Shown here: positions 1 to 64,000 of the stretch, one piece after another | How the letters are laid out: each line of letters opens with the position of its first letter | Numbering within the stretch: the first letter of the stretch is position 1 | Assembly: GCA_965178125.1 (NCBI GenBank) | Contig: OZ237755.1 | Span: forward strand, 682,001 to 746,000 | Origin: Bilabrum cf. latius | Taxonomy: Eukaryota | Length of the DNA: 64,000 nucleotides | Reading direction: 5' to 3' | The notes under the pieces: model-generated | Told to the model about the DNA's origin: nothing | The model's database searches: none | What the model saw: the letters and a program-made list of their open reading frames with translations, nothing else | Made by a program: the position numbers and the translations under genes

Positions 1-3000
1 GCCGTTTCCGTGGTGTAGACTTTCTTCACGATCGTCTGCTTCACTTGCTTGCCTGTCTTGGGGTCCTTCACCTTGATCTCCTCGGGCACTTCCTGCTGGG
101 CAAAGTACCTGGATTGCTCTGACTGTCGCAGCCTTGCGATGGACTGCACCACCAGCGAGGTGAATCCGCTGCGCACGTCCGGGTTGCTGACTCGGCCCCA
201 CGCGTCCGTCGCGTACTGGGTGCCCTGGGGATCCTCGCGAATCCTCCTGAGGAACCACGACCCCGCTGGCGAGAAGCGACCGAACAGTCGCCGCAGAGGA
301 CGGAAGAAGCCCCGCCCCTGCACCATGACGGTGGCGCTGCCGTGTACCAGCGCAAGCCGCGCAAATGCCGTGAGCCACTGGATGGTGCGCATGGCGTCGG
401 CCTGGTATACCAGCGCGACGGCACCGTCAGGCCGCTCTGCACCGGAGCCCGAAGAGGCGGCAGCACCAGTAGCGGCTGCTCCAGATGTCCTGGCCGGGTG
501 GTCGAACGGAAGCCCCGCAACGGCGTCGGGATCTTTCGCATCCCACGCGCGGAGTGAGAATGGGTCTGCCACGGCAGGCACAATGCCCTTGAGGCGCACG
601 GCAGCACGGGCCACCCGCACCATGAACCGGGCGAGGTTGGGATCGAACACCTGCCGCTGCACCATCTGCAGCTGGTTTTGCTCCGCGATCGCCTTGGAAA
701 GCATCGGCGAGGCGTGCCCCTCCCCGGTCTTTGGGTTGCTCGGCGCGAATGCTTCTTGCAGTGCAGTCTTAGTGCCATCAAGGCTGGCGTACTCCTTGGC
801 GTCGAGCTCCCTCGCCTTGAGCTCCTGCTCCGATGGCGTGTACTCCTTGCCCTGCTGCGCTGCTTCGATCGCCTTCTTGTTGACCTCGTCGTCCTCGCCC
901 TCCACCCTCTGGCGAACATTAAGGTGAGCGAACGACTTCCTCCTCTCATACACCAGCATGTAGGCGTTCTGGGAATTCTCCACCATCTCTTCGACGTACT
1001 TGCCATCCAGCCTCTGCCTCGTCTCTTTTCGTTTTCCGCCGAAGCACTCGTCTGGAATGCGGCTGGGATCGAACGGCGTCACGAGATTGTCGTTGAACTC
1101 CATCCACTCGCCTCTCCAGCTCTCCGCGCTGTCGTCGTCGGAGCTGCCACCGGCACCCGCTCCGCTGGCAGGCTGCCTAGGAGACGAGTCGCTTCCACCC
1201 TCCTCGCTGCCTGCGGCGACGACGGGCTCCTGCTTCTCGTCCTCCTCCTCGTCCTCCTCATCTGAGTCCGATTCGTCGTCATCGTCATCGTCCAGGTTCC
1301 CCTGCGTGGCAGCCATCAGCGCGCGCCGCAGCAGCTTTTGCCTCTCCTTTGCGGCCCGTTTCTTGCTCATGCCAGCGATCCCGCTCTTCTTCCTCTGCTC
1401 CGCCCTGAACTTGCTGCGGGCGCCCCTCTCACGGATGTACGAGTAGTAGTGCCCGCTGTCCGTAGTGCCCAGGTGCACGACAACGCCGACCAGATCGTAC
1501 TCGTAGTATTCCTGTGGCCTGCCCTCAGCCAAGCCCACGCCGTACGGCCGGGCGACCTTTGCGTCCTCTGCCAGTTCTTCAGGCGTTTTCTCTGCGCCTG
1601 AGCCCTCGCCTCCATCTCCGCCATCTGCTTCAGAAGCGTTGCCGGGAGCTTCCTTGTCGTCTTCGCGGTCTGCTTCCTTGGACTCTCCTGCGCCGGCACC
1701 CGCGGCCGCTGCATCTTCTGCGGTGGCCTTCGCCTTCTGCTGCATTTCGTTCTCCCATGCAACACCCTCGCGCGTGTAAGGCCACATGTCGAGCTGCTCC
1801 GGGAACTCGAAGCGGTCGTTCACCTTGATCGTCTCAAAGGTCGTGTAGTCCAGATCGAACCGCTTGAGGTGCAGCACCATCGTGTCGGGCAGCTGCGACA
1901 CGCAGCTTCGCTTGAGCACGGTCGTCTGCTCGGACTCGCCACCCTCCTCCTCTTCCCAGCGATACCCCTCCACCGGGTCACCTGCAGCAAGGCCGCCCAG
2001 CGACTCCAGCAGCGAGTTCTTTCCCCTCACCTCGCACTGGATGCACACCCAATCCTCTTCGCTCCGCCATTTCACCTTGCCCTTGCCATCCTGCCTGGAC
2101 AGGGCGCTGATCGACCTGCCCCTGATGGTGGAATCGAGGATTCGCCGCTGGGGCAGCCCAGCTAGAGACGAGTCGAGCCTCTCGCAGAGCAGACCGAGGA
2201 ACTCCTGCGCGTCCTGCTGGATAAAGGCCTTTGTGGGCTTGCCTGCGCGGTCCTTAAATCCCTTGAGCCACTGGGTCGGGTCGTAGCACTGGGTGTTTGC
2301 GCGATCGAGGAAGCCGAACATGCGCTGCAGCTGGCAAAGCATGTCCTCCTTCGCCTTTGAGCCGATCTTATCCTTGGGAACTCCTCCCTGTTCTACCTTG
2401 GCCTGCGCCTCCTCGATCTGCTGCAGCAGCTCCGGGGGCTCCTTGCCCTCCTCCGGCTCCTCCACGTCGTTGGCCTTGGCCCAAGCACGCTTGGCACGGA
2501 TGGCAGCCACGCGCTTCATGGCGTCCACCTGCTTGCGAGCCAGTACACCTTCAGCATCGGCTGCCAGGACACCAAGCCTCAGTCGCTCCACGTTAAAGAA
2601 CTGCTGCAGAAGGGCGATCATGTAGCAGATGCAGCCCAGGTTCTTGATACCCAGGTGGCCCGTGGCGCTCCTCTGGTTCCGCATGGGATCGAACCGGAAC
2701 GAGCGTGTGACCTGATCCGGTCTCCAGGGAACAATGCTGGCCCCCTTATTCGCGTCCGAGTCGGACTCTTTGTCCGCGGAGCTCTCTCGCCACATGAAGT
2801 CGCGTACCTGAAGGAACACCCTCCGGGCATGGACGCAATCCGCCGGGGCGTTAGGTCCGAACAATGTCGCGATGAGTGCGTATGCCGATCGCCTCGTCAC
2901 GGGCTTCTTGCACCACGGGGCTGACTGCTCCGACTGCTTCTCGGACTGCTCTGGCGAGGACGACCCTGCCCCGGATGCCGCTCCAGAGCTATCGTGCCCG

Positions 3001-6000
3001 ACGGACGAAGAGAAGAGACCTCGGGTCAGCAGCAGCGTGGAGATGTCAGCCCCGCCGTCCCCAGCCGACTTGGCAAGCCACAGGCGAGCAGTCTCGCTGG
3101 ACTCCGCGGCAGCCGCCAGCAGCTGCAGCGCACTGCACAGCTTCCCGTCCTGGTTGCCCTGCACCCAGTCCTCGGTACTGGGCCCGGACAGTGCCTGCCT
3201 GACCTCGTGCGCCGCTGCCTTGAGCTCTGGAACGAGCCAAGGGAGCACCCTGGCGGCATCGACGGGGAAGTACGGCCCTCCGTGCTCCGGGGCAGACAGG
3301 GATTCTTTCCTTACCGTGGCTTCGGCGGTTGCTGACGGGACCGGCTCAGGCAGTGGCTCGACACTATCGCCGTAGTCCACCGCGTCTCCCTTGCCTTGGT
3401 TCTCCCTGTACCTCTCCTCTCTCTCGATGGCATCGATTTCCTTGAGAGAGTCTCCGCCCTCCGGGCCTTGCCCGCTCACCGTGCGGAGAAGGGAGGCCAC
3501 AGCATCCAGGTACTCTCCGCAAAACTGGCTTGCCTTAGTGCTGCAAGCTAGCTTCAATGGCCGAGCTAAGGAGATCGCGCCAGCAGCCTCCTTCCCCTCG
3601 GCAGAGTCTTCCGCAACGCTTCGCCTTGGTCGATTGCGAACGAACAAGGACACCAGCGCGTGCTCAGGAACGTGAGATGCCGCCATCGCGTCAGCGCATT
3701 TGTCCTAGTCCCCTGCAGCGGATCGCACAGCCATGTAGGCCTCAATCTTGCCGCCAGCCTGTCGCCGGACCACGCGCGCTGTCTCCACAAGCACCACAGG
3801 GATGCAGGAACAGGCCTCGCGAATAGGAGTCCAGCGTCTGTTATCGCCGTGAAGCAGGGCAGAGCCTACGAGAGCCTCCGCCAGGGTGCAGGGCTGGCTG
3901 CCTGCTGCGCACTCTGCTGGACTCTCCGCAGGTACCGCGCCAACTGCAGCGGTCCAGGCACCGGGGCAGGCCCCCAGGAGCACAGGGAGGCAGTTGGCAG
4001 CATGCAATGCACTGCTGCGCCAAGCCGAGCTCATGGCTTGCCCCTCGATTCCCGACTCCCGTTTAAGGCAGACGGCTCTCCATAGCATTGCCACCATAGG
4101 GCCAGCGAGCTGGGACCAATCAAGTGTCGATCCATCGCCTACAAAGGCAGCTTGCGCGGCGGAGGCAGTCGCCAGGTCCAGCGATCCAGATCCGGCGGCC
4201 TGCTGTGCGGCAGCCTGCTAAGCAGGGAGGATACTCTCTGCTTCAGATGTGACCGACTCGCGATTCGGCCAACGAGCCGCAGCTGCAGCTACGGCCCACG
4301 GACCCAAGCTCCTGACGAACTCCACCTCCAAGCCAAGCTCCTGCAGGTGCAGCGAGACGTCCTCGGGGGCAAGCGGGCATGCCGACTCGGAGGGCTCGGC
4401 CTCCGGGTAGCGCTTCAACCACGTGTAGTCGCTGCTATTCATGACGGCGGCGCCCTCAAGCGCCGATTCCTCGGGGTCACTGCCGTCCACCATACTGGCT
4501 GCCGCGGCATCCGCCAACCTTGGGGAGCAGCAGGGCGGAGGATCGGATTTGGCGATGCTGTAGAGAGACTGCTGCTGCAGCATCATCGAACGCACCCCAA
4601 GTGCCGTGGGGAGGATGGGCAAAACGGCACCGCACCAAATTGACTGCAGTAGTTGAAGGCACTCCGCAGCGGCCACGCTGGCTGCCCAGCATCCAGGCGA
4701 AGCGCGCCACGACCCCGGCTCACCCTGCCACTCGGCCCCTTCTTTCGCCGTGGCAGGTGAGCCTGGCATCGCGACTGCAGCTTCCTCGGGAGCGCGCGTG
4801 CTGCCGTACGCTGCGGACCCAGCGGCCGCTTTGAAGGCCTTGATAAGATGAGATACCCCCACTCCGCCCGCGTAAAACTTGCGGCGCCAGCGGATCCGTT
4901 CGCCCTCCTCGGCTTGGGCATCAAGCTCGTGCGCCCTGCACCCGTCTGCGCTCTAAGACGCCGACAGCTCCAATGTGGAATTGATGCGGACGCGGAATCT
5001 GCACCTCGACGCTGCCCACTGCGCGAGCCTAGCCTATGGCGTCAGCATCTTTCGGAGAGCCAAGACTCCGTACAGCAATCTGGCAGGAGAATCGGTCGGC
5101 AAGATCGCCTCCATGTCTTCGGTCGTGAGTGGCTCCTCGAGGGCGCTCATCGCAGCCAATCCAGCGGTCTCCGAGGGCACCCCGATTGAGCCCTCGGGCA
5201 GCAATGCCACGCAATGAGCACCCTCCCTCGAGCCAGCCTAGCGCCGCAACAGGTACAAAGCCATGTCGTCGCGGGCAGCTGCTAGGCCTGACGCAATGTT
5301 CGGGTTGTCTGCCGTGGTGTACATCTGGTAGGCCGAGGGCTCCGGGTTCTGAGGCTCCAGCGACCTGTCGAAAGTGCGGAGCTCAGGCGGCACCGAGGCA
5401 GTCGCGGACAGCTGCCGAACCTTGGCCTCGATGTCTGGCTCTGTCGGGCACCTGCTCAGGATCGTCCACAGCGATTGCAGGGTGGCTGCGGGCAGCGGCA
5501 GGCACGGCGACCGTCCCTTGACATCCGAGGCGGCATCGAGCGCCTCGAGCAGCACAGAGTGGGCTGATGACCACCTGGACAAAAGCGCGGGAGCAAGCGT
5601 GTTGACTGCTCGCGGCTCGACCGGATCATCCTGCGCCTTAAGAGCCCGCAAGAGAAGAGTCTAGGTGTAGCCCAGGTTCGGCACAAGGTGCACCGGCTGG
5701 CCTTCCGTGCTGCTGTCTACCTTCGTGCCGTCCTAGAACTGGAATATCGCCGTGAACGGGTCTGCTCCAACGGCGGCGCAAAGCTCCAGCTTGACGTCAG
5801 CGAGAGACTCGTACGGCTGGATCGTCACGTTGCACGCCTTGTGCCTCTTGATCTTGGGCGGAGACTTGGAGCCAGGTGACTGGACCGCTGCTCCCGAGCC
5901 ACTTGCTGCAGCAGCAGCTCCATCGTCTGTTGTTGGGTCGGTCACGATGGCGTTTACAGAGATGCGGACAGCGTTGCCAAGGTTTAAGTCGCTGTAACTG

Positions 6001-9000
6001 GCCCACCCCACCATTGCGTCGGGCGCGTGCATGCCAAGCCTGCCCACTGCGGCAGCGCTGTCACCACTCACCAGAGATAGAAGCGTGCGGACTGCACGAG
6101 ACGCGAGCTCGGCGCAGCGCTTCTGCACGTACGCAGGCTCGCTGCCTTCTGCAGGCAAGCCGGCCTGGGTAAAATCGGCTTCTGCCGGCTGCTCGTCTTC
6201 ATCTGCGCCTGCGCCACCACCGGCACCAGAGGCTGCTTCATCGATGATCGAGCCGGTGCTGCTGGCCCGCGGCATGTCTCCGATGGAGGGCAGCCTGCGA
6301 AGACTCGTGGCAGCCTCCGGTGGCACCTCCAGGCGGGCTCGCGCCACGGCTGTGCGGATGGCAGCAACAGCACGCTTCAGGTAGCCCGCCATCATGTTGG
6401 CCCTCTGCTTCTTGGCATCGCCCTGCAGCTGGTGCAGCAGCGAGGCTAGCTTTTCAGCCGCGTGAGTGGAGGCCGTCTCGTCTTGTCCCCCGAGAGCGAT
6501 GCGCCAGAACGCGCCCTCGCCGACGAGGCCCGAGTCGTGCTCACCTACCTTCTGCACGGTGAACGAATTGGCTGAGCAGTGGAGCCTGCCCTCGTAGTGG
6601 TTCACGTAAAGGAACGCGCGGTTCAAGCACGCCTGCAGCTGAAGCCACAAAAAGCTCATCGGCTCCTTCCAGCGCTTCCGCAGACCTGATACATCGTCCT
6701 CGTCACACAAATCAGAGGGATCGTCAGAGACCCACGGACCCTCCAGGTGCTCTGTGAGAAGCCTGACAATGCATTCTCCAAACACGACGGGGTATCCTCC
6801 CTTGCTTCGCAGCTTGGCCGCGACGGCTGCAGAGCTACCGCGCCGATCAGTGCCCAGGAATTCGGATTCGATGCGCACTCTCTCCTCTGGGTCCATCTTT
6901 CCCAGGGGCGCCAGCTTCTTCTTCTTCTTCTTCTTGATCTTCTAGTCCGAATCACCAGCACCTGCCGCATCCTCGACGCTCTCTTTCATCACCATGGCAA
7001 GCTCGCGCTGGGCATGGACGTGGATGGATTCCTCGCGGAACAGGGAGGAGATGCAGTTCGCAAACCACTCCAGCAAGCGCGCTCGTTCGCCTGGCGTGCT
7101 GCCCTCAGTGGCAAGCAGCTCCCACATCGCATCCACATCGGACGGCTGGAGCAGCAACGGGCCACACTTGTGCAGGCAGCCGCCCAGCAGCGACATGCGG
7201 CTAGCTACACCGGCCAGATAGCAACCTGGCCTAGTGATCCCCGAGCTGTAGGAAGTTGCCTCCGATGACGCGGCCTTGACCCTGCGAGTGGTCGCTGACG
7301 CCGGGTCAGGGGAGCCGGCTGGCGGCCTGCATCCCAGAAGGGGGGCGGGGGGCTCCGCGGGCTCGTCCACCAGCGCTGTGTCCAGAGCCGCGCTCCGCAA
7401 GGGGGTGCATTTGCGAGCATCCTCCCTGAAATTAGCGAGCTCCTGCAGCCACACGGTTGCGATCTTGCCGTCGCCTAGCAGGTCTAGCAGGAGCCTGTCG
7501 GCGTCATCCTGCTCACTCATCACGACATTCCCGTCTTCGTCCTTCACGACGGGCTGCAGCAACCGGATGGCATCCACGCAGGCAATGAACACCTTGCGCA
7601 TGGAGTTGGTGGCGTAACCGTTGGACAGGGCGGCCCACGCATCGCGAGCAATACCAGGGAGCACTGGCCCGAGATGCGTCCGAACGATGACAGACTCAGC
7701 ATGACTGCGTGCCGACTCAGATACCTCAGTCGGCAGCATGTCGTTGGCCTGGGACCCGAGATCCTTCGCGGCCTCCTCAGCTGCGGCAAAGGCTGAGCTC
7801 TCGCTGGCTGCGGCCTTGCCGTTTACCATGCCCGAGCACCGCGATGCCGCCTCGACAGCTCCAGCCAGCCAGGCGCATATCCTCACGCGGCTGAGATCGG
7901 TCACCCTGTCGCCCTCCGCGCCCTCTTCCATAGCCCAGGTGGTGGCGTCCTTAGCGGCAGTCACTCCAGCAGCTAGCACACGTGCTCGCCAGGCTGCCAG
8001 CGACACAGGCGAGGCGCATGCGAGCATGATTTGCAGGGCGGCGCACCTCACCCTTGCGCATTCCGCATCATCAGAGCCCACATCGATGTCCACGGCATCA
8101 GGGCTAAAGTAGGACACGGCCCGAGCGCCCGCCTCGATGTCGCCTTCAGTGGTTTCTATAGTGAGAGGCATGATTGTCTTCGCCGCGAGTTCAGCGCCCT
8201 GCAGCTCAGACGGGTCCCAGCCCTCAAGCTTCACAAATTCGGCCTGGCTGGGCATTGGCGCGGCAGCGCCCTCGCCGTCCGAGGTGCCAGCGCCAGAAGA
8301 CGCCTCGAAGGAAGGTTCGTCGGGCTGGCCATCAGGGAACAACGCGCCGCTCTGCAGAGGCAGCACCTTGAACCACGCCTGCTCGGCCTCCCCGGCGTCC
8401 ATGCCGGCCAAACGGCACCACTTGTCTGCGGGCTTGAGGTCACCGGCCAGGCAACGGAGCAGACCCAGAGCACCGCTGCACCATGACTCCTGCGGCAGGA
8501 CCATGAGCCAGCCAAGCAGCAGCTTGCGCTGACGCGGGAGAGCGTACGCCGCGACTGCGTTCAGGGCCTGCCAAGCAGTCTCGCCAAGCCCCACCTTAGT
8601 GCCTGCAGTGCTGGCAACTTGCCATACCAACGCTAGCTGGCTGTCGGGCAGCTGCCCATGAGCCGCGAGCCAGCACATGGCGTGGCCGGCCTGGTCCCAC
8701 AGCGAGTTGTGCCGCCGCAATTCGAAGGCATCACGGACCACGTCAAGTCCGCGCAGCCACCCAGCCAGCCTAGTCGAGTCTAGCCACGCGGCTGCTTCTC
8801 TGACCAAATATGCCCCCTTGGGACCTCTCCGGATGTGCCTGTTCTGCAGCTGTGCACCAGCGGGTAGGGCAGCTCTATAGGATGCCCCAGGTGCGTGGCC
8901 CACAGTCTGGATCAGCTGATTCAAGGCTAGCTGCCCCGCCAGCCTCGAGGGAAGCGAATCGCTTCGGATGGCCTGCTTGATCAGAGCCATCCGTGCAGGC

Positions 9001-10974
9001 TCATGGAAACGAGCAGCTGCTGCCTCCGGCATGCTGCGGCGCAGGGCGTGCCGGAGGTACCTCCAGATGTTTATGATGTTGTTGTGCCGGAGCTCCCTCA
9101 CGTCTCGGCGGCGAATGCGCCTGCAGCACTCGCACAATTGGATGGCGCAGGTCCTGATCCACTCCGAGCTCGTGTTCCAAGACGAGAACTCGCTCGCCTT
9201 CATCAGCATCAGAGAGGCCACCTCGATCATCAGAAGGCTGAGCAGACCGTCTTCTTTGTCCTCCTCTTTGGCTTTCTCCGTCTTGCCCGAGTCTCCCGGT
9301 GCATCCCCCGCCCCACTGCTGGGCTCGGCTGCCTGATCGGAGCCGAGGTCTTCCTCCTCAATTGCCAGCTGTTTCGCTCTCTCAGCAGCGGAGCGCAGTC
9401 TTCCCTGGATGGCAAACATGGTGGGCATCTCTTCGTCTTCTACGTCCTCTTTTCCGGAATCCACTAGCACCTTGTACTTTAGGAACCTCACGAACGTCTG
9501 CGACTGGGCTGTGCTGCACCACTGCCCGTACGGCCTATGAGTAATCGACATGAGCTTTCCCGTCTCCGTCTGCTTCTCCAGCATACTGAGGTCTTCTCTG
9601 GCCCATCCCAGCGACACGGGGTCAATGTAACCATCGGGAACTGCCGCGGCCTCCACCTCGTCCCCGTAGTAATTGCGGACATGTGCATCGGTGATCATCC
9701 GGGGCCTGACGATGTACGGCGAGCCCCTCGCCACGGTCCAATCATGGCTAGTGGGATGCCCAATGAAGTGGATCCCAAGCTTGTCGCCGTTGCTCGGCTC
9801 GGGGTTCTGCTCCTGCTCATCGTGACCCCCGCGCGCCGCGGCGTCGTCGTCAGCCTGTGCGCTGGTATCAAACTCGACAGAGGTAACCACAGCCAGGCGG
9901 AACGAGTTGTTCGAGTGGTGCTGGCAGTCCAGAATCGACCCAACTCGCAGGCTGTTCCTCCATTCTTCGCCAGCAAGCAGCGGCTCGTTTTCCTCGTCTG
10001 CCAAACCGGAGGCATCCGCGCTCTTGATCATCATCACCTTTCGCTGCCACTCGGCGCCCATGCCGACCGGAGCAATGTACTCGGGAGTATTGGTCAGCTC
10101 TGTAGTTTTATCTCCCTCGCCCAAGAGTACGGAGACTTTGTATCCGCCGGCGTCGACTGCGATAAGGAAGGCGGGCTGCCACGCGCCCGACTTGAGCAGC
10201 ACGTCAACCCGCGCATTGCCCTTGGCACCCTCCTTGTCGAAGAGCTATTGCGCCCAGTTGTACTCGATCGCGGGCGCGAAGCCTCGGTTCAGGGCGTCGC
10301 GCTCGCCGTCGAGCATCATGTGGCCGAACGAGCCGTACGCTCTTGCGGAGCCCTCGCCGCCCACAAGATACGCAATGATGCTCGCCTGCTTGACGTTGCC
10401 TGTGGCCCACCCTCGCGCAGCAATGCGAGCGTATGATGTCAACATCTTGCGCATGTTTTCCTCCATGTTTGGGTCCTGCAAATCCACTTTGGTGTTGCAA
10501 ACGGCGGGTGCCAGCTTAGCTGCGCCCTCATGGCAATACCAGTCGTATATTTTCTGGAACGTTTCCTTGCCATACTCTTGCTTCCCTGTGACAGGGTCTT
10601 TTGCCCAGATGGGCTCGTCCCGATCAGCTTCACGTACGAATCTGTCCCATCCCACAAGGTTCGCGATGCCTCGAGCACCTTTCCCTGCTGTGAAGGCATC
10701 TTCTGCGGAACAAATCGATTCGGGGGGGAACAGAGTCAATGGCAGTGCTGCTTGTTTTCACTTTATACAAAACTGGCGATCTCTGCAGGGTGGTGCCGCG
10801 GGAGTGCACACTCTGGGCAGGATCGCGATGCTGGTGCTACAGCACCCGGGCAGCATGCCATCGCACAACAATAAGACTTAGGGACTCACTTGCAATCAAA
10901 TCAGCATATATATAGTCTATGTTTCGGGTGAACTTCTCGAAGCAGTTTTGGTTGATCTGCTCAGGGCCTGCCAT
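1..10974 (-). CDS. Ubiquitin-specific protease (peptidase C19), USP9X/USP24/USP34-like, >3,600 aa; 3' end runs off the window start
   Basis: One minus-strand frame runs from 10747 to 1 when 9 TAGs (10245, 6942, 5733, 5661, 5238, 5034, 4953, 4218, 3705) are read through, with no TAA/TGA. Cys box GHLGIKNLGCICYMIALLQQFF (~2660-2595), QQDAQEF-like box (~2220), His box VVVHLGTTDSGHYYSYIR (~1485-1430), WMEFND (~1105-1090), NAYMLVYER (~970). Putative exon 1 10974-10890 (MAGPEQINQNCF...) with a GTGAGT donor; the exon 1 model is less certain than the body. Confidence 0.9.
10748..10889 (-). other. Putative spliceosomal intron (142 nt) in the USP gene
   Basis: GTGAGT donor, ...ACAAGCAG acceptor, phase 1. 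It removes an in-frame TGA at 10758-10760. The acceptor resembles the ACAAGCAG acceptor at 15748. Confidence 0.6.
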
Positions 10975-11299
10975 CGGATTCCAATGCTGCAAGAACGTCC
11001 GAGCAACACAAACAATATCTCCTCTGAGACAACAGCTGGCTTAGTACCCCGATGTATTGCTGCAATACGTGTGATTAAATTCTAGATTTTATGTGAAATC
11101 CGACCAACAAGTATTTGCCGCCGAGAATTCGAGCTTCCTTCAAGTGTCCGAGTTTATAAAGTCTGATTTGATCGAATTTACACATTACTTTGTTTTGTTC
11201 GGAGCCAAAATGCTGCAACTCTCTGTGAACCTTTGATCGTGCCCTTTCAAGCATAGCACCATTGAAAACTTGCAGTATCGTGTGACATCGACGGTAATT

Positions 11300-14200
11300 A
11301 TGATTGCACGAAGATCTGCTGGTTATACTAAGGGTTTATCAATAGTTGAACGCCTTTCTCTTTTGAGACCTGCAAGACAGCAACTGCTGCGAACGCTTCG
11401 CAGAATGCCAGCCCGCGCTATCGAGTGTGCACATTCACACCAATCTGGTAAATCATATATTTCCACTATGGGCATGCAGAAGAGCAGCAATATTAGTATT
11501 TTGAACGCCAGGCAGCTGTTGTCTACAACGCTGCGGTGCACCCGAAACGTTTGGCAATCCCCATCGCGTGACTTCGCGTCTGGTTTTTCTCGGCGCGCAC
11601 ACGATAGCAACATAATTGGTGATGCCCACGTTGAAGACGCTCTGGTGGTTCTTTCTCGAGTTGCGTAGTGTAAATGTAAATCCCTGGATTTGCTGCAGTC
11701 TGGTAGGATCAGTGCCGCAGCCAGAGATTCTTCCGATAGCCGCAGTGGACACGAGTATTTGCACAATAGGTGGGAATCTCAGCATCTGTTTTCGATTCGA
11801 CAAGTGGTCGCAAAGCACGAAGTTCTTGGGCAGGGCGCTGCGCCGTCTCTTGCCTACGAAGAAGGAATCGATCGGGTCTCTGACCTGGTCGGAGATAGCG
11901 CAAGTGTATTGCTTCAAAATATGAATCGCCGGCTGCAAAGAGACGGTCGAGGCGGATCGGCCGCCACTGTGCGGGACCTCTGCCGCATAGGGACGCACCC
12001 GCCGACCAGTGCCTCCGGCAAGCAAACCAAGGACCGGGCCCGCGCCCAGCCGAAAGAATCAATGGGCGCATCTCAGCGCAGCGACTCGGTACTGCAGGCT
12101 AGTCACGCCGCGGTTTGCCTCGAAGTGGCCCTGGAGGACGCCATGGAGCGCCATAGGACGAGGAGAGACGGCAGAGTGGCTCGCTGGGGACCGGCATACA
12201 GGTCTAGAGCCACAAGCACAGGCGAACACTTGGCAGAAGCAAAGGAAATTTCCGACGCGATGTTCGATTCAGCATAGGTGGGTGTCCTTGGCCACTTACC
12301 GGCAGTGGTGCTCGGCGACAGGGCGGCAGCCGAGCTCGACAGCCTGCTCGGCGCGATCGAGGAAAAGCGCGGTGTCGTGGACGACGACGACGGTCTGGCA
12401 GACGTACTGCAGCAAGCATTGCGCGCTGTGGCACGGGCGATGGGTGCGACCGCGATGGCCTCGGGAACAGGCAGCTATAGGCTTGTCCAGGTGCTCAAGA
12501 GGATCATCGTAGCAGCATTCGATCGCGGCGTGCAGCTTCCATTGGAGTCGCTCGCAACAACTTGCGTATCTTTGTGTGCAATGTCGCACGCCCGTCCCAT
12601 TGCTTTCTTGCTTGCAGCGATAGTGCAGTCATTGGAGCGTGCCACCTATGGAGCAGACACTGTATCCGGTACCACACGCCGCACGTCTCAGTCTGCACGA
12701 CCGGGGGCGATACCTGAGCTGTTGTCAATTCCGAAAGGCACATCTGTAGAGGACTGGGCGCTCCTTCATGCAAGTTGTGGACGGGCCCTGATCGAAATGG
12801 CTGTCTCTTTCTCGGGATCGCTGTCGGAGAACGTCGCCGAGGTCCGGCTCGAGAGGCGGGACCAGCAGCCGACCAAGCCGATCGACGTGAAGCCAGTGAC
12901 GGCAGACTACCCGGAGAAGTTTCCTCGTTCCTACAAGCTTCCGCCTTACATCTAGAACGTACGGCACGACCCGAACACCCGCGCGCCAATGAGCGTCGAA
13001 TGGTCGCTGCGGGCGGCCACCGAGCTTTTGAAGCGAGCATCGACGCTAGCAGAGTCTACTCGGAGACCACCGAGTCCAGGAGGCCCGTTCATCCGAGAGC
13101 TGACGCTCGGGCTGGAGATGCTGCATGCAGTGCATGGAGGCGGGAGGCACAGCCCCCTCAAGACCGAATTCGGCTGGCTGGCAAGGCCGGATGTGCGGGC
13201 AGGAGCCGATGAATCAGCGTCGTACCGAAACAGGTTGCATTCCCACCCGCTGGCCTACCCGGTGGCTTGGGCGGCAAACCAGTCCACGACGTATTGCTCT
13301 GGTCCGTAGAGTGACTGTTGCCAAGGCTGCGTACCATCTGGAAAGACAGCCTACGGAGAGCCAAGCGCTGCCTCTACCCAAGGCAGCGATGACGTAGCAT
13401 CAGGCCGGGATGTGAACCCAGGACCTGAACTCAGCCACCCTCCCCGAGCGCTCGCGCGCGCAGTGAGCACGACGTTTACTAGTACGGCCTGGGGCACGCA
13501 GCCGTCTACCTGGACCCGGCTCGACTCCTTAGTGTGGGAAGGAGAGGATGTTGAAGGCCATTGGGACGGGTTCCTGACCGAGCAAGACCAGGAGCTGTAC
13601 ATTGATATGGCGAGGAGCGGAAAGTTGCCGTTCCCAGGGCCCCTTGTCGTTGGAAGAGCAACTGGGCTGCAGGTTGGTATCGATCCGAGAACTGGTGCCG
13701 CTCTGGATGTCAGGACGAGCATGCCTCCACCTGTGCGCGCCGATCTCATGTGGCACGGCCTGCAGGTTGGGGTGCTGCTGAGCGGCTCTTGCAGGCGCGG
13801 CGTCGCGCTGCTTCGCCTCTAGCAAGATGAGGCGTCTGATGCCGAGCTTGAGTCTGAGCTGCTTCGCGGCTTCTCGTGCCCTTCCAGTGCAGATGATCCA
13901 ATGTCACATCTACTGTCTGTGGATCGGTTGGCAAGGGAGCAGCTCGACGCCGGCGGCACGCTTGCTGTGTATGCGCGCGATGGAACTGTGATCCCAGGCG
14001 ATTCTGATGGAGCCTCATCCTATGGATTCGAGTAGCTGTCTCTGGCGTCCTAGAAGCGGACCGTGCGATCCAGGGCCTTGCAGGCGATCGCAGCTCGCCG
14101 CGGGATCGCTCTCCTCATCGCCAAGGTGCAGGACCAGACCATGGGCATGGATCTCGACCAGGGCTTTCACGTCAAGCTGGAAGTGGGGCGCAGACAAGGA

Positions 14201-14572
14201 TACAGATAGGCGTTGCAATTTCTGTCTGCTGGCAAACCTGACCATCCATAGCGGCGGGGGCAAGGTTCTGATGGCCCGGCTGCGAGCAGCGGCGACTCAC
14301 ACGGCATAGGCGGCCAAGACTGGGAGTCTTCCGATATAGTCAACGCGCGCGAACCATCTACAGACCATGGCCTTTCCGAGCGCACCAGGCGTGCAGACGA
14401 CGCTACTGCGCTCGCTGCCACGAGCTTCGAAAGGAAGACAGCGCAGATGAGCCAGGCGTACATCCCAGCTGCTGTCGGGCTCAGGGAGGCAGTGAGCGCC
14501 ATCATGCTGGAGCCGCGCATCGCACTAACGGTGCCGCGCACCATCGCGCACCTCAAGACGGATGTGGCGTGA
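11300..14572 (+). CDS. Hypothetical ~1,090-aa protein with an Arg/Ser-rich N-terminus suggesting organellar targeting; possibly a degenerate RAP/FASTK-like C-terminus
   Basis: ORF pieces 11270-11668, 11690-12277, 12278-12955, 12989-13309 and 13412-13822 share one frame, separated only by TAG (9 in total: 11666, 12275, 12953, 13307, 13820, 14033, 14051, 14207, 14249). Ends TGA 14570-14572. Start codon and function are uncertain. Confidence 0.7.
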
Positions 14573-14980
14573 GCTGGCATTGCACAGAAAGCATTTCTCC
14601 AAGTGCAGAGCGTAGGGTGTGAAGGTACATTCTAAATGTGCAACACGAAAGAAACGCACTTGTTTGTCAAGGAAAGGGAAGCCTGTGTGACATGCGCGGG
14701 CCCGGCATACTGCGCGGAGAGCTTCTAGCCCGGACTTGGAATACAACGAGACAGGCTCTGCTGTCGCTGTGGAATCCAGGGGTTCAGGCCGTCGCGATCC
14801 CTGCAGGTTGCCAGGCAGCCAGCGCTCCAGTCAAGCACAGACCTCTCTGTGTCCTTGCTCAAGCACGCCAAAAGCAAACGTACGCATGAGACAGATCGAG
14901 GCCGAGTTGCCGATTTGACATTCTTTTTCGCTGAGCCCAGAACCAGAGGGCCGCTCACAGCACCTCTCAATCGGCTGGAC

Positions 14981-15882
14981 TCAGCTGGTCCTCACGGTGG
15001 CACGCTGCCGCTGCCGCACGCCGACAGACCGAGCCCTGCTGCTTGCGCGGGGGCGGCTGCCGCTGCCGTTGGAGATGCCATTGGAGGCTGCATTCGATCC
15101 GGGTGCTGGTGCAGTCTCCGAGTCGGCGCCTTCGATGGCAGCGAGTGACGGCTTGGGTGTGGCCGATGGGGTGAACGCGCCGTCCCACATGCGGTAGATG
15201 ACGAGCGCAGGAACGATCAGGAATGATCCGTACCCCGCCAGGAACATGAGCTTGCCCATCGGCTGCGTGGCGGGCTCGCCCTCGGCGGCATCGTACGTCA
15301 ACTCGGCGAAAAAGACACCAGGCAGCGAGCCAAGGAGCATTCCAGCCCACACTAGGCATGGCACTCGGATCCATTCCTTTTCGTGAATGAATGCATATAT
15401 TGCGATGCAGTAGAACGGAGCGTACACGACTGGGGAGAACCCGCACAGCAGCTGGTACCACTGTGGATTCTCGTAGAGCACCTTGTCCGCGTTGAATGTC
15501 CACCACCTGCAACAGTACCCCGGAAATATGTAACTTTATGCATCTCAATTTTAGATGTCTCAGGGACAATGACAGAAAGTATGGCAATGGCGAGTTTGTG
15601 CGCCCAAACAGCTCTCACTCAAACAGGTCACGCATGAAGAATGGCGGCCAGCTCATACCGTCCAAGACCTGTCGCGTAATCGGGCCTGTAGGTGCAAGTG
15701 CATTTAGCACGTCCATCATGAGCGCAAAATACAGCGCAAACGCGAACCTGCTTGTCTGAATTGAGTGAGCCATGGCACAACGGTAGCTAACGGACTCTTC
15801 GAAAACGTGAATTGTTGCAGTCACCTGCTCACCAACACACTAGAGCAAAATCGTAGGGCCTCTAGTATATCGAAGTCGTCAT
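14981..15882 (-). CDS. EXPERA-domain (TMEM97/TM6SF/EBP-like) membrane protein, ~234 aa, 3 exons (15882-15833, 15747-15619, 15506-14981)
   Basis: Spliced product MTTSIY(TAG)RPYDFALVCWFAFALYFALMMD...DLFEWWTFNADKVLYENPQWY...VYAPFYCIAIYAF...YGSFLIVPALVIYRMW has four hydrophobic helices and the D-x-L-x-x-x-P-x-W motif typical of EXPERA proteins. Both introns are phase-compatible. Ends TGA. Confidence 0.8.
15507..15618 (-). other. Intron 2 of the EXPERA-like gene (112 nt)
   Basis: GTGAGA...TTGCAG, phase 2 (GA|G = Glu). Joins two ORF fragments and removes a TGA. Confidence 0.8.
15748..15832 (-). other. Intron 1 of the EXPERA-like gene (85 nt)
   Basis: GTGAGC...AAGCAG, phase 2 (TG|G = Trp). Restores the RPxD N-terminal motif before TM1. 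Confidence 0.7.
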
Positions 15883-16042
15883 GTTAAGCTGAAGATGTCT
15901 CCAGGCAGCTGAATGTTCAATGCCACGCAAGCGATTCTGAATGACTCGGACTGCGCTCCGTGGCAGTGTGACGATGACAGGAACACTGTGCTCATTATTC
16001 GGCGTGTGTGCCCCGCACCATTTATATTTTCGCTCTTACACG
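15883..16042. promoter_or_regulatory. Probable bidirectional promoter region (160 bp) between the divergent EXPERA-like and MFS genes
   Basis: Head-to-head ATGs at 15882 (-) and 16043 (+), with lower GC than the flanking CDS. Position-based inference only. Confidence 0.45.
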
Positions 16043-18389
16043 ATGACGGATCGTTTACAGAAAACAGATGATGCCCATACTGTGCGTATTCCTGACGTTG
16101 GACCGTACTCTCTCGGCTTCCTCCCCATTTCAAAGTACATATTTGTGTAAATGCCCAAGCCAAGTTACTGAATCGCAGTAGACAACAGTATGGACGTTGC
16201 CAGTTATAGTATTATGGTGAGTTCCGTGCGTGCGAATATGCCGCGAATCTCCATTCGGTGTCCAAGCCTGCGTTCACTTCTGATCGCCACGTCGCTCTCC
16301 CGCACCATGCCTTTGCCTGGCGCGTAACTGTAGTTTAAGTCTTCGAACAGTAACCCGTGTGAACTCTGTGTTGATTATCTACTGGCTACCTCTTTCTGGC
16401 TCCCTCTTTCTGGCTCTCTCGGGCCGCAGCCTCGCAAATCTGAACGAAAGTGTAGCGATTAATGTATGCTGGCCAATTCTGCCGGAGTTTGTAGCTGACG
16501 TTCGAGGCACGGAGGATGACTTAGGCTTCTATGTTGGGATGCTGGCCTCTTCTTTCTTCGCGGCCCAGTTCTCTGCGGCATTCCTCTGGGGGTGGGCCTC
16601 TGACGCGTTCGGACGGAGGCCCGTCATCCTCCTCGGTCTCTCTGGTTCCGCGTGCGCCATGGCAGTCCTTGGATTTTCGCGGTCCTACGCCCTTGCAATG
16701 CTGAGCAGAATCATGGCTGGCGTCTTGAATGGGAACATCGGTGCGACGAAGGCTCTCATGTCAGAGCTGTTGCCACCTCACCTGCGACCGCAGGGGTTTG
16801 GCCTGCTCAGCTTTAATTGGGGTGCCGGCTCCGTGATAGGCCCGATCATTGGAGGATTCCTGTCCCACCCCGCTGAGCAATTCGGCTGGCAGCACCCGTT
16901 CTGGGTGCAGTTTCCCTACTTTTTGCCCTGCATATTCTCCGCTGGCGTGAGCCTGCTTGGCATCTCCATTGGGTACTTCTACTTGCAAGACGGCCCTGAC
17001 TTCAAGGCTCCCGAGGATTGGAGAGAGACGCTGCCCGATTGCTGCAAAACGAGGTGCCAGCCACCAATGTGCTGCAGCGGTACTGCGACCCAGCAGTATC
17101 ACGTCCTCAGCAAGAGCAGTGGCTTGCAACAGGCACAAGGCATCAGTGCAGGCAACCCTGCGTCTGCCAGTGTGCCGGGTATGCTGCGGCACCGCGGCCA
17201 TGTAGGCGACTAGGATGTTGATGTCGATGTCGAGGCTGGGTTGGAGCTGATTGACTCGAACGAAGAGCAGAAACGCAATGAGAATGAGATCGAATTGAGA
17301 CAGCATGCTGTGCCGCCCGAGGATGCAGGCAAGCACACGCAGAGCGATGATTAGGGCGAAGCAGGTCACGCTGGCCTGTGCGGAGTTCCTTTGGGCCTGG
17401 CGGGACAGGAGGGGCAGGAAGTGGCAGCTAGTGCGATGATGACATCTGAGGGAGCTGCTCAGGTTCAGTGCGAGGGCTAGCGGGACGGTAGTAGTGCGCA
17501 GTGTGCCTCTTCCACAGGTCGTGGATCCTCCCGACCCTCCGACGGGGCTGCAAAGCCGTGGCTGCAGGGGCTGACCAACGAGACCCTGACTGCCATCGGC
17601 ATGTACGGAATTATCGCACTTGGGGTAATTTTGTTCGACGAGCTACTTCCGGTGTACGCGGAGCTTTCAAAGGAGCGTGGTGGGCTCGGCCTCCCGCGGT
17701 CGACCCTTGGAGGGATCCTCACGATGCAGGGCGCCGTTCTGCTAGTCTTCCAGCTCTTCTTTTTCTCCCGCATCTGCGGCTGGTTGGGGGCCAAGGGGCT
17801 GTACCTGTGGTCGACCGGGCTGTCAATCCCTTTGTTTCTTCTGTTTCCTCTGCTGCCGGTGCTGCAAGGAGCGATGGAGAAGGCGGGAGGCGGCTGGAAG
17901 ACATGGGTGGGCGCCTACCTCCCATTCTTCCTGCTGAAAAATATCTTCACTCCCTCGTTCTTCTCTACTAGCTTTATATTGATCAATAGCGCTGCCAAGC
18001 AGCGGGATTTAGGCCGCGTGAACGGGGTTGCGCAGAGCTGCTCGTCGCTTCTTCGGGCACTGGGCCCGACGGCGGGCGGTGGCGTGTTTTCTGCGGCTCT
18101 CCGGTGGAGGGTGCTGCCCTTGCAATCCCGCCCAGCTATCGCATTCGTGCTGGTAGCAATGTGCATGGTTGGTGCTTGCTACCTCGGATCCAGGCTGCCA
18201 GCGTGGGTGGACGAAGAGGGCGGTGTAACTAAGGCAAAGAAGACGACGGCTGGCTCGGAAATAGTAGATGAGGCAAGGCTGCAATCGAAGACTGCAAGCA
18301 GCGCATCAGGTGGAGACGGTGGCAAAACCGAAGAGACAGATAGCCTGGTGGGCTCACGTGGAGGGGGGCGGTCGACTGCGAGTGCCTGA
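16043..18389 (+). CDS. Major facilitator superfamily transporter (ZIFL/DHA1-like), ~678 aa, exons 16043-16081, 16179-16216, 16430-18389
   Basis: MFS motif A WGWASDAFGRRPVILLG, plus AGVLNGN, GSVIGPIIGGFL and GRVNGVAQS...RALGP. The N- and C-terminal halves (ORFs 16359-17213 and 17601-18389) are in one frame, joined through TAGs at 17211, 17352 and 17478 in the central loop. Ends TGA. Exon 1 is tentative. Confidence 0.88.
16082..16178 (+). other. Putative intron 1 of the MFS gene (97 nt)
   Basis: GTGCGT donor and CGCAG|TAG tandem acceptor, phase 0. Confidence 0.5.
16217..16429 (+). other. Intron 2 of the MFS gene (213 nt)
   Basis: GTGAGT donor, pyrimidine tract and CCGCAG acceptor, phase 2 (TG|C). 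Gives TM1 TLPVIVLCLANLNESVAINVCWP. Confidence 0.75.
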
Positions 18390-18767
18390 GCGTGACACAG
18401 GCCGTAGACCATACCACATGTGCCAGTAAGGCCTATCCATAGGCCTATCATACATGATGTTGGCCCCCCGCACCGTATACCAGATTTTATTGCGTCCAAT
18501 TGCGTGGCCGCCGACTGCGACGAAGGTTTTTTAATACGATTCGTGGGTTTCGAAGCTACTTCTCGGGTTGTTTGAGTACCATTTTGTTTTTGTTTTGCAA
18601 ATAGGTATTGCAAGTATACGCGTTCACCTTCCAGTTCTGGGTACTCTCGGTACGGTATCCCCAAAAGCGCAGGAACATCGTGCAATATCGATATCAAAGT
18701 GTTCCAAAGCAATAGGTGTACATTCGCGTTACAATTAGTACAGCTACAATTAAATTAGCAACTGCTA

Positions 18768-21700
18768 ATGCAGCCCTCGACAGGTGCGGGACCAGAGTGG
18801 CGGAAATCACGCACTGGATCCGAACCGACCTTGGCCTCACCAACAAATAGTAGAGTGTATGGGGGGGCAGCAGTGCCAATATCCAAAAATGTTGACGGGT
18901 GCGGTAAAGCAGTAGCTAAGTCCCCGTATGGCTCCCTTAAGTCTTCTGAGCAGCCACAGACTCGCAACACTGCCCATGCAGGGCAAGCACCAATCCAGAC
19001 AGAGTCTGCAGGGCCCTCTTCCGGAGCAGGGGAGAATATCAATGAGGACTAGCTAGCCTATGACCGCCCTGGAGATTTTCCTAGTCGGACGTGCAAAGCG
19101 AGCCGTCAGCCCGCGTTCGAAGCTGCAAAGCGCGCTGTCGCGATTTACCCGTTCGAGATCTTGCAACGGAAGAAAAATCTTGAATAGATCGGTAGTAAGT
19201 TCGAACACGATGTCATTCGCGTGCTGGAAGACATGGCCCGAGTCGACTTAGATGGCATGAACTTGTTCACACCGAAGTGCATGGTGAAAATCGAGCAGAA
19301 CACTGGACTGAGATTCCTGGACAAAGGGTACGCTGGGGGGATCAAGGCAGTCCACAAACGCCTTGGTCTATTCTTTAAATTCGCGCTCGATGACAAGAGT
19401 ATGTACGGTAGTAACCGCATGGCGGCCAAGGTGGCCAAGCGGGAAGCGGCGGCGAGCAGGTGGGTGCATGTGATGGATAGCGTTCACGTATCCACGCCTT
19501 TGCTGGTGTGCGCAGACGTCAGGCTGAATCGCGGGAGAAATAGATCTGTAGTTGTTCGTGTGCAGGCATTTGCCGAGATCGAAGTGGAATCATCATCTAC
19601 TGAAGAGGGATCAGGCACTCTACGCGTCGGCTCGCCTGATGGTGGTATAACCATTCACCGCGACGAGGAGCAAATGTAGCACGTCGTCAAGGAACTTGCA
19701 AGGCACTTTTACGTTCAGGAGAACAAGGAAGATGGCCAAATAGCAGTTATTGAGCACGCGTACTCGCGTGCCACGCTGGATGCATCTACCAGCGCTGCAA
19801 GCCATGCCGCATCATGTGGAGCTCGTCGCGAAGCCCGGGAGGAAAGCTGCACCTGCTTGGACGCCTCCTTTGCTCTAGGTGAATCAGATCCCCGTCTATG
19901 CAACCTTGTTGACACCTTGAAATTGCATGGGGTTGGACCTGACGATGTGGACAAGCTAGAACGCGCCGTCAACCCTGCTGAGCTGCACGCAGCTTCGGAA
20001 GACACCAGCATGTTCACTGCCCAGTAGAAAGAGCTGGCTGCCGCGGCGCGTAGTACCATTTCATCTTCAGGCGCGTGTTTGAACTACCGGTGCCAACTCC
20101 AGCCGGCGTACCACTCTGCACGTCCCAGTACCCACAACCCCGACCCCCTCCCGTTCGACGTGGAGGTTCACCAGTTGCCAAGCGGTTAGAGGATGGTGCT
20201 GGACACGCATCGATTGTTAATTCCTGACGTTGCATGGATTCAATGGATGGAGGCAGAAGAAACAATGCCTTGTATATGGGGTATACGCGACGGCAGAATT
20301 GTGACAAGTCAGCGGAAGATGAAGAATCCTGCAGCTCTTGCCATTTATGAAGGTCACGAAGCTCTCGCTGGAGAGCTCAACGAATGGATTTAGCTTGATT
20401 GCCTAAGAGACGAAGCGGCCGGAGATGCACGTGAGATCCAAGCCATTCGGTTTTCTGGGGTGGACATCACCGATCATGCTGATACTGGATGCAAGATTGC
20501 CCTTGGATACCATGCCTCAGACAAATCGCAAGTGGCAATGGTTGCAATTATTTCACATCCTGCGTGGTACTATCGTCACAATGTTTCATTCACTTGTCTG
20601 CTGCCCCCGGAGAGTGCTCCTCATTTGAGGGAGATCGAGAGCAAGGAGATCGAGAGCAAGGAGACTGGGAGCAAGGAGACCGGGAGCAAGGACAGGTCAG
20701 AGTCAGTAGGTCTGTGCCCTGACAAGCTAATGGAGATGATTACTGACGGGAAGTCCGACGGTGCCGTAAGTCGCGCTGCAGAATTAATTCGAGAGCTATA
20801 CAGGCGAGCTTAGGATTGCGTCACGGAGCGATACCGAACCTGCCTCACAGATGCATCGAATGACACTGAAGGTGACCGCGAGTTCGCTGCTGCTGGTCGC
20901 AGCTCTCGTCGGGATGCTGCCACCGTAGAATCAAACCCTGCTAAGCTCCGAGCCGTGCTCAAGCGTACCATGCACTCGCTTGGATTGGGCCTGCGCCACG
21001 TCAGACTGCTTGTTGAACAGTTGAAAGGCCCGGAGGATTCTGTTATGAGGGATCGTATTCGAAAAGCTCTCTCGTATGGGTGCAAGCATGGATCAATAGC
21101 AAGCCGGTCCTTGAAAGATCTTTGCGCATGCGTGCGGTCCAAAGATCCTAGCCTGGACGCCCAACTTGTTGACTTCGCAACGACTGCAGCAGCGTGTTTC
21201 GCATCGAAAGGTATCTTGTTTGATGCGCCTCCACTCCCGCTCAGCGCTGCAGATGATACCACCGCCCTTTCACGCGCTCATGCGGCTGCATGCATTCAGG
21301 CCTCAAGCAGAGTAACCATAGCGACCCCTTGCTTCGGGGCAGACTTTGCGAGCTCCCATGGAATTCACCAACAAAATCCAGCCAAAGGTGTAGCTGCACT
21401 GATCAATGAGCTTGCTCACGTGCAGCGAGTCGGAGGCAACGGCGAGATCGAGCTTCTCGAGGCCCTGTGTGATCTGGCGGCTAGGTCGTCGGGCTTGAAA
21501 GCAATTCAAATTGCGGCTGCAATGCGGTGCACTGTAGGACAGGTTGACCCGTTGATGCAGCTTGCACGGATTACCACCGGTTCGAGATCCGATGGCGCAG
21601 CGGAGGATGATGCAGCAATTGACGGCGCCATGGCGCATGTGATCAGGGTGCTGAAGTGCCTAAAGCGGTGCGCAAGATTCAATGAGGCTCTGGTGGTGTC

Positions 21701-22859
21701 TGGGACAATGTGTGGTGTAATTCTAGCGACTAACGGCAAGCGTAGCTCGCGGTACGCACGGTATGCATCGATCTTGTAGGTGCACGCTGAGATACTACGG
21801 GAAGCAGAGAAAGGCGGCGAGGCGTTGCGCTGCTTCCGCCTTTGTGAAGAGGTGTACAGCGAAGTACGTGGTTTCAATAGCCTTGGTGCTGTTACTGCTA
21901 TGCGATGTCAAGCTGAAGTTTTACAAGGCATGGGAAAGTTTGAAGACGCTTTGCAAAAATATGAAGATTGCGCTGATCGTTGCAGTGAGACGGGAGAAGA
22001 GTAGTCCAGGTTGGAGTTCGCCGCTGTGCTGTGCGGCTGGGCGTCATGTTTGGACGATACTAACGACTTCAAGCTTGCTGGGCGCATGTACCAATAGTGC
22101 ATGGACATCCGGAAGCCTTTGCTGGGTGAAGCTCACCCGGATTACGCCGATACTCTGAATGACCTTGCGATACACCAGCAAGAGCAGGTGAAACAGTCGA
22201 ATCAAAAGCAGGGCCAAGGACTGCAGGAAGAGCAGGGCCAGCACAGGTACCAAGAAGCAGTGAGAACATTTGAAAAGTGTTGCCAGATCACGGAGACCTG
22301 CTATGGTAAGGGCCACCCCGATTACGTAGCTTCGCTTGCAAACATGGCGAACTGCTTGCGGATGAATGGTGACTATGTTTCTGCGTACGAGCGGTACAGT
22401 GAAGCCGTGAATCTAGCTGAGCAGGCAGCTGGAAATCCTAGCTGGCAGACCGGCAAGCTAATGAGCAGCAAAGCCGCCTGCCAGTTCATCACTGGGTTGG
22501 GCAAACCTGAGGAGGCCCTGGAGCTGTTTTGGAAGGCCGATACCATTCTCAACGAGACCGGTAGGGTGGATGAAAATCCAAGCTAGTATGCCGATCACCT
22601 TGAAAATATGGCGGAGTGTTTGGATGCTACTGGCGGGCATCGTGAGGCTGTGTAGATGTACCGCAAGTGCCTCCATATTCGGAAGAGTGTGCTCAAACTG
22701 GGGCAAGACCACCCGTAGTTCGTAACTGTGCAGCACAACTTGGCATTAAGTCTGGAGAGACAAAAGGATATCGAAGAAGCCTCGGAAAAGGATCAAGCGG
22801 GTGTATCAGTATCTTCCGAGGCGTAGGGCGGCGGTCGGGAATCCGACTCGGGATGCTGA
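18768..22859 (+). CDS. Clu-domain plus C-terminal TPR (kinesin-light-chain-type) protein, ~1,363 aa
   Basis: Single frame with 14 TAGs (19050, 19185, 19677, 20025, 20187, 20391, 20811, 21777, 22002, 22095, 22584, 22653, 22716, 22824), ending at TGA 22857. Clu-like motifs GYAGGIK..LFFKFALDDKSMYGS, LRVGSPDGGITIH, DVEVH...MVLDTHRLLIP, MHSLGLGLRHV. TPR motifs LGEAHPDYADTLNDLA, YGKGHPDYVASLANMA, LGQDHP. Confidence 0.8.
20630..20690 (+). repeat. 15-bp coding tandem repeat x4 (EIESK EIESK ETGSK ETGSK)
   Basis: GAGATCGAGAGCAAG x2 followed by GAGACYGGGAGCAAG x2. Confidence 0.9.
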
Positions 22860-23281
22860 GCGTGCGACCAAGCTCTTCAACATGGGTTGCTGCCTCAGAA
22901 GTCTCACAAAGCACAAGCAGGCTGCTCGTCGATTCAAAGAACACGAAGGCATTAGCGGTAATGCGCTTGGCCGAAGCTGATGCCGTACGCAGGAATCCGG
23001 AAGGTGTGCCCAGGCCTCTGATTGTGGCAGGCGCGCCAGCAAGTCCTGCAATCCAAGAGCCGCTCGACTTGGGTAGTGCTGACCAGGCCGGTCCGACCTG
23101 AGCCAGTGTTAAGGCAAAGCGGGGCCACCTCATCTTTGTGCAAAACATGCGAGCAATGGCTCCTTACCGAATTTCCCTACCGGGTAGCTACACATTTATT
23201 CTCTTACATTTAATCGGTTGCTATTCACTTAGAATATGATCCGGGATGTGGTGTGAAATCAAATCAACACTCCCCATGCAG

Positions 23282-26200
23282 TCAATCGCCACAGTCACTA
23301 CCATCATCTCCTGCTCCGCCCCATTCAGACCCACCCATCGCAACACCTATGCCAAGACCCCCGAGACCGTCGAAACTCTAGTTTTGAGACGTTTCGTTGT
23401 GGATAGCAGGGCCACTGACGGCAATAGGAGCATCATCCTCGACTGCCACAGCCGCTTGTGCTGGCTGCGAGCGGGCGCGCAGGAGCTCGTCAAAGTCAGC
23501 TGCACTGTCCCTGCCTGCACGACCCGAGTCCGATAGCCCTGCCCAATCCGAGCCCTAGGCTGCTTTTATGCCAGTCTTGTCCCCATCTCCGTGAGCAGCC
23601 GTGACAGCTGGTCGGACCAATGAACGCCCTTCGCGCACCATGGCTCCCGCCTCGAATCCCACTGAACTCCTTAGAGACAGGCGAGCCTCGGACACTGGCG
23701 ATACCGAAAGGTTCACGGACTCCTCGGGATCCTGAGTGCCCGCATGCCTTGATGGTGTCACGATCTATGGCCTGCTGTGGCCGGAGTCATTCGTCCTAAC
23801 GGGTGATCCTGCTTGCTGACTTTGTGATGCAAAGCCCGGGGCCCGCCTTGGTTCTTGTCCCAGTGAGCCTCGATGAGTGGGACTGGCACCTCCAGAACCC
23901 GTGGGCAGGGCCAGGTCACCCACTACATCGCGAACGCCTTCATCTTGGTGATCATCGCCCTGCTATTCATCGTTGGCAGCTGATGGCCCGTGAGCATGAG
24001 TCGTGAGACCAGGACGTGCCTCCTCTATATTGTACGGCCTAGCCTAAGTCTTGCCCGAACCTGCATCCGCATCCCCTTCGATCGCCGGCGCCGCCAGCCG
24101 CCCAAGCATGCGAGACGTGATGCGCTCCACGTCTCCTAGACCCGCCCAGACGTCGGCCATTGAGCCTGACGAGTCGTTCACCTCTTCCTCTCCATCGACA
24201 TCCAGCTATTCGTTCGGACCCAGTACGTCATCCTTGTTGGTTGCGTCCGGCGTCAGTCTAATCCCCTGTCGAACAACGTCGCCAGCAGCTTCATCATCAC
24301 CGATACTATTCTGCTGGTCCTCGTTCTCTGATTGAGATTGAAACGCACGGCGATGAACGTGTGCAAGACCAGGGTGGGATACCCTGTGCTGCTCCTGGTA
24401 TTCTTTCAAAGCATGCTACGAGGTCTCATCGATGGAAAAACCAGCAAGCACCTCGCCTGCAGCCCAGTCGCCAAATACGCTATCACCGGCTTGAATCCGT
24501 CGGTCTCCTACAGCGTCCTAACCATTAGAGCCCTGTAGCTGGTCCGAGCCTGCAGGGCGCATCCCGGGGCGTGCCAGAGTGTACCATCCACGCACGGAGC
24601 CCATCCTAGCGAGCCTGCTCAGGTCAACGGTTGCAGTCCCGACGAGCTCGTCGCTGGCTTGCACTCCCGGCGGCAGCTCGGTAGCAGGGTCTTCATCGTG
24701 CGCATTGAGATCACCGTGCGACACGGCAACGGGTACATGTGCCGTAGCATCCCCGGCCTGCAAGCCGGACTAGAAAGTCAAGTCTACGTCTTCATCTGCA
24801 GGCAGTCGCATGAGCCATCGACGAAGGGGAGACACGGCGCGCCGATACACTGCAACGGTCGCGTGTCCCGGGGGCACATCGGGTGCACCGGCTGGATCCG
24901 GCCTCCGGTCGATTCCAGCAATAGAGGAAGGCGGGGGCCCATGCAACGCCCACGCAGGAACGCGCGCTTGCGTGCGGAAGCCGTATGCCGGCTTGCTACT
25001 GGCTAGCACGATCGGTGTTGTGGCGTACACGACCTCCCCGCCCACTGGCCAGCATACCACAGCAAAGGTGGACGGTTCCAGCTCCGCACCGGCGCCTGTC
25101 TTCCTCACGATTGGCAAGTCGTTGGCTCTGTCTATGGTTACGGTGACATTGACGGCGACAGGCACGCGCATGCCACGCGAGAGTGGCACGTGGCTAGCAC
25201 CCCGCGCATCTAGGTTGTCCCCTTCACCTGGTTGCATTGACTGCCTGGAGGCGTTGCTGGCGGCAGGGTTGGCATCGTGAGTGTCTTTGTCGCGGCCAGG
25301 TGCCACAGGTTCATGCAATGCCGGAGGCATTCTGTGAATATCATCGTCGAGGTACGCGCGCGAGTCAGCATCCTGAACGAATGGTCCTAAGTCTGGCGAT
25401 GCACTGCGCTGCGGCGACCGGGCTTGCTCCTCCTCCTCTTCGTCCTCCTCTTTATCTCGAAAGTCTTGATGCACATCCATCAGCTCTTCGCCATGCTGGG
25501 CTTGGGAATCCAGCCACACCATGCCTGACATTGGCGCGAAAGTGTACGAGCCGCTGGAGGAGCCCTTGCCTACATCCCCATGGCCCTGTGAAGCAGTGAG
25601 ATCCACACGAATCCTTCCGTTAGACCCTGCTAGCATTCCGAAGGGCACAGCAGACCTGAGCGTCGCGCTGCGGCCGCCGCTGGCAGCCCCACTGGAAGAG
25701 GACCTAGGGCTACTAAAAGGCGATGACCCAGCCTGCTCCACCTCCGTTTCAATCGTAGCGTTGGCTAGGGCAGCGAGCATACCGACATCCAGGCGCAGAC
25801 TAGCCCTTGCGGGTCGATCGTTCAGGGAGCGTGCGGATGCAAGAAGCCGCCCGTCTGCGCCGATGACATTGATGGAAACGGATCTGCCTTGCGAAGCCGA
25901 AGCCGAAGCCGCTCTTTTCGCATCTCCTGCATCGTCGGTGCTTGGCTGGAAGCAAAGATAGCGGACAACGGAAGGTACGTCCGAGTCGTCTGACGCTCCT
26001 CCCTAGTCATCAATTCTGACTTCGTCGGGTGCTGCATTCTGTGCTCTATCGCCTTCTGGAGGCTGTCGGCTTTCAGTTCGAGCTTGGCTTGCACCACCCT
26101 CTACCTTGCTTGCAACTAGAGGGCCTCGTGCAGTTCGAGCTTGGCTTGCACCACCCTCTACCTTGCTTGCAACTAGAGGGCCTCGTGCAGTTCGAGCTTG

Positions 26201-29200
26201 GCTTGCATCACTCTCTACCTCGCTTGCAACTAGAGGGCCTCGTGCAGCCCCTGACCGCTCAGCCCCTGACCATTCGACCGACCCAGCCTTTGATGGCCTC
26301 TCGGGGCGCTCAACCTCAGCTGGCTCCGTCAACGGGGGGTCAACATCACTGGTGCCAGCAGCAGTAGCAGCAGCAGCAGCAGCACGAGCACAAGTATCAT
26401 CACCACCGCCATCACTGTCATGGTCACCCCCGGCGAGGTCTGGCTCAGATTCCTGGGCGGCTGAATCATCTTGTGGAGCCTTCAATTCGCCAGTAAAAAC
26501 TTGTGCTGATGCTGTCCTATGAGCAGCAGTCGCGTCTTGCTTGCCGGCGTCATCCACGTATTCGTCTGCAGAATTTCCTTCAGACGCATCGCCTTCTTGA
26601 GCTCGGCCTCCAGTGAGCTGCTACTAGATCTATGCACTCACCGACTCTTGTGCCTTACCATTGGTCGGAGCCGGCACCGAAGAGGGTGCATCGACTGCTG
26701 GCACCACCCAAGCCAGGGAATGTCCTGGCTCTTGATCGTTCGAGATACCTTTGGCACTTTCATCCTCAAACACAGGAGACTCTGACCTCTCAGCTGCGTC
26801 GTTCGACTGCATTGTCGTGTCAACCGTCACGCGCTGGCGGGCAGCCGCAGACGCAGGGCCGGCCCCCGCCCGGTCACTTCCCCGCCCAACGGACATTGCG
26901 CTTGGGTGCTTCAGCCGGACTCCACGCGAATCGCCAGCAAGTGAAGACTCCTACGTGATGTCTATCCCCGATCTATCGATACCCACCGCTCCCTTGCCAC
27001 GATCAGCACCCGTCTGCCCTTGATTATCGACTGCACTGGTCCCGGCGGCTGCATCATTGCAGGGGTTTGCGTCTCGTGCTTCGGTATGACCGCTGGAGTT
27101 CTGCTGAATCGCAGAAGGTGGGGGCCCGTGGCGGAAGTACCTTCTCCGGTACTCTAGCACGATGTCTACGGGCACTCCGCTGCCTAGGGACTCGCTGCAG
27201 TCGAACTCCGTCTCGACTGCTGCACTCGATTCCGCAACTAGCCCAGCTGTACTGTGGTTTCCGCCACCAGACTCGTCTGCGTCGTCCTCCCGCGGTGGTG
27301 TAACCGCGGCTTGCACAACCGAACGCATCGTGTGGAAATCTATCACAGCTGCACCGATCTTCTCGATAGGTGAGAATGCCCACCGCCCCTCTGGCATGAT
27401 GGGGCGCTCCCCGGCTGACCATACCTCCAGCTGCAGCCCTCCCTAGCGTGCGGGATCGAACCCCGCTTCCGCCCCGTCGGGATCACCGAGAAACATGGTT
27501 TCGAACGGGAACCATGTCGGCGTCCGCGCCCTGTGCGTGGCACTGGTGCTGTTCCTGGCATCGTTTGCGCTCCACCAGAGAACGTGAACGTTCTCATCGT
27601 TCGCTAGAAATGGTGTCTCTCCAGGTGCTGAAGGAGACGTGATACTTTCTAGTCCTGCCCGCAGCTCGACACTACTTTGCTCTGCCTCTTCATTGGGATG
27701 CAGTGGAAATCTGTACACAATGAACACGCCGCGGCCGCCGTCCGACCCAGCGCTCCTCTGGATTGCCTCTCGATGCGCAGCTGCAATCACTGCCGCCGTG
27801 GCGGTGCTCCTGTACTTTTGCACCGAGGCTGAGTTGGCGCGAAGCATGCTCACTTCGGCAGGCCTGGGCAAGAAAATACGAAGCCCGTGCCTGCACAGCT
27901 CTTCCTACTCGTGCAGTGACGCAGCAGACGCCACCGAGTTGTCATGGAATAAAGAGTCGCTCGCTCCGCGCTGGTCCTCTCGAGACTGCTCCTCGCCATT
28001 CTGAGCGCGAACCATCGCCGGCATGTCTGCTGCTGGCGCATCGTGGCTGTCTGCTCCCACGGGATCCCGATCATCGTTCGTGTCACCTGGCGGCTGGACG
28101 TGGCCAATCGTCCGGTGTTTTTCGGAGTCGCCCCCTGCCGTAGCACTCTCATAGTCTGGCTCATGGACGTCGTCCTGAGAGCGATCCACAGCAGTAGGAT
28201 GCCCCTCGTCACATGCATCACCCTGCTGAGCCCCCGCTGCATCATCGGGCGCATCCAGCGGGTTCGTCCCGGTGATCTCTTGCGCTGCGGTGGCCGCGGC
28301 GCCTTGACTTTGCAGGGGGACAGCAGCTGGGTATACCAGGTGAGGTAGCACCCGCTGCCTAGATGCCTCACTTGCCTACATCCGACGGGCCCACATTTGG
28401 ATGCAATAGGCAGCATCTTGCTCTCCTATGCACCGAAGTACGTCACTGGATGCCCCGATTCGGACGTCGAGCCAGCACTATGCCACTCGAGTCCCACTGA
28501 CGGGGTCCTTCACAGGAGCATACCCTGCGTGCAGGCTCGCCGTTCCGCCTATGCCAGCATCCACGACAGACTCTGCGCCTAGCAAGCCAGTGGCGCCTGC
28601 CGTACCACGTCCGTGTGAGCTCTCGGCCAGCCTGTCGTGCCGCTTGCGGGCCTGGAGCTTCGCGGCATGGAATAGAACGAACCGAAGTGGCACAGTCACG
28701 ATACCGAGGGTGCACTGCTGCGCCGACACGCTGCCCAGCTATTCTGACGACTACCCTGAATGCGTGGCAGTTCTGGGTTCGTCCAGCCCCGCCACTTGCC
28801 CTCTCACCTCAATGCAGGCCGATTTAGCCCTGAGACCTTCCAAGGCGGCTGCATCTGCTGGGAGCGGCAGCACTGCCGTGCCTTGCGGACCGGCGACAAA
28901 GGCAGGGAGCTGCGAAATACGGCGAGCAGTTTCTCCACCAGAGTCCGGCAGGCGAGCCACCGCTCTGAGGTGCAGGGGCCACTCCTTCAGCCCAACAGGC
29001 TGCCGCTGCTCCGTCGGACCTGTAGGTAGTGGTAGAACTGTTGCCGCAGTCGCAACCACTCTAGGGGCAAGCGACCACGCCGAGTGCAGCGGAGAAACCT
29101 TGTGCTCAGCCTCCCTTGATGCCATAGGACGGGTGCCTTCAGTACCTGCGGACTAGTTGCCGAGACCGACTGCACGATCTGCCCAGCGGATTGAGTCTCG

Positions 29201-32200
29201 CACGCGCACTCGATCCGTGCTATCAGCGCGCTCCTCCTCGTCCTGCCCTGGGACTCTGCTTGGCAGCAGCACGGTGTCGCGGTTCCTCGCTCGAATGCAT
29301 GCAGGCCTCGCGGAAACGTCTCTGATCTCCAGCACGCGCATCCAGAGCACCAGCGGGTCAGCGCTAGAGCCCATGCTACCCGGCGCACCCCTCCCAAGCG
29401 GCCGCGACAGGGAGCCCATCGCTGCCTGGTGCACCCTCAACTGCAAACCCTCTGGCACAGCCAAGGCTAGCCCGCGAGCCGGGACCATCCGTTTGAGTCG
29501 CTCGAGGGCATAGGATGCGGCGCGGGCTTTTCGATCTCCAATAGCCGCAGCATCTTGGGCAGGCGCCAGGGCTGCTTCAGTCCCTGACCCTGCATGTACC
29601 AGTGGAAGGACCTTGCCGCTTCCTGACAGCACGTTCCCAGCCGCGTTTAGCAATGCAACTGAAGTGCTCAGCTGGCCGACGACAGCCCCAGCGGGCAGGC
29701 GGCTCGAAGCAGCGCGTGCAAACACCTGAGCTTCCCTCAAAGCTGCCTGTCTCCTGCGATGCGCCTGTCGCTCCGCACCCCTCAAGTCCTAGGCTCCTCC
29801 TCGCCCGGCCCTAGCCCGCTCGTTGGCGCTGTCCGACTGCTACTACAGCCACTCGGTAGCCTCCTCTGTTGCTACCCAGTCGATACAGGCCATCCAAGAG
29901 GAGCTGTCTCCCAGCAGGAGCTGCCTCAGAGGCACGGATGCCCTGCACACAAGCAGCCTGCCGTCCGCACCAGTGAGTTCTCCCGATGAACTGCCCGCGG
30001 CCGCATGCGCATGCGCCTGCGACGCGCCACCACCGGCGCCGCCAGATCGCTGCCCAGAGCCTACAAGGGCAAGCCTGCTGGAAGCGCTGCTCCCAGGCTC
30101 CACGAACAGCCGCAGCTCCAGGGTGGCCTCGAGCCACTCCTCCACGGCATCGGACACGCCGAAGCCATCAGACTCGACGCCCTGCATGCCTTGGACGCGA
30201 AGGTCAACGCGGTGCCCGAATCGAACGGCAATGCGCTGCACCCCATCGGCGGCTAGGGCAGCCTCCGACAGCCGAGCATCTGCCGTTGCGCGCTCCATCG
30301 CGGCCTGCGCGCCCGCCCCGCCCGCCCTGCGTGTCCCATGCACTGCCTGCCTGTTGCCAGACCCATCTCTGCCTACCGGCTACCCAGCCCCTGTGCCAGC
30401 CACTGGTGACCTCCCAGCTCGGCCACCCGTGACTCTAGATCTCGCGGCAGCATTGCGGCCTGTTGCTGCCCTGCGGAATCTCGCAGCGTCACGCTGTTCC
30501 CTGCCTAGCCCAGGTGCTGGGGCGTTCGTGGCCAATCTGGTCAGGTGGGACTGGTGCGTGTCCTTGAGCTCTTCCGCGGGCATGCAGCACGCCTTGACCT
30601 CCCCAATGGGTAGGGATCGTGGCCTTGGCGTTGCGTAGTTTCCCTCCACGGGCTTTCTCGACACGTCATAATCGATCCACCAGCGAGAAGAACGCACCCA
30701 GTCGCCAAGGGCAGCCGAAAATGCCGCCGGCATAGATGCGTGCTGCGCCACCCTGCCAGAGACAGACTCGGCACCATCATCGCCCGTTGCTACTTGACCC
30801 TCGTGGCGTCGATCACGCCCTCCACGACCGGAGGTATCGCCCCCGCCGCGAGCAGCCTGCCTGCCACTGATCGCCACCTGGGCCACGCTTCGCAGCGACT
30901 TGGCCATACCTCGCAGAAACTAGGCAGACTCTCCCACTAGACCGAGTGAGACGCCTTCGCCGCCTGTGGAAGCACCGATGGCTGCAAGGCGCGCCCTCGC
31001 CGCTGCATACGCAGCCAGGACCGCGCGATCAGGCGCGATTGCCATGGCTGGCAGAGACACCCTCACTGCCTTCGTCCCCTCAACCTTGGACCGCATTGCG
31101 GCAGCAATTCGGCGCATGGCAGCAGAGTGCGCGCCATCCTGCCGAGCACGGACGTACTCCTCCATCAAGGCAGCGTCCTCCTTGCCCTCCCGCAGCAGCT
31201 GGGCCAGCACCCGCTCGTCGGGACCACCGTCCAGTGGTTCTTTCTGCTGGCCGAGAATCATCCCATTGCCATCTGCGCTGTTCAACTAGTCAAACGAGTC
31301 TCCCACCTCACCTCGCAGTGCCGATGCAGCCACATGCACGGCAGGGCCAGCCGCTCTCGATGCATCCTCCCAAGATAGTGGCTAGCCGGCTGCCCCAGGG
31401 ACGTCATCTCTAGCCAGCGGGCGCGTGGCATCCCTGTGAGTGCTGGACGACATGCCCGGAGCACCGGGCCCGCCTGCCCCGTAGTAGTCCTGCAGTGGGG
31501 CCCTGCCTGCGGGTCCCGATGATGACACGCTGTGGCCGCCCGTGTCACACCCAGAGCTGTACGACCCATTGCCGCCCATGGCTGCAATCGCCCTTGCAAA
31601 CGGCGGGGCACCGCCCGCGCCCCCATGCTGGCTGCGGCTTCCGGATTTTCCACGCGCCGGGTGCTCTTGCTTTGAAGAGGCGGGTCCGAGCAGCGCCTCG
31701 AGCTCGCTGCTGCCGAAACCCTCTTGGATGACTGCCTCTGCGTCCCCCAGCACTTCGTCGATGCCGAGCGAAGACGACGAGGTGGATGCACCGCGAGGGC
31801 TCTAGCCGTGGGAATGCCGAGACGTGCTCCCAGCGACCCAGTCACTAGTCGGACGAACGGTATGCCGTCGCGCGTAGTCTCTTGAACGCAAACCGCGAGA
31901 CTGCACCAGCGTCCCATCGGTCTCTCGGTCATGACCGTTCTCCCACATGTCATCCATGGGCTCCTCGGCTGACTTGCTCTCCACTGTGCCGCCCCTACTG
32001 CTTCCTCGTCGACTGGGCGCTGCTCCTGCTCCCGACTACACTGGCCCACGGCTCGATTCGAGCTCCTTGTCGATCTCAAGGGCTGCCTGTTCCGTTTCTT
32101 GGAGCAGCTGTTCCACGTCATGAAGCAGGTCGTCAGTGTTCGTCTGCCCCCCGGAACGCACGGCTTCGCCTGCAACGGTACTGTCAAGAACAGCCTCCTC

Positions 32201-34149
32201 TGCCCTGTCTGCAAGCTGCTCAGACGAATGCTGAGGGGACCTACCCGCAATGAATCGCACACCATTATTATCACCACCTCCGCCCCCACCGTGTCCATCT
32301 CTGTTGATCTACCGAGCGACCACTTCGGCGGGCAGCTCTGGAGGTACGTGCTCCCTCTGTCCAGTGCCTGATCCAGCCCTGCCTTGCCTGCCACCAGGAG
32401 CACCTGGATCTGTCCTGCGCCCGCACTGAGCCTCAGTAGCACCGCCATCGGCGGCGGGCAGCTCCCTGGACTGGGGCTATCCCGCAGAGGCATGGAGGGC
32501 TGCTCCGCGCCTCGCCGCAGGTTGGGGCCTCCCGCCGAGGATCGCGTCCAGGCCACGGGCGTCCGAGAGGCTTGAGGGTTCTTGGTGGCTGGTCATAGGT
32601 GTGGCTGCGGGTACTGATGTCGAGTTGCCTGGCCCTCCCTCCCCTTGACTGCCAACGTTCTGGTCGTCGCCGCCATGAGAGCTCATCTAGGGGTCGTCCT
32701 TATTGCCGCCCCGCTGCTATTTATTGTCTGCTCCCAGATGCTTCTACTCATCCTCACCCAGCTCTAGCTACCGCTGTCTGGCTCGCTGCTGCATAAGTTG
32801 AAGCAGTCTGGCTTTATTGTACCTGTCTGTAAATCTTCGATCCAGCGAATTGGCCGGACCGGTAGGCTGTTCTGATTCACCTAAGGCCTCTGGGGCCGAT
32901 GACCGATGCACCCCGACACCGGCAACGCCACTGCGACGGCCATCCCACGTTCCGTCGCTAGCCCGACCAGCTCCAGTATCATCCCAAGCATCAGCTCTAC
33001 TGCCAACTCCAGCGTGCGCGCCAGCCGCATCGTCGGCCCCAGTTTCAGCACCAGCACCAGCACCAGCACCAGTACCAGTACCAGTACCAGCACCAGCACC
33101 AGCACTAGCACCAGCCCCTCTACCATAGCCACGGTCGTGCGAGTCAGGCAGCGTAGGGGGCTCTATCGTCACATTTCTGCCTTCATGGTGTCCCATGGCT
33201 TGTTCTCTGTCTCTAGGAAGTGGTTTACCGCTCTGGATCTTGCTCGGCGCCACAATCTCCTCGATGCCCGGCAGCCTTCGCAGCACGCTGTGCTCCCCTG
33301 TCCTGAGGCGAACCTCGACAAGTATCGTGCCAAGCATTCGCTGCTGCTGCTACTGCTGAAGATGCTGCTAATTGTCTTGAGGAATGGCGCTGCCGGCTCG
33401 CGATGCAGGCGGTGGTTCGGCTTGGGCTGAATGAGCAAGTGCTCGGACTGCGACGAGCAGGCGAGCATTGCAGCCTTTTGGTCGCACCGAGGCGGAGCCC
33501 CCCAACTCTTCGCTGCGTCGTTTTGTGGGGTCCACTCTCATTTGCGCGGCTGCGTCTTTCAGCGGCTGGATCAATGGCACGAGTGGCACCAGGGCCTCAG
33601 CCAGCGGAGCAAAGTCGCGTGCTCTCAGAACTCGCAGAACGACGGTTTTCTGCGTTTCGATGGCAAAACATCATAATTGAAAGAAGAGCTAGCTAGCATT
33701 CGTAGGACTGGCTGGGTTAGTGCAGTGGCTACAGGGAAACTTACCGAGTCTTCCAAGTATCGTGCAAGCCCGGTTCCACCCGCTCGCACTGCCCATAGCG
33801 CGCATGTTTCTCGTGTGGGCTTTGCCAGAAGGTGCCCATGCTCATTAATGTGCCTTCTAAGACCACCATCAGTTGACATTGCCGGGGATAGGTACGTTCT
33901 GGCATATTCAGGTCCGCTCGAGCTGTATGATGGCCCTCGATTCCCCCACCAATGCACCTCAACCACGACAGGTTCGCGGTTGAGTGAAGCGCCATACTAT
34001 GATGGTCTTGTGGGCTCGTATGCCACAGCATGAATTTGCAATTCTCCTCGAATTTCACCAGCCAGCCCGGGAGGCAACGACTCTTCTGCAACGTCACCTG
34101 GTAGAAGATGCCCCTGGCCACTATGGGCCGATTTTCCCTGCCCTTTCAT
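23282..34149 (-). CDS. C2CD3: C2CD3-like centriolar multi-C2-domain protein, ~3,590 aa, exons 34149-33745 and 33649-23282
   Basis: N-terminus SLPPGLAGEIRGELQI...VVVEVHWWGN...WAVRAGGTGLARYLEDS|KTVVLRV resembles the C2CD3 N-terminal C2 domain (LPP..G..R..L, VRWWGE, Y.VRCG...YL.DM). C-terminal C2 VTIDRANDLP...PSTFAVV...TTPIVLASSKPAY and LVGTATVDLSRLARMGSVRGWYTL. Over 20 track fragments lie in one frame, separated only by about 39 TAGs. Ends TGA 23282-23284. Confidence 0.8.
26074..26247. repeat. 57-bp coding tandem repeat x3 (19 aa, ARGPLVASKVEGGASQART) within C2CD3
   Basis: Unit starts CAGTTCGAGC at 26074, 26131 and 26188; near-identical copies. Confidence 0.95.
33046..33116. repeat. Hexamer microsatellite (CCAGCA/CCAGTA)n encoding a GA/GT dipeptide run in C2CD3
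   Basis: About 11-12 imperfect hexamer units. Confidence 0.9.
33650..33744 (-). other. Intron of C2CD3 (95 nt)
   Basis: GTAAGT donor, CTAAC-like element, ACGCAG acceptor, phase 0. Splicing changes frame and completes the C2 domain. Confidence 0.85.
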
Positions 34150-34236
34150 GCGCAAAATTAAATTAACGCAATAATATCGACAAACTACAGGCAATCACTT
34201 GACAAGTGCGACACTATTGGCTACAGATTTTGAATT

Positions 34237-34260
34237 GAAATACAGAAATACAGAAATACA
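34237..34260. repeat. GAAATACA x3 tandem repeat upstream of the C2CD3 start
   Basis: Three perfect 8-bp copies in AT-rich intergenic DNA. Confidence 0.85.
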
Positions 34261-35150
34261 TTGTTGGGTAAAGATTCCACAAGCACCCAGATGCACCGTT
34301 GCCCCCGAAGGAGTTCGAGTGATCACCTGAATCCAGAGGAGTCCTCAAACAAGGACTACAAGACCCCCGACCCTTTCAGGCCAAAGGCCCCCCAATCTCA
34401 GCCTACACCGCCGAGTCCCCTTTATTCGCCATCAATGTGGTCCCCCACAAGCCCTCAGCCTGATGCCTTCACAGGGAGAAAGCATACAGGTGCGGAGCAT
34501 GTGCCCGGCACAAAGCGCGGTCCAGTCCCACATCAGGGTCCCCTGCCGGGACCCACCATTTCCCCCTCCATCAAAAGAATTGCACTTACGCCTTTATAGC
34601 GTGTCAATACTAACATTAATCCGCATTCCGGATTGCGACCAAAATCCAGCAGAGCAGGCCAAACAGGGACCACCCAATATAGCCCTGCAGTGTCTCAGCG
34701 TATCAAATGCAGGCCGTGAAGGAAGGCGCCATGCCGTGCGACCGCCCAGTCTGCCTCCTGTGCGACTGCTCCCGGAGCCGAGCTGCTGCGGGCCCTCTCG
34801 CAATCCCGCAATGTGCTTCCGAACCACTTTCAAATTTAGTCGTTGCAAAACTATTCTGTCGATTATAGTGGCTCTCCGAACGTAGAGTCGTAGCGTAGAA
34901 GACAGCATGGCCAATGCAGAGCAGCGACTCTGACTCCGAAAACTCTGCCCATTTCAAATTAGTGCGAATATTTACGCCGTCCCCAGCTATTTGTGCATTA
35001 AGACGACTTGGAGACTCATACGAGGTAGTAACGAAAAACACGAACAACTGTTCGGATGTGCGAGCGAGCGAGCATTATTCAGATCTCGTAGCAAACGAAC
35101 TCTTGAGCAGAAGCAGAGGGAAAGCAATTCGTAGGCGCCATCATTAGATG

Positions 35151-36015
35151 CAAATACAGAAGTCAATTTCTATCTGATCAATGCATCAGCCGCCCAGCGT
35201 TTCCTACTTGGAGCCATCGCTCCAGACCCTCTCTCCCACAACCCAATCAAACGCCAGTCACCGAAGTGACCGAGTCATACCAGCGACAGAACTGGCACAG
35301 ACAACCGGCTACAACAACATACTGCCTACCCTCCCATGTGGCATTCACCTTACATGATCATAAGATCGCACCTCACTGGCGCGCGCCCTCGGGCTTCACG
35401 TAGGTGGCGCGCTGGTCCTCGGCCGATCGCCAGGCAGCGTCATTCTTCAACTCGGGGCCGGAGCGGCCGGGCCTGTAGTCGCCCTCGCCCCTGAAGATCT
35501 GCCACAGGTTCATCACACTGCTGGTCTCCAGTCCCTGTCCGATCGGGGAGTAGTTCTTGGCGGTCTGCTTGGCCCAAGCCTCGCCCTTCCTTTCCATCTC
35601 CTCGCCGCGCACCGCCGTCTTGCGATCCGACTTGTCCCAGTGCACATCAGGGCCCCCGGCTGCAACAACCATCTTGTATGTCATGAAGCCTAGACCCACG
35701 CTCACCACGCCGATGATGGCGCCCACCTGCGATCGAAAGAGACGGATTGTCCACTGATGGATTAATGACTGCCGGTCCTAAAGGCAACTCGAGCAATGGC
35801 GGCGCACTGGCTGCAAGACTCACGTCTACAATGGATCGCCTGGTAAGAGTACTGAATGAAGTACCGTTCAGCACGCGCATGTTTTCCTGTAGTGTATTAG
35901 CTTCTTTGCTTTGAGTTGTGAATGATCCGCCTTGTCATCGGTCGTGTTTTGTGTTCGTTGCCGAAGGTTCGATTGTGACTCGCGATTGATGGGCCGCCGC
36001 GGCGTGGTCGCAAGC
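35151..36015. repeat. Segmental direct repeat, copy 1 (~865 bp, contains the NDUFA4/B12D-like gene)
   Basis: Near-identical to 36595-37457 (offset ~1442). Confidence 0.95.
35373..35880 (-). CDS. NDUFA4/B12D-family small mitochondrial membrane protein, copy 1, 136 aa (intron 35727-35823)
   Basis: MRVLNGTSFSTLTRRSIVD|VGAIIGVVSVGLGFMTYKMVVAAGGPDVHWDKSDRKTAVRGEEMERKGEAW has a single TM followed by the P(D/E)V...K..R...GE motif of B12D/NDUFA4. GTGAGT...CGCAG phase-0 intron, TGA stop, no TAG. Confidence 0.8.
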
Positions 36016-36594
36016 CGTGGGGTAACTGAGGTATGGTGCTCCCTGGCGGCGTGCTTGCTGCTCATAGGTACTGCAAGCGCATACGTAGCACATTTCTGTC
36101 CTGTCTACATTCAGGAAAGCTGCAGCGCTATCCTGAGAACGCTGCGCCTGGTCCACCAATGCCCTCATCAGGGGCTTGGCCAGGTCACACGCACACTGCA
36201 GGGCTTGATTGAGCGTGCTCCTGGTGATCTGATATACACCTGCCACAAACACCGATCGCAGCTCGATCCATCCATAAAGCCCTTGTGTTGCTGTTCCCAC
36301 CTGGATCTCAGGGGAAACGGTGCTCAATCGAGCCGGCAAGAGTGCCTGCAAGACCGTCCACCTCGTATTGCTGCAGCAATTCTGATTTCACCAGCCTCCG
36401 CTGTTCCGACAAACCATTGGTTGCATGAGGACGCAGCTTAAATCATATCGTACAGTTACTGCCACCTGCTGCGTTGGTCTACCATTACTGAGCTGACCGC
36501 TGCATGGTCTGGCGTGGCTGCGTCACACTTCGTTTATGCGCTCACCGTAGCGTAAGATTAACGAATTCGTGTAGTGAAGTAGCATCCATAGGCA

Positions 36595-37457
36595 CAAATA
36601 CAGAAGTTATTTCCTATCTGATCAATGCATCAGCCGCCCAGCGTTTCCTACTTGGAGCCATCGCTCCAGACCCTCTCCCACAACCCAATCAAACGCCAGT
36701 CACCGAAGTGATCGAGTCATACCAGCGACAGAACTGGCACAGACAACCGGCTACAACAACACACTGCCTACCCTCCCATGTGGCATTCACCTTACATGAT
36801 CATAAGATCGCACCTCACTGGCGCGCGCCCTCGGGCTTCACGTAGGTGGCGCGCTGGTCCTCGGCCGATCGCCAGGCAGCGTCATTCTTCAACTCGGGGC
36901 CGGAGCGGCCGGGCCTGTAGTCGCCCTCGCCCCTGAAGATCTGCCACAGGTTCATCACACTGCTGGTCTCCAGTCCCTGTCCGATCGGGGAGTAGTTCTT
37001 GGCGGTCTGCTTGGCCCAAGCCTCGCCCTTCCTTTCCATCTCCTCGCCGCGCACCGCCGTCTTGCGATCCGACTTGTCCCAGTGCACATCAGGGCCCCCG
37101 GCTGCAACAACCATCTTGTATGTCATGAAGCCTAGACCCACGCTCACCACGCCGATGATGGCGCCCACCTGCGATCGAAAGAGACGGATTGTCCACTGAT
37201 GGATGGGTGACTGCCGGTCCTAAAGGCAACTGGAGCAATGGCGGCGCACTGGCTGCAAGACTCACGTCTACAATGGATCGCCTGGTAAGAGTACTGAATG
37301 AAGTACCGTTCAGCACGCGCATGTTTTCCTGTAGTGTATTAGCTTCTTTGCTTTGAGTTGTGAATGATCCGCCTTGTCATCGGTCGTGTTTTGTGTTCGT
37401 TGCCGAAGGTTCGATTGTGACTCGCGATTGATGGGCGGCCGCGGCGTGGTCGCAAGC
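36595..37457. repeat. Segmental direct repeat, copy 2
   Basis: Near-identical to 35151-36015. The differences seen lie in the intron and flanks. Confidence 0.95.
36815..37322 (-). CDS. NDUFA4/B12D-family protein, copy 2, 136 aa (intron 37169-37265)
   Basis: Same predicted protein as copy 1. Confidence 0.8.
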
Positions 37458-37760
37458 AGTCGGCATGCACACATGTCTCATTCTGCCGAATCAGCATCCA
37501 CATTAAGCATCCAAACACCCCTATGGTAGCCCGTGACGCGGGCGGGCTGCGGCTGGCACCTTCTTCGTCAAGCCAGCAGCCAAGTCTCGCACACTGCAGA
37601 AAAAGCGCAGCAACAGCGATGCTCGCGTCCTGAAAGAGGCATCAGGACGCATTCTATTTCCTGAGCCGATCATTGTCCCGCTGCAGTTGCGCCACCCACG
37701 CCAGCTCCACCGTGCCAAGAACAGCCCCTTGGGCCCCTTGGACCTGCAGTACCTCAAGTT

Positions 37761-37898
37761 AGTCTCCTTGGGCGGCCAATGGATGACTACAGCCAGTCTC
37801 CTTGGGCGGGCAATGGATGACTACAGCCAGTCTCCTTGGGCGGGCAATGGATGACTACAGCCAGTCTCCTTGGGCGGGCAATGGATGACTACAGCCAG
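37761..37898. repeat. 34-bp minisatellite x4 (AGTCTCCTTGGGCGGGCAATGGATGACTACAGCC)
   Basis: Head-to-tail copies at 37761, 37795, 37829 and 37863, with one substitution in the first copy and no spacers. Confidence 0.95.
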
Positions 37899-38466
37899 GC
37901 AAGGACACGTGAGGTGTGAGACAACCATTGTCGCAGAAACGTAATGGGGCTTCACGTTGGGGCAAGCTGCACTGGCAGTGGCAGCAGTACCAGTGCTAAG
38001 GGAGCAGCGGTCGGATTCGAGCGCCTGCATTCCACCGTGACGGTACTACTAGTAGGCTTTCTGAGCTTGTTGAGTAGAGCGTCTGACTTCGTCTTATACA
38101 CTTTAGCACGCGACACAACCACTTTCTTGACTGCAGCAGCAGTACGAGAGTAGTCCCGGCCCGTGTTGGACTAGAGGTAGCGTGTACCTTATAAATCTGA
38201 TTACATGAGCGTTTGCAACGCGCACGCACTGAGCAGGAGGGGGATCTGGACAGCCCCGGGGTTCTCATATATTACTTAGTTACTGTTAGGGTCGAAGTTC
38301 CTGCTCAAGAGCTCGAAATCGGCCGCCACTAACCTCGGAAGCTGGGTCCGTTCAGCTTCGGATCTCATCGAATCGATCTTGGGTCCCCGCTAGCAGCTTT
38401 ATTGTAATCTTTCAGCTTAGAGTCCTTTGGTGTCGGATCTAGTGCGCTACACAATAAGTTTCAGTT

Positions 38467-41400
38467 ATGGATAGCCCCGCTAGGAGCACCCGATCAAATG
38501 CTACACTGGGATCGAGACAAGTTGCTTCAACGGCTGCTGATGAACTAGCCCAGATGCCCGAGCTGACGCGACTCTATTCGGAGGAAGAGCTGCGCATCCT
38601 TGGTGAAATTGTTCAATACGCGAACTAGGCATCTGGAGCGTCGGACTCTCCCATGCGCGGGACACGCGGAGCGGCGCCTTCGCTCATTGATGTGCTTAAG
38701 GCGTATGATGCGGTGCTTCGTCGCGAGGGTGTGGACGCTGATAGCGACACATTCTTCTACAGGACAATATTGCGTATGAGCTTGGATCCGAGTGCAGACT
38801 GGTGGACCAAACTTGAAAACGAACGACGTGTGAGCGCAGAAGTGGAGCAAGCTACCCAATTCGACTTGCCGCTCATAACCTGATTTCATCGGATTTATGT
38901 CAACTTGAAGCCCCATTTCCTTACGTGTTCTGTCATTTTAAACTTTGAGCGCAGGAAAATGAGCAGGAGTTCGCAGCACAGATCGTGGCAGCCTCGAGAG
39001 CCTCCCCCGGCGGAATGTCAGTGCGCAGCGTCGCTTCCAATGCGCGGAGAGGACATCCCAGAAACGACCCCTGGAGCAGCTCGAGACCCAAATCTTCAAC
39101 CGCTGCTGAAGTGTCCTCGCGACCCGGTGCGGCCGCACGCGGAGACGGCGGGGTGCTGGGCGACAGCCTCCGCCGATGGATGGACCACACAGGCGTAGAG
39201 GCGGCCAGGAGGGACAGGGGCAGCAGCGGCGACTTCCGTACGCGAGTGGGCAACGGAGCACGACTAGAGCGCAGACTATCCGGCGTCGGAGGCGTCCCGC
39301 GCACGCTGGCGGATCCACCCCCGCCGCCGCCGCCTCGCGCTGGCGAACCAGGGAGGAACGTTCGATATGTAGACCCGCAGACCCCAGCGCGGGGGAGTGG
39401 TGTCCCCCGTGACGGCCTCGGCGCTAGCCTAGCCTCCCGAGGGGACGCCCTGGGCGCAGATGCTCTCCGTGCCCCCGGGGAGCCACGGGCACCGCCTGCT
39501 TCTTCCTCTTCCTCTTCCGCCAGTCCGGAGCAGAGGTCCAGCTCGCCCTACCGCCCTTCTTCGTCGCCGTCACCGCCACCGCCGTCATCCTCGGCCAGGA
39601 TGCCAGGACACGGCCAGGAGGCGGGTTCGGCGCACAGCCGCCGCAGCGGATTCGGTGTGCAAGAGGAGGACGACGAGGATTACGGAGGTAGGCGGTCCTG
39701 GCGCGGATCCGGAGCCGAAAGGACCGGGGGAACAAGATCGAGCGATCTGCGCGCGGGTGGCAGCCCGACGTACGACGGACTTGCCATGGTCCGCGGAGAC
39801 AGGGGCAGGGACACCAACGGGCGAAGGAGCAGCGAAGGAGGGAATGGCAGCGGCACCCGCGCTAGCTCTGCGGGGCTCGGCAGAGATGTCTATGGAGTCG
39901 AAGGTGAAGATGGAAACGATGCCCAGCACGACGGGGCGCTTGCAGGTGGTGATGACGACGACGACCAGGCGCTGGTGGACGGCGGCCGCTGGCAGGACCC
40001 CGCCAGCTTCCTCGAGTTTCGGCTGATGGCCGTGGTGTTCCGGTCGTGGGCCAAATGGCTGCTCCACAGGAAGCTTTCTCAGGACGGCGACTACCAGAGG
40101 GAACAAAGGCTGAGGCAGCAGCTCCTCGTTGCGTCGGTACGGCACGAGTCCAGGCTCATGGAGGTTGCGTTCGGCGTGTGGAGGAGACAGGCTCTCGAGT
40201 CGCGAGCGCTGCGGAGGAGGATGGGCGACCTGACTGGAGTGTGGAGACGGCGCCGCCGGCGAGACGCCTTCTACGCCTGGAGGGAGGCCGTCCTCGACGC
40301 AAGGGCAGTGCCCATTCGAACCAGGATGCAGGCGTGGGTGATGTTCAAGTGGATTTCCAGGTCGCTGCCTGACAGGGGCGAGGCATGGACGGGCAACCAG
40401 CTCGACCGGCTGCTCGCTAGACTGGAGGGAGGCCCGGGGGCAGCGGCGGCGCGCCGACTGGCCAATGGGTCGCCGCGCGCGGGAGGAGGTGCCGCCAGCG
40501 GGGCGGGTGCCATGGTGCCCGTGTCCGGCGGGGGCGCAGCGGCGGCGGGAGACACAGAGCGGCTATCGCAAGACATGAGGACGCTCACCGCAGGTGGTGG
40601 CAGGGCGGTGCACGTGCTGGCGAGCGCAGCGTCAGACTGGATCTCGCCGGATGCGCCTCGGGCGGCCACGGACCGCACCACCGACGCCGCCTCGCTCGCC
40701 GCTCAGATCGCGGCGGCCACGCGGCGCAGGGGTGACTTCCGCACCCTCTCGGCGCCTAGGCTTAGAAGGCTACGGCGCTACCTGCTGAGTCGGGTGCCGG
40801 TGAGGCCAAATAGGCTGGTTCTCTTGGAGAGCGCAACGGCTCGCGTCGATGCGCATTATCTGCTCGGTGTGTTTGCGGCACTGAAGCAGCAGGCCAGGGC
40901 GAACAAAGCCGCTAGGCGACGGCGGTTGGTGGAGACGGGCCGTTCGGCTCTGAGGACCTGGCGCGTCCACGCAGCGATGATCGCCGCACTTCGAGAGCGG
41001 ATGGTCCAATCGGGCGAGAAGCAGAATCAGAGACTCACCCAGCGCGTGTTCCGTCGCTGGCACAAGGCTGCCGATCTGGGCCGAAGGGAGCGGATCCACG
41101 ACCAGGTGGCCCAGAGGAGGAGCAAGCTGAGGGTGTGGGCCAGCTGGCGCCGGGCCTTCGTCACGAGGCGCGCGGCTAAGGCCAGCTTCGGCAGGATGTT
41201 TGTGCTCAGGTTTTTCCGGAAGTGGGCGGATCAGGCGCGGGAGGGCGCGAAGGTCAGGCGGGCTGTGCAGCGCTGGCACCGCGCCTCTCTGTTCAAGGCA
41301 TGGGGCAGATGGTCCCAATTCCACGCGGCTCGATCGGCCGCCATGCACGACGCCTCTGAGCAGACCAAGGCCCTGGACTCGAACAGCAGGAAGCAACGGG

Positions 41401-44400
41401 CTTGGCAGGCGTGGGCGAGGGCCCTGCACCAGCAGGAGGTGGTGCGGCGGTGCGTGCAAGCCATCCGCATGCGGTCGGCGGCTGGGGCGTTTCGCACCTG
41501 GAAGGCACGCGCGGGGCGCATGGCCGAGTTGCGTCGTCTGGAGATCGTGGTGGCCGAAGAGGTGCGCTGCGCTCACCTGAGGACGAGGACCTGGTCGTCT
41601 TGGAAGGATGCACTCGCTCGCCTTCGTGCTGGCCGGAAGGCCATGGCGTTCTGGCAGCGCGGGACCGTCGCTCGGTGCTTTGGCGCACTGAAGAAATCCG
41701 TGCGCGACACGAAGCGAGCGGCCGAGAAGATGCGGCCGTTCCTACTTCGTGTGCAGAACCGCGTGGCCGCGACCGCATTCGCGACGTGGGTGCACCGCGT
41801 GCAGGAGGCCCAGGACCTCAGAGAGAAGCAGAGGCGAGCCTTCGCGATCTGGACGCAGGGCACACTAGTGCGTACGTTCAGGGCGTGGGCAGGCATGGCC
41901 AGGACCAAGAAGGCGGGCAAGATGATGGCGGACCGCGTGCTCCGCGCGTGGAGGATGCAGACAGCAGCGCGGTGCTTCCGAAGCTGGGCTGCGCACACCG
42001 CCGAGGCGGTTTCGATGCGCGATAGGATGCATACCGTGGCGCGGCAGCTCCTTCACATGCGTACTGGGAGGGCAGTGCGCGCCTGGCGGGAGTGGTCCGC
42101 GGAGCGGGTCGCGGGCCGCGAGGCCATGCGCCGCGCAGTGGTCCGGTTCCGCAACGTAAACACCGTTCGCGCCCTCAACCAGTGGCACGCCTGGGCCAGC
42201 GAGAGAGCCGAATCGAAGCGCAAGGCTAAGCACGCCTTGGCCAGGCTGCTCATGTCCAGGCAAGCCCACGCCGTGTCGCACTGGAGGCAGTGGGCCGCCG
42301 GCATTAGGGAACACAAAGCGATCATGGGAAAGGCGCTGCATCGGATGAGGCACGCTGGCCTCGTGCGCGGCATCACCCAGTGGCGGCAGTGGGTGCAGTC
42401 GAGGAACCAGATGCGGGAGAACATGCGGCTTGTGGTGATCCGAATGCAGCACGCAAGGGCCGGGGCCGGGCTGCGCGCCTGGATGGAATGGACCAGGGCC
42501 AGGCAGCATAAGCGTGAGTCCATGCAGCGCGTGGCGCAGCGGCTGAGCAAGCACCGAGAGGTTTGGGGGCTCTCCCGTTGGGTGCAATTCGTGCAGAGGC
42601 GCAGGCACGCTCGAGAGGTCATGGAGCGGTCGGTGCGCCGGATGCTGTTCGTCCAGGGTGCACAGGCAATCCAGCGGTGGAGAGAGTGGATGGATGAGCG
42701 GAACGATGCAAGGCAGCGCCTGTCCATCTGCGTGGCTCGCATGAAGAACGCGCGGTCTGGCGCTGCCCTCCGCTCCTGGGCCGGCTGGGCGCAGGCTCGA
42801 GGTGAGAACCGTAGGCTGATGCAGGCGTGCGTGACGAGGATGAAGAACCACCGGAGGAGCTCGGCGCTCCGCACCTGGGTCGGTTTCGTGCAGCGGAGGA
42901 ACGTCGCGAGGGAGCTCGGGAGACGTGCTGTGCGACGCATGCAGATGGTCAGCTGTGCCCGGGCGGTCGACACGTGGACGGACTGGCTGAGGTGCCGCAC
43001 CGAGGCAAAGCAGCGAATGCGAGCGGTGATCAGGCGGATGCAGAAGGGCAGCGCGGTCCGCGCCCTCACTCGCTGGCGCAGGAACACGCAGCACAGGCGG
43101 TCCGAAAGGGCGCTGCTGCAGGGCGTCGTGAGGAGGCTCAGGGGGTCGAGGCAGGGCAAGGCTCTGCGCACCTGGAGAGACTGGGCAAGCGACCGGGTAG
43201 AGACAAGGGACCGAGTTAGGCTGGTGGTTGTCAGGCTGCAGAGATCGCGAGAAGCGTCTGCCGTGAGGGCGTGGCACGACTGGGCAGAGGAACGTGTTGT
43301 CAATAGGAATGCGCTGCGTCGTGCGGTGTCTCGGTTCACCCAGGTGACCAGCAGCAGGGCTTTCTACACCTGGCGCGTGAATGCGTCGGAGCAGAGGTGG
43401 GAGCGGGAGTCGATGCGCAAGGCGCTCTCGTGGCTCACTGGCGGGTCCAAGAGGAAGAGTTTCTCAGTGTGGAAGCGCAACGTACGCACGATCCGAAGGG
43501 AGCGAGCGATGCTGGACCGGGCCGTCCGTGGCATGCAAAATGCCAAGGCAAAGTCTGCCATCAACAAGTGGCGCGAGTGGACGGGCGAGCGCCTGCACAC
43601 GCACGATGTCATGGCCGCCGCAGCGCGCGTGTTTAGAAACAGAGGGGAGAAGCGTGCCATCAACCAGTGGCGCGAATGGGTTGCAACCCGGGCTTACAAC
43701 CGCGGTGTGATCCATCGCGCGGCGGCTCGGTTGCGGAACCGAGCGATGACGTCGGCATTCTTCGGATGGCGGGAAGCTGCGTCACAGCAGTCGCTGGGAC
43801 GGCTGCGGATGACGGCATGCATTGAGAGGCTCCTGCAGAGCAAGACGCGAGCTGCGTTCGAGCAGTGGTTGGCTGTGCGCGATGAGAGCCGTGAGGACGA
43901 GCGCAAGATGAAGTATGCCATCACGCGGATGCAGAACAGGGGCCTCGCAGGAGCCGTCGATACGTGGCGGGGCTGGGCAACAGACCGCGTGCGAATCAGG
44001 GCCGCTGGGCAGCGGGTTCTGCTCCGCTGGCAGCAGTCCAGCACCGTGCGCGCCCTGAACCAGTGGTCCTCATGGACGGCGGACAGGCTGCAGAGGAGGG
44101 AAGCGATGCGCCGCACGGTGGCGATCATGAGGCAGTCGGGCACCAGCCGCGCCATCCGGCAGTGGCGCGACTGGATGGAAGAGAGGGCGAGGCAGAAGGA
44201 GCTGATGAGGCAGTGCATGGTCCGCCTGCAGCACTCTGGGCTGGCTCGGGGCCTCCGCAAGTGGCGCGACTGGTGTGACGAGCGCGCTGCCAGCCGCCAG
44301 CGAATGCGGGCGGTGCTGCTGCACTGGCGCGGGCAGCGCATGGCCAGGGCGCTTGCTAAGCTGCGTGAGAATGCGGCACAGAGGCAGCTGGGCCGGCTGC

Positions 44401-47400
44401 AGATCCAGAGCGCGATGGCCATCTGGAGGAACTCCCAGGCTGGTGCAGCGTTCAGGGCCTGGCGCCAGAATGCAGACGAGCAGCGGCGCGAGCGAGAGAT
44501 CACGCAGAAGGCCATGCGGCTGTGGGAGCTGCGGACCGCTGCGGCTGCCTTCCGCGCGTGGAGAGACAACGCGTACGCACAGGCCGAGAATCGGGCCCTG
44601 GTGCAGCGTGCGGCCGCGAAGTTTGCCCACGCGCTCGAAGCCAAGGCCTTCAACCGGTGGAGGGTGTCAGCCCAGCAGAGGATGCAGGCGCGCAGGGTGC
44701 TCCACGGGTGGATTGAGAGAACAAAGTACCAGGCGTGGCGGCAGTGGGTGGCGGCGACCAGGCATGCGATCAGCGAGGAGCAGCAGCAGAGGGAGATGGC
44801 TGCACGCGCTCTCGGATTCTGGACGAAGGGCACGGCCCGCCGCGTGTTTGACCGATGGAGAGGGCACACCGACTGGCTGGCGTCTCTGCGCGAGCGTGCT
44901 ACGATTCTGCAATCCAAGGCCGCCGAGTGGAGGCTCCGGGGTGCGTTGAAGCAGTGGCACAACGGGCTGGTTGCGGTGGACTACAATCGCAGGAGGCTGG
45001 CCAACGCCGCGATGCAGGAATGGAAGGCAGCGGCGCGGATGGGTCGCTAGGAGAAGGCTCAGGTGAACAGCTTCGACCGCAGGGTGGACAGCGCGGGGAG
45101 GTTTGAGGCCGTGCAGTCGGCAGTCACGCGCATCGCCAAGAGGCCCATGGGAAAGGCTTGGAACTCGCTGGTACTGCACGCCAGACAGAGGCGCTTCCAG
45201 AGGCTCTAGGTGGTGATGGCACTGACACACTTCAAGAGGAACGTTCTTTGGAGGTCGCTCAGGCAGTGGGACGCTGGTGTCAGGGTGCAAAAATCTGAGC
45301 GGGCAGCTACGACGTACTACCAGTACGGCCTCAAGGCCAGGGTGCTTGATGCTTGGGGCGAGACAGCGGCCACCATCCGAGTGCAAAGGCACAAGATGGC
45401 CAGACTGGCCGCGGTCGCGCTGGCACACCGCACCGAGAGAAGTCTTGGCTCCCATTTCCGCGGCTGGGCCGCGTACGTTGGCTGGCGCAAGCAGCTGAGG
45501 CTCCGGCTGTCTGCTTTCCTGTCCAAGCAGCGCTCTTCGGACCTGCAGTCTTCCTTTGAGGCGTGGGCGCACGAGGCCAGGAGGAGGAAGAGGCTGCGCG
45601 CCGCCGTCACGGGCTTCGTGTCGAGGACGACCAAGGGCAGGCTGCAGGCCGCGATCGGGGACTGGCGTGCGTGGACCGCCCGCACTGCGTGGGCTCGTAA
45701 GGCCGCACGGCGGTTCTTTGTGGGGTCCACCACGGTGCGAGCCTTCTAGGCTTGGGCTGCCTTCAGGGCGCAGAAGCAGAGGATGCGCTCGATCGAGGAG
45801 CAGGCCAGCGTGATGAGGGCCCGCATCCACGGGAGGCTGCTCAAGACTGTGCTCGCACAGTGGAGCAGGGCAGTGCGCATGGAAAAGGCGGCGGGCGCCC
45901 TCCGCAGGCGCTTCCTCCAGTCTAACCTGAAGCCCGCGGTATTCCGCCAGTGGCGCGACGGCTTCCGGATGCGCAAGTTCTAGAACAGCTAGGTGGCCAA
46001 GATGATGATGATGCGGGCCATGACGGGCAAGCGCAGGGTGTTCGAGACTTGGAGGGAGGCTTGGATCGAGGGGAGGAGGGTCAAGGGCATCGCCACCACG
46101 GTGTTCCAGCGCTGGAGGCACAGGAACGAGTCCAGGGCCATCCACAGCTGGAGGGAGTGGGCCGCCAACCGGATTCGAACCCGGGAGGTGGGTACGGCCG
46201 CGGCAATCCGGATCGCCAATGCCAGGCAGGTGTCCGCTGTGGCCAGGTGGCGGGAGTGGGCGGGCGAGCGCGCGAGGCTCCGCCGCGCCGGGATGATCGT
46301 GGCCACTCGATTCCGTCGGCAGAAGGAGGTCGGCGCGCTGTCGCAGTGGCGGTCCTGGGCGGCTGCACGCGTGGAAGGCCGCGCAAAGCTGAGGGCCGCG
46401 GGCGCGCGCATGCGGATGCTGGGTGAGTCGCGGGCGCTGCGTCGGTGGTGCGAGTGGATCGGGGCCAGGAGGCAGGCCCGTGATGACCTGCGTCAGGTGC
46501 TTGCCAAGGTGCAGCTGTCTCGCGAGGCAGCCGCGCTCCGCACGTGGATGCAGTGGACGGGCGACCGCGCTGCGGCGCGAAAGTCCATGGCGAGAGCAGT
46601 GCACCTGATGCGGAACTCTGGGCTGGCGCGCGGCCTCAGGCAGTGGCGGTCGTGGACGAGTCAGACTATCCGCAACAGGTAGCTCCTTATGAAGGCGACG
46701 GGCGCGTTCCGCCTGCAGTCCTGCAAGCTGGCCATCAATCGATGGAGAGAGCTGTGCGCTCGGCAGCAGACAGCAAGGGACATCGCTGCCAGGGCCGTGC
46801 TGCGTTGGACCCAGGCTTCCATGGCGCGCTGCTTTGCCGGCTGGAAGGCGAATGCCACAGAGCAGAGGGATGCGAGGGCACGAGCCGCCGAGATGTTCCG
46901 CAGGAGGATGGTGCGGGATACGCGCACCTTTTTCGGGGCGTGGCGCGACACGGCGCAGGAGATCCGGTTGAACCGAATCGCAGACCACACGAGGGCGAGG
47001 ATCGTGTTTGGTCGCGCGGTGGGCACCTGGAAATCTTTCTGGCAGGAGCGCAAGGCGATGAGGAAAGCCGTCCTCCGGCTGACCCACATCAAGCAGGCCC
47101 GGGCTCTCGACGAGTGGAAGCGATTCCTGGTATTGCGACGGGTGGGTCGCCTGGCCTTCGGGCGCAAGCAAGAGCTGAAGAAGAGGATGTTCCGGAGACT
47201 CGCCGCCGCTGTCAAGGAGCAGAAGCGCGTGCGCCGAGTGACCAAGTCGGCGCTTCAGCTCTTCAAGAACAGGACCCTCGCGAGCTCGTGGCAGAAGTGG
47301 AAGGCCTTCATGAAGGTTCGCAAGGCTCTGAACGCGTTCTTCGACACGCGAATGGACCGTCTCAAATCGGACTGCTTCCGCAGGTGGCTGCTGGGTGCGG

Positions 47401-50228
47401 CAGAGTCCAGGCGGCTCAGGATCGCCTCGGAGCGAGTCAAGGACGCCCTTGGCGTGCTGGGCAAGCGGCGCGCCTGGGACGCGTGGCGCGCGGCGTACCA
47501 GCAGAGGCAGATCGAGCAGAAGCAGAGGATGCGGCGCTGCTTCGCTGGTATCCGAGCTTACGCGCGCAGGAGGCAGCTCCAGGCTCATAGGCTCTGGCTG
47601 GCACGTGCCCAGATGCTCAAGAACACCGCGCTTAGGGTACTCCTTGCATGGCGAGGGCACGTCATCGACGCGAAGAGGCTACGCATTAGCAGGATTCAGG
47701 AGCAGCAGCTGAGGATCAAGCTTCAGAGGCGCGAGATGCGCCGCCGACTTGGACTCATGGGCCGCGTGATGCAGCAGTGGCGCGCCGTCGTGATCAGGGA
47801 GAGGCACCTTGGCCACATCGCCAAGAAGCTGCAGAGGTGCTTTGGCGGGCCGCTCCGTAACGCCTTTGATCGCATCCGCCAGGACGCAGAAGACAGCAAG
47901 GCGGAGAAGAGAAGCATGCGCAAGGCGGCGCAGACGTTCCGACGCAGGGGCGAGAGCAAGGCGATGAATCGCTGGCGGCAGTTCGCTGCGGGGCGGGCCC
48001 GGAGGAGGGAAGCCATGCGGGCCGTGGCAGCCAGGGCTGCGAACCTGCAAGCATACCGCGCCCTGAGGCAGTGGAGGACCGCCGCCTCAAATGCCACGGC
48101 AAAGCGGGCCGCCCTTCGGCAGAGCGCTGCAGCTGTGGTGGAGGGCCGGCGGCACAAGATCTTCTCGAGGTGGTTCCTTGCCGTCAGACGCAAGCGCGCG
48201 GCTGCTGCGGCCCTGCGGATGTGGTCCGGTGGCAAGCTAGCGGCTGGCTTCGCCCGCTGGAGACGGTTCTACCAGGGTGATAGGGCGGCCGAGATGCGCT
48301 CGGCGGCTCTTCGGTTGCAGTGCAAGCGTGCCTTTGAAGTGTGGAGGGAGAACGCGGAGCACCAGGGCAAGGTGCGTCGGGCGCTTGAGGCGTTCTCTGG
48401 CCGGCGATCAAAGCACTGGCTGGGGCAGCACCTGCGAGCGTGGCAGAATGTTTCCCTTGCCCAGATCTTTCACCGAAACAAGCTGGCCGTGAAGTCCTTC
48501 CGGGGATGGTCGCGGCTGAGCGAAGGTAGCGGTGAGCGAAGCAAGGAGGCCCTAGAGCGCGCCGTCAGTCTGTGGACAGGCAGCACAATGAGGAGGTCAT
48601 TCGCTCAATGGGCGCATGAGGTCAAGTCGAGGCGCAGTCACAAGCAGAAGGCTGCTTCCGCACTTGTCCGGGCGTTCTCCCCCATGCTAGTGCGGGCGGA
48701 GCGGAAGGCTTTCCGTAAGTGGGGTACTGCCGTGCGCCAGCGAGCAGCGCTGGAGAGGTTCATGCACAGTTAGCCGAGGCTCCAGCTCAAGAGGACGGTC
48801 CGGTGGATGGCCAAGTGGACAAGGGAGCGACAACGCAGAAGGCGGTTGATGGAGCGAGCCAGGCAGTGGCACTACCACAGCCATGTGTCGTCCGTGTTCA
48901 ATCGGTGGTCCGGGCTTGTCATGGCGGGGCGGCGCAGCCGGCCATCGTCTGCCGGTGGTGGACGCAGAGTGGGAGGCAGGCGCGGCAGCATCTTTGACCT
49001 CGGCGTCGGCGGGCTGTCTGGGTCGCGAGCTGGGCGCGCTAGCGATGCGCTTCGGGGTGACAGGGTGAGTCGCACGATCGAGGACAAGCTTGAGGAGGTG
49101 ATCGAGTCGATGGGGAGGTCGCGCAGCAGCGGCGCTAGTAGTGTCGCTTCCGGTGGCCGGCGGCTGACGCCTGGTGAGGCGCTGATCGACCGCGACTTGG
49201 AAGATGATGAGGCTCGTGCGGAGCACGATCTCCTCGCTAGGGCACGGGAGCGCGCCCAGAGCGGCGTGCGAGGCGGCAGTATCGGCGGTAGAAGGAGAAG
49301 GCGTGGTGGTGACAGCAGCGCTGCAACGAGTGTCGCCATGGCATTCGAGGAAGAAGCCATGCGGCGCGCCGGGCTGCCTCTCAAGCCACCCAGGGGCTGG
49401 ACAGGTCGAGGCAGCCCGGGTGCTGGCGCTGGTGCTGGGGCTGGCATGGGCGACGACCGCGACAGCCACCCCGCTCTGTCGCCGTCCCAGTGGCACGACT
49501 CGCGCGAGACGTCGCCTCACCTCGAGAACCTGTCGCCCGAGGACGTGGTGACACGCAGGGCGGCGAGGGTGCTGGCTTCCCGCCCACCAGCGGGCCCTAG
49601 CTTGGGAAGAGGCGGCAATGGGCGCCCGCCTGCGCGCCTGCCCGTCCCTAGCAGCTTCGGTGTAGACGCTGCCGAGCGGACCAGGCGTGGCTCGCGCGGC
49701 TCCGCTTCCCTTCACGGGGACTCCTCGGCCCGCAGATACGCACATGGCGGAGGGGCTCCCGTGGGTTACGGAAGCCCCTAGGATGCTGCGCCGATGCGCC
49801 GCCCCAGCGTGGGATCGAGAGCCAGCAGCGGCGGAGCGAGCAGTGGCCTGTTCGACGACGATGAGGACGAGGCTGATGCGCTTTACACGGCGCGGGCTCG
49901 CCGTGAGGCGCAGGAACAGGGCAGGGCAGACTATTTCGAGAGGGTTGCCAGCAAGGCTCTCTCGCCGCCCAGTGGACCGAGGTCGGGTGCAAGGGCGCGC
50001 CGGGCCATGCAAAGGCAGAGGGAGCTGGCGATTCGTCGCGCCGAGGAGGAGGCACGGGCACAAGAGGCGGTTGCTGGTCGATCCGAGGAGGTGCAGAGGG
50101 CTTTTCGCGGCGCGGTGGGAGCCACGGCGACCTATGGTGGCGGGGAGGCCACGGGACTTGGAAGGGGTCTGAGTGCCAGCGCTCTGGCCACTGGTCGGAG
50201 GTCTTCCAGGGGCAGCGACCGGCTTTGA
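38467..50228 (+). CDS. SFI1: Giant Sfi1-family centrin-binding protein, ~3,878 aa, exons 38467-38829 and 38955-50228
   Basis: N-terminal LKAYDAVLRREGVDADSDTFFYRTILRM resembles the Sfi1 N-terminal motif. A very long Arg/Ala/Trp helical region carries (A/F/L)xxW(R/K) repeats, 33 aa apart where measured (~42080-42290). The frame continues through 9 TAGs (38626, 45048, 45207, 45747, 45981, 45990, 46680, 48771, 49779) to TGA 50226. Confidence 0.85.
38830..38954 (+). other. Intron of the SFI1-like gene (125 nt)
   Basis: GTGAGC donor, GCGCAG acceptor, phase 0, AT-richer than the exons. Links ORF 38653-38883 to the 38985 frame. Confidence 0.8.
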
Positions 50229-50349
50229 CTTTGCTTTCAACTTGAGTACAAAAATGGTTACACACGAATCTTATTGCATGCTCTGTTCGTTCTAGTCAAT
50301 CTTTTGCCGAGAGCCAAGGTGACCAGCACTCACAGTGTCCTCTGCCTTG

Positions 50350-52788
50350 TCAGGACTTGTCAAGCGCCTCAGCTTCCTTCTCAATGCTCGCTGCCATGAG
50401 AAGTGCTTGCTCCACGTCCAGCTCCGACTGCTGCCTGCCGCTCGCGGCCGTGCTTGACCTCCCATCGCTAGCGACGCTTGCCGCCGACTGGCTTGCAGCT
50501 GGTGACAAGCTGCCAGCGATTGGTCTCGGCCTAAAGCCATCGTCTCCCAGCCGCTTCTTGCTGGGCGGCTATGTCGGCGAACTGCTGCTTGCAACGCCAG
50601 AGGATCCATCCTGCGATCGAGGACGCTTGGCACCGACGACTGGCGTTTGGCTCGCACTTGAGGCGGAGGATCCATCGTCGTTCGTGCTGTACCACGACCT
50701 GCCTTGTGACTTTGAGGAGACTGGCAGGCTAGGAGGGTGCACTAGCAATGCGCCTTGCGAGTTGCCATCAGCTGCATCGACATCAACGTCTTCATCCTCT
50801 TCATCCTCTTCATCCACATCCTTGTCTTCATCCTCGCTGTCCCCGTCTTCTGCTGACCCACCAAAGGCTGTTTCAGTCCCAAGCGTAGATTTCTTCGAGG
50901 TGGCTGCTGTCTCCGAGGCGGACGCCTTCGCTTTCGCCGACGAGCCACCGCTGCCCAGCTCTCCTGACCCTGTCGTAGCTGGCCTCAACAGACTTTTGAA
51001 AGTGTCAGATTGCAGTCTTCCGGTTGCGCCTGTGTGGCTTGCTCGCGACAAACTGCCAGCAGCGCCAGCCGTGGAGAGCACGCGAGACTGCGGCAGTCTC
51101 GAAGCTTGGGCCTAGCTGGGCCGCAGCGGCGCTGTTGTCGCTTGCTATCGGCCAGGGCTGGGCGACTTCTTTTTCGGCTTTGGCTTTGGCTTTGGCTTTG
51201 GCTTTGGCTTTGGCTTTGGCTTGGGCTTTGCAGCGGTTGCTGTTGACGCTTTTGGTAGCCGCTTTCGCTTGGCTTTGGCCCCGCTGCTAGCCGCACGTTC
51301 CTCATCCTCGTCCGATGACAAGGCAAGATCGACCATTTCTTCCTGCAGGACTTCTTGCTTTGCTTTGGCGGCCGCTGCTACCTCCTCGTCGTTCATGATT
51401 TCAAGGCCGTCCTCTTCGATCTTGAAGTCAGCGTTTACGTCCTTGCCTATGCTCAGGAGCTCTGGCACAAGTGACGTGCCAGAGTTGGTCAAGATACCCT
51501 TCCGAAGCCTCTCAAGCTCCTGCCTGAGCGCCTGCATGGGCGAATCGGAGGGGGTGCACATCCTGGGCAGCTCGTTCTCGTCGTACTCGATCGTGGGGTC
51601 TTTCTTGATCTCGGGGTATTCCGTGTCGCTGTCGTCGCTGTCTGAATCAGCGGCGTTACCAGCCCCCGATGACGCAGCCTGCGAACTGGATGAGCTGCCT
51701 GACGAAGCGTTCGCACTGCCAATCGCAGAGCCGGGAGCACCCTTGGCATTGCCCGATGATGCGCTTGCATCCTCCCTTGCTTTGCGCTTCGCAGCGAAGT
51801 GCTCCACATACCCCGGGCTGAATTTGGAGTCCCTGTGGTCGCACTCGCCTTTCACCGACTGCAGGCGCTCTGCCAGCTCCTCCATATACTCGACGGCGAA
51901 CTTTGAGTGCTTGGTGTACCACTTCAGGGTGAGTGCCTCCATGAGCAGAAGCTCGCCGACCAGGTATCTCAGCTCTGCAGCTGGCGGCAGCATCGTGCAG
52001 TACCCCAGCCACGCTGGTTTGCGGCCATGCCACGGAGGGAACACATTCATCCGTGTGACGAGCACGCTCAGCATGCGATTTCCCGTGAAGAGATGCTTGC
52101 ACCTGGTGAGGCACTGCTTGGTCCATCCTTGCTGGTCGCCGTTGTCAAACGCGTCCTGTCTCACATCATAGTGGTTGATCTGGACCAGAATGTCGAACGG
52201 CTGCAAGTGTCTGTGTTCTGCTAGCCAACTGGCTGTGAAGTTGCGGATCCTGTGCTGTCTTGGCCGCGTAGAGCCGGACGGGGCTGGGCCGGCCATCATC
52301 GGTTCCCGAAAATCGACCACGGGTGCGTGGTCCTGCGTGAAACCGCTGATTGCGAGACCGATTCCAGGAACTGGCTTGACTTTGAGGTGGTATGACCCAT
52401 CTTTGCAACGTTGTAATGTAGTCTTCCACTCGTACTGCCTATCGTCGAAAAGCTGAGCCACTTCGCGCAAATGGGAGCAATTCTTCAAGAGCTTGGAGTC
52501 TGCAAAGGCAGGGTTCGACATGAACCGACCACAGAAACCCAGCCTAGAATGATGATAGTCATTCCTACGCGTGTTGAATGCGTTTAACTCATCCGTGAAA
52601 AGCTGCAGTGCTTCTGCCTCGGTCTCCTCCCGCTCAGTTTCGTACTTCTCCTGGGCTGCCTTAAATTGCTTTCTCCCTTTCGCGTTGCTGGGAAACTGGG
52701 AAAGAAATGGCTTCTTCGGCCCATGTTCTGCAACATGCTTTTTAACAAAGACTCTCTTGTCTTCGTCTGTCGGCTCATACTCGTCCAT
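50350..52788 (-). CDS. Hypothetical ~812-aa protein with a PDZ-like domain and a low-complexity C-terminal half
   Basis: ORFs 51145-52788 and 50569-51081 are in frame via TAGs at 51145, 51112 and 50569; ends TGA 50350. PDZ-like pattern TTLQRCKDGSYHLKV...LAISGF...LQPFDILVQINHYDV. A small upstream exon is possible. Confidence 0.65.
51176..51230. repeat. (TTTGGC)n hexamer repeat encoding a (KP)n run
   Basis: About 9 units, translating to KPKPKPKP... on the minus strand. Confidence 0.9.
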
Positions 52789-53297
52789 TGTTTGTACGAG
52801 CAGCGGGAAATAGACGCTACTGTATCGACCAGAACACAGCCTATCTCAGCTGACTACAAGCTATGGGTCACAAAACGAAAATATTTGTTTGACTGGATAG
52901 TACAATTAGCGCAGCAGCTCAAGCAAGAGGCCGAAATCAGTGGATACGTTTTGCACTTGCTGTTCGGTTTAGTAGCGTGTTACCATCAGAGTAATCTGTA
53001 TTTTCATGCCGGTTGGAATAATGTGCATTCCTGGCACTTCGACCCGCTTCAATCATGGACAATGACCTTCCGTCTCATATGCGGAAAGAAAGAAGTGAAA
53101 TGGACGCTCTGGCCGATGCATATTCTCGAAAGCGAGATACAGGATCTCGATTTGGCTCAGTGGACCGGGTGCGGGTTCCACTGCAACCGGCACGCATGCC
53201 AGCCCCAAGATCAGGGGGACCGCCGTCCAATCACCCTGCCAGAAGCCATGAGCACAACTAGAAATATGTTGACTAGCAGAATGCTGCTCTGGAAGCG

Positions 53298-54611
53298 ATG
53301 GAAGACCTTGCAAGGGCTGGTGAGAGAAATGGAGGCCGGTTTGGGGGTGGCCGCGAGGCAGCCACTTCACGCAGTGGGGCATTCTCGCGCGGGAGTGTGG
53401 GCTCTGGTGTAGTCTCTCGAGGTGCTCCACGCGGGTATTCATCTGCATCGTCTCGAGCAGGGGCAGCGGACAGGTCGTCACTTGCCGCCGCGTTTGTGTC
53501 AGGCGGTGTAGGAGCAGCCCCTTCCCTGGTCGCCAGCCTGACTGACAATTGGAAGCGAGGACCCATTGATCCCAAGGGAAAACCTTTGGACCTGAGTGAT
53601 AGGCCGCTGCTCTGCAGCTCTACAGACGCAGCAAGAGGCGAAGTTGTGGTAGGCGGTTCGGACCACGCCTTGTACGTGATTGACGCAGCCACGGGGCAGC
53701 GAAGGCGAACCCTGTACTCGAAGCGGTACGGGCACGAAGAGTGGGTCACGGCAGTCACGCATCTCGCTGACGGGCGCGTCGTTTCGGGCGCGATGGACGC
53801 TAAGCTGTGCCTGTGGGACAGCTCTGGCGTGTCCTGCCAGGACTTGCGGGGGCACGTGGGCACCGTGAGCGATGTGGAGGTGTGTGGGGGTGTCATCGTC
53901 AGCACGGGATACGACAGGACCGTCCGGGTCTGGAGCGCTAGTTCCGGCTCCGAGTTGGCGGTTCTAAAGGGGCATTCAGGGCCTGTCCTGAAGGTCGTGT
54001 GCGGAGACGGGCTCGCGGTGAGCTGCGGCAGGGATGGGGTGGCGTGCGCTTGGGACCTCGAGAAGGGGTCCAGGCTCGGTTCAATGAAGGGCCACAAAGG
54101 GCACGTTACTTCCGCCGCGTGGCTGGGCAGGCCAGACACAGGGGCCGGGCTGGGCGCGAGCGTGTTTGCGACGGGGGCCCAGGATGGTCACGTCCGCGTG
54201 TGGGACTTGAGGGGCAAGCGAGCCCTGGCCAATGAGTTGGTACACGTGAGGCCAGAGGGCGTGGGAGCTGTGAACGGGCTGGTCATGACACCGGGGGGAG
54301 GTGGCAACGCCGGCACGTTGGTGTCGGCGGGTGCCGATGCCGCCGTGTGCACGCTAGACCCGAGGAAGGGCTTCACTGTGCGGACGCGCATGGAGCAGCA
54401 CAACGACTTTATCTACTCTCTGGAGGCGGCCGGTGACCTGGCATTCAGCGGTGCCGGCGACGGGGCGCTCCTGTGTCACGATTGTAAGGCAGACAAGCCG
54501 CTCTGGGCGCTGGGCGCGAACAAAGCTGCCGTGCGGTGCATTGGCGTTACGCCGAGCCGGCTCGTGGCAGCAGGCGACGACGGCCATGCGCTCGTGTACA
54601 GGTTTGACTGA
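53298..54611 (+). CDS. WD40-repeat protein, 437 aa
   Basis: Uninterrupted ORF with multiple GH...WD units (GHEEWVTAV...LCLWD, GHVGTV...VRVWS, GHSGPV...CAWD, GHKGHV...VRVWD). TGA stop, no TAG. Confidence 0.92.
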   Translation: MEDLARAGERNGGRFGGGREAATSRSGAFSRGSVGSGVVSRGAPRGYSSASSRAGAADRSSLAAAFVSGGVGAAPSLVASLTDNWKRGPIDPKGKPLDLSDRPLLCSSTDAARGEVVVGGSDHALYVIDAATGQRRRTLYSKRYGHEEWVTAVTHLADGRVVSGAMDAKLCLWDSSGVSCQDLRGHVGTVSDVEVCGGVIVSTGYDRTVRVWSASSGSELAVLKGHSGPVLKVVCGDGLAVSCGRDGVACAWDLEKGSRLGSMKGHKGHVTSAAWLGRPDTGAGLGASVFATGAQDGHVRVWDLRGKRALANELVHVRPEGVGAVNGLVMTPGGGGNAGTLVSAGADAAVCTLDPRKGFTVRTRMEQHNDFIYSLEAAGDLAFSGAGDGALLCHDCKADKPLWALGANKAAVRCIGVTPSRLVAAGDDGHALVYRFD

Positions 54612-55038
54612 TTTGTCTCAGTCTTATTTGATCGCGCGGTTCATCTGCCGTAGCGGCATCGGACCGATAATATTCGGTGGCTCTTGCTCTGGCCCGCCCT
54701 GTTCTCTTTGGTGGACATGTGGCGACAGAGCATAGTTTGGTACCTCTGGGCAAATGTCTGTGGGTTAGTGGTCTCAAAACTCCTGACAGAGGGGCGTGCC
54801 GGTGGTGGCTGCTGCCGATGAGGTAGTGTTGCTTGTAATTGCTTTGTTGCAAGGCTTAGCACCAAGAATAATAATGAAATCCCGGATAAACACCACACGA
54901 CAAATTGATGCCCCGACATGCACTCTCGCACGGATTGACTCGGAGACTGGCACGTTCACGGGCGACCGAGCCCGGCAGGGATGGCATGTTGCTCCTCATC
55001 CTGCCCACTGGGTGCTCCTCCAACCACCGCCCGGGTGC

Positions 55039-58000
55039 TCACGATGCTGCGTTGGACCGCCAGTCGTACTCGAAGAAATCAACCCGCACAGCACGCACCT
55101 TGCCCGGAGTGGACGGGGCTGGTGCTCGCTGCATATCTGAGTCCGACTCAGACGAAGTGATCCCCTTCCAAACTACATCATGCCGTGTGTACTCACCATC
55201 CAAAGCTGGACAGTTGGCCGGGAGCCACCTAGGAAGCCCGTCAGGCGCGATGGGCCCCAAAAAATCCTAGCAAGCAGCCGTAGGAGCACCTGCTCCCCTA
55301 CCGGATTCTGTAGTCTTAGAATGGCAGGTACTCGGCTTCAGCAGACCTAGCGCGACGAGCGAGCACCCATGTTTCCCACATGAGCCTCTGGCAGGCGCAC
55401 CTGGGCTGGCCCCGCTGCTGCTCGCTCTAGAAGTTTGTGCAGATACCGGTTCAATCGCCCACTTGCCACTCAATGCGGAGGACGCAGGGCTAGTGCCATG
55501 CAAGAAGCCACCGGCCTGTGCACCAGCCCCTACCATCGAGCCAGCACCGATCGGTGCCCGAGTCTAGTCGCCCTTGCGCTGCTGCGCCGTTGCTTGCTCC
55601 CTGGCACGCACCGTCCTTGCCGCAGCCGCCGCTAGACCTGAACCCACCCACCCCAGAGCACTCGCAATGGCGGCACGGACCGGTGGTGGGCCATACCTGA
55701 ACGCAAACCGGACGATCGCCCCGTAGGAATTCCTCTGCCCTGCGCATGGCCTCCATCCCAAGTCCGGGCGGATGCTACCTGCGGAACTGGAACGGGCGCC
55801 GCGCACCGACAGCCCGGACCGAGTTGTCTCCCTGCTGCCTGTTTGGCTGACGATCCGACGGATTGAACCCTCCTCCTCTTCAGAACCCGTCCTAGCGGAA
55901 GCGCTTCCCGCGGCGCTGGTATCTCCAGTTCGTGCCCCACGTTCCGAAGAATCGCGGTAGCTTGTCGTGGATGCTGTAGGGCTCGCCCCACCGCCATGTG
56001 GCCCAGGTGGTCCCACTGCAGCGCCCTTAACGTCATCTTCCATCCAGCCAACCGCCGCCCCCAGCCCGAAGCAACCGTTCCAGCTTCCGCCAAAGTCGCA
56101 CATGTACCAGCTGAACAGCTTGCTCATTCGCACGTGCACGCTGCCTGCCTTCGGCACACAAGACGCGCCCTTTCCACTCGCAGTAGCGCAAGCACCCGCA
56201 GCATCAATAGCCCGCTCCAAAGCCCTTTCTGCGCCGTCGCCTTCTGCCATTGACGCAGCCCAAGCCCACAGGACTGCTGCGTCGGTGGCGCGGCCATTCC
56301 CACGCTCGCTCGTACCACCAGCGGCAGATCCTCCCGAACCGCCCTCTTTGCTTCCTCCCTTACGCGCGCTGTCTTCCTGCGATTTGCACACCCAGTTCAG
56401 CGACAGCCCTAGCCTCACGTCGAGAGACCTGGGGTCGCTGAGAAACGCCTCGGCTGCGAGGTCCAGGGCTTTCCCGAGGGGCGAATCCAGCCCAGGGAGA
56501 CCGTTCGTTGTTCCCTGGGCAACAGATCGGGTCGACGGCTTGGTCGCAACCGTGTCATCGACCACTCGGTCCTTCATGCTCGCCTGAGGCATGGCAACCG
56601 AGGTCCCGGAGCTGCCCGAACCTGTGCTCGCAGACCGCTGGCGAGGCCTCCCCAAAGCTGAAGGACCCGCACCGCTGTTGCTGCTGCTCTCAGAGTCCAA
56701 GCTGTTCGCACAGCCCGCACCAGATGCTGGAGGTTGTGCCGCGCTGTCCAGGCTCTGGTAGGCGGTCGTGCGCGAAGTTGCTTGCAGCTCCAGCATCTCC
56801 ACGCGGTCTGTGTCCCTGGCTGCAGCTGAAGACAGGACGGGCGAGAGCATCGAAGCAGACCTACGCCTGCGCGACCGAGGACCGTACACATCCGTGTCTT
56901 CGCCTTCGTCCTCGTCTTCTTGCCCAGGCTCCCTGGCCTGTCCAGGTGCCTCCCCTGCCGCCGCCACCGATGATGGTGATGATCCAGCATGGACAACAGG
57001 AACAGGGGCAGGGGTGCCTGCCGTCTCCTCCTCAGCCTCAACTTCAAGGTCACCTGCATCATACAGCCGGAGCGGCGGGCACGCCCTCGCACCGCACACG
57101 AGAGCAAAGTGCACCCTGCAATCGGTGCCACCGCCGCGCGCCAGTGCATTTGACTGCCTGGCGTCTCCAGCCGCGAAAGGCTGCCCGCACATCCACTGGG
57201 GTAGCACGGAGGGCGGGCTCTTGTTCCCTCGAAGCACCCCGTGCTCGATGTCATCGAGGGTGTACTTCCAGGGCCCGATACGGTAGGACACCCCGCCGCT
57301 GCCGAAGAGCTTCCGCCGGCCCCAGGCGCTCAGCGTGGCCGCAGGTGCTTCGGCGCCGCGCGTAGCCGCGTGACCAGGTTCCGCAAGCGCGGCCTCTGAT
57401 TCCGGGTTGGTGCAAAGCAGCGCCAGCGCGTGCAGACAGAGCGCGTTGTACAGGTTTAGGAAGAAGGCTGCCCTGTGCGCCGGAGGCAGTGCCGATGGGT
57501 CGCACGCCTGCAGCGCAGCAGCCTGCTGCACGTAAGCAGCAAGCGCGCTCCCCGCCCGCATCCTGCCGTAATCGACGTAGTGCCCGCACATGCTGAGGCT
57601 GTCCTCCAGCAGCTCCAGCTACCGAGAGTGAAGGTCCTTCGCTAGCTGCAGCGGATCCACCGGCGGGCCTGCGTACGCCGCCGCGCAGTTGAGCGGGAGG
57701 CCGCTTACCAGGCACTCGCGAGAGGCAGCGGCCGGCAGCGTGAGTCCGTTCCGGAGGAGAGGGATTTCATTCCCGCCACAAGCTGGTGTACCTTCCACTG
57801 CCCTTGTCCAGGGCTGCGGAACCTCCTGCGGCGCCGCGAAGGCCACGCCGGTGTACCCGTGGCTAGTTGGTCGCAATGCCGCGGCGCCTGTTAAGAGAGC
57901 CTCGTCGGCTGCAAACCGCCACAGCGAGTGCTCGCCTGACGACCCCTTGTTCCCTGGAAACACGTTGTTCCCTCGTGCCGATGCCACGGCCCCTCCGTTC

Positions 58001-59499
58001 GTTCCTCCTGCCGGTCGCCCGGTGCCCTACTCGCAGGCGCAATCGACCAGTCCAGGCTATCCATCCAGTAAGCTTGGAGCCGACGCAGCCGAGCTGGATT
58101 CTCTGCCGTGCGATGGCAATGTCGCTGCTGTTCTTGCTGAAGCAGGGATGTGCAGTGCCAGCGCGTCTAGTCGATCATAGGGGAGCAGACCGCTTTTGCC
58201 GGCTCGGACGAGCATACCTCGCCTGACCATCTGCTTCGCCAGATTGCTCGCTTTCTTGAAGGCAGCGCTCGCTTCGTGTGACGAGGGGCGCTGATCCTGC
58301 TATGATGAACCGCCGTCGTGGGACTAGCGGGCAGCAGAGGGTGCAACTGGAGACAAAGCAGCTGCTCGTGCTCCGTCCTACTTGCTCTCCGCCGGAACGA
58401 GTCCAAACAGGAGACTTGCTGCCACCAAACTGACCACTTCGTGGCCGTGAAGACATAAGTCCTGTCCTCCAAATCCGAAAAGGTTTGCCCCTTTCGATGC
58501 ATGCGGGCTTTGCACGCCCTAAGACGCTGCCCAGTCGGCCGCTCCACGCCACGTCACCAGCTGCTCGCCTTCCAGTTTCGCGCCGGTCCACGGGAGGCAG
58601 GGCTGCCTACCACGAGCATCCAAGCTAGCACCCTCCAATAAATTAGCCACCATGGCGCATGATGCACTGACTTTTGACAGCCACTCTCCTTCCCTTGCGA
58701 TGGTACCATGCAGCTTGCGTTGCTTGGCCAGACTAGCGCTGCGGCTGTGGCTCGTGCCAGAACCTGAACAGCCCTACCACACATCGCAAACCGAAGCCTG
58801 CAATACGTTTCCTAGGCAGCACGGTGACGGACTACCAACACTATCTCCACGCGGTCCTCTGCTTTGCACGCACGCTCGGCATGCGCAGCCGTTCCCAATC
58901 CTTTTTCTCTCTGCGACCCACTCACGAATCCGTTCGGCCCCAGCAACTGCTAAATCTCCAGTGAAGATAACTGGAACTACAACGGCGAATCCAGAGTTGG
59001 AAATGGGACGTGGATTTCGATTGAAACCCAACCCGTCAGAAGCACCACTTGCCTCGGGGCTCCACTGCAGGCTAGATTTCCAACGTTTTCGCAAAGCCGA
59101 CGCACCAGCTGCATCACATATTTTTACTTCGCGGAAAGTCACCCCTGCTTCTCGCAAGCAACACCGCGATGATCTACAGTGCGAACAAGCAGCAGCCGAG
59201 ACCAAGATGGGCGCCTCCTCGCGAAGCTCAGAGATTTGACCAGCACATAGCCGCACCAATGACTTTTTATATTTACCAGATCTTAATTCAACGCCAGTTG
59301 AATTCGAGGCAGAGCCGAGAGCACTGCTCTTGGACTCACGCACGCCCGTGACGGCCCCAGTTGCATCGATGAAAGTGTCGCCGCCCCTGGGTCTCCCAGC
59401 AACCCTTTCGACTTGAGCAGCAGGAAAACTAGATTCTGATACTTCATCAATACTTTCCCTGGGGAGCCTCGGCAGAATTACTGTGGAATTGCCCTCCAT
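55039..59499 (-). CDS. Glutaredoxin-DEP-DUF547 multidomain protein, ~1,486 aa (start uncertain)
   Basis: Grx-like ACSHCRSSRCCLREAGVTF...VVPVIFTGD. DEP-like CLHGHEVVSLV...ASNLAKQMVRRGML...SLWRF. DUF547 VDYGRM...AFFLNLYNAL...YTLDDIEHGVLRGN...RVHFALVCGARACP...MSKLFSWYMCDFG, with terminal VDFFEYDWRSN just before TGA 55039. Needs read-through of 10 TAGs (58774, 58519, 58378, 58324, 58300, 58057, 58027, 57619, 55564, 55267). Confidence 0.85.
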
Positions 59500-59992
59500 C
59501 CCCAGTGCCGTCTTGAAAGATTCCAGGCTCGTCAACAGGCGTACCACGTCCCGTGAACAATCTCAGGCTAGGACAAATAGCAAGTTGGGGTTGTGATGAA
59601 CTATATCACTCCTTTAGTTGAGTTCTGAGAGGTAGCAACTGGCCTCGCCCAGTGCCTGAGAAATGATAAGTTGGTGAAGTGGTGATGTGACAGCCTGATG
59701 AGGTCCCGCTGCAGCAGAAGCGACGTGGTGCAGCCTTCCGAAGGTGCCAACGGCACTATAACGGTTGAGCGCCGCAGTCTATGGTATCAGGAGATAGTCT
59801 ACCCTGTTTTTCTAGAGATGGCAAGTGCGCAGCTTTGTTTACGGCTCAGGGCCCGAATTGCTTGGGCCTCCAGCCTCGAGCCCAGAACGGCGACTCTGCT
59901 TTGTGTGATGAGTGCACAACCATGAAGATGAATGTGTGATAATAAAAATCGGCCTGCTTGAGGGGGGTTTTCAGCCGGAAATATCAAAAGCC

Positions 59993-60721
59993 ATGCGTAG
60001 AACTAGTGTGTTTAGAGCCATTAAATTATGTGCAACCGGATTTCGCGGAGCTAGTCCTATCTTCTGTGGAAGTATTCGATAGTTTGCTTCCGGATCTGAC
60101 GCAGTCGACAAGAACCTCAAAGCTGCGAGGGAAGCTGCCCGAGAAATGCAAGGAAAAGTCAAGCTGCAGTATAAGAAAGACCCGGGGCTTGCCAAATCGC
60201 TTGCCACAGCATCTTGCGTCGTGCCGGGATTCGTGGAGCCAATCAGCGATCAATCACCGCATTGTTTTGTGGCCAGGCAGCCAATGCACAATAAAGAAGG
60301 AGAATCCCACATCATGGGACTTGCTCCATCTACGGGTGGGAACGAGAACTATGGGTGCAGCGCTGACATGGTGCTGTAGGCCCTGCTCGGGTGCACCGGC
60401 ACGACGCTGCGCGCTGTGGCTTCGGCGCGAGGGGCCATATTCGACCGTTGCGTCATCGAGGCGGAAGGCGACTACGATGCGAGAGGCACACTAGGTGTCG
60501 ACAAGGCCACGCCTGTGGGAATGACGGCCGTTCGGCTCCGCTATCGATTCGAAGTTGGACGCTCAGTTGCTGCCGGGCATGTGATCGGGAGCGCGGACTG
60601 GGAGAAGGTGCTCGCCACGACGGAGAAGTACTGTGTTGTGGCTTAGACCCTAGCAGCAGGACTAGAGGGTGGAATCGAGACATCGTACGTCATCGACCAC
60701 TCGGCCGCAGACGAGGCGTGA
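59993..60721 (+). CDS. OsmC/Ohr-family protein with a putative mitochondrial presequence, 242 aa
   Basis: MRRTSVFRAIKLCATGFRGASPIFCGSIR(TAG)FAS...GLAPSTGG...CSADMVL(TAG)ALLGCTGTTLRAVA...AEGDYDARGTLGVDKATPVG...TEKYCVVA(TAG)TL; both family cysteines present. TAGs at 60080, 60377 and 60644; TGA at 60719. Confidence 0.88.
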
Positions 60722-61631
60722 GCAGAGGGTGTTAGCCTTAGGCCTACAGAAAAGTGGAACATCATTTACTGGTGACCATCTACATATGCCTGCAAGTACT
60801 GTTGACATCCGTAGTGATTTCAAGTAGAGCTGCAGGTCAGCAGGACCCCATGGGTGCAAAGTCGAGGACCAATCTGGTCACTGGACCCGCACGCTTGAGT
60901 CGGTCACCTTGCTGCTCCGTGTGGAAGCGACTGCAGCGACATGACCAGGAAGCGCGTGTTGTCGCTGCAGTCTTGCTTTGCTGCAACCAATCAGGCCAAA
61001 TTTTGACCTGACATGCCATGCCATGAAGCGCCCAAAGAATCAACCAGTTCACAGTGCCCTATTGAACCTAGACTACAGATCAGATTTGTTCCACACCGAT
61101 CGGATCACCACTGGCTGGCAGTTGTCAAAAAGGAAAAGTCCTGCTCCCGGTCCCGCGGACCCACTGGGCTTTACCCCGCACGACTGGTTCTTCACCAGCC
61201 CACCTGCATGCGGTATTCCTCTGATACTACGGATGTACACACCACTTTCACAATGCATATCGACTGGCCTCGTTGCCACATGGCTTCCTGTTTCTGTTCC
61301 CCGCCCTAGGGACCGTGTGCGCTGCTCCCTGTATCGCCACCTTGGCCCTATCCTCTCAGCTTGCATGTGGAGGTCCTGGCCTAGCTGCCGTGCGCCCCAT
61401 CCATCCACCCGCCTGTTGGCCCTCTGCGCGCTGCTGGCCGTACAGCCCGCTGCCACTCGCGTTTCAACTGTGCCTGGCTCATGGAGCCCCCTTCTTCCCG
61501 TTGTGCTCCCCCATTGACTCCGCGCTATTGCCGCATGTGCTGGTGTCCCCTCCTGTCCTCCTGTCCGTCGGCGTCCGCCTCTTCCGGCTCACCTCTGCTC
61601 CCGCCCACTTCCGTCCTGATCTTCAAGAACA

Positions 61632-64000
61632 TGTACCATGTGCAGCGTCTCGGACAGTGGTCATCAACGAAGAGCACGACCACCTACATCTGGCAGGAAG
61701 CCGACGGGCTACAGGCGATCGATATTGGCTGCCAGTGGTCGCACGTGGAGCTGCAGCGTGCTCCACACGCAGCGCTGCTTGAGGCAGTTGCTCAAGCGTG
61801 AGCGTCCTGCTGATCCCGACTTCCGTAGAGTCACTTCGCCTTGCTTCAACGAGCCCCCTGTAACCATTCTGTAAGGAAGATGCGGTAAGACATGGAGAAT
61901 TCGTTGTGTGTCACCACTATTGGACAAAATCTATCGGTGGATACAGGCACATGGCGACGGCTCTGTGTTTGATGCCATGTCTGGTTGTATTTTGGTGGTT
62001 GAGTCTGCAAAAGAAGCTTTCACCATGGAGGTCACGATGTCGTGCTCATCACGGCGTGACGCAGGGCCTGTGCGGCAGCGAGAACGAAGATGCTTCACAT
62101 ACAAATAATGTAGCCAAGTCATAACGTGCAAGTTTTGGACACAATTGACCAAATTCGCGAGAATTTACGGTTCTGGCCCACGTCGTTTGATCAGAGTGGG
62201 GCCTTCCGCCGCGCAGTTCTGGCAGTGGCGGTCCTCCCAGATTCGCAAGGCAGCCCAGCTGCCGCAGCGGAAATTCAGAGTCTAGCTGATGTTGACATCA
62301 ACGAACGTCTAGGATTTGACAATCTAACAGCAATACGCCTATACACTGACGTGTGCCGCGCGCTGCTGCCAGTGTGCACGCCATCTGTCGGTCTCTCGGA
62401 GCTGCAGCGACTCTGCGCATCGAGGGCCACTCAGCTTTCGCTAGCTATATCTAGCGCTGAATTGCAGCACTGCTTGCAGTATATTGCCTCTGTAGCTGAT
62501 TCAGACGGCACAATGCTTCCCACAGAGACGATTCGAGACAGGCTTGTATCCGCGGTCACAACCAGGGCCTCTACCGGTTCGCCTAGCGTGGGGGCTATAA
62601 AGAAGGAACAGAGTACATCCGAGCGCACTGCACAGGATCAAGCGCCAAGATAGACCGTGCCCAGTTCCTTGTCTGGCCAGCGGACGAGTAGTTCGTAGCA
62701 GGTGCCAACCCCGAGCAACGCTTGGTCGAGCTCAGGCAGGCCGGCGAGCGCAGCAGGCCCCACGGCATCGAGCGTTCCGGACAGAGAAACAGCCTCATCC
62801 ACCGCGACTCAGAGCGTTTCTGACCTTCATTTCGCGGTTGGAATCGAAAGCGATCACGATTCGGAGACTGCAGTCGAGATGGGACCGGTCGGCTAGGCCT
62901 CGCCCTTAGCTACCCCTGCCGGAGGGAGTGGTGGTCGTGCTAAATCTCCTTGTCCTGGCCCTGTGCAGGCCGCAAGAGATGGAACTGGAAGAGCCAGGGC
63001 ATTCAACAATGATTCAGTGTTTCATGGGGCTCCCTGCCACGACAGCAACGATTTCCTGCGTCATGCCAGTGCCGCCATCCATGGTCGCACGGCTCTTGAC
63101 CCTGGGCCCGAGTGGAGGGCAGTCACACCGACGCGAGGCCCAGGTTAGGACAACGAAATGCAAGACAATGGGGCCATGGACGGAGAGAGAGGACGACTAA
63201 GGCCAGACCTGGGCAGAATCACCTCGTCATCCACGACCTCGTCGTCCTGGTCGTCTGCATCCCAGCTCGCAAGAGGCCTCGGGGTCGTTGGTAGCGAGGC
63301 TGAGGCAAGTTCAGGCGCTGCTACTTGTTCTGACATGCGCATCAGCTCCAATCACCGGTCATCGAGCGCTGACGAGAGGTTCAGCGCAAGCAGCCTTGAC
63401 TTGGAAGAGGCAGAGGATTTCGATGGCCTCTCACCGCTGGCAACGGTACCGGGCTGGGGCGGCTGCTCGCCAGTGCGGTCGTCTGATCGCAATGCCGTGA
63501 TAAATACCAGTTGCAAGACTACCAGCTCCGGCCTATCATTGGATCGCCGCGAGTTGCTGCCTCACTCGCTGCAGCCAGCGCCACAGGTGCCCACGGGATT
63601 CAATCCAGCAAGCCGCACTGGGCAAGTGCAGATGCAAGGGGCGCAGATTCTCGCTTTTCCGGACGATGGAAGCTCCGGCTACGCAGCTTCGCACCAGCAT
63701 CCTACATCCATCTCGCACATTGCATCGATTGGGCGGGCTCCACCGCAGCCAGGTGCATCCAAAGCCGGCAGCAGCAGCAGCAGCAGCAGCAGCAGCCACG
63801 CAAGCCATCAGGTTCCCGTCATGGACTGGCACTCCGGCCCGCGGACCCATAGTGCAGCGATGAGCGGATCCACCGATGCGTACCTCATGACAGTTGCAAC
63901 CACCTCCACAGCTAGATCTATGGCACACCTAGCCGGATAGAAGCGCAGTGCTGCGGGCATGCAGTCCCAGTCGGTTCAAGCCCCCCGTGGGGCAAACGGT
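61632..64000 (+). CDS. Hypothetical protein, multi-exon, 3' end off-window; 5' structure uncertain (may start near 61023)
   Basis: ORFs 62126-62653, 62702-62896, 62963-63148 and 63158-63940 share one frame linked by TAG only (62111, 62651, 62696, 62894, 63146, 63938) and stay open to 64000. A putative phase-2 intron 61798-62064 (GTGAGC...ACGCAG) links them to an upstream exon. No family recognised. Confidence 0.55.
63768..63796. repeat. (CAG/AGC)n trinucleotide run encoding poly-Ser
   Basis: About 9 perfect units. Confidence 0.9.

What the first reader, a model, noticed from the sequence alone, without database searches (positions are those of the whole stretch)
1..64000. Non-standard nuclear genetic code: TAG is a sense codon throughout the window
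Seen: 11 genes on both strands stay in one reading frame across about 100-105 TAG codons (USP 9, 11300 gene 9, EXPERA 1, MFS 3-4, Clu-TPR 14, C2CD3 ~39, SFI1 9, PDZ-like 3, Grx-DEP-DUF547 10, OsmC 3, last gene ~6). No frameshifts or in-frame TAA/TGA occur apart from those removed by canonical introns. Conserved domains continue after the TAGs: the USP catalytic domain lies downstream of 9 TAGs, the second half of the MFS after 3, and the DUF547 terminal YDW.N motif after 10. Established: reassignment of UAG alone is rare in nuclear genomes (UAG=Gln in the fornicate Iotanema spirale, UAG=Leu in a rhizarian, and cases in phyllopharyngean ciliates). Inference: this GC-rich protist with mitochondrial genes may be an independent origin. 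Novelty depends on the taxon, which I cannot determine.
Basis: partly seen in the sequence, partly recalled or inferred. Interest (0 to 1): 0.97.

Follow-up and report, generated by a model that had tools for sequence, protein, structure and literature searches.

The report
TAG read as glutamine codon
This GC-rich protist contig reads the stop codon TAG as an amino acid, most likely glutamine, while still ending genes with TGA, a rare kind of nuclear genetic-code change that here seems to belong to an undescribed group of environmental protists.

Summary
In 11 genes (53,175 nt, 83% of the window) the coding frame holds 104 TAG, 0 TAA and 0 internal TGA. The two other frames hold 46/70 TAA and 270/370 TGA. 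All 10 complete genes end in TGA. Four public runs show the same letters. One of them carries GT..AG-spliced contigs and keeps 44 of 56 TAG codons unchanged.

TAA is not a sense codon: about 30 would be expected from the CAA:CAG ratio, and none is seen.

A Clu-like gene has 27 metagenomic relatives, and all of them carry in-frame TAG. Five non-redundant ones end in TAA and five in TGA. Across 158 TAG columns glutamine is the best fit by at least 25 log-likelihood units, and in 2000 of 2000 bootstraps. The window alone cannot separate Gln from Glu or Lys.

Among 30 protein clusters looked up, the only named homologues are from Cafeteria. This hints at a bicosoecid-related stramenopile, but weakly.

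This code (UAG=Gln, UAA/UGA stop) is already known from Iotanema and some ciliates. The lineage appears to be new. No suppressor tRNA or eRF1 could be examined.

The parts
3..10757 (-). USP9X/USP34-type deubiquitinase gene. It runs off the window start. 9 in-frame TAG, all upstream of the catalytic domain.
   Evidence: Pfam UCH at residues 2703-3111, E 5.6e-37. Atlas look-alikes carry UCH+DUF3517.
11237..14572 (+). Gene of unknown family (1111-aa ORF). 9 in-frame TAG, ends in TGA.
   Evidence: No Pfam hit.
14981..15878 (-). EXPERA/EBP-family (TMEM97-like) gene in two ORF pieces. The last exon, 14981-15535, has no TAG and ends in TGA. The upstream ORF 15615-15878 holds 1 TAG.
   Evidence: Pfam EBP E 9.9e-10. 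Stop codon.
16050..18389 (+). MFS transporter gene. Its introns 16082-16178 and 16216-16428 (GT..AG) are spliced out in a contig of run X5. 3 in-frame TAG lie in the central loop; ends in TGA.
   Evidence: Alignment with relatives P0141/P0142.
18576..22859 (+). Clu-like/TPR gene. 15 TAG in the ORF, ends in TGA. This is the gene used to find relatives.
   Evidence: Pfam CLU and TPR_12. 93 HMMER hits. 27 metagenome loci.
23282..34194 (-). C2CD3-like gene. The main ORF 23282-33670 has 38 TAG. A first-exon ORF 33625-34194 has 1 TAG. Ends in TGA.
   Evidence: PF25339 C2_C2CD3_N, 32.6 bits against a cut-off of 27.
38949..50228 (+). 8 in-frame TAG, ends in TGA.
   Evidence: No Pfam hit.
50350..52845 (-). 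3 in-frame TAG, ends in TGA.
53277..54611 (+). WD40 beta-propeller gene. No TAG in the 444-aa standard ORF; ends in TGA.
55039..59562 (-). DUF547-domain gene. 10 in-frame TAG. Ends ...YDWRSNAAS then TGA.
   Evidence: Pfam DUF547 E 7.1e-23. Stop codon.
59993..60721 (+). OsmC-like gene. 3 in-frame TAG, two of them inside the OsmC domain. Ends in TGA.
   Evidence: Pfam OsmC E 1.6e-11. PDB match 2opl.
62060..64000 (+). Open ORF of unknown family that runs off the window end. 6 in-frame TAG.

Best explanation
The window is nuclear DNA of a GC-rich, intron-poor eukaryote. In it UAG has been reassigned from stop to a sense codon, most likely glutamine, while UGA (and, judging from relatives, UAA) still ends translation.

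Shown here: TAG is kept in frame in every gene, in DNA and in spliced transcript-like contigs. TAA and TGA are kept out of coding frames. A clade of environmental relatives shares the trait. Across that clade, TAG sits where homologues have the residue profile typical of Gln.

Inferred, not shown: a tRNA-Gln with anticodon CUA (or an equivalent decoder), and an eRF1 that no longer recognises UAG. These are as proposed for other UAG-only codes (PMC5304391, passages read).

TAG makes up about 12% of the Gln-type codons (98 of 784). It is commoner in genes with lower GC3, which fits origin by C-to-T change from CAG.
For: (1) Coding frame of 11 genes: 104 TAG, 0 TAA, 0 internal TGA. Off-frame counts are TAA 46/70 and TGA 270/370. 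10 of 10 gene ends are TGA.

(2) Reading TAG through joins the ORFs into single frames that carry Pfam domains downstream of TAGs.

(3) CAA:CAG is 159:527. If TAA were sense like TAG, about 30 TAA would be expected; 0 are seen.

(4) Runs X1, X5, X6 and X8, from four studies, show no difference at any TAG. The only three differences listed lie 31-33 letters from a contig end in X8. X5 has two GT..AG joints that are absent from X1, and its contigs break between the convergent gene ends. Its listed pieces cover 44 of 56 TAG codons with 0 differences.

(5) 27 of 27 metagenome loci encoding relatives of the Clu-like gene have 1-28 in-frame TAG. Their ORFs are 332-2178 aa with TAG read through, against 25-505 aa under the standard code.

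(6) Of 10 non-redundant complete ORF ends in these loci, 5 are TAA and 5 TGA. The TAA ends lie 0-31 residues after the last aligned residue.

(7) 158 TAG columns from 23 non-redundant sequences rank Gln first. Glu is -25.3, Arg -27.1, Lys -28.6, Ser -36.0 and Leu -105.1. Gln is best in 2000 of 2000 bootstraps, over columns and over sequences. The same classifier was right 200 of 200 times for each of 9 known amino acids at the same sample size.

(8) The commonest partner of TAG is Gln. In pairs of 55-70% identity: Q 82, A 37, P 21, E 20. In pairs of 45-55% identity: Q 137, R 71, E 54. In near-identical pairs TAG is kept 198 of 198 times.

(9) At window TAG 538 of the Clu-like protein, the nearest relatives mostly have Q.
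Against: The window alone does not fix the amino acid. Its 12 usable TAG columns gave Q first by 0.6 over K and 0.8 over E in one set, and E first by 0.6 over Q in another.

One OsmC TAG aligns with Val in the single PDB match.

The Gln call therefore assumes that the window and the metagenomic relatives share one reassignment. The TAG columns come from one paralogue-rich family and are not independent.

No tRNA gene was found in the window or in the 27 loci. No eRF1 is in the window, and no whole genome is held.

Run X5 is not on record as RNA; the tool labels it 'RNA? (probably DNA)'. Its transcript nature is my inference from the spliced joints.

TAA was never seen as a stop in the window itself (0 of 10).

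Whether TAG also ends some genes cannot be excluded from 10 gene ends.
Confidence: 0.8

Rival explanations
1. TAG is a sense codon but stands for glutamate (or lysine/arginine) rather than glutamine. UAG or UAR = Glu is known in some ciliates and in Blastocrithidia.
For: With the window's own 12 columns, E, Q and K are within about 1.7 log units of each other. At TAG 368 the homologues have E 10 and D 7 of 35. At TAG 538 the more distant homologues have E.
Against: Across 158 columns Glu is 25.3, Arg 27.1 and Lys 28.6 log units worse than Gln. Gln wins 2000 of 2000 bootstraps. The E share at TAG columns (0.101) equals the E share at true Gln columns (0.097), not that at Glu columns (0.287).
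Confidence: 0.1
2. TAG has a dual, context-dependent meaning: sense inside genes and stop at some gene ends, as in Condylostoma or the karyorelict ciliates.
For: This cannot be excluded from 10 gene ends. In the Clu-like gene a TAG lies 10 codons before the TGA.
Against: 10 of 10 window genes and 10 of 10 non-redundant relatives' ORFs run to TGA or TAA. The homologous C-termini (DUF547 YDW motif, WD40, OsmC) sit directly at TGA. By construction, these ORFs could not end at TAG.
Confidence: 0.06
3. Both UAA and UAG are reassigned (NCBI code 6 type), and TAA is simply rare because the genome is GC-rich.
For: All window stops are TGA and none is TAA.
Against: There are 0 in-frame TAA in 16,205 codons, where about 30 are expected from CAA:CAG = 159:527. 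The off-frame TAA counts of 46 and 70 show that the trinucleotide is not rare. Relatives end ORFs at TAA next to the homologous C-terminus.
Confidence: 0.02
4. The TAGs are not translated. They would be assembly or sequencing errors, decaying pseudogenes, or sites corrected by RNA editing or removed by splicing.
For: None was found. Run X5 is not certified as RNA.
Against: The letters are identical in four runs from four studies. Only one of the three stop codons occurs in frame, in 11 genes on both strands. TAG is kept 198 of 198 times between near-identical metagenome copies. The spliced contigs keep the TAGs.
Confidence: 0.02

Closest known systems
Iotanema spirale (Fornicata) nuclear code: UAG = Gln, UAA and UGA stop (PMC5304391, passages read)
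   Same: Only UAG is reassigned, to glutamine. UAG is not used as a terminator. UAA and UGA are kept as stops.
   Different: Iotanema ends genes mostly with UAA (104 of 119). Here 10 of 10 end in TGA. This organism is GC-rich (0.55-0.67). Its one traceable gene family points to stramenopiles, not metamonads.
Ciliates with UAG-only reassignment: Protocruzia tuzeti and two phyllopharyngean lineages (Gln); other phyllopharyngeans (Leu) (PMC11687900, passages read)
   Same: The same uncoupling of UAG from UAA. In several of these lineages the amino acid is also the same.
   Different: The window's only named homologues are from a stramenopile. No ciliate appeared among the named clusters. Ciliate membership was not otherwise tested.
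Rhizarian exLh (UAG = Leu) and Scotinosphaera (UAG = Ser) (PMC5304391; PMC11687900)
   Same: UAG alone is reassigned in a non-ciliate nuclear genome.
   Different: Leu is 105 and Ser 36 log-likelihood units worse than Gln here.
Cafeteria roenbergensis/burkhardae (Bicosoecida), the nearest named source of homologues
   Same: It has the same lineage-restricted Clu-like family (clusters P0033, P0085, P0046, P0053). Its genome is GC-rich with few introns: about 70% GC and 1.67-1.89 introns per gene (PMC6972860, passages read).
   Different: Cafeteria proteins of 1280-1414 aa were called under the standard code without breaks. They fall in the other half of the family tree, outside the clade that holds all TAG-bearing sequences. 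Identity to the window protein is only 33%.

Membership tests
UAG=Gln nuclear code with UAA/UGA stops (NCBI table 15 type; Iotanema type) | In-frame UAG inside conserved protein-coding genes, kept in DNA and RNA | tested here: met
   104 in-frame TAG in 11 genes. The letters are unchanged in four runs, including spliced contigs.
UAG=Gln nuclear code with UAA/UGA stops (NCBI table 15 type; Iotanema type) | UAG positions correspond to glutamine in homologues | tested here: met
   Met at clade level: 158 columns, Gln best by at least 25 log units, 2000 of 2000 bootstraps. For the window's own 12 columns it is inconclusive between Q, E and K.
UAG=Gln nuclear code with UAA/UGA stops (NCBI table 15 type; Iotanema type) | UAA is not a sense codon | tested here: met
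   0 in-frame TAA against about 30 expected.
UAG=Gln nuclear code with UAA/UGA stops (NCBI table 15 type; Iotanema type) | UAA and UGA end genes | tested here: inconclusive
   UGA ends 10 of 10 window genes; UAA ends 0 of 10. In relatives 5 of 10 non-redundant ends are TAA.
UAG=Gln nuclear code with UAA/UGA stops (NCBI table 15 type; Iotanema type) | UAG never ends a gene | tested here: inconclusive
   No window gene needs a TAG stop, but there are only 10 ends, and ORFs were defined by reading TAG through.
UAG=Gln nuclear code with UAA/UGA stops (NCBI table 15 type; Iotanema type) | A tRNA that decodes UAG (tRNA-Gln CUA) and an altered eRF1 | not testable with these tools
   No tRNA in the window or in the 27 loci. 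No whole genome is held. No eRF1 gene is in the window.
UAR=Gln code (NCBI table 6) | UAA as well as UAG used in frame | tested here: not met
   0 in-frame TAA. Reading TAA through barely changes the ORF list: two ORFs gain one TAA each.
UAG=Leu code (rhizarian exLh type) | UAG at conserved leucine positions | tested here: not met
   Leu is 105.1 log units below Gln. The L share at TAG columns is 0.064, against 0.455 at Leu columns.
Codes with all three stops reassigned or ambiguous (Condylostoma, Blastocrithidia, Amoebophrya) | In-frame UGA and UAA | tested here: not met
   0 internal TGA and 0 TAA in 53,175 coding nt.
Bicosoecida / stramenopiles (taxon of the organism) | Phylogenetic placement by rRNA or many conserved proteins | not testable with these tools
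   No rRNA in the window. The only lead is one gene family whose named members are all from Cafeteria: 4 named clusters of 30 looked up. The named MFS hits were fungi at 35-41% identity, which is uninformative.

The most novel reading that the evidence does not exclude
This would be the first nuclear genetic-code change in stramenopiles. An uncultured clade related to bicosoecids would have reassigned UAG alone to glutamine, independently of Iotanema and the ciliates. The clade is visible in several metagenomes as dozens of paralogues that all carry in-frame TAG. In the window organism UGA has become the nearly exclusive stop.
Probability: 0.45. Interest if true: 0.8.

Novelty: new member of a known kind. 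Interest (0 to 1): 0.72.

Why it matters
Nuclear code changes that split UAG from UAA are very few. The papers read here name a rhizarian, Iotanema, Scotinosphaera, Protocruzia, some phyllopharyngeans and one other ciliate.

Each new, independent case tests the idea that eRF1 and wobble decoding couple the two codons. It also gives another natural eRF1/tRNA pair for comparison.

There are practical consequences too. Gene callers that assume the standard code cut this lineage's proteins into fragments. The database relatives found here are 54-480 aa pieces on contigs of up to 19 kb. The lineage is therefore under-annotated in metagenome catalogues. Any virus of such a host would have to cope with the changed code.

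Tried and rejected
- Whole genome: none is held. Codetta-type, tRNA and eRF1 surveys were therefore impossible.
- tRNA and Rfam scans of the window found nothing. A tRNA scan of the 27 loci found nothing.
- Word-index protein searches were of little use. The Clu/TPR query returned only generic TPR proteins. The whole USP protein returned nothing. The MFS query returned two unnamed relatives and fungal MFS at 35-41%.
- The MFS TAGs lie in an unalignable loop.
- Residues next to TAG (within 2 positions) are only weakly Q-enriched: 0.058, against a base of 0.042 and 0.061 for true Q. This does not discriminate.
- The TPR columns alone were uninformative.
- RNA: no RNA holder is listed among the runs.
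- The first metagenome query alignment had no conserved stretch, so a narrower one was used.
A different, TAG-free protein only confirmed the USP/DUF3517 type.
- Earlier findings of this scan: three look-ups found nothing.
- Supplementary files of the papers were not seen. They may list further taxa or codon tables.
Full report
**Observation.** The window is GC-rich, 0.55-0.67 in 4-kb bins. Under the standard code the longest stop-to-stop ORF is 2033 aa. When TAG is read through, neighbouring ORFs fuse into single frames of 3759, 3585, 3462, 1507, 1427 and 1111 aa, holding 8, 9, 38, 10, 15 and 9 TAG. Reading TAA through leaves the ORF list almost unchanged. Reading TGA through only produces overlapping ORFs in several frames, as expected for GC-rich DNA.

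In 11 genes covering 53,175 nt (83% of the window), the coding frame has 104 TAG, 0 TAA and 0 internal TGA. The other two frames have TAA 46/70, TAG 136/144 and TGA 270/370. All 10 complete genes end in TGA. TAG is thus about as frequent in frame as out of frame, while the other two stop codons are fully excluded. This is far beyond chance, and it holds on both strands.

**The genes are real.** Pfam finds the following:
- UCH at residues 2703-3111 of the first protein, downstream of its 9 TAG.
- CLU plus TPR_12 in the 18.6-22.9 kb gene.
- DUF547.
- MFS_1.
- WD40 propeller families.
- OsmC, with two TAG inside the domain.
- EXPERA/EBP.
- The N-terminal C2 domain of C2CD3, in the first exon of the 38-TAG gene.

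**Not an artefact, not edited.** Contigs of four public runs from four studies were laid on 16000-34000. X1 and X5 have depth in all 30 bins; X6 and X8 in 16 of 30. The only differences listed are three letters 31-33 from a contig end in X8, and none is at a TAG.

Run X5 is not on record as RNA, and the tool guesses 'probably DNA'. However, it holds a contig with two GT..AG joints (16081>16179 and 16215>16429) that the DNA-like run X1 lacks. Its contigs also stop between the convergent 3' ends of the Clu-like and C2CD3 genes. I therefore read it as transcript-derived. Its listed pieces cover 44 of the 56 TAG codons of the MFS, Clu-like and C2CD3 genes with 0 differences. X1 covers 56 of 56 and X6 24 of 56. 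The sequence at the two introns shows GT and AG ends.

**TAG alone.** In 16,205 codons of eight long ORFs there are 98 TAG and 0 TAA, while CAG:CAA is 527:159. If TAA were a sense codon used like TAG, about 30 would be expected. The window never uses TAA as a stop either (0 of 10). Its status there is therefore inferred from relatives.

**Relatives.** A full HMMER search of 1.84 billion representative proteins was run with residues 150-1060 of the Clu-like protein. It gave 93 hits. Many are short fragments of 54-480 aa at 35-76% identity; a few are 1000-2477 aa proteins. Of 30 clusters looked up, the only ones with organism names are four from Cafeteria roenbergensis/burkhardae.

A scan of metagenome contigs with the conserved motif returned 27 loci. 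All 27 have in-frame TAG in the homologous ORF, 1-28 each. With TAG read through, the ORFs are 332-2178 aa, against 25-505 aa under the standard code. Their GC is 0.52-0.60. Among 10 non-redundant ORFs with a 3' end, 5 stop at TAA and 5 at TGA. The TAA stops lie 0-31 residues after the last residue that aligns with other family members. In this clade, therefore, TAA and TGA are stops and TAG is not.

I built a quick maximum-likelihood tree of 42 rows. I left out five near-duplicate loci and every hit covering fewer than 250 residues of the query segment. All 17 TAG-bearing rows, plus 5 database fragments (two of them identical to loci), form one clade with SH-aLRT 100. The four Cafeteria proteins lie in the other group of 18 rows. 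The window protein is at most 44% identical to any locus. The loci are therefore paralogues or belong to other species, not the same gene.

**Which amino acid.** Every TAG-bearing sequence, with X at TAG, was aligned by phmmer to all family members. Columns with at least three aligned residues were kept, and near-identical pairs were left out. This gave 158 TAG columns from 23 sequences. Each column was scored against residue profiles learned from the same alignments for each of the 20 amino acids.

Gln ranks first. Glu is -25.3, Arg -27.1, Lys -28.6, Ser -36.0 and Leu -105.1 log units. The order is the same in three identity bands. Gln is best in 2000 of 2000 bootstraps, over columns and over sequences. 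As a control, the classifier named the right residue 200 of 200 times for Q, E, K, R, S, T, A, L and N, using 158 held-out columns each.

The Q share at TAG columns is 0.118, against 0.030 overall and 0.202 at true Gln columns. The E, K and R shares at TAG columns equal those at Gln columns. Pairwise, the commonest partner of TAG is Q. At 55-70% identity the counts are Q 82, A 37, P 21, E 20. At 45-55% they are Q 137, R 71, E 54. In near-identical pairs TAG faces TAG 198 of 198 times.

Against this, the window's own 12 columns cannot separate Q, E and K. One OsmC TAG faces Val in the only PDB match. The columns come from a single gene family.

**Mechanism.** By analogy with the published UAG-only codes, the change needs a tRNA that reads UAG and an eRF1 that has lost UAG recognition (PMC5304391, passages read). 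Neither could be examined. No tRNA gene lies in the window or in the loci, and no genome is held. These steps are inferred.

**Comparison with what is known.** I read passages of two papers. PMC5304391 describes UAG=Leu in the rhizarian exLh and UAG=Gln in Iotanema, both with UAA and UGA as stops. PMC11687900 adds Scotinosphaera (Ser), Protocruzia (Gln), phyllopharyngean ciliates (Gln twice, Leu) and a ciliate in which UAA and UAG are reassigned to two different amino acids.

The code seen here is therefore a known type. What appears new is the lineage. Seven full-text searches listed no nuclear UAG reassignment in a stramenopile or bicosoecid. That library lacks most subscription journals, and supplements were closed.

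Cafeteria has a genome of about 70% GC with 1.67-1.89 introns per gene (PMC6972860, passages read). This resembles the window, but the taxon rests on one gene family.

**Verdict.** The interpretation (TAG alone is sense) is supported. The amino acid is most likely Gln. The finding is probably a new, independent instance of a known code variant, in an undescribed environmental clade.

Noticed in passing
window 35107-35757 and 36492-37199: Two stretches about 1.4 kb apart give nearly identical translations over roughly 190 residues. A segment of about 0.6 kb is therefore duplicated inside the 5-kb gene-poor gap between the divergent C2CD3 and SFI1-like genes. None of its ORFs has a Pfam hit.
   Followed up: partly
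window 37761-37898 and 26074-26247: Two tandem repeats. One has a 34-bp unit x 4.1 copies (99% matches) in the intergenic gap. The other has a 57-bp unit x 3.1 copies inside the C2CD3 coding region, where it gives the repeated peptide ...ARGPLVASKVEGGASQARTA.... Contigs of the runs break at 26103-26178.
   Followed up: no
window, all 10 complete gene ends: Every gene ends in TGA, and in 5 of 10 the next base pair is GC. TAA is neither a stop nor a sense codon anywhere in the coding frames of this window. Relatives use TAA for half of their stops.
   Followed up: partly
window genes compared: TAG use follows GC3. It makes up 16-21% of Gln-type codons in four of the five genes with GC3 0.55-0.65 (Clu-like, C2CD3, DUF547, 11300 gene; about 10% in MFS). 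It makes up only 4-6% in the two genes with GC3 0.74-0.79 (USP, SFI1-like). This parallels the CAA share.
   Followed up: partly
P0022-P0114; L001-L027: The Clu-like family is very paralogue-rich in the TAG-using clade. One metagenome prefix alone gave 15 loci. Database proteins of this clade are short fragments on contigs of up to 19 kb, which fits gene callers stopping at TAG.
   Followed up: partly
P0065, P0075: Two unnamed 2073- and 2107-aa proteins sit as sister to the TAG-bearing clade (SH-aLRT 92) and were called without breaks. They may mark the nearest standard-code lineage.
   Followed up: no
runs X1, X5, X6, X8: The same sequence is held by runs filed under four different coded organism labels and four studies. 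The organism may therefore travel as a companion or contaminant of other samples.
   Followed up: no

Follow-up and report, generated by a model that had tools for sequence, protein, structure and literature searches.

The stretch of DNA analysed here (hereafter, the window) is 64,000 nucleotides long and corresponds to G000:C21:682001-746000, part of a 48.6 Mb assembly in 111 contigs with a genome GC content of 60%. Its ten long ORFs contain 102 in-frame TAG codons in 17,166 codons. On the minus strand, a ubiquitin-specific protease gene (PF00443; 1..10466), which runs off the window, has nine in-frame TAGs, including those at 10247 and 4220, and a DUF547 protein gene (55039..59562) has ten. 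The plus strand carries the last exon of an MFS transporter gene (PF07690; 16284..18389; three in-frame TAGs), a gene encoding a CLU/TPR protein (18576..22859) with 15 in-frame TAGs in the open frame, 14 of them past the first ATG and including 20025 and 22095, a WD40 protein gene (53022..54611; two in-frame TAGs), and an open frame running off the window (62060..64000) with six, including 62696. The same strand encodes a Trp/Arg-rich repeat protein of 3,759 codons (38949..50228) with eight in-frame TAGs and no Pfam match, which we take to be Sfi1-like.

The remaining large gene is an open frame of 3,462 codons on the minus strand (23282..33670, first ATG at 33541), which ends with TGA and contains 38 TAGs, no TAA and no TGA; each of the remaining five frames of the same interval carries 40–113 TAA and TGA codons. 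No Pfam family was found in this ORF, and a search with its residues 2770–3070 as the query yielded no full-length homologue. By impression only, it may encode a C2-domain or C2CD3-like protein. A first-pass annotation of the window had singled out this frame because of TAG codons embedded among CAG codons, and the three minus-strand strings that it quoted are exact, letter for letter. They comprise a Gln-rich run near the 5′ end of the ORF with in-frame TAGs at 33370 and 33352 among CAGs (33341..33370), an in-frame tandem TAG TAG followed by CAG (29837..29845), and three in-frame TAGs within five codons, again followed by CAG (26618..26632). The six further cited TAGs, found in four long ORFs (4220, 10247, and 23965 on the minus strand; 20025, 22095, and 62696 on the plus strand), also adjoin CAG or CAA in frame, and so all nine cited sites are as described. 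The run at 33341–33370 lies downstream of the first in-frame ATG (33541). The coding score around it is weak, +2.3 for positions 33400–33281 compared to negative values upstream of 33640, and translation may start later, at 33337, which would leave the run outside the CDS. One contig of the independent-looking DNA run X4 spans 33122–34208 with no differing letters; it may be the assembly's own source.

We considered a 433.8 kb part of contig C21 surrounding the window. With TAG read as sense, it has 91 ORFs with 400 or more codons, 89 of which were kept by a codon model. These 89 ORFs contain 649 TAG, 3,120 CAG, and 1,140 CAA codons, TAG comprising ∼13% of Gln codons, and 81 of them have at least one TAG. 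With TAG read, ORFs cover 71% of the region, compared to 21% under the standard code, 22% with TAA read, and 37% with TGA read. Similarly, there are 20 ORFs of at least 1,500 codons with TAG read and one under each of the three other stop sets; reading TAA as sense yields no additional long ORF.

According to the first-pass annotation, TAG should be enriched beside Gln codons and not beside Glu codons, and in the 433.8 kb region this is the case: Gln codons occur beside in-frame TAG 84 times versus 55 expected (1.53-fold, Poisson p = 1.7e-4), TAG beside TAG 26 times versus 11 expected, and Glu codons 70 times versus 71 expected (0.99-fold). In the window alone (102 TAGs, 10 ORFs), the counts are 16 versus 8.2 expected for Gln and 12 versus 12.0 for Glu. 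The accompanying statement that this evidence needs no homology was too strong, as CAA, an undisputed Gln codon, fails the same rule, its enrichment being 1.14-fold beside Gln codons and 1.36-fold beside Glu codons in the 433.8 kb region, and 0.59-fold and 1.48-fold, respectively, in the window. Since CAA fails, homology is needed, and the amino acid is fixed by conserved alignment columns, not by neighbouring codons.

To that end, we used dyneins. A family search produced 28 dynein AAA_6 matches corresponding to 19 genes, and each of the 19 ten-kb stretches forms one frame that holds 3–42 TAGs and no other stop. Forty-one frames from the dynein loci (three of which turned out to be non-dynein) were aligned to the 120 homologues listed, with a maximum of 40 for each query. 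The frames contain 432 TAGs; 207 of them have 20 or more aligned homologues, and 78 occupy columns conserved at 70% or more. The conserved residue at these 78 sites is Gln in 38 cases, Glu in 12, Lys and Arg in five each, Ala in four, Asn in three, Leu, Val, Ser, and Phe in two each, and Thr, Tyr, and Gly in one each, the spread arising because paralogues were compared. CAG and CAA fall in Gln columns equally often (471/911 vs. 38/78 for TAG; p = 0.64), and in columns conserved at 90% TAG coincides with Gln in 33 of 53 cases. The log-likelihoods for the meaning of TAG are −158 for Gln, −246 for Glu, −261 for Lys, −370 for Leu, −380 for Tyr, and −474 for Trp. The single gene that could be compared with true orthologues has 26 TAG sites; conservation reaches 75% or more at 10 of these, eight being Gln and two Glu. 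Finally, among 30 Ras-family loci the switch-II pattern was matched 12 times, and the Gln codon in it is CAG in five matches and TAG in four; the other three have other codons and were judged off-motif.

The Glu columns could suggest that UAG encodes Glu, as in Blastocrithidia and the ciliate PL0344, or some other residue, and TAG does fall in them more often than CAG and CAA together (12/78 vs. 66/911, p = 0.025). CAA alone, at 15/106, does so at the same rate as TAG. Moreover, the margin of Gln over Glu is 88 log units, just 57 of 1,323 Glu codons lie in Gln columns, TAG is not enriched beside Glu codons, and it occupies the switch-II Gln position of GTPases. We consider an assignment to Glu or another residue next to impossible.

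The assignment to Gln can also be examined within the 3,462-codon gene itself. A protein search with positions 27371–30370 (minus strand) of the window retrieved seven proteins, fragments of orthologues with 36–95% identity. Public orthologues of this gene exist only as pieces of 116–368 residues, and two of these end exactly at TAG sites: P0243 ends one residue before the in-frame TAG at 28376..28378 (minus strand), and P0242 (95% identical) one residue before that at 27443..27445 (minus strand). At two internal in-frame TAGs on the same strand, 28478..28480 and 30380..30382, P0243 (89% identical) and P0247 (87% identical), respectively, have Gln. Hence, the comparison with sister sequences proposed in the first pass gives Gln at both aligned internal sites in close orthologues. 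More distant fragments (36–59% identity) have gaps or Thr, Lys, Arg, Glu, or Val at nine TAG sites, and none has Gln. The positions at which P0242 and P0243 end suggest that the relatives use the same code and that the standard table was applied in calling their genes. Overall, the initial proposal that TAG behaves as a synonymous Gln codon is borne out by the conserved columns, the switch-II Gln, and the close orthologues.

No CAG/TAG polymorphism was found among the sequence runs X1–X4 over positions 14700–34500. The listed differences between runs cluster at repeats near 19457–19478, 20178–20219, and 34279–34463, with three more letters in one low-depth contig. Runs X1 and X2 contain GT..AG joints of the MFS gene (16081–16179 and 16215–16429), and the X1 contig with these joints is unchanged over 16429–20064, across seven TAGs, those of the MFS exon included. 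This speaks against editing, with the reservation that X1 is not registered as an RNA run and may mix DNA and RNA. No RNA record was listed for positions 26000–33700 of the window, which carries no weight on expression. We regard it as highly improbable that TAGs are removed before translation, by RNA editing or as parts of tiny introns, or that they are pseudogene lesions or assembly errors. Such explanations draw on the fact that none of the runs is recorded as RNA, and they have to face the seven TAGs kept by the X1 contig, the existence of a dedicated tRNA with the CUA anticodon (see below), and the observation that only TAG, and never TAA, TGA, or frameshifts, interrupts the 19 dynein genes and the single eRF1 gene.

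The 89 long ORFs end with TGA (74) or TAA (15) by construction, and we therefore used protein ends that can be recognised from the protein itself. Among 35 such ends, 29 are followed by TGA, six by TAA, and none by TAG. In 19 of the 30 Ras-family loci, the prenylation cysteine motif is at the end and is followed by TGA (16) or TAA (3). No tail in the 30 loci has TAG directly after this motif, and one Ras-family TAG is located 11 codons before a CaaX box. The 16 dynein ends comprise 13 TGA and three TAA, and two of these genes have a TAG close to the end, at a distance of 15 and 19 codons. TAA ends the eRF1 gene, three dyneins, and three GTPases. The KDEL/HDEL pattern had 11 matches, which are too few; those with K or H are followed by TGA (three), TGG (one), and in no case by TAG. 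In the last 10 codons of the ORFs, TAG is not depleted (7/890 vs. 6.4 per 1,000 overall), and TAG is scarce in one bin, that of 11–20 codons before the stop (2/890).

The release factor eRF1 is encoded by a single gene on contig C35 with four exons, 438 residues, and a TAA end; its exon junctions, among them the junction on which the G29A replacement depends, were inferred from the GT-AG consensus. The gene contains two in-frame TAGs. The first is codon 48, at which 116 of 118 homologues have Gln, and the second corresponds to human L69, where 116 of 118 homologues have Leu. The eRF1 of Zostera has Gln at position 69; it was left out of the 118-row alignment together with one other duplicated form. 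Near the pocket, the protein departs from columns conserved at 85% or more by A27T, R28K, G29A, N30D, I35V, S60V, N129S, and K130H (human numbering), and it retains T32, E55, NIKS, S70, and Y125, C127, and F131 of the YxCxxxF motif. The L69A replacement has been reported to increase read-through, slightly more at UAG, and N30A to have no effect in yeast (PMC4381064); eRF1 of Rhizaria sp. exLh has L69A, and that of Iotanema has T32G (PMC5304391). We infer that the changes seen here remove UAG recognition.

The retained T32, a residue in contact with the G of UAG (PMC5304391), and the low bin at 11–20 codons before the stop could be reconciled with a context-dependent UAG of the Condylostoma kind, meaning Gln inside genes and stop close to the 3′ end of the mRNA. 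We find this very unlikely, given the absence of TAG from all 35 recognisable ends (a sample that is small relative to the genome), the lack of depletion in the last 10 codons, and the conserved C-terminal motifs downstream of the TAGs that lie 11, 15, and 19 codons from the end.

If UAG is read as Gln throughout, there should be a tRNA that reads it. A single nuclear tRNA gene with the anticodon CUA is located at G000:C23:907607-907679(-) and scores 69.8 bits, the second best of the 48 RF00005 matches obtained by scoring 63 of ∼780 candidates. It folds into a canonical cloverleaf, is followed by a T-run, and lies on a 1-Mb contig beside a frame of 2,988 codons with 18 TAGs. No tRNA with a UUA anticodon was found among five candidates with tRNA-like spacing from 100 of 113 pattern matches, one simple-repeat class aside. 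The T-loop pattern was no richer than the control, and a search with 21 letters of the CUA tRNA found no viral contigs.

The CUA tRNA shares 50 identical letters with tRNA-Tyr(GUA), 49 with tRNA-Gln(UUG), 46 with tRNA-Glu, and 44 with tRNA-Gln(CUG). Its D stem and arm, as well as G73, are as in tRNA-Gln(UUG); tRNA-Tyr is matched by the acceptor stem, with C1:G72, by the anticodon stem, and by the length of the variable loop (5 nt). Among the nuclear tRNA types parsed, C1:G72 is confined to tRNA-Tyr and the CUA tRNA, and a pattern for the acceptor stem of the latter matches the CUA and Tyr genes only. In the acceptor and anticodon stems, these two agree in 10 of 12 positions, the best result for 335 pairs with different amino acids (the next is 8), the stems having been picked after seeing the alignment and the comparison covering 27 tRNA types, with tRNAs for Leu, Trp, His, and Asp not recovered. 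Recent copying from tRNA-Gln(CUG), the source predicted for a CUA tRNA in PMC5304391, is not apparent in this gene. Tentatively, this could be the first nuclear codon reassignment in a stramenopile, with an amber tRNA not derived from tRNA-Gln; instead, the tRNA might be a Tyr/Gln chimera or a duplicate of tRNA-Tyr(GUA), converted to CUA by one substitution and recruited to GlnRS by the A73 to G73 change and a D arm of the Gln type, a scenario that we consider possible and rather doubtful. In this scenario, the eRF1 gene, in which UAG has to be read twice, once at the position L69 implicated in UAG recognition, would lock the code in.

The Tyr-like features raise the question of whether TyrRS also charges this tRNA, making UAG mainly Gln and in part ambiguous between Gln and Tyr. 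In eukaryotes, Tyr identity is determined by A73 plus C1-G72 (PMC9976931, Table 1), and the CUA tRNA has the latter. In addition, two TAGs are found in aromatic columns, one in a dynein column with Tyr in 33/33 homologues and the other in GluRS, aligned to Trp, Tyr, and Tyr in the three structures shown. On the other hand, the discriminator base is G73, not the A73 required for Tyr identity (PMC9976931), and of 607 columns with at least 90% Tyr, TAG is found in one, as is CAG, compared to 33 TAGs in Gln columns of the same kind. Ambiguous decoding is thus improbable. Bacterial Gln identity includes G73 and U35, the eukaryal Gln set being blank in the same table (PMC9976931). The GlnRS (C33:558064-561330 region) differs in its anticodon-binding loop from human GlnRS, the sole reference in this comparison.

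By its dyneins, the source organism is a bicosoecid-like stramenopile, a single-celled, marine-type flagellate sister to the Cafeteria clade. In a quick tree of one dynein gene with 28 rows, this gene groups with three sequences of the Cafeteria clade as their sister (SH-aLRT 100), and the top named match among those listed is Cafeteria roenbergensis (66%). The Cafeteria-clade dyneins are of full length, and Gln occupies the conserved TAG sites in them. In the closest metagenome dynein locus, there are no in-frame stops over 4,276 aligned residues, and CAG is found at 12 TAG sites of this genome. Together, these observations indicate that the recoding postdates the split from the Cafeteria clade. 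When metagenomes were scanned with a segment of a dynein, 80 of 585 loci were kept, none of them exceeding 63% best-segment identity. Most stop-bearing loci among those kept have both TAA and TAG and are ciliate-like, and the same TAG-only code was not shown for any of them.

Judging from the genome sequence, we show that TAG is a sense codon genome-wide, occurs in Gln columns, and is absent at recognisable protein ends. The best explanation, with a probability of about 0.94, seems to be a nuclear variant code with UAG as a third, fully synonymous Gln codon and with UGA (main) and UAA (minor) retained as stops. Under this code, the CUA tRNA would be charged by GlnRS and would read UAG and not UAA, since C34 cannot pair with A. 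The eRF1 would have lost most of its UAG recognition via A27T, R28K, G29A, I35V, S60V, L69Q, N129S, and K130H around the GTS loop and the stop-codon pocket. CAG and TAG would interchange by single transitions, producing the mixed CAG/TAG runs, and the recoding would have arisen within bicosoecids once the Cafeteria clade had branched off.

UAA and UAG nearly always change meaning together, and few nuclear genomes split them. Earlier cases of UAG as Gln come from transcriptomes or incomplete assemblies, with no decoding tRNA. Here, a genome in 111 contigs provides the CUA tRNA, eRF1, and GlnRS together, with the standard-code Cafeteria relatives as an outgroup, and so the question of how eRF1 drops UAG and keeps UAA and UGA becomes directly testable. 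There is also a practical side, as gene calling with the standard code shreds TAG-recoded genomes, the orthologues of the 3,462-codon gene being available only in pieces.

The UAG-only Gln code of the Iotanema type, presumably NCBI table 15, is already known, and its occurrence in the stramenopile lineage is apparently new. We found no report of nuclear UAG reassignment in a stramenopile or bicosoecid in the literature, although an earlier one could exist in subscription journals. The accessible text of PMC11687900, PMC10553269, and PMC5304391 does not contain the word stramenopile, and PMC6723347, PMC12152300, and PMC12574857 deal with mitochondrial codes.

Two other kinds of code were considered. 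The lack of in-frame TAA and the use of TAA to end genes argue against a ciliate-type code with both UAA and UAG as Gln, and TAG at none of the 35 ends and no depletion in the last 10 codons, on a small sample, argue against dual use as stop and sense of the Condylostoma or Blastocrithidia type. Codes with UAR as Gln are known from Tetrahymena, Paramecium, ulvophytes, hexamitids, oxymonads, and Amoeboaphelidium (PMC11687900). They share with the present genome UAG as Gln through a tRNA with the CUA anticodon; here, TAA is never in frame and ends genes.

UAG alone is read as Gln in the fornicate Iotanema spirale (PMC5304391, PMC11687900) and in the ciliates Hartmannula sinica, Trochilia petrani, and Protocruzia tuzeti (PMC11687900, with PMC10553269 giving the same background), all of which likewise keep UAA and UGA as stops. 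Genes with internal UAG comprise 81/89 here and 78–84% in two phyllopharyngeans, and UAG accounts for 13% of Gln codons here and 18.5% in H. sinica (PMC11687900). By contrast, the main stop here is TGA (29/35 ends), whereas UAA ends 87–98% of genes in recoded phyllopharyngeans, and a CUA tRNA gene is present here, while none is reported as detected in H. sinica or T. petrani (PMC11687900). The Iotanema genome had not been sequenced in the 2017 paper (PMC5304391), and here both the genome and the CUA tRNA are available; eRF1 T32, replaced by Gly in Iotanema (PMC5304391), is kept.

With respect to the tRNA, engineered amber derivatives of tRNA-Trp, -fMet, -Ser, and -Lys accept Gln in E. coli (PMC9976931), and amber mutants of yeast tRNA-Tyr are slightly charged with Gln by E. 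coli GlnRS (PMC1483225, PMC2965240). As in the CUA tRNA described here, the CUA anticodon of the engineered suppressors supplies U35, a main GlnRS determinant, and G73 favours Gln; these are laboratory cases with a bacterial enzyme, and the parallel is a lead only.

UAG has also been uncoupled from UAA in other ways. It is read as Ser in Scotinosphaera (cited in PMC11687900), and, with UAA unaffected as here, as Leu in Rhizaria sp. exLh and in TARA phyllopharyngean MAGs. Position 69 of eRF1 has changed in both exLh (L69A) and the present genome (L69Q), where it is itself encoded by TAG and has the same residue as a plant eRF1. Unlike the fornicate Iotanema and the ciliate cases of UAG as Gln, the organism described here is a stramenopile with a GC content of 60%. 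Stramenopiles thereby join the lineages with altered nuclear codes, with a GC-rich, TGA-dominated genome unlike those of the ciliates.

Within the window, a single spliced contig from sequencing run X1 (16429-20064) covers the MFS gene and the 5' part of the CLU/TPR gene, which lies downstream on the same strand. This contig may reflect overlapping UTRs, read-through transcription, or DNA within the run. Pieces of dispersed repeats, located at 19416-19478, 20154-20219 and 34240-34500, have very high depth and numerous variant letters in all four runs compared (X1-X4). Further along, at 38949-50228 on the plus strand, the window encodes a protein of 3,759 codons with approximately 150 Trp residues spaced regularly within Arg-rich repeats. 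This protein yielded no Pfam match; it looks Sfi1-like.

The assembly (G000) contains two dissimilar types of 18S rRNA genes. The first, short and divergent (1,700 nt), forms a tandem array at G000:C12:950271-1029808 (L092) on a contig of 1.3 Mb, while the second is a single gene of 1,802 nt at G000:C95:6099-7900 (L091) on a contig of 17.9 kb, and its appearance is dinoflagellate-like. The presence of two types probably means that a second organism has been co-assembled.

Almost identical tRNA-Met(CAU)-like genes were found in at least six places (L046-L048, L022, L035, and L039, on G000:C3, C5, C7, C9, and C25). They closely resemble one tRNA-Pro(UGG) gene, and several of them adjoin a second T-loop motif 72 bases further; possibly, these copies are a tRNA-derived repeat or tandem pairs. 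In the gene encoding cytosolic GluRS (L251, G000:C15:942364-945642), a TAG codon immediately precedes the conserved EFSRL motif and aligns with Trp or Tyr in the structures compared. The assembly also carries at least 19 dynein heavy-chain genes (L053-L090), which have no introns across the stretches read, several of them being far longer than usual.

The mitochondrial contig, G000:C111 (L001, L004), comprises 38,401 bases, with tRNA genes arranged in clusters. One of these tRNAs has the anticodon UCA, which is consistent with UGA encoding Trp in the mitochondrion; PMC6723347 reports this assignment for bicosoecid mitochondria.

Among metagenome contigs with dynein genes, L229 and L246 carry short fragments in which TAG is the only in-frame stop codon (three in 449 and two in 395 aligned residues, respectively), mostly opposite Gln. 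These fragments are too short to distinguish between a UAG-only code and a GC-rich UAR code. In the dynein genes of contigs L183, L209, and L225, TAA, TAG, and TGA all occur in frame (34, 32, and 28 codons, respectively, in L209), as in ciliates without a dedicated stop codon.

What the first reader, a model, noticed from the sequence alone, without database searches (positions are those of the whole stretch)
59993..60721. TAG occupies glutamine positions in conserved motifs (best single test: OsmC-like gene)
Seen: KYCVVA-TAG-TL (60644), DMVL-TAG-ALLGC (60377) and IR-TAG-FAS (60080). From my recollection of this OsmC-like subfamily the motifs are (R/K)YCVVxQTL and DMLL(Q/E)ALxAC, and R-Q-F-A-S is a typical mitochondrial cleavage context. 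Further support: TPR MYQ-TAG-CMDIRK (22095; cf. YQQALEIR) and Sfi1 RAF-TAG-AW (45747) against RAWQAW in the same protein (~41398). Inference: TAG = Gln rather than Leu, Trp, Tyr or Pyl. Glu is the only close competitor.
Basis: partly seen in the sequence, partly recalled or inferred. Interest (0 to 1): 0.85.

Follow-up and report, generated by a model that had tools for sequence, protein, structure and literature searches.

The report
In-frame TAG codons, probably glutamine
In this GC-rich microbial eukaryote the usual stop signal TAG is used inside genes as an ordinary codon, most likely for glutamine though glutamate is not excluded, so standard gene finders cut its genes into pieces.

Summary
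TAG is certainly a sense codon. The 11 genes of the window hold 106 in-frame TAG but 0 TAA and 0 TGA in 17,634 codons. All 9 complete genes end in TGA. A relative in a metagenome contig keeps TAG at one of the OsmC sites.

One OsmC column (KYCVVA-x-TL) is strongly Gln: Q 84 of 126 homologues, E 3. The relative has CAG there and at one DUF547 site. The other alignable OsmC column is E 88, Q 38. The third TAG lies in an unconserved presequence. The TPR column is R 78, E 45, Q 39, and the relative has E. The Sfi1 column is R 24, E 2, Q 1.

A formal tally of all columns and ortholog pairs gives Q 0.57 and E 0.43, with every other residue below 0.001. The acid-free presequence and the published predominance of Gln raise my estimate for Gln to about 0.7-0.75. 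No tRNA could be examined, because no genome is held. The code type is known; the lineage was not identified.

The parts
59993..60721 (+). OsmC-like gene, 242 codons plus TGA, with three in-frame TAG codons and no intron
   Evidence: Pfam PF02566, 45 bits. Contigs of four runs cover it with 0 differences and 0 joints.
59993..60097 (+). N-terminal extension of about 35 residues that looks like a mitochondrial presequence (6 R/K, no D/E). It is absent from the bacterial homologues and holds TAG30.
   Evidence: Translation. Alignment A1 shows the bacterial homologues starting near residue 44. The relatives' N-termini are likewise basic and acid-free. The targeting function is inferred.
60080..60082 (+). 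TAG codon 30 (SIR-x-FAS). The column is not conserved.
   Evidence: 149 of 150 homologues have a gap here. The relative reads ..NPFRFAS.. without a TAG.
60362..60664 (+). OsmC domain (residues 124-224) with the conserved Cys134 and Cys214. It spans TAG129 and TAG218.
   Evidence: Invariant columns.
60377..60379 (+). TAG codon 129 (DMVL-x-ALLGC). The family column is E 88, Q 38. TAG is conserved in the relative.
60644..60646 (+). TAG codon 218 (KYCVVA-x-TL). The family column is Q 84, E 3 of 126. The relative has CAG.
60719..60721 (+). TGA terminator of the OsmC gene
57619..57621 (-). TAG codon 643 of the DUF547 gene (DLHSR-x-LELLE). The relative has CAG in a context with 8 of 10 flanking residues identical.
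22002..22004 (+). TAG codon 1102 of the CLU/TPR gene. The relative P0180 has E, next to a gap.
22095..22097 (+). TAG codon 1133 of the CLU/TPR gene (MYQ-x-CMDIRK). The relative has E. The TPR column is R 78, E 45, Q 39.
22716..22718 (+). TAG codon 1340 (HP-x-FV) at the 'HPD' column of the TPR unit: D 73, E 19, N 14, Q 6 of 160
45747..45749 (+). TAG codon 2255 of the Sfi1-like repeat protein (RAF-x-AW). The repeat column is R 24 .. E 2, Q 1 of 59.
46680..46682 (+). TAG codon 2566 of the Sfi1-like protein. The repeat column is E 18, R 13, A 13, D 6, K 6, Q 5 of 66.

Best explanation
The window is nuclear DNA of an intron-poor, GC-rich (about 0.6) eukaryote that makes centriole-associated proteins. 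Its cytoplasmic translation reads UAG as a sense codon, most likely glutamine. UGA does the terminating, and UAA is not used as a sense codon.

Shown here:
- TAG is frequent in frame, about 0.6% of codons.
- It lies inside conserved domains.
- It is kept at an orthologous site in a relative.
- It alternates with CAG at two strongly conserved sites.

Inferred, not shown: UAG is decoded by a tRNA-Gln with anticodon CUA, derived from tRNA-Gln(CUG) by one anticodon change. Failing that, tRNA-Gln(CUG) reads it by first-position wobble. In either case an eRF1 that no longer recognises UAG would be needed. The OsmC-like protein itself is an ordinary two-cysteine OsmC-family protein with an N-terminal presequence, probably mitochondrial.
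For: TAG is a sense codon:
- Frame 1 of 11 genes holds TAG 106, TAA 0, TGA 0 in 17,634 codons. The off frames hold TAA 44/69 and TGA 269/371.
- 9 of 9 complete genes end in TGA.
- ORFs of 3,400-3,700 codons appear only if TAG is read through.
- Homology and the Pfam domain continue across the TAGs in one frame.
- Metagenome contigs L001/L002 carry an ortholog (73% identity) with TAG at the same column 129, next to a syntenic DUF547 gene with 6 in-frame TAGs of its own.
- Contigs of four runs from three studies cover 59984-61058 with 0 differences and no joint, so the TAGs are neither assembly errors nor spliced out in those contigs.

The residue is Gln:
- OsmC column 218 is Q 84 of 126, E 3. 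Among homologues at least 45% identical it is Q 26 of 30, E 0. At 40% or more it is Q 68 of 84, E 1.
- Both alignable OsmC TAGs must carry the same residue. Of 124 homologues with a residue in both columns, 25 have Q in both, 3 have A in both and 1 has E in both.
- The relative has CAG opposite our TAG at OsmC 218 and at DUF547 643, both in well conserved contexts.
- With substitution frequencies taken from the same ortholog alignments, Gln beats Glu by 2.3 nats (flank identity at least 4 of 10) and by 4.0 nats (at least 6 of 10).
- Pfam scores, Q minus E: OsmC +1.3, CLU +0.3, C2CD3_N +0.1 bits.
- TAG30 lies in a 35-residue N-terminal stretch with 6 basic and no acidic residues. That mitochondrial presequences avoid acidic residues is established knowledge, recalled here.
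- TAG counts per gene or block follow CAA better than GAA, by 4.5-9.7 nats, but with bootstrap support of only 69-88%.
- Gln is by far the commonest published meaning of reassigned UAG/UAR (PMC5304391 abstract and Background; PMC11687900 abstract and two Discussion passages).
Against: - OsmC column 129 favours Glu: E 88 against Q 38 of 146, and E 19 against Q 14 among the closest homologues.
- The relative's CLU fragment P0180 has E opposite our TAG1133, and probably opposite TAG1102.
- The relative's TAGs stand opposite our E575 and E594, in a recurring x-V/I-P-L motif.
- Sfi1 repeat column 20 is E 18, Q 5.
- All four TPR columns have E at or above Q in raw counts: 19:6, 8:5, 11:7 and 45:39. 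Pfam TPR_12 scores 1.5 bits higher with E.
- With BLOSUM62 the ortholog pairs favour Glu by 1.1 nats. The whole independent-column model gives Q 0.57, E 0.43. Without OsmC column 218, Glu leads by 3.3 nats.
- Neighbour-residue context does not single out Gln.
- No tRNA, aminoacyl-tRNA synthetase, eRF1 or peptide evidence could be obtained.
Confidence: 0.72

Rival explanations
1. UAG is a sense codon for glutamate, read by a tRNA-Glu-derived CUA tRNA. UGA terminates and UAA is not sense.
For: - OsmC column 129 is E 88 against Q 38.
- The relative has E at CLU 1133 and 1102.
- The relative's TAG stands opposite our E575 and E594.
- Sfi1 column 20 is E 18 against Q 5.
- The TPR 'HPD' column is D 73, E 19, Q 6. 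TPR_12 scores 1.5 bits higher with E.
- The model without OsmC column 218 favours E by 3.3 nats.
- UAG or UAR = Glu has precedents (PMC10553269 and PMC12153298, abstracts as shown in the search listing).
Against: - OsmC column 218 is E 3 of 126, and 0 of 30 among the closest homologues. Only 1 of 124 homologues has E in both TAG columns, against 25 with Q in both.
- The relative has CAG at two strongly conserved TAG sites.
- No TAG pairs with D, although E pairs with D in 23 of 148 cases in the same alignments.
- An E would be the only acidic residue in the first 35 residues of the presequence.
- GAA predicts TAG counts worse than CAA does.
- Glu is the rarer meaning in the literature read.
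Confidence: 0.22
2. UAG encodes some other residue (Lys, Ala, Arg, Ser, Leu, Tyr, Trp or pyrrolysine), or is decoded ambiguously as more than one residue.
For: - Ortholog partners of TAG include A (4), P (2), K, R and G.
- Sfi1 column 6 is R-dominated.
- UAG = Leu and UAG = Ser exist in other eukaryotes (PMC11687900, Discussion passage).
Against: - In the combined tally every residue other than Q and E is at least 9.7 nats worse.
- In the OsmC columns L is 1 and 0, S is 2 and 6, W is 0 and 1, and K and Y are 0 and 0.
- Lys is rejected by per-gene counts by more than 22 nats.
- At 0.6% of codons, TAG is far too frequent for a Pyl-type recoding signal.
Confidence: 0.04
3. The TAGs are not translated. 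They would be sequencing or assembly errors, pseudogene lesions, parts of unrecognised introns, sites edited to CAG in the mRNA, or real stops with occasional readthrough.
For: - One canonical intron does exist in the window, at 33650-33744 on the minus strand.
- The kind of the possible RNA runs is only guessed, so editing is not formally excluded.
Against: - There are 106 TAG but 0 TAA and 0 TGA in frame. Random lesions would include the other stops.
- TAG sits inside conserved motifs, with homology continuing in frame on both sides.
- TAG is conserved at OsmC column 129 in a relative that is 27% diverged in protein.
- Independent runs of three studies give identical letters, with no joint across the OsmC gene.
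Confidence: 0.02

Closest known systems
UAG-only reassignment to Gln with UAA kept as stop: Iotanema spirale (Fornicata), Protocruzia tuzeti, Hartmannula sinica, Trochilia petrani. NCBI table 15 has the same codon table (recalled).
   Same: UAG alone is a frequent sense codon, and UAA does not appear as a sense codon. Here TAA is 0 in 17,634 in-frame codons, against 172 CAA. Gln is the favoured meaning.
   Different: In those organisms UAA is the primary or preferred terminator (PMC5304391 abstract; PMC11687900 abstract). Here all 9 complete genes end in TGA and none in TAA. The DNA is GC-rich and intron-poor, which does not look ciliate-like (my judgement). The lineage is not identified, and the Gln meaning is not proven.
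UAR (UAA+UAG) = Gln codes: many ciliates, Dasycladales and Cladophorales, hexamitid diplomonads, Streblomastix, the aphelid Amoeboaphelidium protococcarum
   Same: A stop codon is reassigned to Gln and UGA is the working terminator.
   Different: TAA is never in frame here. By analogy with CAA:CAG = 172:552, about 30 TAA would be expected beside 106 TAG if TAA were a Gln codon of similar standing. That expectation is my own arithmetic.
UAG or UAR = Glu codes: Oligohymenophorea sp. PL0344 (UAA=Lys, UAG=Glu), Blastocrithidia (UAR=Glu, UGA=Trp)
   Same: This is the rival meaning that the data do not exclude. Several TAG columns lean to E.
   Different: In those codes UAA is also reassigned, and in Blastocrithidia UGA as well. 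Here TAA and TGA are absent from the reading frames. OsmC column 218 argues against E.
UAG = Leu (rhizarian exLh, a phyllopharyngean lineage) and UAG = Ser (Scotinosphaera)
   Same: Only UAG is reassigned.
   Different: L and S are rare in the OsmC TAG columns: L 1 and 0, S 2 and 6. S is 16.5 nats below the best residue in the combined tally, and L is lower still.
OsmC-like protein family (Pfam PF02566), the bacterial subfamily with the motifs DMLL(E/Q)AL..C and E(K/R)YCVV.QTL
   Same: The domain scores above the gathering cut-off. The two cysteines and the DARGTLGV block are invariant across the 10 nearest homologues.
   Different: It carries a eukaryote-type N-terminal extension of about 40 residues and an 8-residue insert (..VAAGHVIG..) that is shared only with the relative.

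Membership tests
Nuclear code with UAG = Gln and UAA not sense (Iotanema type, table-15-like) | In-frame TAG in many genes, including conserved domains, while the other stops are excluded from the frame | tested here: met
   TAG 106, TAA 0, TGA 0 in 17,634 codons of 11 genes. TAG lies inside the Pfam OsmC, CLU, TPR and C2CD3_N matches.
Nuclear code with UAG = Gln and UAA not sense (Iotanema type, table-15-like) | Homologue residues in TAG columns are predominantly Gln | tested here: inconclusive
   OsmC 218 is Q 84, E 3. OsmC 129 is E 88, Q 38. The TPR and Sfi1 columns lean to E or R. Ortholog partners are Q 2, E 4, A 4, TAG 1 and others 5. The combined model gives Q 0.57, E 0.43.
Nuclear code with UAG = Gln and UAA not sense (Iotanema type, table-15-like) | UAA retained as a terminator | tested here: inconclusive
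   TAA is never in frame, but it also ends 0 of the 9 complete genes, all of which end in TGA. The sample is too small to say whether UAA terminates or is simply avoided.
Nuclear code with UAG = Gln and UAA not sense (Iotanema type, table-15-like) | A tRNA with anticodon CUA and Gln identity | not testable with these tools
   No whole genome is held. There are 0 tRNA genes in the window and none in L001 or L002.
Nuclear code with UAG = Gln and UAA not sense (Iotanema type, table-15-like) | eRF1 altered in its stop-recognition motifs | not testable with these tools
   eRF1 is not among the 11 genes of the window.
UAR = Gln code (table 6 type) | TAA as well as TAG is used in frame | tested here: not met
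   0 TAA in 17,634 in-frame codons. No real gene lengthens when TAA is read through.
UAG = Glu code | TAG columns are predominantly Glu, including invariant ones | tested here: inconclusive
   E leads at OsmC 129, Sfi1 column 20 and the TPR columns. The one nearly invariant column (OsmC 218) has E in 0 of the 30 closest homologues.
OsmC-like protein (PF02566) | Domain match above Pfam's gathering score | tested here: met
   45 bits against a cut-off of 27.5, residues 124-224. With X at the TAGs the score is 44.1 bits.
OsmC-like protein (PF02566) | Two conserved cysteines. Their catalytic role is recalled, not tested. | tested here: met
   C134 and C214 are invariant in the alignment with 10 homologues. 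Peroxidase activity was not tested.

The most novel reading that the evidence does not exclude
A eukaryote outside the ciliates reads UAG as glutamate, leaves UAA out of its reading frames and terminates essentially only at UGA. That combination is not among the nuclear codes described in the papers I read. In PL0344 UAA is Lys, and in Blastocrithidia UAA is also Glu and UGA is Trp. If the lineage itself has not been reported, it would be an independent origin either way.
Probability: 0.2. Interest if true: 0.75.

Novelty: new member of a known kind. Interest (0 to 1): 0.5.

Why it matters
Every protein prediction for this organism and its relatives depends on the code. Public gene calls for the relative's OsmC gene are cut exactly at the TAG. 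In this window, 3,400-3,700-codon genes fall apart under the standard code.

Cases where UAG changes meaning without UAA are few, and they bear on how release-factor specificity and suppressor tRNAs co-evolve (PMC5304391). A GC-rich genome that uses TGA for all observed stops and avoids TAA altogether would be a useful contrast to the AT-rich ciliate cases, where UAA is the preferred stop.

The check also gives a practical warning. One or two conserved motifs are not enough to tell Gln from Glu.

Tried and rejected
Searches that gave nothing:
- No whole genome is held, so no genome-wide tRNA or eRF1 search was possible. ARAGORN found 0 tRNAs in the window and none in the relative's contigs.
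- Earlier notes of this scan returned nothing, by place, by sequence or by words.
- No RNA holder is listed among the sequencing runs. Contigs of runs X5-X7, whose kind is only guessed, start at 59984-60006, where the DNA run X1 continues. That is at most a weak hint of a transcript start.
- A near-length homologue search with the CLU/TPR protein returned only generic TPR proteins.
- The 'shorter' search, which I limited to E <= 1e-8, returned one relative fragment. That limit may have hidden shorter fragments.
- The viral-contig scan and the genome-contig scan found no relatives. The genome search on locus L002 failed because the record is not held.
- PDB gave only 2opl, with V at column 129. 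It gave nothing for the CLU region or the USP middle region.
- NCBIfam has no family for the OsmC protein under any of the 10 readings.
- The Atlas confirmed a USP with DUF3517-type relatives but gave no usable taxonomy.
- The gene downstream of OsmC has no alignable ortholog in L002.
- The 7 differences between L001 and L002 all lie outside the coding sequence.

Analyses that did not discriminate:
- Neighbour-residue context of the 104-106 TAGs ranks N and H first, and Q (-11.0 nats) below E (-7.7).
- Poisson regression of TAG counts shows that TAG tracks any A/T-ending minor codon. CAA ranks 2nd or 3rd of 61 and GAA 14th or 9th. Bias-adjusted Q and E counts do not differ, at -0.6 to +2.1 nats.
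- Pfam DUF547 scores are equal for Q and E in both species.

Ideas rejected:
- Pseudogenes or assembly errors, introns holding the TAGs, and Pyl-type recoding. Reasons are given under the rival explanations.
- Literature searches did not reveal a described organism matching GC-rich, intron-poor, UAG sense and TGA stops. They cover only the held library, and supplements were not seen.

Full report
**What is there.**

The region 59993-60721 (+) is one open frame of 242 codons ending in TGA. Pfam OsmC matches residues 124-224 at 45 bits (cut-off 27.5), so the domain runs across two of the TAGs. The match stays at 44.1 bits with X at the TAGs.

The window as a whole is eukaryotic nuclear DNA with GC about 0.55-0.67. 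It holds 11 closely packed genes on both strands:
- a USP-type deubiquitinase longer than 3,579 codons
- an MFS transporter
- a CLU/TPR protein
- a C2CD3-like protein
- a Sfi1-like repeat protein
- a WD40 protein
- a DUF547 protein
- the OsmC-like protein
- three genes without a Pfam family

I found only one intron.

**TAG is a sense codon.**

In the coding frame of the 11 genes there are 106 TAG, 0 TAA and 0 TGA in 17,634 codons. The two other frames of the same genes hold TAG 136/139, TAA 44/69 and TGA 269/371. All 9 genes whose ends lie in the window stop at TGA. Reading TAG through raises the three longest stop-to-stop frames from 2033/1234/1100 to 3759/3585/3462 codons. Reading TAA through changes none of them, and no real gene is lengthened by it.

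A metagenome scan found two contigs, L001 and L002, which are 99.5% identical to each other over 1,419 bases. They come from a relative whose OsmC ortholog is 73% identical in protein. That ortholog has TAG at the same column 129, ends in TGA, and sits next to a DUF547 ortholog with 6 in-frame TAGs of its own. Public gene calls for this relative are cut at that TAG: P0014 ends ..DMLL and P0013 begins at ..LLGC.

Contigs from four runs of three studies cover the OsmC gene with 0 differences and no joint. Errors, pseudogenes and hidden introns are therefore excluded. RNA editing is unlikely but not formally excluded, because the kind of those runs is only guessed.

**Which amino acid: the OsmC test.**

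To avoid bias I searched 1.84 billion representatives with X at the TAGs and aligned the best 150 of 586 hits.

| Column | Residue counts |
|---|---|
| 218 (KYCVVA-x-TL) | Q 84, A 16, R 6, S 6, P 4, E 3, seven others, 24 gaps |
| 129 (DMVL-x-ALLGC) | E 88, Q 38, A 8, D 4, G 4, four others, 4 gaps |
| 30 | 149 gaps |

Among homologues at least 45% identical in the core, column 218 is Q 26 of 30 with no E, and column 129 is E 19, Q 14, D 1.

Both columns carry the same codon in our gene, so the joint test is the sharpest. Of 124 homologues with a residue in both columns, 25 have Q in both, 3 have A in both and 1 has E in both. An earlier search with Q at the TAGs gave Q 8 of 10 in both columns, but that query was biased toward Q.

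However, only column 218 separates Gln from Glu. Codon 30 lies in an N-terminal extension that the bacterial homologues lack. In the relative the segment reads ..NPFRFAS.. without a TAG. That column says nothing by homology. The first 35 residues hold 6 basic and no acidic residue, which fits a mitochondrial presequence. By recalled general knowledge, this makes an acidic residue at position 30 unlikely.

**The other evidence is mixed.**

Ortholog comparison with the relative covered 1,327 aligned positions in OsmC, DUF547 and a 216-residue CLU fragment, P0180. It gave 16 positions that involve a TAG:
- TAG opposite TAG: 1
- opposite Q: 2, both CAG, both in well conserved contexts (OsmC 218, DUF547 643)
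- opposite E: 4 (our TAG1102 and TAG1133 against E; the relative's TAG against our E575 and E594)
- opposite A: 4
- opposite P: 2
- opposite K, R and G: 1 each

With substitution frequencies taken from the same alignments, Gln beats Glu by 2.3-4.0 nats in conserved contexts, but Glu beats Gln by 1.8 nats when all pairs are used. With BLOSUM62, Glu leads by 1.1 nats.

The TPR column under TAG 22095 is R 78, E 45, Q 39 of 191. The other three TPR columns also have E above Q, and Pfam TPR_12 scores 1.5 bits higher with E. The Sfi1-like protein has 75 repeat units. The column under TAG 45747 is R 24, N 7, A 6, D 6 .. E 2, Q 1 of 59, and the repeat profile I built puts RAWQAW at 41397 in another register. 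A second Sfi1 TAG sits in a column with E 18, Q 5.

Pfam scores (Q minus E) for OsmC, CLU and C2CD3_N are +1.3, +0.3 and +0.1 bits. Neighbour context and per-gene codon counts are at best weakly informative. They do reject Lys clearly.

**Weighing.**

I built a formal model from eight family or repeat columns, normalised by this organism's composition, plus nine ortholog pairs. It gives Q 0.57 and E 0.43, with every other residue at least 9.7 nats worse. Without OsmC column 218, Glu would lead by 3.3 nats.

Outside that model, four things favour Gln: the joint OsmC test, the acid-free presequence, the weak CAA-over-GAA signal, and the literature. Gln is the usual meaning of reassigned UAG/UAR: "at least 13 independent" coordinated UAR changes, mostly to Gln, plus four UAG-only cases. 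Glu is known from few lineages (PMC5304391 abstract and Background; PMC11687900 abstract and Discussion passages).

I put Gln at about 0.72, Glu at 0.22, anything else at 0.04 and 'not translated' at 0.02.

**Mechanism.**

Shown: UAG is used as a codon and UGA ends the genes.

Inferred: UAG is decoded by a CUA-anticodon tRNA derived from tRNA-Gln, together with an eRF1 that no longer reads UAG. This is the arrangement described for other UAG-reassigned eukaryotes (PMC5304391 Background). Near-cognate reading by tRNA-Gln(CUG) is the alternative. Neither can be tested here, because no genome is held and the window and the relative's contigs contain no tRNA gene.

**Comparison and novelty.**

The pattern is closest to the UAG-only Gln codes of Iotanema spirale, Protocruzia and two phyllopharyngean ciliates. 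It differs in two ways. TGA ends all 9 observed genes, not TAA. TAA is absent both in frame and as a terminator, so its status is open.

It is not the UAR = Gln code, because TAA is never in frame. The organism was not identified. The Atlas look-up gave no usable taxonomy. It makes centriole-associated proteins (C2CD3-like, Sfi1-like), has short intergenic spacers and almost no introns, and its relatives occur in environmental metagenomes. My literature searches found no matching description, but they cover only the held library and no supplements.

I file it as a new member of a known kind. It would rank higher if the lineage proves unreported or the meaning proves to be Glu.

Noticed in passing
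window 33650-33744 (minus strand), between ORF 33625-34194 and ORF 23282-33589: A 95-nt stretch reading GTAAGT...CTAAC...CAG joins the N-terminal C2 domain (Pfam C2_C2CD3_N) in frame to the 3,435-codon ORF (..LEDS|KTVVLRV..). It is a canonical spliceosomal intron, and the only one I saw in 64 kb. No RNA evidence.
   Followed up: partly
window 61020-62200: Depth in run X1 rises to 13,633, against about 93 on either side, with many short contigs, variant letters and loose ends. This is a dispersed high-copy repeat between the OsmC gene and the next gene.
   Followed up: no
window 33600-38980: A gene-poor stretch with a 1.44-kb direct duplication (35139-35530 and 36583-36972, 90-99% identical) and five tandem copies of a 34-nt unit at 37727-37930.
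   Followed up: no
whole window: TGA ends all 9 complete genes. TAA is absent both in frame (0 of 17,634 codons) and as a terminator, although it occurs 44 and 69 times in the off frames. It is unclear whether TAA still terminates or is an avoided codon.
   Followed up: partly
L001:507-1232 and L002:3525-4250: The relative's OsmC gene is split in public protein collections into two 'proteins' at its in-frame TAG (P0014, 126 aa, and P0013, 113 aa). This shows how standard-code gene calling fragments this lineage's genes. The DUF547/OsmC divergent gene pair is syntenic with the window.
   Followed up: yes
window 38985-50228 (+): A 3,747-codon Sfi1-like protein built of about 75 units of a 31-33-residue W-x2-W repeat. 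It has no Pfam hit at E <= 0.001.
   Followed up: partly
P0180 (relative's CLU fragment), opposite window about 22500-22520: P0180 ends (..AMGEFK) where our protein continues ..GLGKPEEALELF.. . If its terminating codon is a TAG, it would stand opposite one of our E residues, in a TPR column that is E 76, Q 9 of 193. Its DNA could not be fetched, so this is only a lead, and it points toward Glu.
   Followed up: no
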